Shown: in pieces, positions 1 through 64,000 of the stretch | Numbering within the stretch: the first letter of the stretch is position 1 | How the letters are laid out: the number at the start of each line of letters is the position of its first letter | Source of the DNA: Piromyces finnis finn | Taxonomy: Eukaryota > Fungi > Neocallimastigomycota | NCBI GenBank assembly: GCA_002104945.1 | Contig: MCFH01000007.1 | Location: forward strand, 682,001 to 746,000 | Reading direction: 5' to 3' | Length of the DNA stretch: 64,000 nt | The notes under the pieces: model-generated | The model's input: the letters and a program-made list of their open reading frames with translations, nothing else | Database searches by the model: none | What the model was told of the DNA's origin: nothing | Program-made: the position numbers and the translations under genes

Positions 1-89
1 TCTGATTTCCATACTGATTCAGGACGAATCATCATCGTTGAACATTTCTGGATACCAAATTTCATTTCATTATGCATCGCCCATTTACA
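1..89 (-). mobile_element. Fragment of a non-LTR retrotransposon reverse transcriptase (runs off the window edge)
   Basis: The minus strand reads CKWAMHNEMKFGIQKCSTMMIRPESVWKS. This aligns by eye with DWANLNKMSLGINKCATIVVKP of the LINE RT at 26030-28336. An in-frame TAA lies just upstream. Confidence 0.6.
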
Positions 90-359
90 TTATAAAACAT
101 TATTATAAACATTATTAATTAATAAAATGTATTTTACATAATTTTATCTATTAATTTTAGTAAATACAATTTGTTAACTGTTAATTAAATCTCCATAATG
201 AAATATTAATAAATTATCATATAAATATAAAGTTAATTATTTAAAAGTAAAATTATAGCAATTATAAATAAAAAAGAAAAACTAATATTTATTGGCAAAA
301 CTGGAATGCTTTTATTAATTTATCTTTTAATTCTGGCTCATTACCTTCACACTAAAACT

Positions 360-530
360 GATTTCCAAACGAAAATGAATATTATAATCGGAATTTATTT
401 CCTTGAAAAATATGTTAAAATAGTATATTCCTAATATTGTTTTAAAACAATGATTTCCAAACGAAAATGAATATTATAATTGGAATTTATTTCCTTGAAA
501 AGATATGTTTAAGAGTACATTCCTAATATT
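360..530. repeat. Imperfect tandem duplication, period 92 bp
   Basis: gatttccaaacgaaaatgaatattataat.ggaatttatttccttgaaaa...tcctaatatt starts at 360 and again at 452. Confidence 0.85.
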
Positions 531-1031
531 TAACACACACATTAATTTCAACACTTCAAATTTTTTTTTAAAATTTTTAATTTTATTAATTTATATAAAT
601 AAAATAATGATTTAATATAAAAAAGAAAATAAAATGATAGAAAATATTTTTTTTTTTTTTTTATAAAAAAAGTACTTATGATTTTTTAATACCAACATAT
701 TTTTAAATAATATTCGATAAATATATTTTAAAATGATATTGACTATTATTTTTTTTTATAGTTTTTTTTTTTTAAGTACTTATTATTTTTTTAAATGATA
801 TTGACTATTATTTTTTTAATTTTTTCTTTTTTTTGATATTAATATTATTTTTTTGATATATAAATTTTAAAACATTTCGAATTTTGATTGATAGTAATTT
901 TTTTGATATTATTTATTATTATAATTTTTGGAATTTTGGAATTTTTTTTTAATTTTTTTTCTATATTTTTTTGTTTGATTATTTAATAATATTCAATATT
1001 ATTTTATAATATTATTTAAGAATGAAGTCAT

Positions 1032-3008
1032 TTATTCTTGTTCGACGTTTTCAGTGAACCATTCAGCAAGGTATGTAAGAGAATCCTTTGGAATACGAGT
1101 AAGTTCCTTGTCATTGTAGAAGTCAATGTAGGTCATACCGAAACGAGTTTCGTAACCATTTTCCCATTCAAAGTTATCAATTAAAGACCAGGCCATGTAA
1201 CCACGAACATCAACACCATCTTCGACATAGGCAAGACGAAGGTTTTCAAGGTATTGCTTGTACCAGTCAATTCTGTAAGTATCGTGGAGAATGGTTCCTT
1301 CAATGTTGCTTTCATCTTCAATAATAGATTCATCGTAAGCATCAGCATATTCTTCCTTACCAATGGACTTGAAGTAGTCAATGGTAACTTGATCATTGGC
1401 ACGACTAACCTTGTAGTTTGGTTGAGCACAACCATTTTCGGTAATAATGATACCGTTCTTAAGAATGCTCTTGTAACGGTTGTATAACCAGTTAAGACCA
1501 ACACGAATAGTTGGACCATACTTGGTGTTCCATGATGAACCGGCTTGTGAACCAAGAGTTGGTGGAATACAAACCCATCCTGGAGCACGGCCTCTACAGT
1601 TATCATCCCACATATCCTTCTTGGAGTTTTCGTAGCTGGCTTCTTCTTCAGTTGGTGGTTCAATGAGTTTACCATCTTCATCCTTGGCTTGTTCAGCCCA
1701 GTGAGCAGTGTAGGTGTTCCAACCTAAGAAGTCGGATGATGATCCCTTTAAGAGCTTCTTTTCTTCAGCTGTGAAGACTGGCATATCCTTACCCATTCTT
1801 TGCTTGACAGATTCTGGGTAGTCACCAGTCATTGGTGGATCAGAGTACCAACCAATACGGAATTCAGCGGCTAAGTTGGCGTACTTCTTGTTGTTTTCTA
1901 ATTCTTCTGGTGTGGTGTTTTCATCTTCCCATGGAATTTGAGCTTCACCATCAACGGTAATACCAATAAGACCCTTTTGCTTCTTTTGGAACTTCTTACG
2001 GTAAACATTGACAGCCTTAGCGTGGGCAATAAGAATGTTGTGTGAACACCAGACTTCTTCTAATCTTTGTGGAGCACGGTCAGCTGGAAGAACTTCTGCT
2101 CCCTTGTAGTATTGAGATGGACCAATTTCGTAGGAACAACCTCCTTCTAAATCAAGTCCAGTAGTGTCGTTTTGGAGCTTACGTGGTGCTTCACCAGTAC
2201 ATCTGTATGGAGCTTTACCTGGTCCATTCTTGTAACCACCAACACAGTTAACCCATGGTTCGTTAATGGTGATCCATCCCTTAACACGGTCACCAAAACG
2301 TTCGAAACAGAATTCGGCGTATTTGGCGAAATCATCTTGTGAACGGTAATCTAACCAACCACCGTACTTTTCGTGAAGAGCATATGGAAGATCCCAGTGG
2401 TAAAGAGTAGCTAATGGAGTAATGTCGTTTTCAATAAGAGTATCGATCATCATATCGTAGTATTCGGCACCCTTTTCGTTAACATTCCATTTACCGTTAA
2501 CCTTCTTAGCAACACCATCTGGGAAAAGACGAGACCATGAGATGGAGAAACGGTAGTGGTTAGCCTTCATGATTTTCATCATTTTAACATCTTCGTCGAA
2601 CTTGTGGTATGAATCACAAGCAACATTACCGTTAGTGGAATCTGGGTTAGTTCTGTCACCAGATTCGACGTTCTTTGGGTAAAGATGGGTGAAGTAATCC
2701 CAAACGGATTCACCACGACCATCGGTATCCCAAGCACCTTCAACTTGGTAAGCAGCGGTAGCAGCACCCCACTTGAAACTAGCTGGGAGTTTACCCTTTG
2801 GAGCTTCAGCATCAGACTTTTCATCGGCGGAGTCAATGTCATCGGCAATTGGTTCATCAACATTAGCAGCTTCATCATCAGAAGCAATGTTACCATCGGC
2901 AGCTGGAGCGTTAACATCAGTGGTAACATCATCAGCTGGAGCCTTGACAATACACTTCTTAGCAGCAGTAACAGCTAATAAAGTAGTGAAAATAGTAAGA
3001 GACTTCAT
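1032..3008 (-). CDS. cel1A: Secreted GH1 beta-glucosidase (Cel1A/BglA type of anaerobic fungi), copy 1, 658 aa
   Basis: Signal peptide MKSLTIFTTLLAVTAA and an acidic linker. GH1 motifs: FKWGAATAAYQVEG, YRFSISWSR, TLYHWDLP, acid/base TINEP, nucleophile ITENG, WSLIDNFEW..GY..RFG. Intronless with strong codon bias. Confidence 0.95.
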   Translation of the reverse strand: MKSLTIFTTLLAVTAAKKCIVKAPADDVTTDVNAPAADGNIASDDEAANVDEPIADDIDSADEKSDAEAPKGKLPASFKWGAATAAYQVEGAWDTDGRGESVWDYFTHLYPKNVESGDRTNPDSTNGNVACDSYHKFDEDVKMMKIMKANHYRFSISWSRLFPDGVAKKVNGKWNVNEKGAEYYDMMIDTLIENDITPLATLYHWDLPYALHEKYGGWLDYRSQDDFAKYAEFCFERFGDRVKGWITINEPWVNCVGGYKNGPGKAPYRCTGEAPRKLQNDTTGLDLEGGCSYEIGPSQYYKGAEVLPADRAPQRLEEVWCSHNILIAHAKAVNVYRKKFQKKQKGLIGITVDGEAQIPWEDENTTPEELENNKKYANLAAEFRIGWYSDPPMTGDYPESVKQRMGKDMPVFTAEEKKLLKGSSSDFLGWNTYTAHWAEQAKDEDGKLIEPPTEEEASYENSKKDMWDDNCRGRAPGWVCIPPTLGSQAGSSWNTKYGPTIRVGLNWLYNRYKSILKNGIIITENGCAQPNYKVSRANDQVTIDYFKSIGKEEYADAYDESIIEDESNIEGTILHDTYRIDWYKQYLENLRLAYVEDGVDVRGYMAWSLIDNFEWENGYETRFGMTYIDFYNDKELTRIPKDSLTYLAEWFTENVEQE

Positions 3009-4733
3009 CTTAAATTAATATTATATTAAATTATATATTTTTATTAATTATAATAATAAATAATTTATTCCAATAATAATTTTTTCCTTATCAAAAGGAT
3101 AGTTTTTTAAAATTTTGGAATTATTTTTTTCTTTTATATGATTTTTTTTTTTTGAATTTTAATATAGATATTTAATATATTATATTAAAATAAATCTATT
3201 TTTATCCTAGTGTAAACATTTTATTTTATTATAAACTTTAACTTCATTGTTTCTATAAAATCTATAAAATATTTCATATTAAATGAAAAGATAATTTACT
3301 TGTGAAACTTCAAAAAAAACAAAATTAAAATTAATTCAAAAATAATAAAATTTGTCAAATCATTTAAAATTTAATAATTTCTTAATTAGAAAAAAAAATT
3401 CATCTGTTCTCATTTATTAACTTTTGTATTTGCTTTATATTATATTTTCATTAGTTATTTTTAAATTACTGAATAATAGGGAATTGTAATATTAAAAATG
3501 ATATTCTTAATTATTTTTAAATTACTAAATATTGGGAATTGTGATATTATAAACGCGATATTAAAATCAGTACAATAATTATGCTAATAAATATTTGTAT
3601 AATCAACTAATGAATATTAAACTTTATAATATTAATATTATATTTAAATTTTTTATTTTCATATTCTTTATCAATTTAAAAATAATTAATAATGCAAATC
3701 TAAATAATCATAATTTTAAATAATAATATAGTAAATATTAAACTATCTTCTTAGTAAATATTAAACATTAGAATAATTGAAATTGTAATCCAAAGTAATT
3801 ACATAATATGCTTCATTTTGTTGTTACAAGGATAAAATTATAATATTAATGATTTCTTTTATTTAATACAATATAATTATAAAATAATTTCATTATTTTA
3901 TTATCTTGTATTAGTAATGTAATAAATTAGTTTTTATTACATATAACAAAATATTATTATTTAATAATAATAACAACAATAATAATAACAATAATAGTAA
4001 TAATAATAATAATTTTACATATGAAAAATATTATTTATATATTAAAATAGTAATTTTTAAATTGTGTGGATTCTTATTGTAATTTTTAAGTTACAATTAT
4101 ACCAATAAAAATCAAAATATCTATTATTAGCTTCAAATATTATGTATAATAATTTGGAAAGGTATAAATAGTTTTCATTTATTTAATAATGAAAGAAAGA
4201 ATTTTGATAGCTACTCTAATTATATTTATATTTATTAAATTAATTTATAAAAAAAACTTTATATACTAGTTAAACCTAAACCTGGGCTATTTATATCTAT
4301 ATTTAAATTACATTTTAACAATATTATTTAATCTAAATTTATAATACTACACTATTTAGTTTTAACTTATTATAAATTTAGATTATTAACAAGTACAAGC
4401 AATTTTAAGTTTAAGAGATTTATATATTAAATAATATATTTAGGAGAAAATTTAATTTTAACTATTCTATTTATTTAACTTTTTACAATTCTTCTAATAT
4501 ATGAATTTTATATTATATAAATCAAATTTTGATATTAATTGATTTTTTCATATAAATATCTTGGAAGTTTTCCAAATTTTTTAAAAATCATACCTTTTGA
4601 TAAGGCTTTATTCTATATTATAATTTAATTTAAAAAAAATTATATATTATTATTTTTGCTTATTAGTTATAAATAATAATTATTTATATTTAAATAATTT
4701 AATAAATTTTAATTAATATAAAAATATATAAAA

Positions 4734-6707
4734 ATGAAGTCTCTTACTATTTTCACTACTTTATTAGCTGTTACTGCTGCTAAGAAGTGTATTGTCAAGG
4801 CTCCAGCTGATGACGTTACTGATGTTAACGCTCCAGCTGCCGATGGTAACATTGCTTCTGATGATGAAGCTGCAAATGTTGATGAACCAATTGCCGATGA
4901 CATTGACTCCGCCGATGAAAAGTCTGATGCTGAAGCTCCAAAGGGTAAACTCCCAGCTAGTTTCAAGTGGGGTGCTGCTACCGCTGCTTACCAAGTTGAA
5001 GGTGCTTGGGATACCGATGGTCGTGGTGAATCCGTTTGGGATTACTTCACCCATCTTTACCCAAAGAACGTCGAATCTGGTGACAGAACTAACCCAGATT
5101 CCACTAACGGTAATGTTGCTTGTGATTCATACCACAAGTTCGACGAAGATGTTAAAATGATGAAAATCATGAAGGCTAACCACTACCGTTTCTCCATCTC
5201 ATGGTCTCGTCTTTTCCCAGATGGTGTTGCTAAGAAGGTTAACGGTAAATGGAATGTTAACGAAAAGGGTGCCGAATACTACGATATGATGATCGATACT
5301 CTTATTGAAAACGACATTACTCCATTAGCTACTCTTTACCACTGGGATCTTCCATATGCTCTTCACGAAAAGTACGGTGGTTGGTTAGATTACCGTTCAC
5401 AAGATGATTTCGCCAAATACGCCGAATTCTGTTTCGAACGTTTTGGTGACCGTGTTAAGGGATGGATCACCATTAACGAACCATGGGTTAACTGTGTTGG
5501 TGGTTACAAGAATGGACCAGGTAAAGCTCCATACAGATGTACTGGTGAAGCACCACGTAAGCTCCAAAACGACACTACCGGACTTGATTTAGAAGGAGGT
5601 TGTTCCTACGAAATTGGTCCATCTCAATACTACAAGGGAGCAGAAGTTCTTCCAGCTGACCGTGCTCCACAAAGATTAGAAGAAGTCTGGTGTTCACACA
5701 ACATTCTTATTGCCCACGCTAAGGCTGTCAATGTTTACCGTAAGAAGTTCCAAAAGAAGCAAAAGGGTCTTATTGGTATTACCGTTGATGGTGAAGCTCA
5801 AATTCCATGGGAAGATGAAAACACCACACCAGAAGAATTAGAAAACAACAAGAAGTACGCCAACTTAGCCGCTGAATTCCGTATTGGTTGGTACTCTGAT
5901 CCACCAATGACTGGTGACTACCCAGAATCCGTCAAGCAAAGAATGGGTAAGGATATGCCAGTCTTCACAGCTGAAGAAAAGAAGCTCTTAAAGGGATCAT
6001 CATCCGACTTCTTAGGTTGGAACACCTACACTGCTCACTGGGCTGAACAAGCCAAGGATGAAGATGGTAAACTCATTGAACCACCAACTGAAGAAGAAGC
6101 CAGCTACGAAAACTCCAAGAAGGATATGTGGGATGATAACTGTAGAGGCCGTGCTCCAGGATGGGTTTGTATTCCACCAACTCTTGGTTCACAAGCCGGT
6201 TCATCATGGAACACCAAGTATGGTCCAACTATTCGTGTTGGTCTTAACTGGTTATACAACCGTTACAAGAGCATTCTTAAGAACGGTATCATTATTACCG
6301 AAAATGGTTGTGCTCAACCAAACTACAAGGTTAGTCGTGCCAATGATCAAGTTACCATTGACTACTTCAAGTCCATTGGTAAGGAAGAATATGCTGATGC
6401 TTACGATGAATCTATTATTGAAGATGAAAGCAACATTGAAGGAACCATTCTCCACGATACTTACAGAATTGACTGGTACAAGCAATACCTTGAAAACCTT
6501 CGTCTTGCCTATGTCGAAGATGGTGTTGATGTTCGTGGTTACATGGCCTGGTCTTTAATTGATAACTTTGAATGGGAAAACGGTTACGAAACTCGTTTCG
6601 GTATGACCTACATTGACTTCTACAATGACAAGGAACTTACTCGTATTCCAAAGGATTCTCTTACATACCTTGCTGAATGGTTCACTGAAAACGTCGAACA
6701 AGAATAA
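4734..6707 (+). CDS. cel1A: Secreted GH1 beta-glucosidase, copy 2, 657 aa (divergent partner of copy 1)
   Basis: Protein identical to copy 1 except for a 1-aa indel in the linker (DDVTDV vs DDVTTDV). Confidence 0.95.
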   Translation: MKSLTIFTTLLAVTAAKKCIVKAPADDVTDVNAPAADGNIASDDEAANVDEPIADDIDSADEKSDAEAPKGKLPASFKWGAATAAYQVEGAWDTDGRGESVWDYFTHLYPKNVESGDRTNPDSTNGNVACDSYHKFDEDVKMMKIMKANHYRFSISWSRLFPDGVAKKVNGKWNVNEKGAEYYDMMIDTLIENDITPLATLYHWDLPYALHEKYGGWLDYRSQDDFAKYAEFCFERFGDRVKGWITINEPWVNCVGGYKNGPGKAPYRCTGEAPRKLQNDTTGLDLEGGCSYEIGPSQYYKGAEVLPADRAPQRLEEVWCSHNILIAHAKAVNVYRKKFQKKQKGLIGITVDGEAQIPWEDENTTPEELENNKKYANLAAEFRIGWYSDPPMTGDYPESVKQRMGKDMPVFTAEEKKLLKGSSSDFLGWNTYTAHWAEQAKDEDGKLIEPPTEEEASYENSKKDMWDDNCRGRAPGWVCIPPTLGSQAGSSWNTKYGPTIRVGLNWLYNRYKSILKNGIIITENGCAQPNYKVSRANDQVTIDYFKSIGKEEYADAYDESIIEDESNIEGTILHDTYRIDWYKQYLENLRLAYVEDGVDVRGYMAWSLIDNFEWENGYETRFGMTYIDFYNDKELTRIPKDSLTYLAEWFTENVEQE

Positions 6708-7234
6708 ATATAAATAGTATAGAGCAAAAGCATTATTATTATAATGATAAGTAAAAATAATAATTCCCATAATATAATATTATAAAAAGTAATAATATAG
6801 AAAAATCTAAAAAAAAAAATTTAAAATTCAAAAAAAATTCAAAAAAATTTTAAAAAAACATTTATAATATAGAATAAGAAAAAATTTTTAATTTGAAAAA
6901 ATTAAAAAAATGAACACTAAAAATGATATTGACTATTATTTTTTAAATTTTATATAAATAAAAAAAAATTTTAAAATATAAATTTAATATAATTATTTGT
7001 ATATTTGTGTTAATGGATTTATTTTTAATTTTTTGTATAATTAATGATGACCTAAAAGATATTACACATGTTTGCTGATTCCTCATAGGAATACAAAAAT
7101 ATAAATTTATAATCAATCTCAATCAAAATAATAATAATATTTTTAATGGTTTATAATAAATTTAGAAATATGATAAAATTTGGCTGATAGTCTAGCTAAT
7201 GATTACAACACTCTGGTATAAAACTGTAATGTGA

Positions 7235-7415
7235 AAGTACTGTTATAAACTCATTATAATAAGTACTGTTATAAACTCATTATACTTATTTTTTATTCCC
7301 TTGTATTTAATTGAAGGTATTTTTTTAAATTTTTATTTCTTAGCTTTTATCTTATTCCCTTTTGTTTAATTGAAGGAATTTTTTTAAATTTTTATTTCTT
7401 AGCTTTTATCTTATT
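7235..7415. repeat. Two adjacent short tandem duplications
   Basis: aagtactgttataaactcattata occurs twice (7235, 7261). The unit ttattccc...ttaattgaagg.attttttt aaatttttatttcttagcttttatc of about 60 bp occurs twice (about 7294-7415). Confidence 0.75.
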
Positions 7416-7616
7416 GTTTAAGTAGAAATGCTAAGAATTTGGTACTTTTATTTAGATAGAAAAACAATATATTATATATATATACATATATATAATATAT
7501 TAATAGATCATATAACTATATCTAATTTTTAACTTATATATATAAATATGAAGAAAAAATAAAAGAAGAAATTAAAATAAAAGTAAAAAAAGTAATTTAA
7601 ATAAAATTAAAATAAA

Positions 7617-7724
7617 ATAGATATAAAGTTAGATTTGAAAATAAAAAAATATCTAAGAACATAGATATAAAGTTAGATTTGAAAATAAAAAAATATCTAA
7701 GAACATAGATATAAAGTTAGATTT
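7617..7724. repeat. Perfect 44-bp minisatellite, about 2.5 copies
   Basis: atagatataaagttagatttgaaaataaaaaaatatctaagaac starts at 7617 and 7661, with a partial copy at 7705. Confidence 0.9.
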
Positions 7725-8527
7725 TTTTAAAAAAAAATTAAATAGTATTTATTTTAAATATTTCTAAAATATTAGATTTTTTAATTATTATTATGATAAG
7801 TTTTTATTTTTATTTCTAATGATTTATATTACAATTACTTTTATTTTCATTATTCATCAAATAATATACATTTTTTTTTTTATTATTTTAAAAAACATTT
7901 AGTTAATTTTTAATAAAAATTTATACTATACATATAAATTATTCAAAATAATTAATTACAAATTTACTTTTATTAAAATAAGGAAAAGAAAAAAGTAGTT
8001 AAAATTTATTAATATTACTTTTTTTTTTTTTCACCCTCAAATATAATAATTTTTCATAATATCAAGTTTTAAAAAAACTTTTAAAAGTTTTTTTTTAAAG
8101 ATGATTTAGAAAAGATACGTAGGGTTGGAAGGATGGGGGTCTGGACACCTCAGAATTAAAATTTTTTATTTTTTATTTTTTTATTTTTTTTATTTTTACT
8201 TTTATTTTTACTTTTATTATTATCTATTAACATTAATAACATTTTATTTTATATTTATTTGTAATATTATGCTCAATAACATTAATAGAATTTATATATT
8301 TTTTGAAAATTCTTTTATTTTTATTTTTTTTTTCAATTTTTAACAAATATTTTTTTGGAAGCATATATATATTAAGTTTTATTTTGTTTTTGAATTTGTA
8401 ATTTTAAGAAATATATAAATAATTATTTTAAATAGTGTAATATTTTAATATAGTCTATGTCTTAAATTTATCATTATAAACCAATAGTATAATATAATTA
8501 ATTTGAAACAATAAAGTTAAATAATTT

Positions 8528-9180
8528 TTATATATTTATTAATATAGAAGATAGGTCAGATATCATTTCCCACATTTGTTTATTGTTATTTCTATTGCAA
8601 GTAGTTAATGTTAAGTAATATTGGGATTTTATATTATTATCATCAATACCACTAATACACTTATCATTGTTTTTTATAGATTTCGATGTATTGATATATT
8701 TCATTATTGCTTTTTCATTACTTTCACCAGTTACAATTTTTTTATTAGAAACAGCCAAACATAAATTTTCTTTAGCTGCAGACTTAAAATATGTATTACC
8801 ATCAATATTTATAAAATACCATTTACTATTTTTTATATTACTGCAATTTTCATAGTTCATTTTTGTAATTTTGAGCATATAAACATTTATTGTAATATTT
8901 ATTATACAACCAAACAGGACTAGTTTTAGGTTCGGATGAACTGTTTTTAGGATATTTCCTTAATATTTGATTATTATTAGTTTCCCAAACAATGGATCAA
9001 TTACTTTTGTCACAGCGTAATTTACTATTGCTTGATATTACACTAGAAATGATAGAATCTATATATTCATCATTTTTATCTTTAAAGGAAATATTATTAC
9101 TTCCAATAACAATTTTATATAAATAACTAGAACTATTAGAAGTATAGTTAATTTTAGTTGATGTTTGCTTATTATGATCT
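8528..9180 (-). pseudogene. Ricin-B (CBM13-like) beta-trefoil lectin-domain pseudogene
   Basis: The upstream frame reads ...KLRCDKSN*SIVWETNNNQIL...PVWLYNKYYNKCLYAQNYKNEL* with an in-frame TGA. It then frameshifts near 8850 into NCSNIKNSKWYF...NLCLAV...KCISG...LTTCNRNNNKQMWE, which has QxW and Cys spacing typical of ricin-B repeats. Confidence 0.6.
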
Positions 9181-9310
9181 CTATAGAATAATTTTATTAA
9201 AAAATTAAATTATATTAAGTCATTTTATATATATATATATAAATTATATAAATATTATATTTAATAAAAGTTTTAAAAAATGTTTAATAACTTTATTCCA
9301 ATAATACATA

Positions 9311-10939
9311 TTAACGACAATAAAAATAACTATTAAATACTTTATGTGGAGTATTCATTAGTATTTTAAATATTTTGTGAATATAAAAAGGACATTTATA
9401 TTTATTATAACTATCATCAATAAATACAATTTGATTATCTATATAATCAATAGCATACCAATATTCATCATAATATATTAATATATTAATTAAAAATTTA
9501 CTATATTTATTATGAATTAGGGATGCTAAATAACATAATTTTATCATTAAACATTCAGTATAATTATCAAATTCCATTTTTAAACTTAAAATATAATTAG
9601 GATCTTTTAATATTCTATCAATTGTTTTATATTTTTTTAAATATTTATTAACAAAGTTATAATTTATATCTCCAGGATTTAATACCATTGAATCTACATA
9701 ATTTAACTTTCCTTTATATTGAGGATCAATTATATTTATTAATTTACTTTTTGTGTTATATTCATACTTATAACCTCTATAATAACTTTCATCCTTATCA
9801 TTATTATCATCTGTATTATTATCATTATTATCATTTTCATTATTATCATTATTAATATCTTTATTATCATTATTATCATCTGTATTATTATCATTATTAT
9901 TATCATTTTCATTATTATCATCTGTATTATTATCATTATTATTATCATTTTCATTATTATCATTATTAATATCTTTATTATCTTTATTATCATTATTATC
10001 ATCTGTATTATTATCTTCTTTCTTAATTATTTTAATTTTAGAGACAATTTCACAAAAATCAATATTATATCTTTTTGATAATCGATGATTATAACATAAA
10101 CTCATAAGATAAAAATATTCTAATTCAAAATCACTAAAACATATATTAAGAAAATTTTCTACAGTTTTATCTTGACATTTAAAATATAATTTATTTTTTA
10201 TACATATTTTGTCTGAATAATATTTTAATACTTCCAAAGAATGATTCATTGGAACTCTATATCCAAAAATACTTTTAATTTCTAAATTATATTGTTTAAT
10301 TATATCTAAACAATAATTCAATATATTAATATCTTTACCATATTTTTCAATTATTGTTGTTATAATATTTATCCTATTATTTTCATTTATCTTTATAAAA
10401 TCATCTAATAAATATTTATGTGTATTTAAATAAAAATATTTAAAAATTTCAAAATCTATATCTGGTTTCATATAATCATCATAGTGATTGGGAAAAAATA
10501 AAACGAATACTTTAGTATAAATATATGCATAATTATATAAATAAAATAAATAAAATTCTTTCTCATTTGATTTTCTAATTTCCTTTATAAAATCTTCATC
10601 TTTTTCACTTAATAATTTATCAATAAAAAATTTATTAACAATAATTAAAGAAAAAATCCCATTACAATAATATTCAGGGGTATGTACATTAGAATGATAG
10701 TTATAATTTTTGAAATATTTTAATCTATTATATTGTTTATCATTATTTATTAAAAAATATTGATTATTTATTATACTAATATCAACAACATATTCATGAC
10801 TCTTTATTTTATCATATTTAAATAATGGCTCTTTCAAAAATATACCTTGTTTTGCGATATCTAATAATCTTTCAATATCGCATTCCCCATTTAATTCATT
10901 ATAAAAATCTTTAGTATTTTCTTCGTAGGATTTTATCAT
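9311..10939 (-). CDS. Intronless hypothetical protein, 542 aa, with an internal Asn/Asp-rich repeat
   Basis: A 1629-bp open frame in very AT-rich DNA, where such a length is unlikely by chance. No motif recognised. Confidence 0.65.
   Translation of the reverse strand: MIKSYEENTKDFYNELNGECDIERLLDIAKQGIFLKEPLFKYDKIKSHEYVVDISIINNQYFLINNDKQYNRLKYFKNYNYHSNVHTPEYYCNGIFSLIIVNKFFIDKLLSEKDEDFIKEIRKSNEKEFYLFYLYNYAYIYTKVFVLFFPNHYDDYMKPDIDFEIFKYFYLNTHKYLLDDFIKINENNRINIITTIIEKYGKDINILNYCLDIIKQYNLEIKSIFGYRVPMNHSLEVLKYYSDKICIKNKLYFKCQDKTVENFLNICFSDFELEYFYLMSLCYNHRLSKRYNIDFCEIVSKIKIIKKEDNNTDDNNDNKDNKDINNDNNENDNNNDNNTDDNNENDNNNDNNTDDNNDNKDINNDNNENDNNDNNTDDNNDKDESYYRGYKYEYNTKSKLINIIDPQYKGKLNYVDSMVLNPGDINYNFVNKYLKKYKTIDRILKDPNYILSLKMEFDNYTECLMIKLCYLASLIHNKYSKFLINILIYYDEYWYAIDYIDNQIVFIDDSYNKYKCPFYIHKIFKILMNTPHKVFNSYFYCR
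9790..10020 (-). repeat. Coding low-complexity repeat (NNTDDNNDN / NNENDNNND units)
   Basis: Repeated atcattattatcatc(tgtatt) units inside the 542-aa ORF. Confidence 0.8.
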
Positions 10940-12475
10940 AATGAAATTGATATTTATTTATTTATTAACAATATATATTAAGTAAAAAATCAATTTATTT
11001 AATACCTGTCTTGTATTTAAATTTAATTAATGGTTATCAAAAGTATTATTTATCAACTTTTCATAAAAGTTGTGAAAAAAAGTCTTTGTTAATTCTAAAA
11101 ATATAAAGGTTAAAGTATTTGCAGCCGTTTTTTTTTTTTTTAAAAAGAAAATTCTTTTTTAATACCTGTCATATACTATATTAAACTAAATAAAAATAAC
11201 TTTAAATAGATTATTATATTATTATTAGAATTAGTTCAGGAATAAGAATAGGTCGAAGTTATTATAATTAAAGTTTTTAATATAAAATTTTATTTATTTA
11301 ATTTAATTATTAACAACAATTTCTATTGAAGCTTCATTGAAATTATTAATCCTTATATAATAATGTGGTTTGGTATAAAACTATGTTAACATGATTGTGG
11401 TCAGGTGTATTAATTTTTTTTTAGATTGAACCACAATTAAAAAATTTAAAGCCACACTAATTTTACTAAGTCATAAATTTATGTGACTCAGTAAATAATT
11501 AATAAAAAATAAAATTATAGGTAATTAAGGTTAAGAACAACTAAACTATCAATAAAACATTTTGATAAATATATTATTAAAGCATATTTTTATTTCGTTA
11601 AAATTAATATTAATATTATATATTTATTTTTTATAGAAATATTATTGATTATATACAAATAAAGTTACATAAATTTTATTATTAAAATGTAACAAATTGT
11701 TAATTTTAAATAAGAAAACAAATAACAATATTAATATATTAATATAGTAGTTTATTGTTTACATTTCTAATAATAATACATAAATATATAAATATATAAA
11801 TATAAATTTTGATATGAAATATTATATAAAACTCTAATTATTAATAAAAATATTTTATTAAATTTTATTAATAATTACATAAAATAAATTAAAATAGTCA
11901 TGCAATGACGTGACTAAATTCAATTAAGGCGTAAATAAATCACAAGATAAAATAAATTTATTTTATTAATTTAAGCAATAAAAACATAAAATTATAACAT
12001 TATTTTATGTTATGTAAATAATTTCTTTTATTTATTATTTTATTTATAATATTTTATATTTTATATTTATATTTTATTATATTTTTATTATACTTTAATA
12101 AATATATAATATACTTCTTATACTAGTTATTATATATTTATTAATTAGACAAACAAAACAAAGTTTATAATTATTAAAAGATACATAAATGTATTATTAT
12201 TTCAATTAATTAATTCTTTGCTTCTTGTTATATTATAGCCAGATTTATTTTTAATAAATTTTATTTTAAAAAACATTATTACATAAAGTTTCTCCCTAAA
12301 AAGGAAATTAGAACCGAGTTATATCACTTTTTTATTTTATTTCTGTTTTTTTTGATTTATAAAATGATTTAATTAATTAATATTTATTTTTATTATAAAT
12401 AAATTCTTATAAAATATTAATACGTTATATTACAGCTTTATCTTAATAATATTTTAAAGTATCTTTATACTTGAA

Positions 12476-12942
12476 ATGAAAATTTGTAATATGCTATTTT
12501 TTATATTTTTTATAACTTTATCTTTAGCAAGCTTCCTCAATACGATGAAATGTTTCAACCACTTGTATTTAAATCAGCTGTTCAGGGATTTCAATTAAAA
12601 TGTCAAACTGATGAAAACGGGAATTTATGTCCATATTCTATTTATTCAATTACTAAAACTGGTGCTGATGAAGTTTTGGTTGATACATGTAAATCAAAAA
12701 AATGTACTGAAAATTTACTCAAAGTTTTTAAAGATACTAATATTGACCAATTTATAGCTTTAAAAAATTCTTCTTTTACCACAGGAAACCTCTCTTATGA
12801 AGAATTATCCTATGTTAAATATATTATTAGTACATTAGAGTCTGAAAATTGTCAATCTCAACATATTACAAGTAATGCTAGTTATGTTAAGACAAATACT
12901 TTTTTATTATTTATTTTACTTTTATTATTGGTATTATTTTAA
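12476..12942 (+). pseudogene. Small Cys-rich secreted, probably GPI-anchored protein; signal peptide out of frame with the C-terminal half
   Basis: ATG 12476 gives MKICNMLFFIFFITLSLA (signal-like). A different frame gives KLPQYDEMFQPLVFK...LKCQTDENGNLCPYS...DTCKSKKCT...ENCQSQH..SNAS..KTNTFLLFILLLLLVLF, with a hydrophobic C-terminal tail. Confidence 0.55.
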
Positions 12943-13448
12943 TAATATAAATAGGAAAATATATCTTTTTATATTGCCTTTATATTTTAATATTTATTTA
13001 CTTTAAATTAAATAAAGATAGTAATTATATATAATATTTTTTATAATAAATCTTTTGTTTAATTACTCGATCATCTATATTCATTAAATTGTGAAATATT
13101 ATATACTATTATATACTATTATTTTATTATATTATTTTACTATTTTATAGGTATCATGACTTATTTTTACTTCAATTTTATTTAGTGAATAAAGGTAATA
13201 AAATAAATTATAACAATAATTATAGGCATAAATTAATATTAAATTAATGCAAGTAAATTTTTTTAATAAAAAATATTTAAATAAATTATTGTTATTTTAT
13301 TTTTTATTATTTTCTAGAATAAAGAAATTTACTTATTTTTAATAAATAAGCTAAAATAAAATTAATATATTTTAAACTGTATATCTTGTTTATATAATAA
13401 TAATAATAAAAATAATAATAATATTTAAAATTGTTATTGTAATTTAGA

Positions 13449-13862
13449 TATAATGTATTCTAGTGATTTTAATTAAAGTAAGAAAGCCACTATTATACTA
13501 AAGTATAATAATTTTATTTGACTTCCAATGAGACACCGAGCCAAAGATCAAAATTTTATCATGGAACAAAATTATGAAATCTATTGGTTGCGCTGGCCCT
13601 CCTGGCCTGTCATACTATTTCTTCAGCATTGACACTCTTGGATGTTGCTTCAAACCTTTTGAACATTGACCATTGCTGGCCAATATAACAAAAGGCATGA
13701 TTCTGGTTAGAAGTTCCGCGGTTACCGTCAAGAATGGTGTTCCTTCGTTAGTGCCCGATTGAACCTGACACTTGCAAAGTTCTTTCCATTCCCTTGAATT
13801 GTAATTGATACTGTTAAAACTTTTTCCCCAAGAAGGAATTTAGATATTTTATTGCACACACT
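13449..13862 (-). mobile_element. 3' remnant of LINE family B
   Basis: The reverse complement matches 44375-44790 (ttccttcttgggg...gaaggaacaccattcttgacggtaaccgcggaac...ggccaggagggccagcgcaacc...ttactttaattaaaa). Confidence 0.9.
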
Positions 13863-14314
13863 TATATATCTTCTTACATTGGCGAAATAAAACTTTTTTT
13901 TGTAATCTTTAATTTCATTTAACCCACTATAATTATAAAAATTTTTATACTTCAACAATACATGACTTTTAAAAGTAAAAAGTACACAATATTACTTAAA
14001 ATTGCTCAAATTTAAATAGTTATTAATTAATTAAATTTTTATTTACTTTTATGATTTAATTAGTTTTAATTTATAATATTCCTATTCCTATAATTATAAT
14101 ATAGTTATAGATTATAAATATTATTAAATTATATTTTTTTTATTATTTTAATATTTTATTGTATATTTTTTATATTTATTTATAAAAATTATTTTTTAAA
14201 AAATAAATAAATTCTATATTTTTTATGATAATAAATAATAATTATTATTAATATTAATTTTATTTTAAATCTATTTTTATAATTTTATATCTATTTTTGT
14301 TTTTATATTAATGT

Positions 14315-16288
14315 TTATTCTTGTTCGACGTTTTCAGTGAACCATTCAGCAAGGTATGTAAGAGAATCCTTTGGAATACGAGTAAGTTCCTTGTCATTGT
14401 AGAAGTCAATGTAGGTCATACCGAAACGAGTTTCGTAACCGTTTTCCCATTCAAAGTTATCAATTAAAGACCAGGCCATGTAACCACGGACATCAACACC
14501 ATCTTCGACATAGGCAAGACGAAGGTTTTCAAGGTATTGCTTGTACCAGTCAATTCTGTAAGTATCGTGGAGAATGGTTCCTTCAATGTTGCTTTCATCT
14601 TCAATAATAGATTCATCGTAAGCATCAGCATATTCTTCCTTACCAATGGACTTGAAGTAGTCAATGGTAACTTGATCATTGGCACGACTAACCTTGTAGT
14701 TTGGTTGAGCACAACCGTTTTCGGTAATAATGATACCGTTCTTAAGAATGCTCTTGTAACGGTTGTATAACCAGTTAAGACCAACACGAATAGTTGGACC
14801 ATACTTGGTGTTCCATGATGAACCGGCTTGTGAACCAAGAGTTGGTGGAATACAAACCCATCCTGGAGCACGGCCTCTACAGTTATCATCCCACATATCC
14901 TTCTTGGAGTTTTCGTAGCTGGCTTCTTCTTCAGTTGGTGGTTCAATGAGTTTACCATCTTCATCCTTGGCTTGTTCAGCCCAGTGAGCAGTGTAGGTGT
15001 TCCAACCTAAGAAATCGGATGATGATCCCTTTAAGAGCTTCTTTTCTTCAGCTGTGAAGACTGGCATATCCTTACCCATTCTTTGCTTGACGGATTCTGG
15101 GTAGTCACCAGTCATTGGTGGATCAGAGTACCAACCAATACGGAATTCAGCGGCTAAGTTGGCGTACTTCTTGTTGTTTTCTAATTCTTCTGGTGTGGTG
15201 TTTTCATCTTCCCATGGAATTTGAGCTTCACCATCAACGGTAATACCAATAAGACCCTTTTGCTTCTTTTGGAACTTCTTACGGTAAACATTGACAGCCT
15301 TAGCGTGGGCAATAAGAATGTTGTGTGAACACCAGACTTCTTCTAATCTTTGTGGAGCACGGTCAGCTGGAAGAACTTCTGCTCCCTTGTAGTATTGAGA
15401 TGGACCAATTTCGTAGGAACAACCTCCTTCTAAATCAAGTCCAGTAGTGTCGTTTTGGAGCTTACGTGGTGCTTCACCAGTACATCTGTATGGAGCTTTA
15501 CCTGGTCCATTCTTGTAACCACCAACACAGTTAACCCATGGTTCGTTAATGGTGATCCATCCCTTAACACGGTCACCAAAACGTTCGAAACAGAATTCGG
15601 CGTATTTGGCGAAATCATCTTGTGAACGGTAATCTAACCAACCACCGTACTTTTCGTGAAGAGCATATGGAAGATCCCAGTGGTAAAGAGTAGCTAATGG
15701 AGTAATGTCGTTTTCAATAAGAGTATCGATCATCATATCGTAGTATTCGGCACCCTTTTCGTTAACATTCCATTTACCGTTAACCTTCTTAGCAACACCA
15801 TCTGGGAAAAGACGAGACCATGAGATGGAGAAACGGTAGTGGTTAGCCTTCATGATTTTCATCATTTTAACATCTTCGTCGAACTTGTGGTATGAATCAC
15901 AAGCAACATTACCGTTAGTGGAATCTGGGTTAGTTCTGTCACCAGATTCGACGTTCTTTGGGTAAAGATGGGTGAAGTAATCCCAAACGGATTCACCACG
16001 ACCATCGGTATCCCAAGCACCTTCAACTTGGTAAGCAGCAGTAGCAGCACCCCACTTGAAACTAGCTGGGAGTTTACCCTTTGGAGCTTCAGCATCAGAC
16101 TTTTCATCAGCGGAGTCAATGTCATCGGCAATTGGTTCATCAACATTAGCAGCTTCATCATCAGAAGCAATGTTACCATCGGCAGCTGGAGCGTTAACAT
16201 CAGTAACGTCATCAGCTGGAGCCTTGACAATACACTTCTTAGCAGCAGTAACAGCTAATAAAGTAGTGAAAATAGTAAGAGATTTCAT
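14315..16288 (-). CDS. cel1A: Secreted GH1 beta-glucosidase, copy 3, 657 aa
   Basis: Protein identical to copy 2; all GH1 motifs intact. Confidence 0.95.
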   Translation of the reverse strand: MKSLTIFTTLLAVTAAKKCIVKAPADDVTDVNAPAADGNIASDDEAANVDEPIADDIDSADEKSDAEAPKGKLPASFKWGAATAAYQVEGAWDTDGRGESVWDYFTHLYPKNVESGDRTNPDSTNGNVACDSYHKFDEDVKMMKIMKANHYRFSISWSRLFPDGVAKKVNGKWNVNEKGAEYYDMMIDTLIENDITPLATLYHWDLPYALHEKYGGWLDYRSQDDFAKYAEFCFERFGDRVKGWITINEPWVNCVGGYKNGPGKAPYRCTGEAPRKLQNDTTGLDLEGGCSYEIGPSQYYKGAEVLPADRAPQRLEEVWCSHNILIAHAKAVNVYRKKFQKKQKGLIGITVDGEAQIPWEDENTTPEELENNKKYANLAAEFRIGWYSDPPMTGDYPESVKQRMGKDMPVFTAEEKKLLKGSSSDFLGWNTYTAHWAEQAKDEDGKLIEPPTEEEASYENSKKDMWDDNCRGRAPGWVCIPPTLGSQAGSSWNTKYGPTIRVGLNWLYNRYKSILKNGIIITENGCAQPNYKVSRANDQVTIDYFKSIGKEEYADAYDESIIEDESNIEGTILHDTYRIDWYKQYLENLRLAYVEDGVDVRGYMAWSLIDNFEWENGYETRFGMTYIDFYNDKELTRIPKDSLTYLAEWFTENVEQE

Positions 16289-17115
16289 TTTTGTATATTT
16301 TATATTTTATATTATATAATTTTATTTTATTTTTATTTATTTTTATATTATTTTTATTTTATTTTTATTAATTTTTTTTTTAATTTAATTATAATTTTAT
16401 ATTTTTATTTTTATTTTTATTTTTATTTAATTATTATTTATTATAAAATTATAATAAAGAAAAAATGAAAATACACGAGAGTTTGACTATTTATATAATA
16501 AATGTGGATCCTATCCCTTTTTTCCCTTTAAATAATAAAATATAATAATAAATGTTCAAGTGACACAATCCCTCAATTTTTACAAATATTTACACAATTT
16601 TGAATGATTTTAATGGTAAACTTTATTTATTATAAAATAAAACAATTAACATGTTTACTAATAATATATTACTTTTCAACCCAATTTAATATAAAATTTT
16701 AATATAAATATGCAGATCTTTAACTCCTTTATAAAATTAATCCAAGATAATAAAAAGAAAAATACAAAATAATGTAATTTGTTGAACTTTATTATATGAT
16801 ATTCAATTAATAAATATTAATTTTTTGTAATGATATTTTCATCTAAATAAGCGGTTTAAAAAAAAGTTATAGGCTTAATTTTTTTTTTTTTTTTTGAAAA
16901 AAAAAAAAAGGCTTATTTCTAAGTTATTTTTATACAATTTATATATCCTACTTATTCAAAGCAAACTTTTTAAAACTATATTTCTTTTAAAGTGTGTAAT
17001 GCTATACATAAATTAAACCTTTTTTTTTAATTTCTTGTAATAATCATATGTAACATTATTCCTTTTTCATTAAAATTTTTCTTATCCCGAAATTAATATA
17101 TGAATTAGTATTTTG

Positions 17116-17177
<62 letters not shown>

Positions 17178-17197
17178 TAGAATATTAATAATAATTA

Positions 17198-17253
<56 letters not shown>

Positions 17254-17356
17254 TTGATGATGATGATGATGATGATAAGAATAAGAATAAGAATAAGAAT
17301 AAGAATAAGAATAAGAATAAGAATAAGAATAAGAATAAGAATATTAATAATAATTA

Positions 17357-17412
<56 letters not shown>

Positions 17413-17570
17413 TTGATGATGATGATGATGATGATAAGAATAAGAATAAGAATAAGAATAAGAATAAGAATAAGAATAAGAATAAGAATAAGAATAAGAA
17501 TAAGAATAAGAATAAGAATAAGAATAAGAATAAGAATAAGAATATGAATATGAATATGAATATGAATATT
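17116..17570. repeat. Compound microsatellite (AAT)n-(GAT)n-(AATAAG)n-(AATATG)n with a two-unit higher-order duplication
   Basis: The block agaatattaataataattagaat(aat)n attgat(gat)n(aagaat)n occurs twice in tandem and ends in (aatatg)n. Confidence 0.95.
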
Positions 17571-19001
17571 ATCATAATTTTACGATAATAAATTTTGGTT
17601 AAAATTTACACAATCGGAAAAATTATAAATTAAAAATTTATATATATATGAAATTATTGGGTGAATTGATTTTTAATTTCTTTTTGTTTAATCGTATATT
17701 TTGAATTTAAAATCATATATTAATTTTTTATTTAATATATGATTAATATATGGTTTTTATTTTTTGATTAATAAATCACATGGATACGGATCACCGCATT
17801 AAAAGTTTATACACTTTAGTTTTTTTTTGGCAATGAAAGTTGTATCAACACTTACATGATTAATAAAGTTCATAAAATTATGACGATTAAAAAAATAATA
17901 TATGAATATCTCATTATTAACAATATATTAATAAAGGAAAAATACTACGCATGTCATTACTAAAGGGTAATAGGATATTACATCCATAAACACATAAGTA
18001 ATATTACATCACACAATTGCAAAGACATAAATTTTATATATAATAATATTTAATAATAATAATATAATAGTAATAAAAATAGTAATAATAGTAAAAGGAA
18101 ATTTTAAAAAAGAATTATTAACTGTTAAATAGAAATTAAGGATCTACAACTATTCCATCCATCACATAAAATGGAATATTGATAGTATATAAATTAAATA
18201 TTCATATTTTATATCTAATTTAGAATTTAAACTATTTATATTAAATGCATAACAGTTAATTAATATATAGTTAATGCTTTTAATAATTAATGCTATTGAA
18301 GTTTCTACCTTTAAAAAAAATGACTGACTTTAAAATTTTTTTTATTAGTAAATTAAAAAATTGGAATATTAAAAAAAAATTTTTTTTAAAAAAAAACTAA
18401 AACTTTATTTAATATTATTTTATATTAAAATTAATTTAATAAATTAAATTTTATTATTTCCCAATTTATTTCATTAAAAATCTTGTAATCCTGAAAAAAA
18501 ATTTTTTCAGTCACAAATTTGATTTGGTCAATAGACAAAAAAGGAGTTTTTAATTAATTTTAAAAAATAAATAAAAATTTATTATAAGTATTGTTATATT
18601 ACTTTATAAAAAATAAATAGAATTAAGGTTTATATACCATTTTCACTTATTAATCATAAATAAGAGACGCCTCTTTTTCATTTAATTTTAAACTCATTTA
18701 TACAGAAAAGGAAAAATTAATTGATTAATTCAGTTGCCATATAAAATGACTAATTCTCTTTTTTTTTTTTTTTTTTTTAATTCATTTCTTGTAACTTCTT
18801 TAATTGTTATTTAATAGTAATAATTAGCTATTATAGTTAAGAAGGAATTAAATTAGTTTATAATAGAAAAGTATAAAAATAAAATAAATATTGATTATTT
18901 ATTAATAAAATAAAAATAAAATATAAAAACAAAAATAAAAATTAAATAATAAAAAATATAAAATATAAAATATATAGAATATATAAATATAAAAAATAAA
19001 A

Positions 19002-20975
19002 ATGAAATCTCTTACTATTTTCACTACTTTATTAGCTGTTACTGCTGCTAAGAAGTGTATTGTCAAGGCTCCAGCTGATGACGTTACTGATGTTAACGCT
19101 CCAGCTGCCGATGGTAACATTGCTTCTGATGATGAAGCTGCTAATGTTGATGAACCAATTGCCGATGACATTGACTCCGCTGATGAAAAGTCTGATGCTG
19201 AAGCTCCAAAGGGTAAACTCCCAGCTAGTTTCAAGTGGGGTGCTGCTACCGCTGCTTACCAAGTTGAAGGTGCTTGGGATACCGATGGTCGTGGTGAATC
19301 CGTTTGGGATTACTTCACCCATCTTTACCCAAAGAACGTCGAATCTGGTGACAGAACTAACCCAGATTCCACTAACGGTAATGTTGCTTGTGATTCATAC
19401 CACAAGTTCGACGAAGATGTTAAAATGATGAAAATCATGAAGGCTAACCACTACCGTTTCTCCATCTCATGGTCTCGTCTTTTCCCAGATGGTGTTGCTA
19501 AGAAGGTTAACGGTAAATGGAATGTTAACGAAAAGGGTGCCGAATACTACGATATGATGATCGATACTCTTATTGAAAACGACATTACTCCATTAGCTAC
19601 TCTTTACCACTGGGATCTTCCATATGCTCTTCACGAAAAGTACGGTGGTTGGTTAGATTACCGTTCACAAGATGATTTCGCCAAATACGCCGAATTCTGT
19701 TTCGAACGTTTTGGTGACCGTGTTAAGGGATGGATCACCATTAACGAACCATGGGTTAACTGTGTTGGTGGTTACAAGAATGGACCAGGTAAAGCTCCAT
19801 ACAGATGTACTGGTGAAGCACCACGTAAGCTCCAAAACGACACTACTGGACTTGATTTAGAAGGAGGTTGTTCCTACGAAATTGGTCCATCTCAATACTA
19901 CAAGGGAGCAGAAGTTCTTCCAGCTGACCGTGCTCCACAAAGATTAGAAGAAGTCTGGTGTTCACACAACATTCTTATTGCCCACGCTAAGGCTGTCAAT
20001 GTTTACCGTAAGAAGTTCCAAAAGAAGCAAAAGGGTCTTATTGGTATTACCGTTGATGGTGAAGCTCAAATTCCATGGGAAGATGAAAACACCACACCAG
20101 AAGAATTAGAAAACAACAAGAAGTACGCCAACTTAGCCGCTGAATTCCGTATTGGTTGGTACTCTGATCCACCAATGACTGGTGACTACCCAGAATCCGT
20201 CAAGCAAAGAATGGGTAAGGATATGCCAGTCTTCACAGCTGAAGAAAAGAAGCTCTTAAAGGGATCATCATCCGATTTCTTAGGTTGGAACACCTACACT
20301 GCTCACTGGGCTGAACAAGCCAAGGATGAAGATGGTAAACTCATTGAACCACCAACTGAAGAAGAAGCCAGCTACGAAAACTCCAAGAAGGATATGTGGG
20401 ATGATAACTGTAGAGGCCGTGCTCCAGGATGGGTTTGTATTCCACCAACTCTTGGTTCACAAGCCGGTTCATCATGGAACACCAAGTATGGTCCAACTAT
20501 TCGTGTTGGTCTTAACTGGTTATACAACCGTTACAAGAGCATTCTTAAGAACGGTATCATTATTACCGAAAACGGTTGTGCTCAACCAAACTACAAGGTT
20601 AGTCGTGCCAATGATCAAGTTACCATTGACTACTTCAAGTCCATTGGTAAGGAAGAATATGCTGATGCTTACGATGAATCTATTATTGAAGATGAAAGCA
20701 ACATTGAAGGAACCATTCTCCACGATACTTACAGAATTGACTGGTACAAGCAATACCTTGAAAACCTTCGTCTTGCCTATGTCGAAGATGGTGTTGATGT
20801 TCGTGGTTACATGGCCTGGTCTTTAATTGATAACTTTGAATGGGAAAACGGTTACGAAACTCGTTTCGGTATGACCTACATTGACTTCTACAATGACAAG
20901 GAACTTACTCGTATTCCAAAGGATTCTCTTACTTTCCTTGCTGAATGGTTCATGGAAAACGTTGAACAAGAATAA
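19002..20975 (+). CDS. cel1A: Secreted GH1 beta-glucosidase, copy 4, 657 aa (divergent partner of copy 3)
   Basis: Identical to copy 3 except for the C-terminal TFLAEWFMEN versus TYLAEWFTEN. Confidence 0.95.
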   Translation: MKSLTIFTTLLAVTAAKKCIVKAPADDVTDVNAPAADGNIASDDEAANVDEPIADDIDSADEKSDAEAPKGKLPASFKWGAATAAYQVEGAWDTDGRGESVWDYFTHLYPKNVESGDRTNPDSTNGNVACDSYHKFDEDVKMMKIMKANHYRFSISWSRLFPDGVAKKVNGKWNVNEKGAEYYDMMIDTLIENDITPLATLYHWDLPYALHEKYGGWLDYRSQDDFAKYAEFCFERFGDRVKGWITINEPWVNCVGGYKNGPGKAPYRCTGEAPRKLQNDTTGLDLEGGCSYEIGPSQYYKGAEVLPADRAPQRLEEVWCSHNILIAHAKAVNVYRKKFQKKQKGLIGITVDGEAQIPWEDENTTPEELENNKKYANLAAEFRIGWYSDPPMTGDYPESVKQRMGKDMPVFTAEEKKLLKGSSSDFLGWNTYTAHWAEQAKDEDGKLIEPPTEEEASYENSKKDMWDDNCRGRAPGWVCIPPTLGSQAGSSWNTKYGPTIRVGLNWLYNRYKSILKNGIIITENGCAQPNYKVSRANDQVTIDYFKSIGKEEYADAYDESIIEDESNIEGTILHDTYRIDWYKQYLENLRLAYVEDGVDVRGYMAWSLIDNFEWENGYETRFGMTYIDFYNDKELTRIPKDSLTFLAEWFMENVEQE

Positions 20976-21451
20976 ACATTTTAAACATTTTAATATTTAT
21001 TAAAAACAAAATAATAAAAATAATAAAAATAATAAAAAGTGTAAAGATAAAATAGAAAAAATACAAAATATAAAAATCAAAATCATAAATTATTTATTAA
21101 ATAGTATAAATAGTATAATATATAATAAATAGCATAATATAAATAATTCGAAAAACGCTAAAAATTTCAATACGTACTAAAAAATAAAATAAATAAAAAA
21201 TATAAATTATTAATAAAAAAAAATAAATTTAAATTATTTATAATGTATTTTTCATTTATTGTTTTATTTAATCATTTAAATAATTAAATGCTTAGATAAT
21301 TTTTTAAAAAAAGTTATAAATTTTAAAGTTGTTAATTTGGTACTTTGTTTAGTAATATGTATTAGTAATATAGAAATAATGGTATTAATTTTTTTTTAAG
21401 ATTAATAATAATAATTCAAAAGAATGAAAAGGGCTTGACTCCTAACCCCCT

Positions 21452-22198
21452 TTTTTTATTCAACTTAATTCCAACAGTCCTATCAATAATAATGAAAATG
21501 TTAATATCAGTAGAGATATCAATAATAATAATGGTAATAGTAGTAATAGAAATAATAATATTAGTAATAATAGCAATAGTGAAGATAATAATTCTAATTT
21601 AGATAGTAATTTAATAAATAATAGTTCTAATAATCCGGTGAATATTAATGTGTATGATTATTCTGGTGTGTGCAATACAATATCTAAATTCCTTCTTGGG
21701 GGAAAAAGTTTTAACAATATCAATTCAAGGGAATAAAAAGAACTTTGCAAGTGTCAGATTCAATCGGGCACTAACGAAGGAACACCATTCTTGACGGTAA
21801 CAGCGGAACTTCTAACTAAAATCATGCTTTTTATTATTGACCAGCAATGGTTAATGTTCAAAAGGAGGTTTGATAGCCAAGAGCGTCAATGCTGAAGAAA
21901 TAGTAAGACAGGCCAGGAGGGCCAGCACACCCAATAGAGATCATAATTTTGTCCCATGATAAAATTTTGATCTTTGGCTCAGTGTCCTATTGGAAGTTAA
22001 ATACAATTATTATACTTTAGTATAATAGTAGCTTTTTTACTTTAATTAAAATCACTAGAATACATTATACCCAATTTTTATTTAAACATTTTTTTTTTTT
22101 TTTATTTTTAATTTTTATTTTTTATAACATGTATTATAATTTTAATTAAATTAATAGTAAAGTTTAAATATATTTGAGGCCATTAAAAAAAAAAAAAA
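21452..22198 (+). mobile_element. Degenerate 3' portion of LINE family B ending in poly(A)
   Basis: Colinear with about 45500-46353: Asn/Ser-rich segment, ORF end, 3' UTR and a poly(A) at 22185-22198. Carries indels and a TAA. No TSD recognised. Confidence 0.9.
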
Positions 22199-25100
22199 GC
22201 ATTTTTTTGTCCCATAGCAAACTTTGATTAATGAAGCCAGGTTCCACTAGAATTCAAATTCAATTATTATATTCAAATATTCAAGAATAATGAACCTTCA
22301 CTATTTACTAGGATCATATTATATGATATGTCCATTTTCTTATTCGTTTATTTTTAATTAGGTTTATTTATTAAATTTTTATTTTTTAATTTTTAAATAC
22401 ATATATATTTTAATTTTAATTAAAATAAAGACTTTAAAATATGTGCTATCGTTAAAAAAAATAAAAAAAATAATAAAACTTTATATAAATTTATATTTAG
22501 TTTTTAAATTATAAGACTTTCATCAATATACCAATAATAGCAGGAATATATAGTGGATTGTATTATTTCTTATCTGATTAATCATATTCCTAAATTTAAA
22601 TATATATATATATATATAGTACAAATTATATAGAGCTATTAATAAAAAAAAAAAGTTAAAGAAACATGAAAATGTTAAAACAGTTAGGCACATTAAATAC
22701 TAGAGTTACTAAATTATTTAATCTAATTTTTGTCGCAATAATATTATTATTAATTATACTGGGAGTATTAATAATATTAATAAAAATAATGGAATAATTA
22801 ATACTCTTGGTTTTTTAAAGATTTTATTTCTAAAATCTTAGTATATATATATTAAAAAAAAAATATTAATATATTTTTGTTTATTGAAAAAGAAAAAATC
22901 GATGACTATTAAGAAACTAACAATATAAACAAGGATAAAAAAAATAGTAATAATATCAATGATAATTTTTTTAAATTCAAATAGTTTTGTTAATACAAAT
23001 AAACTATTAGTTAATTAGTTAATTAGTTAATAATTTAAGAAATTTTTTTTTTTTAGATGAAAAGAATAGGAAGATGAAATAAGCTCTTAAAATATCGAGG
23101 TAAACCGATATTTCTTTAAAATAATAATTATTATCTTCACTCTTAAAATAAAAGAAAAAGAAAAAAGAATGAATTATACCATTTTAATCAAGATATGTAT
23201 TATGTATTATAGTGTTGTATTTAAAAATAACACCAAATACAATAAATTTATAAACTATATTCATATCCTTACATGTAAATTAATATTCAAATGCAATGAT
23301 AATATTATTTCATTAATTTTGAATTAAAAATACTAAAAGAAACATAAATAGAATAAATACAAAGTTAAATTTTAAAAATAAAAGCTTTATAAAAAAATAG
23401 TTTTTTTTTAAACATAATTGACAATTCAAAAGATTTAAATTTTATTAAGAAAAAAATATTATAAAAGCATAAATATTAAATAATTTATTAATATTGTTAA
23501 TCATGTTATAGTAAACAATACAATATCTCTAATTTCATTTACTGTTTTTGTTATATGCAAAATTTTTAGTATTAACAGAGTGTTTAATACATATTGCTAT
23601 TTTCAAAATTCATTGTATTTAAATAATGCTTAATTTGTAATGTTTTGCACAAAAACTATTAAATTAGAAATTTATTTTATTATGTTCAAAATTCATAATA
23701 TTAAAAGGTTATTTAATTTATCTTTGTAATTTTTAATAAAAATGTTTCTATTAATTCAAAATTCATAATATTTAAAAGACATTGAATTTATTTTTGTAAT
23801 TTTTCAGAAAATGTTTTTGTTAAATTCAAATTAACCATTCATAAGATATCAATATTACCTAACATTCAATACAATTTATAATATGATTTTATAGAAAAAC
23901 TTTATTTTTATATTTCTTTTTTTTTTCTCTCTCTTTTCAAATAGGAAATGTAATACATGAAAATTTAAACAGGTGTTGCGGGAATAATCATTGAAATCAA
24001 GTACGAATATCACTTTTGAAATTGAGGTTATTCAAAATATTTATATATATATATCATTATATAAATAATAATTTCAATAATGAAACTTTTCTATGGAACT
24101 TTTGTAAAATCATAAATATTGAATGTTTATCATCACTCCACTTAGTCTTGGTTTTATTAATTTTCTGAATTCAATTAAGTATTAAATCATATTTTCTTTT
24201 TGAATTTAATACTTAAATTTATATATATTGTTTTATTATATTTTTATTATATTCCTTATATTTATTATTCTAGTTTCTATCATACACTTTTTAATATCAA
24301 TATAATTTTGTAAATGAATATATTTTAATAAATGATTAATATTTTTAATAAAAACTTTTATATTGAAACATTTATGTAATATATATATATAAAAAAAAAA
24401 GTTTATTATAAAAAATGATTTATCTTTTAGATTTTAGATTTCTTGCCTATTTAATTTCTGCCATTTTCTAAAATTCTACTATTGCTTTCATCTTGGTTTA
24501 GTGTCTTCATTATTCTAATATAAATTGTTGAAAGATAGTAATAATAAATCTGTATTTATTGTACATAATATTTAGTTAACTTCTTTTTTTTTTGTTATAA
24601 AATAAAAAAAAAATAATTATTTTAAAACTCACCTCGAATAATAAAGCAATAATAAAAGATATTATAAAAAGAATTAATCTCAAGCTACTATTTATATTAA
24701 TAATTATAATATATATCATTTCAAAAATTTCATGGATTAAATAGAATATAAAAACAATTTTGAATGAAGAGGTTTTATTATATTTTCCTTTTATTATATT
24801 TGATTTTAATTAATTTTGTATTAATATTAATAATAAGTTAGATTTTTCTTTTATTTTTATTTTTAATATTTAAATGAATTACTTTTTTTAGTCTAAACAA
24901 ATTTTTATATATTGAATTAATTATTACTCACAAATATAACAGAATACATAATTAACAATATGTATAATATCATAAGCACATTAAATAAAATTGAATATAT
25001 ATTTATATTGAATATTATTATACGTATAACATTGAGTAACTAATATTTATAAAGAGTAAATTATATACAAGATTGTTAGATTGTTGGTTAATATTATGAT

Positions 25101-25962
25101 TTTCATATACAATATTAAATCACGAAGTGGTTAAATACTTGATAGTTACAATAAATATAATAGATAATAGTATAAGGATTGATTTTTTAGAAATGCCACA
25201 AATATTAAGTTCCTTCATTTTGTGTTATTTAATTTAGATATAATAATTTTATTTTGTTTTATTTTTATAATTTTACTTTGTTTATTTATATATAATTATT
25301 CATTCGTATGTTTATACCGATATTTTAAATATAAAAAGAAAAAATAAAAAAAAAATGTTTTTCTTAAAAAATATAAACTTTAAATATTATTAAAATAAAT
25401 TCTAATTTATTTGTAATGCTTATTTGATGATTCAGGTGGTACAAAATTTTTTAAATTAAAATATTATCAAAAATTATATTAATAAGAATATGAATTTGTT
25501 ATTTATTTATTTATTTGCTACTACTTCAATATAGCTTTTTAATTCATAAACATCTTTTTGTATAATATATAAATATAAATAACAACAACACATCAATGTT
25601 ATTATTTTTGAAATAAAAAAATTAAAAATAAAAAGATTATATAAAATAAATCATTTTTTAAAAAGAAAAAAAAGTGAATTTCATTGAGAAAACTTTTTTT
25701 AATTAAAATAGAAAAATTCAATTAATGAAAAGGGTTAGAAAAATGACAGTGTAACCTGACCATTGTTATTATTTAAATTTAAAAAAATGGTCATCTTTAC
25801 CATTTCTATAAATAATATTACTTGTAATATTATTACTACTAATAATGGGGTTATTATTATCTCTAATAATATTACTATTATTTTTTACTATTATTAATTA
25901 AAAAAACAACTATTTTAATGATTTTTTGTTATGACTTGAAAATTTGGATTAATTTAGTTTAT

Positions 25963-28365
25963 TTTTTTTTTTTTTAGACTAGGAAGAGAATATACATCTT
26001 TTATTTATTTACTTATTTAATTAGTGATATTATATAATATTAGGTGATAATACATATTGATATTGATATAATAAATAATAAATAAAAATAATAAAATATA
26101 TATAAATAAAAATATAAATATAAAAAAATATAAAATAATTATTTAAGTTGCATAAAAGTTCAATGAACTCTACAATTTGTACTGTGTGGGATTGGTCCCT
26201 ACCTAATAAATTAAATGAAATAAAAAAAAGAAGTAACATCAGGTATGATAGTGTGGTGTCCACTAAACTCTCCCATGAGCTCATAATGTTTTCATTCGAA
26301 TTTGAGGAAATACTAACATTGAACCCTGTGTACGGAACATTGGAAATGTTCCTTTGCCATATCAGTACGACGTCGGCGCTCTTGATTACGTTAGGTGTCT
26401 TACTAAACCTATCAAAAAGTAGCTTCATAGAGCTACTAATGATAGGGATTGTTTTAGTAAGAAAAGCCGCGAGACCCTCTACATATGGAACATGAGACCC
26501 CGATGAACTGTAAAGCTGTTCATTCAAATGTCTTTGTTCCGCCTTATCGATTTGTAGCTCATCATAAGCTAAAGTTCCACCAAGAAGGAACGTAAAAATA
26601 TAGTTATAAATTGTTTTTCTTACTTCCGTTTCGGGGAGTAAGTATGTGATGAATTGATTCTTATATTTATTGTAAAAAAGGGTAAAAAGATCGTCAAGAA
26701 AGCTAAGTGAAGAAGCTCTGTATTCAGAGAATGCAGAACATTCTAATATCCAATGATAAAAAGATTGTTCGTCATATCCGCAACATGGACTGACACGAGG
26801 GCAGTCAGGAGTAACTCTATTACTGGCAATAGCAATTCGGGTAGTATTTTCATAACCGCATCGAATACGAATAATCCAGGTAATTCCTAAATTTAAGTAA
26901 GGTTTGTTGAGACCGATATGCATTAGGCGATTTGAATTAAGGAATTTGTTGTTAGTATATCTGAGGGCTTTACTTCCATTATTTAAGCTACTATTATTCC
27001 AATAATGTTCTCTAATATCTTTAGTACTTTTAATATTAATTTTCATAAGCTTCTTATGTAGTGAATAAGATTCTTTGGCCCAAGAGTAATGAGACATGGG
27101 AGGAATAGATCGGACGAGATCTTTAATAATACAATTTGATTTTCTCCATTTAACAAAGCATTTCAATTGTTGCGCAGCACAAATACCTGAAAGGGTAGGA
27201 ATCTTCATATCTCTTGTAAGAGCATACAGACTAATAAATGAATTTCGTTCAAAAACAAAATCTTTGTTATTAAAACTTTTATTGTGAAAGCTATTGACAC
27301 TCCATAAAACAGCAGTATTGGTAAGAGATTGGACTCTTCTAGTTCTATTTTTGTTGGAACCAAGTAAAGGAGCATAATAAGAGACTTTGCTTAAAATATA
27401 AGAATGAATTACTATATTTTTTAAGCCAATAGGAACACAATTGTTGGTGAGGAAGTTCCTAAAAGAGAATAAAGATTTCTGAACTTTTTTGTACATACTA
27501 GACAGAATAGGAGTCAGAGAAAGATCTTCGTCGAATGGGATTCCAAGATAAGTATAACAAGAAACCTTTGGAAATGAGTACATACCGATGTAAAATGTTG
27601 GGTCGACATAACTAGGGGATCTATTAAAGTTAATAGGTTTAACAACAATAGTTGCACATTTATTTATTCCAAGAGACATTTTATTTAAATTAGCCCAATC
27701 AAGGACTAGATTGAGCATCTTTTGAAGGTTCTTCTTACTAGGAGCAATCAAAACAATGTCATCAGCGAAAAGGCCACCACAACAACGTTTATTTCCTAAG
27801 CTAACTCCAAGCCTTTCACATTTATTTAAAATATCATTGATAAAGAGGTTAAAAAGTATAGGAGAAAGAGGACATCCTTGTCTTACACCACGGTTTATAG
27901 GGAATTTATTGGAAAGCATATCCAAAAAACGTGCACGAGCTTTAGAGGTAGAGTAGAGATTATTGAGAAAATCAAAACATTTACCACGTATACCTAATTT
28001 ATATAACTTTGTAAGGATATTAAAAATAGGAACTGAGTCGTATGCTTTTTTAAGTTCTAGAAAGGCGACATAAGTGACTTTTCCTTTAAATTTTCTTCTT
28101 TGACAGAATTCTCTAATGGAAACAAATAAGCTAATACATTCTTCTTTATTGCGAAAACCAAATTGTTCAGATCTTATAAAATTATGAAGAAGAGCATACT
28201 TTGAAATTCTATCAGTTAAAATTTTTGAAATGATTTTAAGACCTACATTGATGAGAGAAATACCACGATAATTATTACAGTCTGAAAGATCGCCTTTCTT
28301 TGGAATAGAAACAATGGAAGCAGAGTTCCATTTCAAAGGAAAGGAACCATTCCTAATTTTATTAA
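25963..28365 (-). mobile_element. 5'-truncated non-LTR retrotransposon (LINE family A) with poly(A) tail and 15-bp TSD
   Basis: ATTAATTTAGTTTAT at 25948-25962 and 28366-28380 brackets the element. A poly(T) on the + strand ends at 25975. Contains the RT ORF. Confidence 0.92.
26030..28336 (-). pseudogene. LINE ORF2 fragment: RT domain plus C-terminal Cys/His zinc finger, no endonuclease
   Basis: Motifs IVSIPKKGDLSDCNNYRGISL, QFGFR, FLELKKAYDSV, GVRQGCPLSPILFNLFIND, FADD, YLGIPF and PCC...HWILEC. The listed start is a TTG at the truncation, not a true start. Confidence 0.9.
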
Positions 28366-29486
28366 ATTAATTTAGTTTATAAGTATTAAGTTTTCTTTTT
28401 TTTTTTTTTGGAAAGAAATTTATATTAATTTCTATCAGAAACTAGCAACAATGCATAGAATTTAAATAGCATATACTTCACACGTTGTTTCTATTATGAT
28501 TTTAAACAATAATAACTAAAAATATTAAAAAACAAATAATCTATAGTATTTATCTTGAAGTTAAATTTAAAATATGTAATAACAAACTAATCTTGTAAAA
28601 AAATAGTTATATTATTATTTTTAAAGTGAAAAGATGTAGAAAAATAAAGTAATTTATTATAAATAAAATATTCAATATAACTAACTAACTAACTAACTAA
28701 ATAAATATTTAACAGAAAAATAAAGTAAAAAAAGTCAACTAATAGTAATGACTTTCTTTTTTTTTTAAAATATTTATTTTAAATAGCATTTTGTTTTTAT
28801 TTTTATTTTTAATAGATTTTTATTTAATTTAATATCTTTTTTTTTTTTTTGTTTGGTTTTTAACAAGTGAAAAGCTTTTTTTTTTGTATACTAATAAATT
28901 TAATTGGCAATATTTCAATATCCCCTTACTACTTTTAAACCAAAGAAAAAAAAGAAAAAAGGCATTATAAATTAAAAGATAATAACACACACCTAAAAAA
29001 GGTGATTTTTCAAAAAAAAAAAAAAAAAAAAAATTATTAAATTCTATGGAAAAAAAATATAAATATATATTTATAATAAAAGATTTAAAAAAGGAAAATA
29101 GAAAATTCGAAAATTCAATAATATTTAAGTGATTTGAAAAATTAATGATTATCCTAGATTTTTGGCGCTATTAGCCAGACTTTTTGGCCAAAAAATTATA
29201 ATAGTATTAAAACCTGACCTGTATGACCTTAATCTCATCCATTTTAGTTTTAAGTTAATAAAAATATAGAATTTTGAAGGTCAAATAATCCTTTTTTTTT
29301 TATATATTAAATTTAATTGAATTTTATTACTTTTTTTTATATATTAAATTTTTAAAGATTTTTTATACAATGATTATAACATAATTACATTTAATATAAA
29401 TATTATTTTATATAATAATAATTATACACATATTTTTTTTATTTCTTATTCTATAATTATTTTTTTGGTATTAAAATGTTTATTGT

Positions 29487-31463
29487 TTATTCTTGTTCGA
29501 CATTTTCAGTGAACCATTCAGCAAGGTATGTAAGAGAATCCTTTGGAATACGAGTAAGTTCCTTGTCATTGTAGAAGTCAATGTAGGTCATACCGAAACG
29601 AGTTTCGTAACCGTTTTCCCATTCAAAGTTATCAATTAAAGACCAGGCCATGTAACCACGGACATCAACACCATCTTCGACATAGGCAAGACGAAGGTTT
29701 TCAAGGTATTGCTTGTACCAGTCAATTCTGTAAGTATCGTGGAGAATGGTTCCTTCAATGTTGCTTTCATCTTCAATAATAGATTCATCGTAAGCATCAG
29801 CATATTCTTCCTTACCAATGGACTTGAAGTAGTCAATGGTAACTTGATCATTGGCACGACTAACCTTGTAGTTTGGTTGAGCACAACCGTTTTCGGTAAT
29901 AATGATACCGTTCTTAAGAATGCTCTTGTAACGGTTGTATAACCAGTTAAGACCAACACGAATAGTTGGACCATACTTGGTGTTCCATGATGAACCGGCT
30001 TGTGAACCAAGAGTTGGTGGAATACAAACCCATCCTGGAGCACGGCCTCTACAGTTATCATCCCACATATCCTTCTTGGAGTTTTCGTAGCTGGCTTCTT
30101 CTTCAGTTGGTGGTTCAATGAGTTTACCATCTTCATCCTTGGCTTGTTCAGCCCAGTGAGCAGTGTAGGTGTTCCAACCTAAGAAGTCGGATGATGATCC
30201 CTTTAAGAGCTTCTTTTCTTCAGCTGTGAAGACTGGCATATCCTTACCCATTCTTTGCTTGACGGATTCTGGGTAGTCACCAGTCATTGGTGGATCAGAG
30301 TACCAACCAATACGGAATTCAGCGGCTAAGTTGGCGTACTTCTTGTTGTTTTCTAATTCTTCTGGTGTGGTGTTTTCATCTTCCCATGGAATTTGAGCTT
30401 CACCATCAACGGTAATACCAATAAGACCCTTTTGCTTCTTTTGGAACTTCTTACGGTAAACATTGACAGCCTTAGCGTGGGCAATAAGAATGTTGTGTGA
30501 ACACCAGACTTCTTCTAATCTTTGTGGAGCACGGTCAGCTGGAAGAACTTCTGCTCCCTTGTAGTATTGAGATGGACCAATTTCGTAGGAACAACCTCCT
30601 TCTAAATCAAGTCCAGTAGTGTCGTTTTGGAGCTTACGTGGTGCTTCACCAGTACATCTGTATGGAGCTTTACCTGGTCCATTCTTGTAACCACCAACAC
30701 AGTTAACCCATGGTTCGTTAATGGTGATCCATCCCTTAACACGGTCACCAAAACGTTCGAAACAGAATTCGGCGTATTTGGCGAAATCATCTTGTGAACG
30801 GTAATCTAACCAACCACCGTACTTTTCGTGAAGAGCATATGGAAGATCCCAGTGGTAAAGAGTAGCTAATGGAGTAATGTCGTTTTCAATAAGAGTATCG
30901 ATCATCATATCGTAGTATTCGGCACCCTTTTCGTTAACATTCCATTTACCGTTAACCTTCTTAGCAACACCATCTGGGAAAAGACGAGACCATGAGATGG
31001 AGAAACGGTAGTGGTTAGCCTTCATGATTTTCATCATTTTAACATCTTCGTCGAACTTGTGGTATGAATCACAAGCAACATTACCATTAGTGGAATCTGG
31101 ATTAGTTCTGTCACCAGATTCGACGTTCTTTGGGTAAAGATGGGTGAAGTAATCCCAAACGGATTCACCACGACCATCGGTATCCCAAGCACCTTCAACT
31201 TGGTAAGCAGCGGTAGCAGCACCCCACTTGAAACTAGCTGGGAGTTTACCCTTTGGAGCTTCAGCATCAGACTTTTCATCGGCGGAGTCAATGTCATCGG
31301 CAATTGGTTCATCAACATTAGCAGCTTCATCATCAGAAGCAATGTTACCATCGGCAGCTGGAGCGTTAACATCAGTGGTAACATCATCAGCTGGAGCCTT
31401 GACAATACATTTCTTAGCGGCAGTAACAGCTAATAAAGTAGTGAAAATAGTAAGAGACTTCAT
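29487..31463 (-). CDS. cel1A: Secreted GH1 beta-glucosidase, copy 5, 658 aa
   Basis: Protein identical to copy 1. Confidence 0.95.
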   Translation of the reverse strand: MKSLTIFTTLLAVTAAKKCIVKAPADDVTTDVNAPAADGNIASDDEAANVDEPIADDIDSADEKSDAEAPKGKLPASFKWGAATAAYQVEGAWDTDGRGESVWDYFTHLYPKNVESGDRTNPDSTNGNVACDSYHKFDEDVKMMKIMKANHYRFSISWSRLFPDGVAKKVNGKWNVNEKGAEYYDMMIDTLIENDITPLATLYHWDLPYALHEKYGGWLDYRSQDDFAKYAEFCFERFGDRVKGWITINEPWVNCVGGYKNGPGKAPYRCTGEAPRKLQNDTTGLDLEGGCSYEIGPSQYYKGAEVLPADRAPQRLEEVWCSHNILIAHAKAVNVYRKKFQKKQKGLIGITVDGEAQIPWEDENTTPEELENNKKYANLAAEFRIGWYSDPPMTGDYPESVKQRMGKDMPVFTAEEKKLLKGSSSDFLGWNTYTAHWAEQAKDEDGKLIEPPTEEEASYENSKKDMWDDNCRGRAPGWVCIPPTLGSQAGSSWNTKYGPTIRVGLNWLYNRYKSILKNGIIITENGCAQPNYKVSRANDQVTIDYFKSIGKEEYADAYDESIIEDESNIEGTILHDTYRIDWYKQYLENLRLAYVEDGVDVRGYMAWSLIDNFEWENGYETRFGMTYIDFYNDKELTRIPKDSLTYLAEWFTENVEQE

Positions 31464-34232
31464 TTTTGTATATTTTATGTATTTTATTTTAAATGAATTA
31501 TTTTATATATTATGTATTATATATTATTATATATTATTTATTATTTATTATTTAATATAATTTTAAATATCTTAAAATAAACTTAGATTAATATCTATTT
31601 TATTTTATTTATTATTTTATTTTATTTTTTTTTTTTGATAATAATTTTATAATATTTCTATGAATGAATTATGAAATTCTATATAAAGAATATTATTTTA
31701 TAAAATTATAATGAAGAAAAAAAATAAAAATAGGAAAAATGATGAATATTTATATGTATTTTTTTTGGTAATAATGTATAATACTAATGATTAATAGAAT
31801 AATAGTATATGAATATACAATAGTATATACGTATATACAATATATAATAGTAAAAAAATATAATTATGATTTATTAATTATTTATTAAGAATTTATATTC
31901 TATTTATTATTTATTAACCCTTTTTTTTTATATTATTATTATTTAAATCTAACTATAATAAATAACAATATTTAATAGTTAATCATTATGGTTTTAATAT
32001 TTTAAATGTGACATTAGCATATTAACCACCACCACCATCCTTTAAATTTTATTAAATATTTACAATGAAATAATATAAAATGAAAATTGAATCATTTTAA
32101 TGGTCAACTCTGTTAAATATAAAATAAAATATAAAATAAAATAATTTGCTAAAAATAAATTAGTTTTAAACCTCTTTCAATATAAAAGTTCAACAAATTT
32201 TAATATTTTAAAATAAGGTATGATTTGTTAAAACATTATTCTATAATATTTTTTATACTTTATCTTTACTAGTATTATATATATATATATTTTTTATTTA
32301 ATTCATTTAATCGTATCTTTACTAGTATTATATATATATATATATTTTATTTAATTCATTTAATCGTTAATTAAATAATAATTATATTTTTTCCCTCTTA
32401 AAACCTAAAATTTTGAGAAATTTTCAAATATATCATTTCATTTATAATAAAGATATTTTATTTATTAATATTTTTTTCTTCTTAAATACTATATAGTATT
32501 AATAGTATTAATATTTAATATTAATGAAATATATAATCAGTTTTATTTAAATTTTTTTATATTTTAATCATTTTTAAAAAAAAAAACAACATATAATTGA
32601 TATTATAAGAAAGAAATGATATTAATTGTTCATTTTGGAATACAAAATATAAAAGTAAGCACAAAAAATAATTAAAATAACAATATTATAATGTAAATTG
32701 TTTTAAAAAACAATAATTTTTTCATTTTTTAATTAAATAATAATATTGTTATTAAAGGAATTAAAATATTTTAATTATTTTATAGTGTAACATAGAAAAA
32801 TATTAATTGAAACAAAAGCTTTTTACTTATAATAATATTATTAAATTAATATTTCAAAAGGTACAATTTTTATTTAACTTTAGGTAACAGTGTTATCTAA
32901 TTTATTTTTAAGTTTCTTTTTCTGTATTTTATTAAATATAAAAGTTTAATATATAAACAGGATTTCATTGGTAGTGATTATTGAACTAATATTAACACTT
33001 GTTGAACTAACATTAACAGTATTGGGATATTGTACAAATATACTCATCATATTATGTCTAACTATTTTATGCATTAAAAAAAATTAATAATTAAATGTAA
33101 TACTCATTTAAGTAATACTATAGAATAATAGTTTATATAGGAACATCATAAAAAAATAAAAATATAAAAGTATTTTATTTTTCAATTATACCGCAATTAT
33201 TAAGAAGAGGTAAAAATATTTTAATGACCGCATTAAATAATTTCAAAAAATATTATTTTTTACAATTATTTCTTTTATTTAATTTCCTTTTTAGTTAAAT
33301 ATTTGAATATATTTTTTAAATTTTTCAAGGTTAAGGATTAAAAGATTTAATTACCTTCTTTTATTTAATTATTATTTAATTAACGATTAAATGAATTAAA
33401 TAAAAAATATATATATATATAATACTAGTAAAGATAAAGTATAAAAAATATTATAGAATAATGTTTTAACAAATCATACCTTATTTTAAAATATTAAAAT
33501 TTGTTGAACTTTTATATTGAAAGAGGTTTAAAACTAATTTATTTTTAGCAAATTATTTTATTTTATATTTTATTTTATATTTAACAGAGTTGACCATTAA
33601 AATGATTCAATTTTCATTTTATATTATTTCATTGTAAATATTTAATAAAATTTAAAGGATGGTGGTGGTGGTTAATATGCTAATGTCACATTTAAAATAT
33701 TAAAACCATAATGATTAACTATTAAATATTGTTATTTATTATAGTTAGATTTAAATAATAATAATATAAAAAAAAAGGGTTAATAAATAATAAATAGAAT
33801 ATAAATTCTTAATAAATAATTAATAAATCATAATTATATTTTTTTACTATTATATATTGTATATACGTATATACTATTGTATATTCATATACTATTATTC
33901 TATTAATCATTAGTATTATACATTATTACCAAAAAAAATACATATAAATATTCATCATTTTTCCTATTTTTATTTTTTTTCTTCATTATAATTTTATAAA
34001 ATAATATTCTTTATATAGAATTTCATAATTCATTCATAGAAATATTATAAAATTATTATCAAAAAAAAAAATAAAATAAAATAATAAATAAAATAAAATA
34101 GATATTAATCTAAGTTTATTTTAAGATATTTAAAATTATATTAAATAATAAATAATAAATAATATATAATAATATATAATACATAATATATAAAATAATT
34201 CATTTAAAATAAAATACATAAAATATACAAAA

Positions 34233-36209
34233 ATGAAGTCTCTTACTATTTTCACTACTTTATTAGCTGTTACTGCCGCTAAGAAATGTATTGTCAAGGC
34301 TCCAGCTGATGATGTTACCACTGATGTTAACGCTCCAGCTGCCGATGGTAACATTGCTTCTGATGATGAAGCTGCTAATGTTGATGAACCAATTGCCGAT
34401 GACATTGACTCCGCCGATGAAAAGTCTGATGCTGAAGCTCCAAAGGGTAAACTCCCAGCTAGTTTCAAGTGGGGTGCTGCTACCGCTGCTTACCAAGTTG
34501 AAGGTGCTTGGGATACCGATGGTCGTGGTGAATCCGTTTGGGATTACTTCACCCATCTTTACCCAAAGAACGTCGAATCTGGTGACAGAACTAATCCAGA
34601 TTCCACTAATGGTAATGTTGCTTGTGATTCATACCACAAGTTCGACGAAGATGTTAAAATGATGAAAATCATGAAGGCTAACCACTACCGTTTCTCCATC
34701 TCATGGTCTCGTCTTTTCCCAGATGGTGTTGCTAAGAAGGTTAACGGTAAATGGAATGTTAACGAAAAGGGTGCCGAATACTACGATATGATGATCGATA
34801 CTCTTATTGAAAACGACATTACTCCATTAGCTACTCTTTACCACTGGGATCTTCCATATGCTCTTCACGAAAAGTACGGTGGTTGGTTAGATTACCGTTC
34901 ACAAGATGATTTCGCCAAATACGCCGAATTCTGTTTCGAACGTTTTGGTGACCGTGTTAAGGGATGGATCACCATTAACGAACCATGGGTTAACTGTGTT
35001 GGTGGTTACAAGAATGGACCAGGTAAAGCTCCATACAGATGTACTGGTGAAGCACCACGTAAGCTCCAAAACGACACTACTGGACTTGATTTAGAAGGAG
35101 GTTGTTCCTACGAAATTGGTCCATCTCAATACTACAAGGGAGCAGAAGTTCTTCCAGCTGACCGTGCTCCACAAAGATTAGAAGAAGTCTGGTGTTCACA
35201 CAACATTCTTATTGCCCACGCTAAGGCTGTCAATGTTTACCGTAAGAAGTTCCAAAAGAAGCAAAAGGGTCTTATTGGTATTACCGTTGATGGTGAAGCT
35301 CAAATTCCATGGGAAGATGAAAACACCACACCAGAAGAATTAGAAAACAACAAGAAGTACGCCAACTTAGCCGCTGAATTCCGTATTGGTTGGTACTCTG
35401 ATCCACCAATGACTGGTGACTACCCAGAATCCGTCAAGCAAAGAATGGGTAAGGATATGCCAGTCTTCACAGCTGAAGAAAAGAAGCTCTTAAAGGGATC
35501 ATCATCCGACTTCTTAGGTTGGAACACCTACACTGCTCACTGGGCTGAACAAGCCAAGGATGAAGATGGTAAACTCATTGAACCACCAACTGAAGAAGAA
35601 GCCAGCTACGAAAACTCCAAGAAGGATATGTGGGATGATAACTGTAGAGGCCGTGCTCCAGGATGGGTTTGTATTCCACCAACTCTTGGTTCACAAGCCG
35701 GTTCATCATGGAACACCAAGTATGGTCCAACTATTCGTGTTGGTCTTAACTGGTTATACAACCGTTACAAGAGCATTCTTAAGAACGGTATCATTATTAC
35801 CGAAAACGGTTGTGCTCAACCAAACTACAAGGTTAGTCGTGCCAATGATCAAGTTACCATTGACTACTTCAAGTCCATTGGTAAGGAAGAATATGCTGAT
35901 GCTTACGATGAATCTATTATTGAAGATGAAAGCAACATTGAAGGAACCATTCTCCACGATACTTACAGAATTGACTGGTACAAGCAATACCTTGAAAACC
36001 TTCGTCTTGCCTATGTCGAAGATGGTGTTGATGTCCGTGGTTACATGGCCTGGTCTTTAATTGATAACTTTGAATGGGAAAACGGTTACGAAACTCGTTT
36101 CGGTATGACCTACATTGACTTCTACAATGACAAGGAACTTACTCGTATTCCAAAGGATTCACTTACATACCTTGCTGAATGGTTCACTGAAAATGTTGAA
36201 CAAGAATAA
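34233..36209 (+). CDS. cel1A: Secreted GH1 beta-glucosidase, copy 6, 658 aa (divergent partner of copy 5)
   Basis: Protein identical to copies 1 and 5. Confidence 0.95.
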   Translation: MKSLTIFTTLLAVTAAKKCIVKAPADDVTTDVNAPAADGNIASDDEAANVDEPIADDIDSADEKSDAEAPKGKLPASFKWGAATAAYQVEGAWDTDGRGESVWDYFTHLYPKNVESGDRTNPDSTNGNVACDSYHKFDEDVKMMKIMKANHYRFSISWSRLFPDGVAKKVNGKWNVNEKGAEYYDMMIDTLIENDITPLATLYHWDLPYALHEKYGGWLDYRSQDDFAKYAEFCFERFGDRVKGWITINEPWVNCVGGYKNGPGKAPYRCTGEAPRKLQNDTTGLDLEGGCSYEIGPSQYYKGAEVLPADRAPQRLEEVWCSHNILIAHAKAVNVYRKKFQKKQKGLIGITVDGEAQIPWEDENTTPEELENNKKYANLAAEFRIGWYSDPPMTGDYPESVKQRMGKDMPVFTAEEKKLLKGSSSDFLGWNTYTAHWAEQAKDEDGKLIEPPTEEEASYENSKKDMWDDNCRGRAPGWVCIPPTLGSQAGSSWNTKYGPTIRVGLNWLYNRYKSILKNGIIITENGCAQPNYKVSRANDQVTIDYFKSIGKEEYADAYDESIIEDESNIEGTILHDTYRIDWYKQYLENLRLAYVEDGVDVRGYMAWSLIDNFEWENGYETRFGMTYIDFYNDKELTRIPKDSLTYLAEWFTENVEQE

Positions 36210-36619
36210 ACAATAAGAATAAGCAATACGAATAAACAATAGAAATTAACATTTAAACAAATGAACAAAAAACATTATAGAATAAAATAAATTTTTATTT
36301 CTAAATAATCTAATTTAGAAAATAAAATATACTAAAATTTTATAGAAATAATATTTTATAATATTTTTTATTTTTATATGTATATAAATAATAAATAAAT
36401 ATAAATATAAATAAATAAAATATAAAAATATTAAAAAAAAAAAAAGATGTTTAAAGAATTGATTGAGAGTTATATATTTATTTTTTTTATATCTTCTTTA
36501 AAAAATTAATTTTTGAAATTTATTATAATTTTTTTTTATTATGAATTAAAAAAATAATAATTAGCATGGGTGTGCGTGTGTATTTTTTTTATAAATTATT
36601 TTACTGTTATAAATCAAAA

Positions 36620-37252
36620 AATCTTAAATTTCTTTTTAAAAAACTATGGTATAAATATCAGAAATTTTTCTATGGCTATTGCATTACTGACTATTGAAAG
36701 CAAGAAGAAGATAAAGGTTAGATGTTAAATGATAAATTTAGTTAAGCGATTAAATTAATTCCGTTTGTTTGAATAACTATCTATGTTATAAAGGAATCAA
36801 AAAGTTATTCAACGATGGTTTACTTAATATTCAAAAATTAAACATTTTAATTGTCTAGTCTAAATTTTCAACTATCTTAATAAAAGCCATTTAAAAAATC
36901 CTGTCAATAATAATGACAATGACAACAATGAGTTTAAAAAATAATGGCCAAAACACAATAAAATTAGTGAAAGTAATAATAGTAACATAAATAATAATTG
37001 AAAAAATAAGTTATTCTCTTCCTTGTCTAATAACAATGATAATAACAACATTAGAAATAATAATGATGATTATGTTAAAAGCAAGTGCCAAATTAACTTC
37101 TTGACTGTTACTGTAAATCTTTTAATCATTAACTATTGTTGGCCAACAAGATATAATTATGATTATAATTTCCGTAGGAGTAACAATTAAAAAAAAAAAA
37201 AAAACTGTTCCAAGTTCCTGGTGTCAATACTGAAGAAATAGTAAGTAAGACT
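36620..37252 (+). mobile_element. Highly decayed LINE family B remnant
   Basis: Colinear patches: tatggct...ctattgaaagcaagaag (cf. about 43870-43900), cctgtcaataataatga (cf. 44107), ttcttgactgttac...ttggccaacaa (cf. 44505-44565) and gtcaatactgaagaaatagtaag (cf. 44605-44627). Confidence 0.65.
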
Positions 37253-40200
37253 TACCCGTAAATCCAATATAAATAATATAAATAATGCTAATTATAAATG
37301 TAGAGTTTAAGTACCATTGAAAGTCAACTACACTGATTATAATTCATATTTCTTTGCATTAGTTAAATTGACAAGAGTTAATTTATATATGTTTAATTAA
37401 ATTTTTATTTTAAAACTTTTTTTTTTTATTTTAAATACATATGTATTTTTAATTTTTTAATATAAGTTACATATATGTATACAAAAATAAACAGAGGTTT
37501 TAAAAATGATTATTACCGTCATTAAAAAGATATTTTTTTCTTGGTTACTTGTTTTCTTTTAATATTTAGTATATTTTTTTTCTTTTATTATATTATTATT
37601 ATTTTAGAAAAAAGGATAGAATTTTTAAATTAATTTTAATATTTGATCATATTGAAACAGGTTAATCTTTAAAAAAAAATAAGTATTTTTAAAAGGTAAA
37701 TCAATGATTAATATTATTCAATACTACTATTTAATATTTAATAATTATTAATAATTAATAATACTTTTATTTAATATTATTAATACTACTAATAATACTA
37801 TTTAATATTAGTATTTAATAATACAAAACAAAGTAATAAATTAAAAAGGAAAATATAGTCAAAAACACTTAAATTAGTATTTAATATTAAAAAGAAAAGA
37901 AAAAAAAAGAGGATTATAAATCTTAAAAAATAGAATTATTCATTCATTCATCCATTTATTTATAAATAAACTATTTATTATATATAAAGAAGATAAAAAA
38001 AAAAAAAGGTATAGGATTTTATCAAAAAAAAATTCTTTATATTACAATCCAATATTTTTAGTGCTAAGCTAGTGCTAAGCTAAATAAAAAAGATTTTGAT
38101 CCTCTTCATTATCATCAAAAAAAGGTAATGCTATTAAACCATAATGATAATTCTATTGTTGTGTTATCACAAATTACTTTGAATATTTCATTCCTTTGAT
38201 GAATAATATCGATGTTTTTTTTTATATTAACTATAATGATAGTAATAATTATATATAGAAATAGGATGAATTTTTATTTTGTTTAAATCTATAAATATAT
38301 GTAAATATAAATATTTATTATTATATATATGCATATAATTAAATAATTTTTTTTTTTTTGTGTAAAATTAAATACAAAAAAAGCTTTAATTTTTTTTTTT
38401 TGGTATTGAATGTAGCCCATTTTCAGTATTACAATTTATATTAAAAAAATACAAAAAAAAAAAAAAAAACATTTTTATTCTTATTTTGTACTTTTTTTGG
38501 TAATTTATATATTTGTATTACCTTTAACTTTCTAAATTAATGATAAACATCAATATTAAAAAAAAATGAGTAATAGAAATGCGTTTTTATATTTATCAAT
38601 TTTTTTTATTTGGTTTGAATATTTTTTTCAAAATTAACATCAACTTTTCCTTCTACTAATTATTCTTTTAATAATACTTTTATACTATTCTTTATCTTTT
38701 TACTATTTTATATTCTCTAATTCTTGTACTGTTTTTACCTACTTTTTTTACCATTAATAAGAATATAAATTAAGGTTCGCTTGTGCCATAAAATAAATTA
38801 AATTAACCTAAATAAATTAAAAAATCATTTTTAATTTCATTTTGGAACAACCTATATTTAAATTAAAATTTATTCATTTTTATAATAAATAAAGTTTTAT
38901 CAACGTGATTTTTGTGTCCTTTGTGGGTTTAACGTGATGAACCTAAAACCATTGCTCAAAGTCTAGGGAAATTTCTGTTTAAGAAAAAATTTTTTTTTTG
39001 GTTGTTTTTTCATTTTTCATAATAATAAAAAAAATAAATGAAGAGGTCTTTTAATTATCAAATCATTACAATGAATTAAACCAACTATTGTTTTTTTAAT
39101 TATTATTTATCACTTAAATTATAAAACAATTTTATTCGAGATATCTTTTATAACCCAAGTCATTATAACTTGTTTGTTATTAGAAAGTCATAGGTCCATA
39201 TCATTATACATATTAAAGATATCTTTTTTCATTTCCATTTTTTTTTATTATTTCTTTTTTTTTAATATTTTTTATTATTCTAATTTATATTTGATATATA
39301 TAATGGTTTATTATTTATTTAACTCTTTTATCAACATTATTTTAATATTCTATTATTAATTATTTATAATTATTATTTATATAACTTGTTTATACGTTTA
39401 TATAACCATCTTTTAATATTTTATAAATCTTATTATTATAACCATTTTTTAAATATTATTATTATTATAAATTATTATTAGTATAAATATTTATTTTTTA
39501 TTATCATTTATATTTTATTATTATTTATATTTAGTTTATTTTTTTTAATATTCTATTTAATATATAAAAAATATTCCTTTTTAAGAAAATTAATTAAATT
39601 TATTAAATTTTAAATTAACCAAAATTTAATAATAAATTAACATTGAACAAGATGAAAATTCACGAATAAAATGCAAGAAATTTAAATTTTTTGGTTTACA
39701 TCCTTTCACTTTAATAGAAAATTAACTTTTTAAATTATGGATGAATTGAATTTTAACCATCATAATTCCTAGTTAAGATTCAATAACAATTAAAATTATA
39801 ATTAATGTCATTATTAAGGATGTAAATATACAAATATTCTTTTTTTAATTATTATTCATTACTAAAAATGTTTCATTGATTTAAATAACGATTTAATGAT
39901 ATTGATGAAATAGAAAATTAAAAAAGAAAAATAAAAATCTTATGTAATACAAAATTTAATTTAAATAAAAATGGTCAATAATATTAAGAAAAGTATAATT
40001 TAATCATTTATTAAATTATATTATAATATAATTTATTCTATTTAATTTTTATATTACAATTTAATTCATGGTGATCTTTTAATTAAATGAAAAAGGATTG
40101 TTTATTTAATATTCGATGATGAAAAAAGATTATTAAATAAAGTTTACCAATAATAATTTAATAAATAAATAATAAAAAGTATTTAATAATAATAATATTA

Positions 40201-40625
40201 AATTCTAATTTAATATTTATTAATTAGAATAAATATTTAATATTATGTATTTAATTATTATTTAAATTATTAATTATTCAATGAATTTATCATTTCTGTA
40301 AAAAAATTTTAATTGTTCATTTTACTATAAAAACAAGTTCAATTTCTTTTAAAAAAAAAAAAAAAAGTAAAACAATATAAAAGAGTAAATAAAGAATAAA
40401 TATAAATAATAAAAATAATAAAAATAATAAAAATTTATTTTAAATAATTAAAATAAATTGTAAAAAAAAAATCAATAATTATTTTTTTTATTATTATAAT
40501 AATAATAGAATATAAAAAAAAAATAAATAATTCATAGTTTATCAACTTTGAATTTTGAAATTAAATAATTTTGTAATATAGTTAAAAAAAAACCTTTTTC
40601 ATTTTTTTTTAAAAAAAAAACAAAA

Positions 40626-42785
40626 ATGAATAAAACATTATATTTATTTATTACTTTATTGATATTAACTTTTGCCACCGCAAAAAGATGTGGTAAGGAT
40701 GTTGGTGAATGTGATGAAGGTGAATGTTGTAGTAAGTATGGTTTCTGCGGTAAATCTAAAATGTATTGTGGAAGTGGATGTCAATCTGAATATGGTTTAT
40801 GTGATGAAGAAAAGATAGTTACCATTACTAAAACCGCCTATAAGGCTAAACATACTCCATCACCAGATCTTGCCGAAAAAATTATAGAAGAAGTCGATGA
40901 AGTCGTTGTTGATGATTTAAATGATGATAAAATTGAAGAAATCAATCAAATCATTGAAAATGCTGTCGATGAAGACATTAATTTAGATAGTGAAAATGAA
41001 GAAGATGTTGATGTTGATGATGCTATCAATGTTGATGATGATAATGAAGAAGTTGAAGAAGTTAAAGAAGATTCTGAAAGTGATTCTGAAAGTGAAGTTG
41101 AAGTTGAAACCACTATTGTAGTCACTGTTACTGTCACTGAAGCTCCAACTGAAGAAGAATCTGAAATTATTGAAGATGATGGTGACAACAATGATGATCA
41201 TAACGACGAAGATGATCAAAACACTGATGTTATTGAAGATGATAACAATGATGAAGATGATAACAATGATGATGAACCAGATTGCAGCAAACCAGAAAAC
41301 AAGGACTTACCAGAATGTGCTCCAGATTGCAGCAAACCAGAAAACAAGGACTTACCAGAATGTGCTCCAGACTGCAACAAACCAGAAAACAAGGACTTAC
41401 CAGAATGTGCTCCAGATTGCAGTAAGCCAGAAAACAAGGACTTACCAGAATGTGCTCCAGACTGCAACAAACCAGAAAACAAGGACTTACCAGAATGTGC
41501 TCCAGATTGCAGTAAGCCAGAAAACAAGGACTTACCAGAATGTGCTCCAGACTGCAACAAACCAGAAAACAAGGACTTACCAGAATGTGCTCCAGATTGC
41601 AGTAAGCCAGAAAACAAGGACTTACCAGAATGTGCTCCAGATTGCAGCAAACCAGAAAACAAGGACTTACCAGAATGTGCTCCAGATTGCAGCAAACCAG
41701 AAAACAAGGACTTACCAGAATGTGCTCCAGATTGCAACAAACCAGAAAACAAGGACTTACCAGAATGTGCTCCAGCTACCACCACTACTACTAAGACCCC
41801 AGAACCAACCACTACTACCACTACTACCACCACTACCACCACTACCACTACTACTACCACCACAACTACCACCACTACCACCACTACCACTACTACTACC
41901 ACCACAACTACCACCACTAAAGCCACTACTACAAAGGCTCCACAACCAACTGGTTGTTCCACTGAAGCTTTCGGTATTGTTTCCAAGTTCAATGCTTTCT
42001 TCTTTGGTGATTTCACTGGATACAGCTCTGATGTTCAAGGTAGATTAGCTGCTAAGGGTACTATTAACATTAGCGGTGGATACCAAAACAATGCTTTCGC
42101 ATTTGATCCAGTCAACCACAGTCGTCAATCCAACTACAAATGTAATGAATCTCCACTTAAGGATGACTTCAAATATGCTATTGTTGCTGGTACTCTTAAC
42201 TTTAGAGATGGTGGTGAAATTTCCAATGGTGGTGTTGCCTACTTAAACAGTGCTAACATGCCAGGATACATTGCTGAAAGTATTAAGAACCACAACTGTC
42301 CAAATGAAAAGAAGAGTGTTATTGATTTCGATTCTGAAAGACAAAAGCTTATTAACCTTTCCAAGAAATTAGGTAGCACTACTGCCAAGTGTAAGAAGAC
42401 TGTTCAATGGGGTACTGTTACTGTTGATTTAGTCAAGGGTGAAAAGACTTGTATTGTTAATCTTGACAGTTTAGAAAACATTTACACCTTCAAGATTAAT
42501 GAAAATGGTGCTAGTGACTTTACTATTGTTTTCAACATTAATGGTAGTACTGTTAACTTTACCAACTTTGATATCTTCAATCTTAACAAGTATGCCACTA
42601 AAATTCTTTGGAACACTCCAAATGCTTCCAAGGTTAATATTCAAAACTTTAGAATTCAAGGTTCTCTTTTAGCTCCAACTGCCGATATTGAAGGTACCAA
42701 TGGTAATATTCAAGGTATTATTATCGGTAATAGTTTAAAGGGTAATTTACAAATGGATTGGGTTCCATTCTACGGTTGCATCTAA
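40626..42785 (+). CDS. Secreted modular protein: CBM18 chitin-binding domain, acidic linker, 11x 15-aa Cys repeat, Thr-rich linker, choice-of-anchor-A-like C-terminal domain (719 aa)
   Basis: Signal MNKTLYLFITLLILTFATA. Hevein/CBM18 pattern CG...C..G.CCSKYGFCG....YCG.GCQ..YG.C. The C-terminal FNAFFFGDF..YSSDVQGRLAA.G and ILWN.PNA..V.I...GSLLAP.A...GNIQG.IIG motifs resemble choice-of-anchor A domains. Confidence 0.85.
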   Translation: MNKTLYLFITLLILTFATAKRCGKDVGECDEGECCSKYGFCGKSKMYCGSGCQSEYGLCDEEKIVTITKTAYKAKHTPSPDLAEKIIEEVDEVVVDDLNDDKIEEINQIIENAVDEDINLDSENEEDVDVDDAINVDDDNEEVEEVKEDSESDSESEVEVETTIVVTVTVTEAPTEEESEIIEDDGDNNDDHNDEDDQNTDVIEDDNNDEDDNNDDEPDCSKPENKDLPECAPDCSKPENKDLPECAPDCNKPENKDLPECAPDCSKPENKDLPECAPDCNKPENKDLPECAPDCSKPENKDLPECAPDCNKPENKDLPECAPDCSKPENKDLPECAPDCSKPENKDLPECAPDCSKPENKDLPECAPDCNKPENKDLPECAPATTTTTKTPEPTTTTTTTTTTTTTTTTTTTTTTTTTTTTTTTTTTTTTKATTTKAPQPTGCSTEAFGIVSKFNAFFFGDFTGYSSDVQGRLAAKGTINISGGYQNNAFAFDPVNHSRQSNYKCNESPLKDDFKYAIVAGTLNFRDGGEISNGGVAYLNSANMPGYIAESIKNHNCPNEKKSVIDFDSERQKLINLSKKLGSTTAKCKKTVQWGTVTVDLVKGEKTCIVNLDSLENIYTFKINENGASDFTIVFNINGSTVNFTNFDIFNLNKYATKILWNTPNASKVNIQNFRIQGSLLAPTADIEGTNGNIQGIIIGNSLKGNLQMDWVPFYGCI
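41277..41771 (+). repeat. 45-bp coding tandem repeat x11 (PDC[S/N]KPENKDLPECA)
   Basis: Counted directly: 11 units, differing only in the first 15 nt of each unit. Confidence 0.95.
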
Positions 42786-43496
42786 ATTATTTAATTTATT
42801 CCTATTATACATTATTCCATTATTTATTAAAAAAAAAATAATAATTATAAATATTATATAACTATTATTCCTATATATATATCCTATAAAATTAAAATAT
42901 TTATATATAAAAAAAAAGAAACAACAATAACTAAAAATATAAACTTATTATTATTAATATATTAATATTATTTATTATTAAGTTAAAAATGAAATAGTTT
43001 TGAATTTTTTTTTAAAAAAAAAAAAACAACCTTTGAAATGAAAAATAATATTTTTTTTTATTTCTATTCTATAGAATAATAACTATTTTCATTTTTCCTA
43101 CATTAATAATATTTAATATGTAAATTATAAACATAAAAATATATAAAATATATAAAATAAAAAAACAAACTAAACTAAAAAAAAAAAAAAAAACTAAAAA
43201 CAAAAAATAGAAATATAAAATTATAGAATTTTTGAAAAAAAAAGTGATTTCAAAAAGATAACAAATAAATATTATAAATAAATAAAAAAAAATATTAAAT
43301 AATAAAAAGTATGTTTATTATTTTAAAAGTGAGTGTTTCGTGTGTATCAAAAAAAAAAATTACAGGCAATGATAGTGATGCCATTAGATGTAAAAAGTGA
43401 TTTAAAAGATTGCTAAACGGTAATATGTTCGTTCCAAGGAAACTTTTTTTTTTTTTAAAAACAATATTATAAAAGAGAATGATCTTTTTCAAAATA

Positions 43497-44915
43497 CGAT
43501 GGGTTGCCGGAGTTCATAAAGCTGTATCGTTTATATCTTTATACTCTATCTCAAAAGATTTGAACATTCCTCCATTGTCAGCCAAATGTGTGTTAGCTCA
43601 GGTTAGATGTTTTAACAAATGGAAAAACTCAAATTGTATTATCTCACACCTTGTCAATTACATTCCTAAATTTAGAAAATACACGTGGTGCAAATCAAGT
43701 AGGTCACTTGATAAAAAATTAGAGAAGCATGGAGATGTTAAAGCAGTTAAAAACTTTTATTGGAAAGATCTCAAAGGGAATTCAATCAAAGCGCAATATT
43801 ATGATGATAATAAGTTTATTGAAACTAAAGATTTTATTAAATTATGTTATGAGTACCCAGAGTTTGCCTATGGCTTCTACTGGCTATTGAAAGCAAGAAG
43901 CGGATATAAGTTGGATGCTAGAGTTGCCAAAGCTGCTAAATTTGTTGATCCAGTTTGTCCTAACTACTGTCCATGTTGCAAGTGTGGTGTTCAAAGTATT
44001 AAACATTAGTTATTAGATTGTCCAACATTTAGAGATATCCGTATTAAACATTATGATTCCATAGTCCAGCTATTAAATTTTTTCAGTCAACGTAATTCCA
44101 ATAGTCCTATCAATAATAATGAAATTGATAATGTCAGTAGAGATAGCAATAACAGTAATAGTAATAGTAACAATAATAATAATAACAATAGTAATAATAA
44201 CAATAGTAGTAATAGTAATAATAGAAATAGTAATAATAACAATAGTAGTAATAGAAATAATAATATTAATAATGATAGCAATAGTGAAGATAATAATTCT
44301 AATTTAGATAGTAATTTAGTTAATGATAGTAATAGTTCTAATAATCCGGTGAATATTAATGTGTATGATTATTCTAGTGTGTGCAGTAAAATATTTAAAT
44401 TCCTTCTTGGGGGAAGAAGTTTTAACAATATCAATTACAATTCAAGGGAATGGAAAGAACTTTGTAAGTGTCAGATTCAATCTGGTACTAACGAAGGAAC
44501 ACCATTCTTGACGGTAACCGCGGAACTTCTAACCAAAATCATGCCTTTTGCTATTGGCCAGCAATGGTCAATGTTCAAAAGGTTTGAAGCAACATCCAAG
44601 AGCGTCAATGCTGAAGAAACAGTAAGACAGGCCAGGAGGGCCAGCGCAACCAATGGAGATCATAATTTTGTTCCATGACAAAATTTTGATCTTTGGCTCG
44701 GTGTCCCATTGGAAGTCAAATACAATTATTATACTTTAGTATGATAGTGGCTTTCTTACTTTAATTAAAATTACTAGAATACATTATACCCAATTTTTAT
44801 TCATTTGTGTTTATTTAAACATATTTTTTTTATTTTTATTTTTATTTTTTAATTTTTTATTACATGTATTATAATTTTAATTAAATTAATAATAAAGTTT
44901 AAAATATTTGATGCC

Positions 44916-44947
<32 letters not shown>
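43497..44947 (+). mobile_element. 5'-truncated LINE family B, first unit of a tandem dimer
   Basis: RWVAG..SFISLYSISKDLNIPPLSAKC...RCFNKWKNSNCII is homologous to the post-RT region of family A. Zinc finger CPCC..HWLLDC is interrupted by a TAG at 44007-44009. Poly(A) at 44919-44947. Confidence 0.9.
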
Positions 44948-44950
<3 letters not shown>

Positions 44951-46353
44951 ATATCTTTATACTCTATCTCAAAAGATTTGAACATTCCTCCATTGTCAGC
45001 CAAATGTGTGTTAGCTCAGGTTAGATGTTTTAACAAATGGAAAAACTCAAATTGTATTATCTCACACCTTGTCAATTACATTCCTAAATTTAGAAAATAC
45101 ACGTGGTGCAAATCAAGTAGGTCACTTGATAAAAAATTAGAGAAGCATGGAGATGTTAAAGCAGTTAAAAACTTTTATTGGAAAGATCTCAAAGGGAATT
45201 CAATCAAAGCACAATATTATGATGATAATAAATTTGGTGAAACTAAAGATTTTATTAAATTATGTTATGAGTACCCAGAGTTTGCCTATGGCTTCTACTG
45301 GCTATTGAAAGCAAGAAGCGGATACAAGTTGGATGCTAGAGTTGCCAAAGCTGCTAAATTTGTTGATCCAGTTTGTCCTAACTACTGTCCATGTTGCAAG
45401 TGTGGTGTTCAAAGTATTAAACATTGGTTATTAGATTGTCCAACATTTAGAGATATCCGTATTAAACATTATGATTCCATAGTCCAGCTATTAAATTTTT
45501 TCAGTCAACGTAATTCCAACAGTCCTATCAATAATAATGAAAATGTTAATATCAGTAGAGATAGTAATAATATTAATAGTAATAGTAGCAATAGTAGTAA
45601 TAATAATTACAATAGTAATAGTAACAATAGGAATAGTAACAATAGTAGTAATAGAAATAATAATATTAGTAATGATAGCAATAGTGAAGATAATATTTCT
45701 AATTTAGATAGTAATTTAGTTAATAATAGTAATAGTTCTAATAATCTGGTGAATATTAATATGTATGATTATTCTAGTGTGTGCAGTAAAATATTTAAAT
45801 TCCTTCTTGGGGGATGAAGTTTTAACAATATCAATTACAATTCAAGGGAATGGAAAGAACTTTGTAAGTGTCAGATTCAATCTGGTACTAATGAAGGAAC
45901 ATCATTCTTGACGGTAACCGCGGAACTTCTAACCAAAATCATGCCTTTTGCTATTGGCCAGCAATGGTCAATGTTCAAAAGGTTTGAAGCAACATCCAAG
46001 AGCGTCAATGCTGAAGAAACAGTAAGACAGGCCAGGAGGGCCAGCGCAACCAATGAAGATCATAATTTTGTTCCATGACAAAATTTTGATCTTTGGCTCG
46101 GTGTCCCATTGGAAGTCAAATACAATTATTATACTTTAGTATAATAGTGGCTTTCTTACTTTAATTAAAATTACTAGAATACATTATACCCAATTTTTAT
46201 TCATTTGTGTTTATCTAAACATATTTTTTTTTTATTTTTATTTTTATTTTTAATTTTTTATATTACATGCATTATAATTTTAATTAAATTAATAATAAAG
46301 TTTAAGATATTTGATGCCGTTAAAATAAAAAAAAAAAAAAAAAAAAAAAAAAA
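44948..46353 (+). mobile_element. 5'-truncated LINE family B, second unit of the tandem dimer
   Basis: Begins right after the first unit's poly(A), at sequence equivalent to 43530. Premature TGA at 45815-45817. Ends in poly(A) at about 46322-46353. Confidence 0.9.
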
Positions 46354-47104
46354 TGGTCTTTTTCAAATAGGGAAAAACATGTAGGGTGATCCAATACTTA
46401 TCCTAGAAATTTCTGCCAGCTAAAAAACAACCTCTGGCTAAACTTATAACAGAAGTAAAATTTTTAATTTTTATTCATTTGGTATTTTAACCTTTTTTGG
46501 TATTTTAACCTTTTTTTTTTTTTTTTGCATTTTAAAAAAAAAGAAAAATATTTTATTAATATTTGTTGTGAGACTTTTGAAATACCTTTCTAATATTTTA
46601 TCGATGATGACTTATAATTTTTAATACGATGATCAATTTTTACAAGTAGTAGTGTGAATAAAGTAAGAGACCAACCTTTTCCTTACCTTTAGTGAGTATC
46701 GACCGTCGAAAGGTAAAGAAGAAATTTTGATACCGAAACCGAATAATCATATTAATCCACACAAGAAATTTATCATCGAGGAATAGGAAGAGTTAGAGAT
46801 TCTACCTCCTACTCTTATTTATTTATTATTTACTATTGTAATTTTCATTTTATTAATTTATGTTTTATTTTAATTTTCATATATAATACAAATAAAAAGA
46901 AAATTTTTTTTATTCAATCATGGATAGAGCCTTAATTTCGTAAATGTAATTATCGTCAGTGACAGGAAATGCCCTCCGAGCAGTCGAATTTTTATTTAAT
47001 AATTAAAATATTCTTAAATAAAAATTAACAGTGTAAAAAAAAAAAAAAAGGGCATAAAAGGGATAAATTCTTATCAAATGGAACACCAAGATATTCTTAA
47101 CATT

Positions 47105-47202
47105 GATTTTAAAAATTAGAATTAAAAATATAAATAAAAAAAATGTTTAAATAAACTCAAATGAATAAAAATTGAGTATAATGCATTCAAGTCATTTTAA
47201 TT
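47105..47202 (-). mobile_element. Short remnant of the LINE family B 3' UTR
   Basis: Reverse complement cttactttaattaaaatgacttgaatgcattatactcaatttttattcatttgagtttatttaaacat matches 44755-44822. Confidence 0.75.
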
Positions 47203-47877
47203 AAAGTAAGATTTTTTTTTTTTTAATGACATCAAAAAAAAAAAAAAGTGTAAAAAAAAAGGGCATTTATAAGAGTATATCATTATCCTCTCTCTTTACA
47301 TGTAATATCAATTAAAAAAAAAGAGGTCCATTACCGGAAAAAATTTAAGGGTTATTTCATCTATTATAACCAAAAATTATAAATTCTTTAATTTTTTTTT
47401 TAATATGAAACTATAAACCATGAAATAAATGCCATCATTCAATAAAAAAAAAAAAATTTTTTTTTTATAATTTTTTTAAAATTTTTATTCGATATATATA
47501 ATTTTTTTATTTACAAAATGAAATACATTTATTTTTGTATTTCAAGATTAAAAGAGATGAATTGATAATAATTTGTTATTTAAAATAATAATAATAATGT
47601 AGTATGTAGTTATTATAGTTATATATTTTTCATTTTTTTTTTACAAATAGTATAATGAATATTTTATAAAAAATAATTATATAATTATATATATGTGTAT
47701 ATAAATCATTGGATTTATAATGTAATCATTTATATAAAATAGTAATATATATCATAAAAATATATGGATAGATAAATAGTGTTTAATGTTTTTTTTTTTA
47801 GTAATACATAGAATAATTAAATTTGGAACAACAACACCTTTTTCTCTTTCTCTTTTTTTTTTTTTTTTTCCTTTATA

Positions 47878-48339
47878 TTATGCTTTTGAATTTCTATTTG
47901 TAAGTTTTTTATCCTTTTTCATTTTTTGTTCTTTATCCTTCATCATCAATAATATATTATCGACACGGTCATTAGTAGTTGTACTTTTTAATTTATTATT
48001 TAATGGAATATTAGTGAAACCAGTAAGATTAATACCAGCCATTCCAATTTTATCCTTTAAAAGAGATAAATCATTATCGGTAACTGAATTCTTTTGACCA
48101 AGTCCAATAGCAGCCATAGTAGTTGCTGTTTTATTCTTTTTTCCTGGAAGAGAATTAACGGTATATAAAGAAGTTTTAACCTGACCTAATTTTAATTTAT
48201 TTTGTTCAGTTTCCGAAAAAGATTTTAAATCTGTATTTACCACCATCCAGTCTTCATCATTCTTTTGAATTTGTTTTTGATTTAATTCGGTGGTAGAAGA
48301 TTTGCTTCTATTAAAAATAGAACCAATCCAAGCTAACAT
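47878..48339 (-). CDS. Small hypothetical protein, 153 aa
   Basis: ATG in an A-rich context (aaaagggaaaaaATG) and higher GC than its flanks. No family recognised. Confidence 0.6.
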   Translation of the reverse strand: MLAWIGSIFNRSKSSTTELNQKQIQKNDEDWMVVNTDLKSFSETEQNKLKLGQVKTSLYTVNSLPGKKNKTATTMAAIGLGQKNSVTDNDLSLLKDKIGMAGINLTGFTNIPLNNKLKSTTTNDRVDNILLMMKDKEQKMKKDKKLTNRNSKA

Positions 48340-50596
48340 TTTTTCCCTTTTTATTCTATTTTACTATTATCTTAATTATAAGTTATAGGTAGACTTTTTT
48401 TTTTTTATGAGAGTTTATCGATAGTATATATATTTTTTAAGTAGGTTTTAATAAATCTTTTATTTTATATTTTTATTATAAAAAACTTTTTTTTTTTTTT
48501 TGGCTTTAATTATAGAATGATTAAAGATATAAAATTTTCTTTTTTAAGAATCAATAAATATGTTATTTCCTATAGATAAATTGATAGATACTTTTTTTTT
48601 TTTAATTATAATATATATTTTAGTTTTCTTTTAGTATAGATAAATAATAAAATTTTATATAAATTATAAATATATTTTATTTCAAAAAAAAAAAAAAAAA
48701 AGGAAAAAGTAATCTTTTATAATTTCCTTTATTATTTTAATTTTCTATCAAGTGATGGATAACATGCCAAATTTTAATTAAATAGTTTGTTTTATTTCTT
48801 TTTTTTTTTTTTTTTTATAAAAAATTAAATTATAAAATTTGGAATGTGGTTTTTTCGGAAAACCTTTTTATTATAAATTAAATTAAAACAATAAAAAGTC
48901 ATTATTAATTTCATTTAATTAAATGTAAATAATGGTTAAACCTATGAAAAAAACTAAAAAACTTTAAAGATTAAAAAACTAAAAAAAAAAAAAAACAAAA
49001 ATATCATTCAAAATATAACATTTAAATGTTCATATTTTATAAAATATATAGGAAATTAGAGTCTAAAAATCTAAAAATTATCATTTTATTCTTTGTGAAA
49101 AAATTAAAAAATAATAAATATTTAAACAATATTATTTAATTTCTTATATGAAACTTTACTTTTTATTATTCCATAAAATTACTATTTAAAATATATTTAA
49201 TAAAATAAAATAAAATAAAAAAAAAAAAAAAAATAATTATTAAACCTTTAATATAATTTTAATACAATTCATTCATTCATAAGACTTTTTTTTTTTTTTT
49301 AAATCTATCAATTGTATAGTATAGTAATTTCATTTAATTATGCCTTTTATTATTAATAAATAATTATGTAGGTCATGCTTTGTTTCATTTTTTTTTGCCT
49401 TTTTTTTTTTTTACTATAAATAAAAAATTGTTACATGAAAAGAAAGTATAAATTATTCTTTAAAAAAAAAAAAAAAAGTAATCTATATTCTATTTCTTTA
49501 ATAGAATATATCTTTTTTAATAATGAAAAATAAAGTATAAAGTATGTCATTTAATATTCCTATAATAAGAATTCAACAAGTTTTTTTTATTTTAATTAAA
49601 AAAAAGTTTATCGACATGATGTCACATTTTTTTTTGAGTTTTAATAAAGAATGAATGACTTTATTAATTTTCTTATGATATTTTTTTCAAATAAACTTTT
49701 TTTTTTTTTTCATTTAAAGTATCATCTGAATAAATGGAATATAAAGAGTTTTATTATTATATGAAATAAAAAAAAGGAGTTTTATTCTATAGAGTAATAA
49801 TAAAAAAAAAAGTGGTTAAGATTAATTAAAATAAAATTATTATTATTATTATTATTTCATAGCATTGTTAATAATTAATAAATAATAATAATTAATAAAT
49901 AATAATAATTAATAAATAATAATAATTAATAAATAATAAATATTTAACAATTAATAAATATTTAACAATTAATAATAAACATTTAATAACTCTATTTAAT
50001 TATCATTATACTCTATTTAATAGTAATAATAATAACAAATGCCATCCTCTATTTAATCATCCTAATACAATATAGATCGTCTCAAACTTTGTCATATGAG
50101 GTAAAAATAAATCACACACCAAGTTAATTTTTAAATTTAGTAAATTCTTTAATGTAATTTTATTAAATTTTAATTAATTGTAATGTGGCGTAACAAAACC
50201 AATGAGGTTGACACATTATATTAAATATGGCTTTAAAGTTATTATATCATGTGAAATGTATACATTATGTATACAATATGTCTAACTTATCTTGATTACC
50301 ACCTGGGATAGGATCAAAGCGTTTATTTATGGTAAAAAAAAAAGGTATTTACTCTTCCTTTGATTTATTATTATTAATGCAATTATTGAATCTAAATCTT
50401 TTTCCCCTCCATTTAAAGTATCTTTTAACACTAACATTTCAATAGATAATAATACTCTACTTTAAACGGTGAGTGTAAATCCTTTCTTTTTTTTTTTTTT
50501 AATTATATCAATTTAATTAAAAAAATTTTAAACTCCATTTTTAAATATTATTATAAATTTGTATTTAAAAAATATTTAAATATTTATTTAAATAGC

Positions 50597-50628
<32 letters not shown>

Positions 50629-52272
50629 TAATAATCTAAGATATTTATTTTTTTATTAAAAGTATTTTTTGATAAGCAACATTTAAAAAAGCATTTTTAA
50701 AACTTTTAAAATTAAAAAAATATTATTTTAATGATTTATTTAATTATTATTTATTTATTCATTTAAATATTTCTTAATAATTTATTTAATTATTATTTAT
50801 TCATTCATTTAATATTTATTTTTTTTCAAAAATCACATTTTTCAAAAAAAAAATCTTTTATCAATTAAATTAAAAAAAGTTTATAAAAATTTTATTGGCC
50901 AACTTTCCATTTTGAATTTTTTACATTTTAAAAAAAATTTTTAAAGGAAAAATTAACAGAAAAGCAATATATAAAATTATATTAAACAATATAATTTAAT
51001 ATACACATAAATATATTAACAATATATTAGAAATTATAAAGTAAAAAAAAACAAAAAAAATTTATGAAAAGACCACGTTGATACGAAAAAAAAAAAAAAA
51101 AAAAGAGGAAAAGGTCGATTTGAGAAAAAGGATCATCATCAAAAAGAAAGGAAGAAAGATATTAAAGTATTAATGAAAAGCAAAAAAGAAAAGTATAAAG
51201 AAAGAAAGAAAGAAAACTATTTAGAAATTAAAAAAGAAAAAAAGAGGAATTGAATTAAATATTCAGTATTATTAGAAATAAAAAAAATCAACTTTTTTTT
51301 TTTTTCCAAATCAACAAAGAATTTTGTTTGAATTTTAATCTATTATTTTTTAATAAAGGTATATATACTAATAGATGCTAACAGATAAATGCTAATACAT
51401 AGTTACTACTAGATGTTAATAGATACTAATGAAACTATTGATAATAGATATGCCTTTACATACATATAAATGAATATATAAATGGATATATATTTTAGTA
51501 TATAAATAATAATAATAATAATAATAAAAAAAAGAATGATAAAAAGTTTACGAAATTAAAATTAATTATAAAGGGAATATGAGCTAAAAAAAATAGTAAA
51601 CTATTTTTATTAAAAAAGTGAATAGATAAGATTAAAAGTTAAAAAAGAATTGACTTTAAAAAAATTCCCGGATTCTTTATTAAATAGTATACCCAACCCC
51701 CCCCCCCAAAAAAAAGATTTAAAATAATAATAATAAGAAAAGTTTTGACATTGGAATATAGAACTATTACCTATTACAAATATATATAATAAAAAATTAT
51801 AAAATTTTAATAAATTAAAGTTTTTTTTTTTTTCAAATATAAAATGTTTTTAACATTTTATAATTTTACTAACCATTTTATTTTTTTTCCTATAACCTAT
51901 ATTGATATAAATTTATTATTATAACCAATTGATAAAAACCTATGTTGATATAACCTAATAATATGTTATTATAACCAATTATTATTATTGCAATCAATTA
52001 TTATAACCTATGGATATCTATGGATATAATTTATTTATCGATTTATTATATTTAGTATAGGAATTTGTATTAGAAAAATAATTTTTTTTAAAAGAATATA
52101 TAAAATAGAAGAAAGAAAAAAAAAAAAAAAGTCAAAAAATAAAATACCTATAGAATCTTTAAAATTAAGCTAAGAAAAAAAAAAACAATTAAAATAAAAT
52201 AGAGAAAAACGTCCACCCTATAAAATTACAATATAAAATATATTAGAATAACAACAACAACAAAAGAAAAAA

Positions 52273-54314
52273 ATGCCAAAAATACCATATACTGAAAATA
52301 TTTCACAATATAATAATCCTTTACCTTTTCCAAATTATTTAAATACTTTATCCCTTTTAACAGATTCTTCTACATCTACTGTAAGAAAATTCTTCAATGC
52401 CAATAAAAGTATAAGTGAAACCTTATTAATAACTTTAATATCTGTGATACAAGAAGGAATAGCTTATCAATTAGCAAACCATTCAAATATTAGTGTGGAT
52501 AATAATTCAAAATCTTACACCAATAATACCAATTTTTATTGTTGTAAAGGTGTACCTATTAAACTTAATAAAAAGTTAGAGGCATCATCATCGTCATCAA
52601 CAACAACCCTTAAAAAACGTAGTAGTAGTTTTAGTTATAGTAGAATTTATAATAATAATGATAGCGGCAACAACAACAAAGAAAATACATTCGATGGAGA
52701 GGAAGACGGAGTTAAAAAAGAGAATAGTAGGATAAGAACGATCATTAAAAATGATAATCCTATCCATGATTTAAAAAAAAATAGATTAAGTCGTTCCTTT
52801 TCTTCTTCAAGTCTTGAATGCGCTAAAGGAAAATCAAGTTTACACTATACTTCTAGAATAAATAAATCATTTATAAAAAATAAATCAATCCATGGATCCC
52901 GTCTTAAATATCATCTCCAGGAAGACGTTCCTGAATCTTTTTCAGAAAAGTCCTCAATGGATAAAAATATAGACACTAGTTTATTTTCCACTTTTACTAC
53001 TACCACTATGCCAGAAAATAGGACAAAGGAAGCATCAACGCCATCCCTAAATATGGATCATGATTCCATCATCAATAATGAACCACACCCATCACCACCA
53101 TCATCACCATCATCATCATCAAAAAATAAGGATAAAGCTAGTGTATTTATCCTTGTGAAAAATTTATTCCATATGCTTAATATAGTGAAAGGCCTTCATT
53201 TTAAAAAACAAAAACAACCTAAACCGGTAGAATCGCTGGATGAAAAAGAAAGATGGGAAGAGTTTAATAGAATTTATAATGAAGCCATGTATAATCTGAA
53301 AACCGAAGAATACTACAAAAATAAATCTTTAATATTTAAATATTGTACTGGTTTAAATAGCGTACAAGGCTGTTATTTCGATATCGATGATAATAATGAT
53401 GAGATGGACACCATCGCCGTAAATAGTATGTCAATCCTTGATGAAAAAATTCGTGAAAAATCAGAAAATAAAAAGACTGATATATTATCAAGAATTAAAA
53501 AAGATACCCTGACACGCGCTGAAATTAAAGAATGTGGTGAATATATGAGAAGAGTTGGTGTTTATCGTAAGTCTTTTTTTTTTTTACTTTAAAATGAGAA
53601 AATACATTTATATTTTATTGGTATATTTCTAAATTAAAACAAACAAACAAATATTAATTATCTTTTTATTATTATTTTTATTATTATTATTATTTTTATT
53701 TTTATTATTCTATTCATATTATTAAAATTTTTTAGAACTTTTTATTCAATGTCCAATAAATCATTTATTAAGAGTAATTGCGTCTAAATTATTTTCATGT
53801 GGAGAAAAAAAATATAGCCCAATATTGAGATTTTTATTTGTTACTTGTGTTGTATCCCCAATTCAAATATCAGGTAATTATCCTATTTTTTTTGATTCTA
53901 TTTACAATATCTACAATATAATATATGCAATATACAATAAATAGATATTTAGATATTTTATAAATTATTTGATAAATTTATACATTATTGTATAATTAAT
54001 GTATAATTAATGATATAAATTATTGAAAAGAAAAAAATAAGACTAACTCTATTTTTTATAAAGTAAATATATTATGTCTTGCCTTTTCAAACAAAAAGAC
54101 ACCATCAGAAATCAAAAAATGTTTTACCCAACATTTCACTCATATATTAAAACTTTCTTTGATTTATGTACCATTTTCTTCCCAATATTTCGCAAGAACA
54201 TTTTTACCTCGTCATTGTTGGGTTCCATTCTTTAATTTAAGTAGTTTTATTTTGGGAACTTATATTAAACTCATCATGAAAAAGAAGGATGATAGAAAAC
54301 TTACCCTTCTTTAA
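52273..54314 (+). CDS. Mpv17/PMP22-family membrane protein with a very large insertion; exons 52273-53566, 53736-53873, 54064-54314 (560 aa)
   Basis: GT-AG splicing keeps the frame (1683 nt). The spliced C-terminus VYQLFIQCPINHLL...VVSPIQISV...FARTFLPRHCWVPFFNLSSFILGTYIK matches the fungal PMP22 pattern (SPIQN...FAQKFLP..TWVPFFN...F..GTY). The N-terminal LISVIQEGIAYQLA matches the first helix. Confidence 0.8.
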
Positions 54315-54846
54315 CTGTCTTTTTTTTTTTTTTTAATCATTAAATTTATTTAGTGTTTAAGGCAGAGAGAAAGGCATAAAAAAAAATACAGCTATTCATA
54401 CATCATTTACTTGATAGAATAACAAAAAAAAAAAAAAAAAAAGAAAAATTGGAGAATCTAAATATCTTTTTTTTTTTTTTTTTTATCATACCATTCATTT
54501 TTTTCCCCTCCTTACTACATTCTGCCATACAAATAAATAATAATGAAATATAAAATTTTAAATATATAGAATAGAATAAGAATATTATATGATTTTTGAT
54601 AGATGATAGTTAGAGGAGAAGAAAAAAAAAGTTTTATAAACCAATACCAAATATATTAATATATATTAATAGTTTAATAATAATAATACATTTTTATAAA
54701 ATACTTTTTATTTTATTTTATTTTTTTTTTCATTATTAGTATTATTTAATATAATATCAATGCAATAAAACCTAAAATCCTTTTTTTTTTTATATTTATA
54801 TATATATTTATAGATATATATACAATATACAATATATAATATTTAG

Positions 54847-54877
<31 letters not shown>

Positions 54878-55895
54878 TTGAATTATTCATTTTCATAGTA
54901 TAAAGTGTGATGAATTAGTCGTTAGCAACCTCTGTAGGATAATAAAATAAAACAATTCTCATAATAAATATCTAAAAAGTATATCATCATCATAATTGTT
55001 TGTTTGATTTTTTTTTTTTTTTTTTAGTAATAAATAAAAAAAAAAAGTATGTGTGTATTTATAATTTTTTTTGAATCAATCTTATAAATCATTATCATCA
55101 TCATCATTATCATGATAATTATCATAAATAATAATGATAAATCATGACAACCTATATTAATAAAGGTTCATAATCATAAATAAATAAACAAAAAAAAAAT
55201 TATAAATAATCAAAAAGGTATGTTTTAAAAAATAGGATCAAAAATAAAAAAACAATTAAAAGAAACATTAAGGATTAAATTATATTTAATCATTTTTAAT
55301 AATTACAAAAAAAAAAAAAAAAAAAATAAACTTTATAAATCGTCTTAATTTAAGATAAAAAAGTATAATTGACGTATAAATTCAAAATTGTATTAAAAAA
55401 AAAAAAAGTGTGTGTGCCTATGGATAGGTGAAATTGATTTTAATTTTAATTTTGTATCCTATTTAGAAATTTCACCCGCTTTCTTTTCTTTTTTTTTTTT
55501 TTTTTTTCTTATGGATTAAGATTTTGTTAATCATCTTAATTTATAAAAGTTTAATTCTTAACTTTTTTTTTTTTATTCTTACTAAAAAACTTTATTTTTT
55601 CTGGATAAATGAATGGAGGATAGGGATGGTTTTTTTCTTTTTTTTTTTTTTTGGTATATATTATCTTTTATTCATTAAACTCAAAACTTTTTTTTAATTA
55701 TATAAATTAAATGTAACCATTTAATTGAACTTTTTTTTTTTTTTTTAAAAAAAATATAATATACTAAATTAATGAATAAGAAATAGACTAAATAGATAAA
55801 TGTACTAAAATAAATGAAATTAAAAAGTTTTAAATACTTTTTTTTTACTGATTGAAATTTAATAATATATAATAATAGAAACTTAAAATTCTATA

Positions 55896-55904
<9 letters not shown>

Positions 55905-55972
<68 letters not shown>
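55905..55972. repeat. (ATT)n microsatellite
   Basis: Uninterrupted ATT run. Confidence 0.9.
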
Positions 55973-55974
<2 letters not shown>

Positions 55975-56765
55975 ACCTTTTCCATTTTCATTTTCATTTA
56001 TATTTTTATATTTTATTTTAATTATTTTAATTTTGTCAAATCATTATCCTTTTTTTTTTTTTTATTATTATTATTATTATTCATCTTTATTTAAATAAAT
56101 AGACTACTTTTATATTTAATTATTTAATGATATATTGAATTTTTTATTTTATTTTATTCTTTTGGAAAACTTTTTTTTTTAAAAATCTTTTTCTGAAAAT
56201 AATAAGAAAAAAAAAATTCTTTAAAAAAACATTAGTTTTAATAAAATCTATACAACGATTAATATTAATAATATTTTTTTTTTTTTTTTCAAAAATAAAA
56301 TATTCATAGTCATCAACACACACTATTTTTTCTTTTTTCAATATACGAAACCATGATATATAAATTTTGATTTTTTTTTTTGTTACTCTTGGAGAAAAAT
56401 AGATAATATAAAATAAAATATAAAATTAAAAAAAAGACCATTATCAATTTATATTATAGACAGACAATATTTACAATTTTATAATTTTTGAATACACTTG
56501 GAAATAATAATAAAAAGAATTTTAAAACATCTTATTGATTTTACACTTATCTAATACTTTACTTATACACACCTATATTTCTTTTTTTTTTTTTTAAATA
56601 TAAAAAAAAAAACTATACTATTCTCAAATATAAAGCTATTATTTTTTTTTAGCAAGGAAAAAAAGAATCTATTATTATAAACTTAAAAAGAATAATAATA
56701 ATAAAAAAAAAACTATCATATATATATAATCATTATCATACTTTTTTTTTTTTTTGAAAAAAAAA

Positions 56766-59700
56766 ATGAGTAATGAACTTTTACAAACTAGTAATCCAAA
56801 TGTTACATCAACAAGAAGAGGAAGTTTAGCCGAGAATATTTTAACTATTAGTCCCTGTAGTAGTTTTGATGTCACTTTAAATACCAATATTATTAATGAA
56901 AATGGAGTATACCAACAAAACCCTGAAAAAAATATTGACATTATTTTTCAAAAGGTAAGAGAACAACTTCAAAATTTGGGTGGTCGTTCAGTTTTAAAAC
57001 TTTATACCATGTTAAATCTTGAAAGATTGCTTCGTGAAACAAATAATACCGAATCTTCCAGTCGAAATAACGTCAATGATACAAATGATACAACCATAGG
57101 TGGCGGTGGAGATGGTGGTAATACTAGTTCTTATAATATGATCAATAATAATAATTCGGGAAGTAATAATAATAATAATAAGGTGTTAACTCTGGAAGCC
57201 AGTAGAACTGCAAATAGTTCATTTGTAGGTGTGGTTAGTTCCTGTGCTAGTAGTTTAGGTATATCCTCTATCACCCCTGGAAAAACTTCCTCAGGTACAT
57301 CAAAAATATTTACTAATGACCTCTTTTTAGATCAACCACCAACACAACCTGTAAGAAGAGGAAGTATGGTAACTCCAAAGGTTAATAATAATGATTATAA
57401 TTCCTATTATAAAATAAATGGTAAGAGGAAGCAAAAACTAAAAAAAAAAAATGAAAATATATAGAAAAGATAATAATATTAATGTTATTAAAAAAAAAAA
57501 AAAAAAAAAAAAACTTTTTTTTTTTACATACATTATTTATTAATATACATAATAATATTATTAATATATACATTTCTATTTATAATAATACCTTTTTTTT
57601 TTTTTTTTTTTTAAAAAAAAATCATATAAAATCATATATTAAATATATACATAATATACATACATCATATATATATTCCATTTCAAAATTATATCGTATT
57701 TATATAACGATTAAATTCAATGAAATAAAATTATGAAAAATAAATGAATATACTTTATAAAAAATTTTGAATTCACACACAACTACACACACACACACAC
57801 ACACACACACCTACATATACCCCTACCTACCTACCTACTGACACACTAAAAAAAAAAAACTATAATTATTATATATTAAAGAAAGAAGATATAGTCATTC
57901 TCGTCCAAGAACAAATAGTTTATGTGTAGATCCAAGTATGTATAAAAACAATAAAATTGTTTTTTCTTCCACTAATAATCAATTAGAACATACCAAATCT
58001 ATTGAAGTTTGTCCAATGAACGATAAAGATGTTCGAAGTAGTAGAATGATTGATGAAAATTCAACTGTTAATACTGCATCTTCAATCACTCCTGCTCCTC
58101 CCAAAAATGATTTATACAATGATAATATATATGTCACTTATGATGAACTTGTGGATGGATGTGTTAGAGTTGGCCTTGTTTTAACAACTCAAGTAAGCAA
58201 AAAAAAAAAAAAAGAAAAAGAAAATGTTAAATGATTAAATTTTATTTTTTTATAATATATTATATTTCTTTAACATCTCAATTTTATTTTTTTAATGATT
58301 TATTTATAAAATTCTTTTATATCTATCATGAATCTAGGAATACGAAACATTATTCAAGAATTGCAAATCTAAAAATTGTAAATAATAGTTGATTTTTTTT
58401 TTTAAAAAAATACTATTTTCATTAATTTTTATAATTAATATTTACATATTTATATATATATATATTTAATATAAAAAAATTAAGCTACGGTTGGAATTCA
58501 TCGATTTGTTCTTAGAATTGGAGTAGGCTATATTTTTTTTAAAATTATTTCCTAAATCATTCATAAAAAAAAATAAATAATTTAAGGAAAAATTTTTACC
58601 TTTAAATATAATTCATCATAATGATATACAATTTTTAACTAATATATATATATATTTATAAATATATAAAGGGTGGTTTATCAATTAAACGTTTAGAATT
58701 AGTACAAAATACATTTAAAATGTTGATTAATAATGAAATAACAACACCAAATAATGCTTATATTTTATTAAAAGGTACTTTTTATAATATATATATGGAA
58801 ATAATTTTTTACTTAAACAAAATAAATAAAAAAAAAAAAAAAACTAATATAATATCTTATTTTTAATAATAATAATAAAAAAAAAAGATGCTAAAGCTAA
58901 ATTTTCACCAAATGAACATCCAAGAGTTAAATCTGGTGAACTAACCCCAGAACAAGTTTTATATCCATTTTTATTATTTTTTGAAGCCGATCGACCAGAT
59001 GGGGTGATTGAATTAATTGAATGGGAATATTATTATGCAAGTAAGTAATGAAAAGTTTTTTTATTTTTTTTTTTTTTAAAAAAAAAAGATAATAATATAA
59101 TTTTTTTCGCTTATAATTTTTTATGATTAAATAAATATTTTAGTGATTTCATCGGAAATATCTCAAGATTCATTTTTTGAAAAACAAATGGTTCAATGCT
59201 GGCCGGGATTACAAGTATATGATAAATACAAGGTAAATATAGTATTGTAAAAATATAAAAAAAAAATCTATATATTTATGTATATATATAAATATAAAAT
59301 TTAAATTTTAATAATAATAAATTATTATTACAAAAAAAAAAAAAAAAAAAGACTACCCCCAAAATTAATAATAAACGCAGAAGAATAGTAGCGGAACAAT
59401 TAAATATTATGAATTATATCAGTAAGTATTTTTTTTTTTTTTTTTACATTATTATAATTAACAAATATATAAATAGATAGTTAGGGTGGTGTTAAATATA
59501 TATATATAGTATATAAAATTTTATTTTATTTTACTAATTTTTTTTTTTTAGCAAATAATTATAGAGTTTTTCGAGATTTATTAGATATTGCGTTTATTGA
59601 ATGTGATCAGGATGGTTTACATCATTTAGAAAAAAATGAAGTATACGAAATTCTACGACACCTTTATTTATTAATTCATCAACCGTTCGATGAAAGTTTA

Positions 59701-59850
59701 TTTGACGAAATATGGGTGAGAATTTATAAGGAATTAGAAGATAGTATTTCCATTTCGGATTATGAAGAACATCTTTACAATGCTATTAAAAAGGAAATTA
59801 CTTATATGGAATATGAAATCTTTGTTCATGTTACCGATGAAAATCAATAA
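56766..59850 (+). CDS. Calcyphosin-like EF-hand protein, 9 exons
   Basis: Nine in-frame GT-AG exons can be joined (exon 1 ends at 57420, exon 2 is 57882-58192, last exon ends with TAA at 59850). FSPNEHPRVKSGELTPEQVLYPFLLFFE..PDGVIELIEWEYYYAMISSEISQDSFFEKQMVQCW matches the calcyphosin C-terminal signature (HP...G..T..QV...FL..F...DG.V...E...YY..IS..I..D.YF..M...W). Confidence 0.72.
57785..57811. repeat. (AC)n microsatellite in intron 1 of the calcyphosin-like gene
   Basis: acacacac run. Confidence 0.85.
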
Positions 59851-60642
59851 TTAAATTAAAAAAAAAAAAAAACCCTCCTACAAGTATCATTACTATTACT
59901 ATCACTACCAGACTTTCTTCTAATATACATATATAATATATATATATAAAAGGAATAAATGAAATAATATTATTAATAAATAAAAAAAAAAAAAAAAAAA
60001 AAAAAAAGAAATTAAAAATCTTTCTTTTTCTATTATCATTATTCAATAATAAAAAGAATATATAAAAGATATTTTTAAGATAGATATATTATATGTATTT
60101 TTTTTTTTTTTTATATATTGAAATGAATTCAATATATAAAAAAAAAACTATCGGTGGATAGATTTTTTTTTTTACTTCTTTTTTAAACGCTTTAATACCT
60201 TGACTATCATAAATAATAAATCATTTATCAACACTACTATATATAATATCTATCTATATATCTATCTATCTATATCTATATATATATCTATATATATATA
60301 TATATATAAATACTACTATCTCGTCTATTTTTTAAAAATAAATCTATCTGTCAATTTTTAAAAAAATATTCTTTTTTTTTTTGATTTTTAATTTTATTTA
60401 TTTTTATTTATTTTTTATTTTATTTTATTTATTTATTGTTTTATTATATATATATTTGCAATTTTTTTTTTTTTTAATTTTTAAATTTCTATCATTTCTA
60501 TTTCTATATTATAATACATAAATTATATTATAGGATTAAATTATTGTTTTAGTTATTATAATAGAGGTGAGTGTGTGTAGTAAATTAATGTTTTTGATTA
60601 GTTTGAAAATTTTTTAATTTTTTTTTTTTGTTCAATTTTTAT

Positions 60643-61563
60643 TTATTCTTCATCTTTCTTTTCTTCTTCTTTTTCTTCTTCACCTTCAGCCTTAGTACGT
60701 TGCTTAAGGTTTTCAGAAGTTACATTTTCTTCAACATTTTCAGTTTCAAGAGCTTCAGTTTCTTTTTCTTCTTCTTCTCCTTCTTGCTTCTTTTCTCTAA
60801 GTTCATCAATGGTTTGTTGTAAACCCTTTCTCTTTGGACGGTTAACTAAAAGTAAACTAGCGAATGGGAAGGCACAAAGAATAAAACCAAGAGTACCAAA
60901 GATTGGGTTCTTCTTAAAAGCAGTAATTGGATCCTTCTTGAATTCTTCAGCAAAGACAGCGATCTTTTCCTTTAATCCTGGTTCACCGTTATTCTTTAAC
61001 ATTTCTTCCTTTTCCTTGGCGGCTTCCTTTTCAAATTCAATCATTTCAATCTTGTTCTTAACAACCCAAGTTTGTTTGGCAAATTCTTCAGCATCAGCTT
61101 CACTGTGACCAACGTAAATGTTATCAAACATAATTTGGTTTTGCATAGTCCAGAGTTCAAAACCAATAGCAGTCATTGGTTCAAAGTTGTGTGGTTCGTT
61201 GTCTTCGTAATAGTTTGGATTTGCTGTTTTTTTTTTTTTTTTTTTTTTTTTTACATATATAGGTATTGATTATTAATATATTTACTTTAAAAAAAAAAAA
61301 AAACAATTATATATATACAATTTTTAATTTTTAGATAGAATGGTTATAATACATACGAATCTTTCTTGGAGCCCATGGACCCTTGTAATCTGGATTGTCA
61401 ATGTATGGAGCCTTCCATTTACCCTTGAATTCTGGGTTCTTCTTCATTGGACGAGTCCATTCACCACAGTTGTTGTTTTCACATTTTGGATTTGCTATTT
61501 TTTATTTATTTATTTATTTATTATTGTAAATTAACATATATACAATTAATATAATCAAATTTC

Positions 61564-61595
<32 letters not shown>

Positions 61596-62446
61596 CGTTC
61601 AATAATCCTATACTAAAACTATTTATTATTCATTTTCCTTTTTATAAATTATGAATACAAGTAAAATACTTACGAATTTGAACTGGAACCCATTCACCAT
61701 CTTCTTCATCATCCCTATATATATATATATATTTTGAAAATATATTAATATTTTGTTTTCCTATATCAAAATTTATAAATATAATCCCATTTTTTTTTAT
61801 ATTTACCAATCTTCTGGCTTAACAGCATCTGGATCGTTAATCATTTCTGGTTCGTCATCTAACCAATCATCTGGCTTAACAGCATCTTCATCTGGAATCA
61901 TTTCTGGGGCATCTTCATCCCAATCTTCTGGCTTAGTAGCTTCTGGGTCTGGAATCCTATTTTTCAAAGATTTAAATAATAATAATAATAAATAAATCAA
62001 TAAATAAGCATTATTGATTTAAAAAAAATTTATTTTTTTTTCTGAATGCTTTTTTTATTTATCAAGAAATTAAAACTTACTTGGCAATATCAACCCAATC
62101 TTCTGGTTTCTTGTCTTCTGGATCATCAATTTCCTTTGGTGGATTAACAGATGGCTTGAAGCTTTCAAGAAGGTTACCAGTAGTAGCAGTCTTGTTGTTG
62201 ATTTTAATTTCAAAGGTATTATCTGGACGAACAATTAAAGTGTATAAGACAGTAGTCTTTTCAATCTTAGCTTGTGGTGGGGTTTCTAAGTGTTTTTCTT
62301 CATATTCACCAGTAATTGGGTTCTTGTGGCGGAAAATGAAGTGAACTCTGTTAGTACTACCACATCTATCTGGACCGAACACTTTTTTTTTTTTATAAAA
62401 TTTCAAATTTTTAAATGATTATATAATTAATATTTGTTATACATTT

Positions 62447-62488
<42 letters not shown>

Positions 62489-63367
62489 AGATAAAAGATG
62501 AAATTATATTGAATAGTTACTAATAACGTATGGAGTCTTATCATTGTAGTTCTTTGGATCGTATTCTTCATCTTGCTTCTTAATTAATTTTAAGTAAGCA
62601 CCACCGCATTCTAAGTTGTTTTGTAATTTAACTTCATATCTTTAATGAAAAAAATATATTATTATAAATTATTAGTAATTAATTATAAAACAATAATCAT
62701 TACATAATTATTACTATTTTATTTTATACATACTGAACAACAAGAGTTTTTCCTTCATTGTCAATAACTTCTGGGAATTTGGCAGAAATAGCCTTTAATT
62801 AATAACAAATTATAAATTAATAAAAGTGGTAAAAAGTTTTTCATATAAATAAATATAAATATTTACATGGTGAGCAGCGGCAGATTTAACAACAAGACCC
62901 TTGTCACCAATAATGTTCTTGTAAACAGATGGTTCTTCAACAGCCCATTTACCGTTATATTGTAAAAGATTTTCATCATTTTCGCTTTCAGAAATCTTCT
63001 TTGAGTGAGATACTTCCCAGCGTGAATCCCAGGAAGAAGTGAATTGTTCAATGAATGGAGCCTTAATTTCAGTTGGCTGTAGAAGATCATATTATTATTT
63101 TCATATTTTACAATAAAAATATAAATAAAAATAATATAGCACATATTTTTTTTATCTTTAGTATAAATTATTTAATTTTAATTTTAATTTTAATGTTTCT
63201 ATTATACAAATAATAGAACATATTTTTATTATTATAATAAATGAAACATTTTTTTTTATTTTTACCTTAAAAGTTACAACATTCTTGGAAGCATCTTCTT
63301 CAGCAAGAGCTGGAACAAGTAAAGATGCAAGAATACAGAAAACCTTTGTAAAAACTCTTTGCTTCAT
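60643..63367 (-). CDS. cnx1: Calnexin, multi-exon
   Basis: Signal peptide; [14 protein letters not shown]; [18 protein letters not shown]; [21 protein letters not shown]; P-domain repeats [15 protein letters not shown]; [22 protein letters not shown]; [19 protein letters not shown]; a TM helix and an acidic cytosolic tail. Confidence 0.95.
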
Positions 63368-64000
63368 TTTATAGTAAATTTATTTTATTTATTCTATTAT
63401 CATAATAATATAAAAATAACATTTTATTAATTAATAAAACATTGTATTTATTAATTTCTTTTTTTTTTTTTTAAAAAAAATGCAATAAAATAATTTTCAG
63501 AAAAATAATATTGCAATTATAATAATTCATAATTTAACCATAATGTCCCATATGTTAATATATCAAATATTATTATTATTATTATTATTTAATTTTTATT
63601 AACTCTTTGTATACGTGTATTTTTTTCGTTACTTTAATTCCTGTGTGCCAAATAAATACTTTACAAAAATAAATAAAAAGTTTTGATACTTTTTTTTATT
63701 TTCCTTCAAGTTATTTGCTTAAAATACTATTATTTATTATTTTCGTAAAAGTTTTCTTTTATTTTTTTTTACTTTACTTTAACTACATTGTTTATTGATG
63801 CCATCTAATTTTACTACTCAATAATAAAATGTCGTGTATTTTTTTTTTTTTTTTTAAAATAAAAGACATTTAAAAATAGCATTGATAAAAAGCATAGTAT
63901 ATAACAAATATGAATAGGTTTATTGAAAGATAGATATAATTATTTTTACCTTTTATTTTTTTTATTTTATTTTATTTATTTTTTAATTGATTTTTATTTA

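What the first reader, a model, noticed from the sequence alone, without database searches (positions are those of the whole stretch)
1032..36209. Six near-identical Cel1A-type beta-glucosidases arranged as three head-to-head palindromic pairs
Seen: three (-/+) divergent pairs (1032-6707, 14315-20975, 29487-36209) with intergenic gaps of 1725, 2713 and 2769 bp, recurring every about 13-15 kb. The proteins differ by at most one indel or two residues, yet the DNA just after each stop codon is different for every copy. Known: secreted dockerin-less GH1 Cel1A is a highly expressed cellobiase of anaerobic gut fungi. Inference: this is a dosage-amplification locus whose repeating unit is an inverted gene pair, potentially driven from a bidirectional promoter region. 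It resembles palindrome-maintained ampliconic genes more than an ordinary tandem array. I do not know of this architecture being described for gut-fungal CAZymes, but I could not search.
Basis: partly seen in the sequence, partly recalled or inferred. Interest (0 to 1): 0.8.

Follow-up and report, generated by a model that had tools for sequence, protein, structure and literature searches.

The report
Six matched beta-glucosidase genes, paired head-to-head
The gut fungus Piromyces finnis carries six almost identical genes for a secreted cellobiose-splitting enzyme, set as three back-to-back pairs; copying between the genes most likely keeps them alike while the DNA around them has drifted apart, a familiar process seen here in an unusual, recurring layout.

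Summary
Six intronless GH1 genes sit exactly where stated, in the order - + - + - +. Their coding DNA is 99.2-99.9% identical, and each has its own flanks.

The organism is Piromyces finnis. The nearest named relative is Cel1C of Piromyces sp. E2, at 82% identity.

Likeness stops about 13 nt before the ATG and 2-7 nt after the stop. Only pair 3 is a palindrome beyond the coding region, with 2.9-kb near-perfect arms and a 975-bp spacer.

Best reading: these are old copies kept alike by gene conversion under strong purifying selection. Exchange is most frequent between the two partners of a pair.

- Synonymous divergence (dS) is 0.005-0.03, against flanks that no longer align.
- A 105-nt upstream relic is only 77% identical.
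- 18 of 78 site pairs fail the four-gamete test.
- 9 of 13 informative sites are private to one pair.

The inverted layout is not needed for the likeness. Four GH1 genes on another contig, all on one strand, behave the same way.

I found no shared bidirectional promoter and no repeated 13-15-kb unit. In Piromyces sp. E2 the related cluster is in direct orientation.

Earlier notes of this scan had flagged GH48 and PFL palindromes elsewhere in this genome. I confirmed those and added GH6 and GH11. This is a new member of a known kind, of moderate interest.

The parts
1032..3008 (-). g1, GH1 beta-glucosidase gene, 658 aa, pair 1
   Evidence: ORF; PF00232 at E 1e-124; NEP and TENG catalytic motifs visible in the alignment
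3009..4733 (.). Pair 1 head-to-head spacer, 1725 bp, not palindromic and unrelated to the other spacers
   Evidence: No significant self or cross matches; upstream alignment scores at background level
4734..6707 (+). g2, GH1 gene, 657 aa, pair 1
   Evidence: 5 synonymous differences from g1
14315..16288 (-). g3, GH1 gene, 657 aa, pair 2
16289..19001 (.). Pair 2 head-to-head spacer, 2713 bp
   Evidence: only weak low-complexity likeness between the two upstream sides
16600..16702 (-). Relic upstream block of g3 (-312 to -414), about 77% identical to a block upstream of g5 and g6
   Evidence: blastn E 4e-15; alignment A2; its 23-nt core occurs 3 times against 0 expected
19002..20975 (+). g4, GH1 gene, 657 aa, pair 2; the only copy with amino-acid changes
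20933..20963 (+). Patch at the 3' end of g4 that escaped homogenisation: a cluster of 5 private changes, two of them matching the group B (outgroup) state
   Evidence: Variable-site table; comparison with group B
29480..32387 (-). Left arm of the pair 3 palindrome: g5 (29487-31463) plus about 0.9 kb upstream; holds a tandem duplication of about 50 bp near its inner edge
   Evidence: Inverted repeat of 2891 bp at 99.2%; 100-nt windows at 98-100% identity; inner edge examined
32388..33362 (.). Unique central spacer of pair 3, about 975 bp
33363..36216 (+). Right arm of the pair 3 palindrome: about 0.9 kb upstream plus g6 (34233-36209); the outer edge is 7 nt past the stop codon
32087..32193 (-). 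Relic upstream block of g5 (-624 to -730); its mirror copy lies at 33504-33610 upstream of g6
13361..13862 (-). 3' fragment of a non-LTR retrotransposon, 453 bp downstream of g3
   Evidence: 85-93% identical to the copies at 21666-22155, 44376-44849 and 45776-46196; element identified
21487..22198 (+). 3' fragment of the same retrotransposon family, 512 bp downstream of g4, mirroring the fragment beside g3
26030..28336 (-). Retrotransposon ORF with a reverse transcriptase domain, between pairs 2 and 3
   Evidence: PF00078 at E 2e-35

Best explanation
This is a lineage-specific cluster of six working genes for a secreted GH1 beta-glucosidase without a dockerin, in Piromyces finnis. The copies are old. 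Their coding sequences are kept nearly identical by repeated non-reciprocal copying (gene conversion), together with strong purifying selection on the protein. Conversion tracts can start and end only where the copies still match. The flanks have therefore drifted until they no longer align, while the coding sequences stay alike. Exchange is most frequent between the two genes of a head-to-head pair, less frequent between pairs, and rare between this cluster and the second GH1 cluster on another contig. Pair 3 shows a recent event that made 2.9 kb identical, including 0.9 kb upstream of each gene. The head-to-head layout probably arose by inverted duplication. A younger GH11 array in the same genome still shows nested palindromes of that kind. 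Shown here: the anatomy, the contrast between coding sequence and flanks, the mosaic sites, and the recurrence of the layout. Inferred: conversion as the cause, dosage as the benefit, and inverted duplication as the origin.
For: Identity and organism. PF00232 matches at E 1e-124 and is the only domain. The genome has 56.46 Mb in 232 contigs, and the paralogue on the 749,539-bp contig is named Piromyces finnis.

Coding sequence against flanks. Among the six copies dS is 0.005-0.031 and dN is 0, except in g4. By contrast, 400 bp upstream and downstream score like unrelated AT-rich DNA for nearly all gene pairs. The one surviving upstream relic, shared by g3 and g5/g6, is 76.6% identical (K about 0.28). 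That is roughly ten times the dS between the same genes.

Mosaicism. 18 of 78 pairs of informative sites fail the four-gamete test. The last 45 nt of g4 keep outgroup-like states that the other copies have lost.

A visible ectopic tract. Gene b3 on contig C151 carries the group A state at 5 diagnostic sites within its first 60 nt. Orthologues of its own clade begin with the group B form.

Relatives. In the tree the copies cluster by species, and group A is sister to the Piromyces sp. E2 Cel1C clade.

Synonymous sites are not frozen: dS between groups A and B is 0.35.

All copies are selected: 20 synonymous against 2 replacement changes, p=3e-12.

Partner preference. There are 2-7 differences within pairs against 8-15 between pairs, and 9 of 13 informative sites are private to one pair.

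Origin by inverted duplication. In the GH11 array on C175, one whole pair is an inverted copy of the next (5652 bp, 97.4%) around inner 2.1-kb arms.
Against: No reads, expression data or population data were available, so copy number, dosage and ongoing conversion are all inferred. Codon bias is strong (Nc 29), and selection on synonymous sites could lower dS somewhat. AT-rich intergenic DNA may also evolve faster than synonymous sites through slippage, which would exaggerate the contrast. The relic block is short (about 105 nt) and occurs in only three of the six upstream regions. With 13 informative sites, some incompatibilities could come from recurrent mutation. The outer edge of the pair 3 palindrome lies only 7 nt past the stop codon, and I cannot derive that from a simple conversion model between inverted repeats.
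Confidence: 0.75

Rival explanations
1. The six copies come from very recent duplications of the coding region. No gene conversion is needed; the likeness simply reflects youth.
For: dS is very low, 0.005-0.03. Pair 3 clearly records a recent event covering 2.9 kb.
Against: Recent DNA duplication copies flanks too, yet ten of the twelve flanks are unalignable. In pair 3, 0.8 kb of the same kind of AT-rich DNA stays 100% identical at comparable age, so flanks do not decay that fast. The relic block is 77% identical against a dS of 0.025-0.03. The sites are mosaic. Duplication boundaries would have to fall at the ATG and at the stop codon eleven times over.
Confidence: 0.07
2. Homogenisation runs through RNA. 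cDNA made from the abundant intronless GH1 mRNA by the genome's active LINE reverse transcriptases recombines with the genomic copies, so only transcribed sequence is made uniform.
For: The likeness is confined almost exactly to the coding region. The genes are intronless. LINE copies and a reverse transcriptase ORF lie inside the array. Uniformity also reaches unlinked copies: b4 lies 240 kb away, and the A-to-B tract crosses contigs.
Against: No 3' UTR or poly(A) likeness follows any stop codon. In pair 3 the identity runs 0.9 kb upstream, well beyond any likely transcript start. Ordinary DNA-templated conversion explains the same boundaries.
Confidence: 0.1
3. This is an assembly or polishing artefact. 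Fewer real copies exist, or more divergent ones, and the consensus step made them look alike.
For: Near-identical repeats and palindromes are classic trouble spots for assemblers. I had no reads to check.
Against: Every copy has unique flanks on both sides and its own set of variants. The locus lies in the middle of a 1.25-Mb contig. The pair 3 arms are separated by a unique 975-bp spacer and differ by an indel, a 50-bp duplication and 2 substitutions, unlike a fold-back read artefact. No duplicate contig holds these genes. The three protein variants are all on record from the public annotation.
Confidence: 0.05
4. Selection alone, on the protein and on codon usage, keeps old copies alike without any exchange between them.
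For: Codon bias is strong (Nc 29, GC3 0.37, the highest in the window). There are no replacement changes in five of the six copies.
Against: The same gene family reaches dS 0.35 between groups A and B in the same genome, so synonymous sites do change. Selection cannot create shared derived synonymous variants within pairs, four-gamete failures, or the A-type tract in b3.
Confidence: 0.03

Closest known systems
Cel1 beta-glucosidase genes of Piromyces sp. E2 (Cel1C, AAP30745.1) and Bgl1 of Orpinomyces sp. PC-2
   Same: Same enzyme family, with the same build: a signal-like start, an acidic linker, and a GH1 domain with insertions. Cel1C is 82% identical and its clade is sister to this cluster. 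Piromyces sp. E2 also keeps several copies on one scaffold. From memory, not checked here: Harhangi and co-workers (2002-2003) described a highly expressed Cel1A and genomic clones with clustered, near-identical cellulase genes.
   Different: On the E2 scaffold all five GH1 pieces lie on one strand. The E2 copies are more diverged from one another. E2 and metagenome relatives carry a glutamate-dehydrogenase gene fragment upstream of the GH1 gene, which is absent here.
Identical head-to-head EF-1alpha gene pairs of Plasmodium and Babesia
   Same: Two identical coding sequences of a highly expressed gene lie head to head in an AT-rich genome, while the intergenic DNA between them varies (PMC12984197).
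   Different: Those are single pairs whose intergenic region is a proven two-way promoter. Here there are three pairs in a row with 1.7-2.8-kb spacers whose promoter activity is untested, plus exchange between pairs.
Palindromes with arm-to-arm gene conversion on mammalian sex chromosomes
   Same: Inverted arms are kept more than 99% alike by exchange between the arms, and they hold dosage-sensitive, multi-copy genes (abstracts of PMC3403216 and PMC6790999).
   Different: Those arms span tens of kilobases to megabases and include non-coding DNA, in a region without meiotic recombination. Here the homogenised tract is one coding sequence of 2 kb, except in pair 3, and copies in direct orientation are homogenised equally well.
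Concerted evolution of hsp70 gene clusters in flies
   Same: Inverted and direct copies of an intronless, heavily expressed gene are homogenised over the coding region while the flanks diverge. This is recalled from the Drosophila literature; the abstract of PMC3071340 covers related hsp70 clusters.
   Different: A different gene and organism. I did not read those papers in full, so the comparison rests partly on memory.

Membership tests
Glycoside hydrolase family 1 (beta-glucosidase) | Match to the GH1 profile over the whole catalytic domain | tested here: met
   PF00232 at E 1e-124, 416.8 bits against a cut-off of 22.6
Glycoside hydrolase family 1 (beta-glucosidase) | Two catalytic glutamates, in the NEP and TENG motifs | tested here: met
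   N249-E250-P251 and T523-E524-N525-G526 are invariant in all six copies. That these motifs define the family is established knowledge.
Glycoside hydrolase family 1 (beta-glucosidase) | Hydrolysis of cellobiose or aryl beta-glucosides | not testable with these tools
   Needs an enzyme assay
Secreted, dockerin-less Cel1-type enzyme of gut fungi | No fungal dockerin (CBM10) module | tested here: met
   The Pfam scan returns GH1 only
Secreted, dockerin-less Cel1-type enzyme of gut fungi | Close kinship with the named Piromyces Cel1 proteins | tested here: met
   82% identical to Cel1C; same 90% cluster as its representative; sister clades with 80/92 support. Cel1A itself was not among the sequences retrieved.
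Secreted, dockerin-less Cel1-type enzyme of gut fungi | N-terminal signal peptide | not tested
   A hydrophobic start is visible and is conserved across relatives, but no predictor was run
Gene family under concerted evolution by gene conversion | Paralogues far more alike in the converted tract than in adjoining DNA | tested here: met
   dS 0.005-0.031 against background-level flank scores and a 77% relic block
Gene family under concerted evolution by gene conversion | Mosaic copies (phylogenetically incompatible sites) | tested here: met
   18 of 78 site pairs fail the four-gamete test; b3 carries an A-type tract
Gene family under concerted evolution by gene conversion | Paralogues group by species while the positional copies predate the species split | tested here: inconclusive
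   The copies do cluster by species, but positional orthology with E2 could not be set up: there are no shared flank markers and the E2 scaffold is full of gaps
Palindrome kept alike by arm-to-arm conversion | Inverted arms nearer to each other than to any other copy | tested here: met
   Differences within pairs are 5, 7 and 2, against 8-15 between pairs; 9 of the 10 two-against-four splits are partner pairs
Palindrome kept alike by arm-to-arm conversion | Arm identity extends over non-coding DNA of the arms | tested here: not met
   True only for pair 3. In pairs 1 and 2 identity stops at the coding sequence.
Palindrome kept alike by arm-to-arm conversion | The inverted layout is required for the uniformity | tested here: not met
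   Group B copies, in direct orientation and in one case dispersed, are 98.7-99.8% identical with unalignable flanks
Tandem amplification of an inverted-pair unit | Spacers and inter-unit DNA homologous from unit to unit | tested here: not met
   No such matches beyond the coding sequences, LINE fragments and one 105-nt relic. The younger GH11 array does show whole-pair copies, but inverted ones.
Bidirectional promoter pair | A short shared intergenic region (conventionally under 1 kb) driving both genes | tested here: not met
   The spacers are 1725, 2713 and 2769 bp. Pair 3 has two mirrored 0.9-kb upstream copies around a unique centre. Promoter activity itself is not testable here.

The most novel reading that the evidence does not exclude
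Piromyces finnis may build and keep its most heavily used genes (GH1, GH48, GH6, GH11, pyruvate formate-lyase) as head-to-head pairs and alternating arrays, through repeated, nested inverted duplication in its extremely AT-rich DNA. Head-to-head would be favoured over tail-to-tail, and conversion limited to the coding sequence would keep the copies identical. If so, this is a lineage-specific mode of gene amplification, not shared by Piromyces sp. E2 or Anaeromyces, rather than a one-off locus.
Probability: 0.35. Interest if true: 0.6.

Novelty: new member of a known kind. Interest (0 to 1): 0.4.

Why it matters
Three practical points follow for work on gut fungi.
- The main cellobiase is encoded six times over here, plus four related copies. 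Knock-outs, expression counts and copy-number estimates must allow for reads and guide RNAs that fit all copies.
- Each copy has its own upstream DNA, which gives a natural series of promoters driving the same product. The 1.7-2.8-kb spacers are candidates for two-way expression cassettes, as the EF-1alpha spacer became in malaria parasites.
- The sharp coding-sequence boundary of the likeness, seen in both inverted and direct copies, makes this genome a clean case for measuring gene-conversion tract limits and rates in an early-diverging fungus.

The wider pattern of head-to-head pairs for several highly expressed genes would say something about how this genome amplifies genes, if a full survey bears it out.

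Tried and rejected
Repeated 13-15-kb unit. Self-comparison found no likeness between spacers or between the inter-pair stretches, apart from LINE fragments and one relic block.

Shared upstream motif. The 23-nt core of the relic block occurs only upstream of g3, g5 and g6, and in none of the fetched loci.

The mirrored LINE fragments beside pair 2 as remains of a larger old palindrome. The left fragment is closer to copies 30 kb away (90-93%) than to its mirror partner (85%). Separate insertions are therefore more likely.

Retrocopies. There is no UTR or poly(A) likeness after the stop codons.

Synteny with relatives. The glutamate-dehydrogenase fragment and the Band_7 gene that flank GH1 in Piromyces sp. 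E2 and in metagenome contigs have no match in the window or in the C151 loci.

Head-to-head partners in relatives. None lies within 3.7-10 kb upstream in Piromyces sp. E2, Anaeromyces robustus or seven metagenome contigs. Two contigs instead hold a GH1 3' relic in direct orientation.

Literature. Nine full-text searches found no description of inverted gene pairs or gene conversion in anaerobic fungi. The library does not hold the 2003 Piromyces sp. E2 genomic-clone paper or the 2017 genome paper. This is therefore a weak negative.

The large protein search, structure prediction and RNA tools were not used, because the family assignment was never in doubt.


Full report
**What is there**

The window holds six open reading frames of 657-658 codons at exactly the coordinates given, in the order - + - + - +. 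The head-to-head gaps are 1725, 2713 and 2769 bp. The tail-to-tail gaps are 7.6 and 8.5 kb.

The six proteins differ by one codon (Thr29, absent in g2, g3 and g4) and by two residues near the C-terminus of g4. Each matches Pfam GH1 at E 1e-124 and no other family, so there is no dockerin. Both catalytic glutamate motifs (NEP, TENG) are invariant.

The genes are intronless and have about 43% G+C. They sit in flanks of 9-16% G+C.

**Organism and family census**

The window is C200:682001-746000 of a genome of 56.46 Mb in 232 contigs, and it lies in the middle of a 1.25-Mb contig. A paralogue on the 749,539-bp contig C151 is named as a Piromyces finnis protein.

The genome has ten full GH1 genes.
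- Group A is the six genes in this window.
- Group B is four genes on C151, 84-85% identical in protein to group A.
- All four group B genes are on the same strand. Three lie within 20 kb and one lies 240 kb away.

The nearest named protein is Cel1C of Piromyces sp. E2, at 82% identity.

**The key contrast**

Coding DNA is 99.2-99.9% identical among the six copies. Twenty-two columns carry substitutions, twenty of them at third codon positions. dS is 0.005-0.031, and dN is zero except in g4. The excess of synonymous changes (20 against 2) has p=3e-12, so all six copies are under selection.

Likeness ends about 13 nt before the ATG and 2-7 nt after the stop. I compared 400 bp upstream and downstream between all gene pairs. 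The local alignment scores fall within the range given by 92 unrelated AT-rich segments of the window. There is one strong exception, the upstream sides of g5 and g6, and a few weak upstream signals.

One real relic survives. A block of about 105 nt upstream of g3 (-312 to -414) matches a block upstream of g5 and g6 (-624 to -730) at 76.6% identity. That corresponds to K of about 0.28, roughly ten times the dS between those genes.

Pair 3 shows what young non-coding DNA looks like here. About 0.8 kb of upstream sequence is 100% identical between its arms. The unalignable flanks of the other copies are therefore old, and the coding sequences are far more alike than their age allows.

**Signs of exchange**

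Thirteen sites are informative, and 18 of the 78 site pairs fail the four-gamete test.

Nine informative sites are private to one pair: one to pair 1, three to pair 2 and five to pair 3. Partners differ at 5, 7 and 2 sites, against 8-15 between pairs.

The last 45 nt of g4 carry a cluster of private states, two of which match group B. This looks like an edge that homogenisation did not reach.

Gene b3 of group B has the group A state at five diagnostic sites in its first 60 nt. Orthologues of its own clade begin with the group B form, so this is a short tract copied between contigs.

Between groups A and B dS is 0.35, so synonymous sites are free to change.

**The inverted layout is not the cause of the likeness**

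Group B copies are in direct orientation, and one is dispersed. They are nevertheless 98.7-99.8% identical, with flanks that score at background level. Exchange is favoured between partners of a pair, but it does not depend on a palindrome.

**Pair 3**

The arms run from about 29480 to 32387 and from 36216 to 33363. They differ by two substitutions near the 3' end of the coding sequence, one single-base indel, and one tandem duplication of about 50 bp in the g5 arm. The unique centre is about 975 bp.

The outer edges lie 7 nt past the stop codons, where the older likeness also ends. I cannot derive that edge from a simple model, so I record it as unexplained.

**No repeated unit and no shared promoter**

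The spacers and the inter-pair DNA are unrelated from pair to pair. The inter-pair stretches contain the following:
- other reading frames;
- a retrotransposon ORF with a reverse transcriptase domain;
- 5'-truncated copies of a related element.

The spacers exceed the usual limit for a bidirectional promoter. In pair 3 each gene has its own mirrored upstream copy.

**Relatives**

In the protein tree group A is sister to the E2 Cel1C clade (support 80/92). Group B sits with another E2 gene, and the copies cluster by species.

On the E2 scaffold KZ151031.1 five GH1 pieces all lie on one strand. The scaffold has many gaps, so this evidence is weaker than it looks.

Anaeromyces robustus has two diverged copies 25 kb apart on one strand.

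Seven metagenome contigs show no head-to-head partner within 3.7-5.5 kb upstream. Two of them carry a direct-orientation relic, and two others show a direct repeat of a Band_7-GH1 unit.

The head-to-head layout therefore looks specific to the P. finnis lineage.

**The same layout elsewhere in this genome**

Earlier notes of this scan pointed to gene palindromes for GH48 and pyruvate formate-lyase (PFL). I checked them and looked further. The head-to-head pairs I verified are these:

| Family | Contig | Arm length (bp) | Arm identity | Note |
|---|---|---|---|---|
| GH48 | C112 | 2923 | 99.66% | |
| PFL | C175 | 3080 | 99.74% | |
| PFL | C164 | 2759 | 99.82% | |
| PFL | C180 | 2861 | 97.9% | |
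| GH6 | C153 | 1564 | 98.3% | limited to the coding sequence |

GH11 forms alternating arrays on two contigs.

In the C175 GH11 array one whole pair is an inverted copy of the next (5652 bp, 97.4%), around inner arms of 2.1 kb at 95.6-96.8%. This is a nested palindrome and a likely younger picture of how the GH1 array began.

I made a rough count over nine families. For same-family neighbours within 5 kb it gives about 13 head-to-head, 4 tail-to-tail and 17 direct pairs. The head-to-head excess over tail-to-tail has p=0.049, and the pairs are not independent, so this is a lead and not a result.

**What is known**

Identical head-to-head pairs of a highly expressed gene, with variable spacers, are known for EF-1alpha in Plasmodium and Babesia (PMC12984197). 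Arm-to-arm conversion is well known from sex-chromosome palindromes (abstracts).

The name Cel1C shows that several Cel1 genes of Piromyces sp. E2 were cloned. My memory of clustered, near-identical genes in the 2003 paper on those genomic clones could not be checked, because the library does not hold it.

I found no paper describing inverted gene pairs or gene conversion in gut fungi. The search is limited to open-access text.

**Verdict**

The likeness, however, comes from conversion limited to the coding sequence, which works in any orientation. There is no repeated unit and no evidence of a shared promoter.

This is a new member of a known kind and of moderate interest.

Noticed in passing
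G000:C175:147200-172000 (L017, L029, L030): Six genes alternate - + - + - + across two families: a PFL palindrome, then four GH11 genes. The GH11 genes form a nested palindrome, in which the whole pair is an inverted copy of the next pair (5652 bp, 97.4%).
   Followed up: partly
G000:C165:226500-254500 (L031-L033): Seven GH11 genes in the order - + - + - - -. Identities are graded from 82% to 99%, and one inner palindrome has 2565-bp arms at 99.0%.
   Followed up: partly
G000:C151:577044-577103 (first 60 nt of GH1 gene b3, in L002): A short tract with group A states in a group B gene on another contig. It changes the start of the signal peptide from the B form to the A form.
   Followed up: yes
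window 13361-13862 and 21487-22198: Two 5'-truncated retrotransposon tails mirror each other, 453 and 512 bp downstream of g3 and g4, each in the orientation of its gene. They are less alike (85%) than the left one is to distant copies (90-93%), so the symmetry may be chance.
   Followed up: partly
window 43530-46350: A tandem duplicate (1.4-kb unit, 96%) of the 3' part of a non-LTR retrotransposon. Its ORF is 36% identical to the region after the reverse transcriptase domain of the ORF at 26030-28336.
   Followed up: partly
window 9311-10939 (-): A 542-codon ORF in DNA of 16.5% G+C, with an Asn/Asp-rich repeat in the middle and no Pfam family. An ORF this long is unlikely to be chance in such AT-rich DNA.
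   Followed up: no
window 12550-12942 (+): A 130-codon ORF that ends in a hydrophobic tail like a GPI-anchor signal; no family match. It may be the last exon of a larger gene.
   Followed up: no
window 32290-32390: A tandem duplication of about 50 bp, present in the g5 arm of the pair 3 palindrome and absent from the g6 arm. It made the inner edge of the arms look more diverged than it is.
   Followed up: yes
L022 8358-8595, L024 1822-2110, L025 2998-3745: In Piromyces sp. E2 and in metagenome relatives a decayed glutamate-dehydrogenase gene fragment lies upstream of the GH1 gene. In L025 and L026 a Band_7 gene flanks GH1 on both sides, which indicates a direct tandem unit of about 7.3 kb.
   Followed up: partly
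G000:C200:746001-756000 (L021): The head-to-head pair of deacetylase-like ORFs just beyond the window shows no DNA-level likeness of 200 bp or more. It is therefore an old pair and not a homogenised one.
   Followed up: partly

Follow-up and report, generated by a model that had tools for sequence, protein, structure and literature searches.

The molecular means by which anaerobic gut fungi attach to plant fibre and to methanogens, their partners, are poorly understood. A locus of the gut fungus Piromyces finnis (contig MCFH01000007.1) raises the question of whether a protein that joins a chitin-binding CBM18 module to a domain of the choice-of-anchor A (CAA) family could take part in such attachment, and of where its CAA domain came from. 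The locus was analysed within a window of 64,000 nucleotides (i.e. the whole stretch of DNA under analysis), and positions are given relative to its first nucleotide. The gene and its product comprise the following features:

40626..42785 (including the stop codon), + strand: complete, intronless gene for a secreted CBM18-stalk-CAA protein of 719 aa (ORF, domain calls and collinear homologs)
40626..40682, + strand: signal peptide, residues 1-19, with n-region MNK and a hydrophobic core, ending in ...ATA followed by KR (read from the sequence)
40683..40805, + strand: CBM18 (hevein) module, residues 20-60, with eight Cys (PF00187)
40806..41276, + strand: acidic region, residues 61-217, 157 aa with 43% D+E (composition)
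41277..41775, + strand: 45-bp unit repeated in tandem, 11.1 copies, residues 218-383 (TRF)
41775..41954, + strand: Thr-rich, mucin-like linker, residues 384-443, 75% Thr (composition; weak Pfam Mucin match)
41955..42782, + strand: CAA/pAdhesive_15 domain, residues 444-719 (PF20597, TIGR04215)

The 719-aa frame represents a single ORF in the ORF list that starts with ATG, and a chance origin is impossible for an open frame of this length in a window with a GC content of 15-39%. Residues 1-19 constitute the sole hydrophobic 19-residue window of the protein (Kyte-Doolittle; top windows start at residues 1-5), and alignment revealed that the N-terminus, including the signal peptide, is retained in homologs. 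A hydrophobicity scan of the 719-aa protein detected neither a transmembrane (TM) segment nor a GPI signal; the C-terminus (...DWVPFYGCI) lies within a folded domain and, as the CAA domain reaches the last residue, no space is left for either. At E<=1, Pfam returned no match to dockerins (CBM10), scaffoldin repeats or further families, while Pfam and NCBIfam gave none to LPXTG, PEP-CTERM or type IX sorting modules, nor is a hydrophobic tail present. The coding region contains no intron, since its reading frame runs on without a break and follows full-length homologs collinearly from end to end. The layout described in an earlier note on this DNA (signal peptide, CBM18, an acidic region of ~160 aa, 11 Cys repeats, poly-Thr tract and C-terminal domain) was thus confirmed in each part by ORF, HMM and composition analysis, and its statements that the gene is intronless and that the product is devoid of TM segment, GPI signal and dockerin were also borne out. 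Together, these data support a secreted, modular protein in which a hevein module that looks intact is followed by a long repeat stalk of low complexity and, at the distal end, by a conserved CAA domain.

The CBM18 module was recognized by PF00187 (Chitin_bind_1) at residues 21-54, scoring 34.4 bits in the full-length sequence and 37.5 bits when the segment was searched alone (cut-off 27.8). Its Cys residues (22, 29, 34, 35, 41, 48, 52 and 59) follow hevein spacing, and all eight align with those of the hevein domains of wheat-germ agglutinin (WGA) and pokeweed lectin-C. Furthermore, the CCSxYGxCG...YCG motif of WGA domains has its counterpart in S36, Y38, F40 and Y47, which thereby match the established sugar-binding positions of the Ser62/Tyr64/Tyr66/Tyr73 type of WGA. 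The module is accordingly predicted to anchor the protein on chitin, although chitin binding by one hevein module alone is weak relative to that of multivalent lectins. In gut fungi, CBM18 is also attached to many other passenger domains, among them LRR and PLA2G12-like ones, consistent with a general role as a wall anchor.

Between the two folded domains lies a stalk of three parts. The acidic region contains two strand-like sub-motifs, IVTITKT (residues ~64-71) and TTIVVTVTVTE (~164-174), and two predicted amphipathic helices (81-93 and 100-120), all of which are conserved across orthologs. In the full-length AlphaFold model, these helices reached pLDDT values of 59-71 and the strands remained below 50. 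As the linkers are of low confidence in this model, it does not allow their conserved motifs to be placed against either domain. The 45-bp array (94% matches, TRF score 907) encodes 11 near-identical 15-aa units, PDC(S/N)KPENKDLPECA, which together contribute 22 Cys (residues 218-382). The ortholog of Piromyces sp. E2 harbours five, more diverged copies, a difference in repeat number that is as expected for adhesin stalks. The Thr tract is encoded by imperfect ACC/ACT repeats and is likely to represent an O-glycosylated stalk.

The identity of the C-terminal domain as a choice-of-anchor A domain, as the earlier note had proposed, was upheld by two family models, both above their cut-offs. PF20597 (pAdhesive_15) matched residues 449-710 with 165.1 bits (cut-off 23.8; E-value 3.7e-48; model positions 2-252 of 254), and TIGR04215 (choice_anch_A) matched residues 454-716 with 131.7 bits (cut-off 29; E-value 3.8e-38; model positions 2-254 of 255). 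Conserved Cys residues of the domain are located at positions 444, 506, 558 and 718. The AlphaFold model of the domain (pLDDT 84.8, pTM 0.87) consists of a three-faced beta-helix with a long packing alpha-helix, similar to that of ice-binding proteins, in agreement with the beta-helix that had been expected. Alignment of this model with VIA-align gave a Z-score of 15.8 with the ice-binding protein FfIBP (7ehk; rmsd 3.2 A over 195 residues), while Foldseek assigned a probability of 1.0 to DUF3494 ice-binding proteins. Each of the top 26 structural matches was to a DUF3494 ice-binding protein or to ComZ (Z 14.2-15.8), followed by the C-domains of the cellulose-binding tapirins (Z 9.2-9.6). This common fold does not show a common ligand. 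A function in ice binding was rejected, as only the fold is common with DUF3494: no sequence match to DUF3494 (PF11999) was found at E<=1 in Pfam or in a profile search of PDB sequences, and ice binding is of no use to a gut fungus living at ~39 C. An enzymatic function was likewise rejected, with no catalytic family at E<=1 and with pectate-lyase-type beta-helices reaching a Z-score of only ~3, as compared with 15.8. Finally, the dN/dS ratio of the CAA head relative to Piromyces sp. E2 was 0.16, indicative of purifying selection.

The CAA domain was also found in Piromyces sp. E2 and Neocallimastix, and the arrangement of signal peptide, CBM18, variable linker and CAA domain was shared by 14 of 21 identified relatives, Orpinomyces among them, and recurs in many metagenome proteins. 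The heads of these relatives are 48-82% identical while their linkers are unalignable, and the data support conservation of the architecture across gut-fungal genera. CAA arrays in gut fungi had already been mentioned in passing in 2019. Three close paralogs (P0011, P0012 and P0016) retain the signal peptide, the stalk and the CAA domain and lack CBM18, for which reason CBM18 may not be what holds this family on the wall. With regard to expression, one of four sequencing runs, the types of which were guessed, yielded a usable contig, an exact 873-nt one that covers the head with a very high word depth and ends at the stop codon. This contig fits a transcript but is not proof of one, and the other runs, including the DNA source run, showed holes; the stretch used for the run search left out the 45-bp array and the poly-Thr tract.

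The genomic surroundings of the gene were also considered, as the earlier note had placed it next to an amplified cellobiase locus. The array itself is real, being represented in the window by three inverted pairs of GH1 ORFs, i.e. six ORFs that each encode 657-658 aa, the nearest of which ends at 36209, 4.4 kb upstream of the CBM18-CAA gene. This adjacency has no demonstrated meaning. The ortholog of Piromyces sp. E2 adjoins a GH10-dockerin gene and assembly gaps. In the synteny comparison with Piromyces sp. E2, in which the locus is broken by long N runs, only the CBM18-CAA gene aligned.

To what lineage the CAA head belongs was addressed by profile searches and phylogeny. An exhaustive profile search with a threshold of E<=1e-3 retrieved 3947 relatives; of the best 150, the majority look bacterial. 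No close bacterial or rumen donor was identified by profile search, a scan of 185,579 prokaryotic genomes and taxonomy look-ups, nothing exceeding ~30% identity and no rumen taxon being recovered. The best prokaryotic CAA domain scored 165 bits, as compared with 424-512 bits within the gut-fungal clade, and the named best prokaryotic matches (Thermomicrobiales, Capsulimonadales, Lysobacterales, Moduliflexus and a Methanococcaceae MAG) are environmental, with no rumen fibre degrader among them. In the phylogenetic tree, which was built without the CAA sequences of Acanthamoeba Jonah, the diatom Trailin and Mucor lusitanicus, a bacterial CAA clade (support 98/97) left out all gut-fungal domains. 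In a focused tree, the gut fungi formed a single clade (98/94) with Leptophrys and with Cladochytrium replicatum, whose CAA gene is a chytrid nuclear gene that bears introns and is spliced. Consistent with this grouping, 22 of 23 gut-fungal domains carry the Cys pair C506/C558, as do 16 of the 20 other domains of eukaryote type, as opposed to 11 of the remaining 148, these 11 being themselves eukaryote-like; the pair is essentially absent from the bacterial clade. A word search based on aligned eukaryote-type domains, covering the range of 160-509 aa, revealed no further named fungi with a eukaryote-type CAA domain; a CAA gene of Mucor lusitanicus (86286) is mentioned in the literature (PMC11943222).

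These relationships indicate that the CAA head probably belongs to a eukaryote-type subfamily common to gut fungi, a chytrid, an aphelid and protists (e.g. a vampyrellid), rather than being a recent acquisition from rumen bacteria, and in the explanation that we propose it predates the divergence of the gut-fungal genera. The labels 'bacterial-type' and 'horizontally acquired', under which the domain had been introduced, therefore do not stand as worded, given the lack of a close bacterial relative, the grouping with Cladochytrium and the eukaryote-type Cys pair. Moreover, the phylogenetic analysis had the result that the earlier note itself had named as contrary to its claim, i.e. gut-fungal domains grouping with a fungal gene. 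The strength of this conclusion is set by the AU tests, which rejected neither arrangement (p of 0.3 and 0.12 for placing the gut fungi with bacteria), so that the chytrid grouping rests on the 98/94 support and the Cys pair, and leaves room for an ancient bacterial origin. That gut fungi took the CAA domain from bacteria, plausibly rumen bacteria, through horizontal gene transfer (HGT) and then provided it with a fungal anchor appears unlikely. This scenario would account for the size and the bacterial-looking best matches of the family and for its patchy distribution in eukaryotes; it is compatible with the AU tests, and published work inferred a bacterial source for the CAA domains of Acanthamoeba and diatoms. 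Conversely, it conflicts with the limited identity to, and environmental provenance of, the best prokaryotic matches, with the exclusion of all gut-fungal domains from the bacterial clade, with the clade formed with the spliced chytrid gene and with the distribution of the Cys pair; the CAA family is also not mentioned in the available parts of the texts and supplements of two published HGT surveys of gut fungi. Because a domain labelled 'bacterial' by its database name has a eukaryote-type subfamily with a chytrid nuclear gene among its members, the CAA domain should not be counted as a gut-specific HGT without a proper tree; the result on origin is a caution in this respect.

With regard to function, we regard it as an evenly balanced proposition that the protein is secreted and serves, without enzymatic activity, as a surface lectin or adhesin with two heads, which would bind the fungus' own chitin through CBM18 and present its CAA head outwards to a solid substrate. 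Upon cleavage of the signal peptide, the N-terminal CBM18 would hold the protein non-covalently on the chitin of the wall, while the stalk of ~385 residues (acidic segment, copy-variable Cys repeats and probably O-glycosylated poly-Thr) would carry the head outwards. The flat faces of the CAA beta-helix may then bind an ordered solid surface, most likely the crystalline cellulose of plant fibre, and the protein would in this way fasten the walls of cysts or rhizoids to the substrate. Cellulose is put forward as the likeliest ligand by analogy with the Jonah lectin of Acanthamoeba and with the beta-helices of the cellulose-binding tapirins. MBP- and GFP-tagged Jonah(1) were shown to bind Avicel cellulose and to localize to the cyst wall (PMC6541295; 10.1101/2024.02.02.578540), the binding constructs carrying a Thr/Lys/Cys-rich spacer so that cellulose binding is not pinned to the CAA fold alone (PMC6541295), and Caldicellulosiruptor tapirins also bind cellulose (10.1101/359786). 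By the same analogy, the protein is a reasonable candidate for a link between the fungus and plant fibre, with both its orientation on the wall and the ligand of its CAA head being predicted.

The orientation could also be the reverse, because the CAA domain of Jonah itself binds the organism's own wall. It is possible, though we consider it doubtful, that the protein is a structural wall lectin of the Jonah kind, both heads of which bind polymers of the fungus' own wall or zoospore-cyst wall, thereby cross-linking or coating it. Jonah-1 exhibits the same layout of signal peptide, long Thr-rich spacer and a single CAA beta-helix and is an abundant structural constituent of the ectocyst layer of Acanthamoeba, a layer that the chitin-binding lectin WGA stains; chitin beads were also bound by MBP-Jonah(1), and with the CAA domain as the wall binder, the paralogs without CBM18 would likewise be able to reach the wall. 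However, gut-fungal walls are not known to hold cellulose, the better ligand of Jonah, Jonah(1)-GFP did not bind chitin, and a 385-residue stalk with a rapidly changing repeat number is more characteristic of a display function than of cross-linking within a wall.

An outward-facing head could alternatively recognize methanogen or bacterial surfaces and hold syntrophic partners on the hyphae, a role that we deem improbable. In co-cultures of Caecomyces churrovis and Methanobacterium bryantii, CBM18-only genes were the most strongly induced CAZy class on all substrates; these genes, which include those for the single-CBM18 proteins 607438 and 526368, were left without an assigned function, and the authors proposed that they participate in the physical association between fungus and methanogen (PMC8665504). 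Bacterial CAA proteins are, furthermore, surface proteins of the adhesin type. Against this role, the supplementary tables of the co-culture study contain no CAA annotation for the induced CBM18 genes (PMC8665504). In addition, no CAA domain is known to bind a cell surface.

Very improbable is a soluble secreted role, for example as a chitin-coating shield against the chitinases of rumen microbes or as an enzyme, for although a covalent anchor is absent and CBM18-type lectins mask chitin in other fungi, an enzyme is at odds with the domain and structure searches described above and masking needs no large conserved second domain under purifying selection.

Returning to the two-headed adhesin, a broader and tentative conjecture, to which we attach considerable doubt, is that the CBM18-stalk-CAA family represents the missing fibre-attachment device of gut fungi, its ice-binding-like beta-helix being a new, non-CBM type of binder of crystalline cellulose that derives from zoosporic fungal ancestors; the family would be displayed on the chitin walls of rhizoids and of zoospores as they encyst, with methanogen partners as possible inducers. 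In any case, the family constitutes a concrete, cross-genus candidate for the grip of gut fungi on fibre and partners that is easy to express. If its CAA domain does bind cellulose, a beta-helical, ice-binding-like fold would join the cellulose-binding modules of fungi, a function would become available for many uncharacterized 'CBM18-only' genes of gut fungi, and a handle would be gained for engineered attachment in biomass conversion.

Among known systems, Acanthamoeba castellanii Jonah-1 (ACA1_164810), whose layout is noted above, resembles the fungal protein furthermore in that its spacer is unstructured, in the ice-binding-protein fold of its beta-helix and in being wall-associated without a membrane anchor. 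It differs in that it is without CBM18, the acidic region and the Cys repeat array and is a component of an amoeba cyst wall that contains cellulose, a comparison made by description only; its cellulose binding has been shown, whereas that of the fungal protein is predicted by analogy. The Trailins of the diatom Craspedostauros australis are likewise secreted, combine CAA with Pro/Thr/Ser-rich repeats, are without a membrane anchor, act in underwater adhesion and have a predicted ice-binding-like fold. In contrast to the fungal protein, they are secreted components of adhesive trails, to which Trailins with CAA are confined (10.1101/2023.03.06.531300), rather than being tethered to a wall, they have no chitin-binding module, and a bacterial origin was inferred for them by their authors.

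Bacterial CAA surface proteins (TIGR04215; e.g. Bacillus anthracis BA_0871 and PEP-CTERM forms such as P0183) belong to the same HMM family and are extracellular, but end in LPXTG, PEP-CTERM or type IX signals or adjoin collagen-binding domains, whereas the fungal protein, with ~25-30% identity to them, carries an N-terminal CBM18 and the eukaryote-type Cys pair. DUF3494 ice-binding proteins (FfIBP 4nu2/7ehk, TisAFP 3vn3, LeIBP 3uyu and AnpIBP 7bwx) present the same right-handed, three-faced beta-helix with a long alpha-helix (rmsd ~3.1 A over ~190 residues), yet are only 11-17% identical to the fungal CAA head. Tapirins (4wa0, 6n2b and 6n2c) resemble the head as beta-helical surface adhesin domains of a plant-fibre degrader, matching it over ~170 residues; this match is much weaker than that of the ice-binding proteins and is not accompanied by sequence similarity, and tapirins are bacterial and associated with type IV pili.

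Within the gut fungi, LRR-CBM18 and other CBM18 passenger proteins are similarly secreted, without TM segment or GPI anchor, and built on hevein-type modules, but usually contain three to seven CBM18 copies, often at the C-terminus, as opposed to the one N-terminal copy of the CBM18-CAA protein. Lastly, the GPI-anchored adhesins of yeasts (Als, Flo and Epa) also display a folded binding domain on a Ser/Thr-rich stalk of copy-variable tandem repeats; relative to these, the CBM18-CAA protein has no GPI signal and an unrelated binding domain, and its topology is reversed, with an N-terminal, non-covalent anchor.

The CBM18-stalk-CAA gene was dissected by ORF, Pfam, NCBIfam and composition analysis, which recovered all elements that the earlier note had listed for it:

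40626-42785 (+): CBM18-stalk-CAA gene, a single uninterrupted ORF of 719 aa
Residues 1-19: hydrophobic N-terminus, the sole hydrophobic 19-residue window of the protein
Residues 20-60: CBM18, with 8 Cys
Residues 61-217: acidic region, 43% D+E
40815-41138 (residues about 64-174): conserved linker motifs, namely xTITKT, two amphipathic helices and TxVxTxxVTE
Eleven 15-aa Cys repeats, PDC(S/N)KPENKDLPECA, with 22 Cys in total
Residues 384-443: Thr tract, 75% Thr
C-terminal domain of the choice-of-anchor A (CAA) type, extending to the final residue of the protein

As the GC content across the window is only 15-39%, a chance origin of a 719-aa open frame is impossible. Pfam matched PF00187 at residues 21-54 (34.4 bits, cut-off 27.8) and the full-length PF20597 (pAdhesive_15) at residues 449-710 (165 bits, cut-off 23.8), the latter stretch also being recognized by the NCBIfam choice-of-anchor A model TIGR04215 (131.7 bits, cut-off 29), while neither a dockerin nor any further family was detected by Pfam at E<=1 in the 719-aa protein. 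Since the CAA domain reaches the last residue, a GPI signal has no space to follow it. The Cys repeats are encoded by a 45-bp unit present in 11.1 copies with 94% matches.

The CBM18 module was shown to align with the hevein domains of wheat-germ agglutinin (WGA) and pokeweed lectin, with all eight Cys conserved, and to retain the CCSxYGxCG...YCG motif (S36, Y38, F40 and Y47), the equivalent positions of which in WGA and hevein are known GlcNAc contacts. With these residues in place, the module looks competent for chitin binding. With the first 130 residues as the query, similar CBM18s were retrieved fused to LRRs or to a PLA2G12-like domain, or in arrays of 3-7 copies; four gut-fungal proteins (P0189, P0190, P0191 and P0194) combine CBM18 arrays with LRR solenoids or a PLA2G12-like phospholipase domain. 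In Caecomyces-methanogen co-cultures, functionally uncharacterized CBM18-only genes, including those for single-CBM18 proteins, were the most induced CAZy-class genes (PMC8665504), and a phospholipase A2 gene was also induced (PMC8665504 supplement).

A word search with the C-terminal domain yielded 21 relatives, of which 20 came from anaerobic gut fungi or metagenomes of the gut, with Piromyces sp. E2 (82% identity), Neocallimastix californiae, N. lanati and Orpinomyces as named sources. PF00187 and PF20597 occurred together in 14 of these 21, so that the architecture for which a survey had been suggested does recur in gut fungi. Signal peptide, CBM18 and CAA domain aligned well among relatives; the linkers varied in length and sequence, keeping their acidic and Thr/Pro-rich character. 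The strand-like motifs xTITKT, directly after CBM18, and TxVxTxxVTE are conserved among orthologs, as are the two amphipathic helices, and the acidic-linker motifs also occur in paralogs without CBM18. In a full-length model they were predicted with low to moderate confidence and did not dock on CBM18 or the CAA domain; together they may make up a small module that folds or is prone to aggregate. CBM18 is missing from three close paralogs (P0011, P0012 and P0016), which consist of a signal peptide, stalk and CAA domain.

The Piromyces sp. E2 ortholog (PIROE2DRAFT_69398; locus L015, KZ150899.1, 115772-136408) carries five diverged Cys repeats, compared with 11 near-identical copies here. For the CAA head, dN between the two species was 0.10 and dS 0.64 (omega 0.16), indicative of purifying selection; the stalk evolves fast while the head is constrained. 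The annotated N-terminus of this ortholog is non-secretory and its gene model spans long N runs, a gene-model artefact at assembly gaps, in one of which the signal peptide and CBM18 were probably lost. The neighbouring gene on the downstream side encodes a dockerin-bearing GH10 xylanase.

Transcription of the CBM18-stalk-CAA gene is plausible. C-domain words occurred in four small runs from three studies distinct from the possible DNA source, which were compared with window positions 41935-43435, the run types being guesses. One run contained an exact 873-nt contig of very high word depth that spans the CAA domain and ends at the stop codon; the remaining runs, and the DNA source run as well, had holes over this interval.

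The amplified cellobiase locus reported nearby was confirmed as six GH1 ORFs of 657-658 aa, arranged in three divergent inverted pairs. The further features of the window are:

1032-3008 (-): GH1 (beta-glucosidase/cellobiase) ORF
4734-6707 (+): GH1 ORF
14315-16288 (-): GH1 ORF
19002-20975 (+): GH1 ORF
26030-28336 (-): reverse-transcriptase ORF between GH1 pairs, 768 aa, RVT_1 2.2e-35
29487-31463 (-): GH1 ORF
34233-36209 (+): GH1 ORF
43479-44009 (+): ORF just downstream of the CBM18-stalk-CAA gene, 176 aa
60643-61176 (-): calreticulin-like ORF, matching the last 22 model positions only (2.6e-5, below cut-off)

Every GH1 ORF holds a nested same-strand 166-aa ORF, probably a by-product of composition, and the GH1 amplification may owe something to a retroelement. 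The 43479-44009 ORF, a putative gene without a Pfam match, has a Cys-rich C-terminus (…CPNYCPCCKCG…). The calreticulin-like ORF is probably a single exon of a spliced calreticulin/calnexin gene.

To trace the CAA head, 1.84 billion representatives were searched exhaustively with a profile, yielding 3947 relatives at E<=1e-3. The best single domain outside gut-fungal sequences scored 165 bits, compared with 424-512 inside the CBM18-CAA clade. Named prokaryotic matches (Lysobacterales, Moduliflexus, Sphingomonas, Fimbriimonas, Thermomicrobiales, Capsulimonadales and a Methanococcaceae MAG) were all 25-30% identical to the head, and no rumen fibre degraders were among them. The family also extends to archaeal bins, a 1077-aa CAA protein (P0079) being annotated in a Methanococcaceae archaeon MAG. 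The closest relatives beyond gut fungi were eukaryotic, among them those of the chytrid Cladochytrium replicatum, the aphelid Amoeboaphelidium occidentale and the vampyrellid Leptophrys vorax. The Cladochytrium CAA gene is spliced and lies on a 441-kb contig beside Laa1/HEATR5, Maf1 and a class II tRNA synthetase, and another near relative shares its contig with TBCC, RXT2 and CCDC137. Only one chytrid with a CAA domain was found (word search, proteins of 160-509 aa).

In an 82-row maximum-likelihood tree, eight of nine named bacterial loci fell into one clade (98/97) that excluded the gut fungi, themselves supported at 100/99; nodes joining gut fungi to other eukaryotes were weak. A focused 50-row tree with a bacterial root united gut fungi, Cladochytrium and Leptophrys (98/94). 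Against this grouping, AU tests did not reject trees grouping gut fungi with bacteria (p 0.3 and 0.12), and several eukaryotic rows are long branches. The Cys pair 506/558 was present in 22/23 gut-fungal, 16/20 other eukaryote-type and 11/148 remaining domains, the groups compared here and in the trees having been set after a first tree had been seen; those 11 carriers are eukaryote-like proteins outside the bacterial clade. As a rare character, the pair points the same way as the eukaryote grouping. The acquisition of a bacterial-type domain proposed earlier is not supported in that form: identity to the prokaryotic matches reaches 30% at most, and the bacterial clade is separate. In our reading of these sequences, the head predates the divergence of gut-fungal genera and is a member of a eukaryote-type subfamily; that it is common to zoosporic relatives, by descent or eukaryote-eukaryote transfer, is more likely than a rumen-bacterial origin. 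An ancient bacterial source of the entire eukaryotic subfamily is possible. Separately, one metagenome contig of 16 kb, crowded with ORFans, encodes a 1387-aa CAA protein (P0046; L010:5266-9429) along with a BRCT-containing NAD-dependent DNA ligase and a PP2C phosphatase; its layout resembles that of a giant virus or of an unusual bacterium.

A confident model of the CAA domain built with an alignment of 15 relatives (pLDDT 84.8, pTM 0.87) predicted the anticipated beta-helix, grouping by Foldseek and VIA-align with DUF3494 ice-binding proteins (FfIBP: Z 15.8 with an rmsd of 3.2 A across 195 residues). Z scores of 14.2-15.8 were obtained for 26 structure entries, including the pilus protein ComZ, followed by cellulose-binding Caldicellulosiruptor tapirin C-domains (Z 9.2-9.6), with pectate-lyase-type helices at only ~3. 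No sequence-level match of the domain to ice-binding proteins or any solved structure was found. An ice-binding-like fold has already been reported for the CAA family (10.1101/2023.03.06.531300).

Judged from anatomy and analogies, the most likely mechanism is that of a two-headed surface lectin: CBM18 would rest on the fungus's own chitin, the glycosylated repeat stalk would cross the wall, and the CAA beta-helix would offer a distal face binding an ordered surface, with cellulose as the first candidate. Its chief competitor is a structural role within the wall, as for Jonah, which is favoured because some paralogs lack CBM18 and because one hevein module alone should bind weakly; binding of partner microbes by the CAA head is a third possibility. 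The CAA family, its fold, its gut-fungal presence and its wall-lectin or adhesive use in other eukaryotes are already known or annotated. No report was found in the searchable literature of the conserved CBM18-stalk-CAA architecture, of a gut-fungal head in a eukaryote-type subfamily common to a chytrid, or of the Cys-pair marker. The two-headed lectin candidate is a good one for experiment, not a surprise.

Among characterized proteins, the Jonah-1 lectin of Acanthamoeba comes closest: it comprises a signal peptide, a Thr-rich spacer of ~170 aa and a single CAA beta-helix, and abounds in the ectocyst layer of the wall (PMC6541295; 10.1101/2024.02.02.578540). Fused to MBP or GFP, it binds Avicel cellulose, chitin binding being variable, and the same study remarked in passing in 2019 on proteins with three to five CAA domains in Piromyces and Neocallimastix, there miscalled oomycetes (PMC6541295). 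CAA domains also occur in diatom Trailins, found only in adhesive trails (10.1101/2023.03.06.531300). At lower similarity, tapirins share a CAA-like helix fold, and they bind cellulose approximately as well as CBM3 (10.1101/359786).
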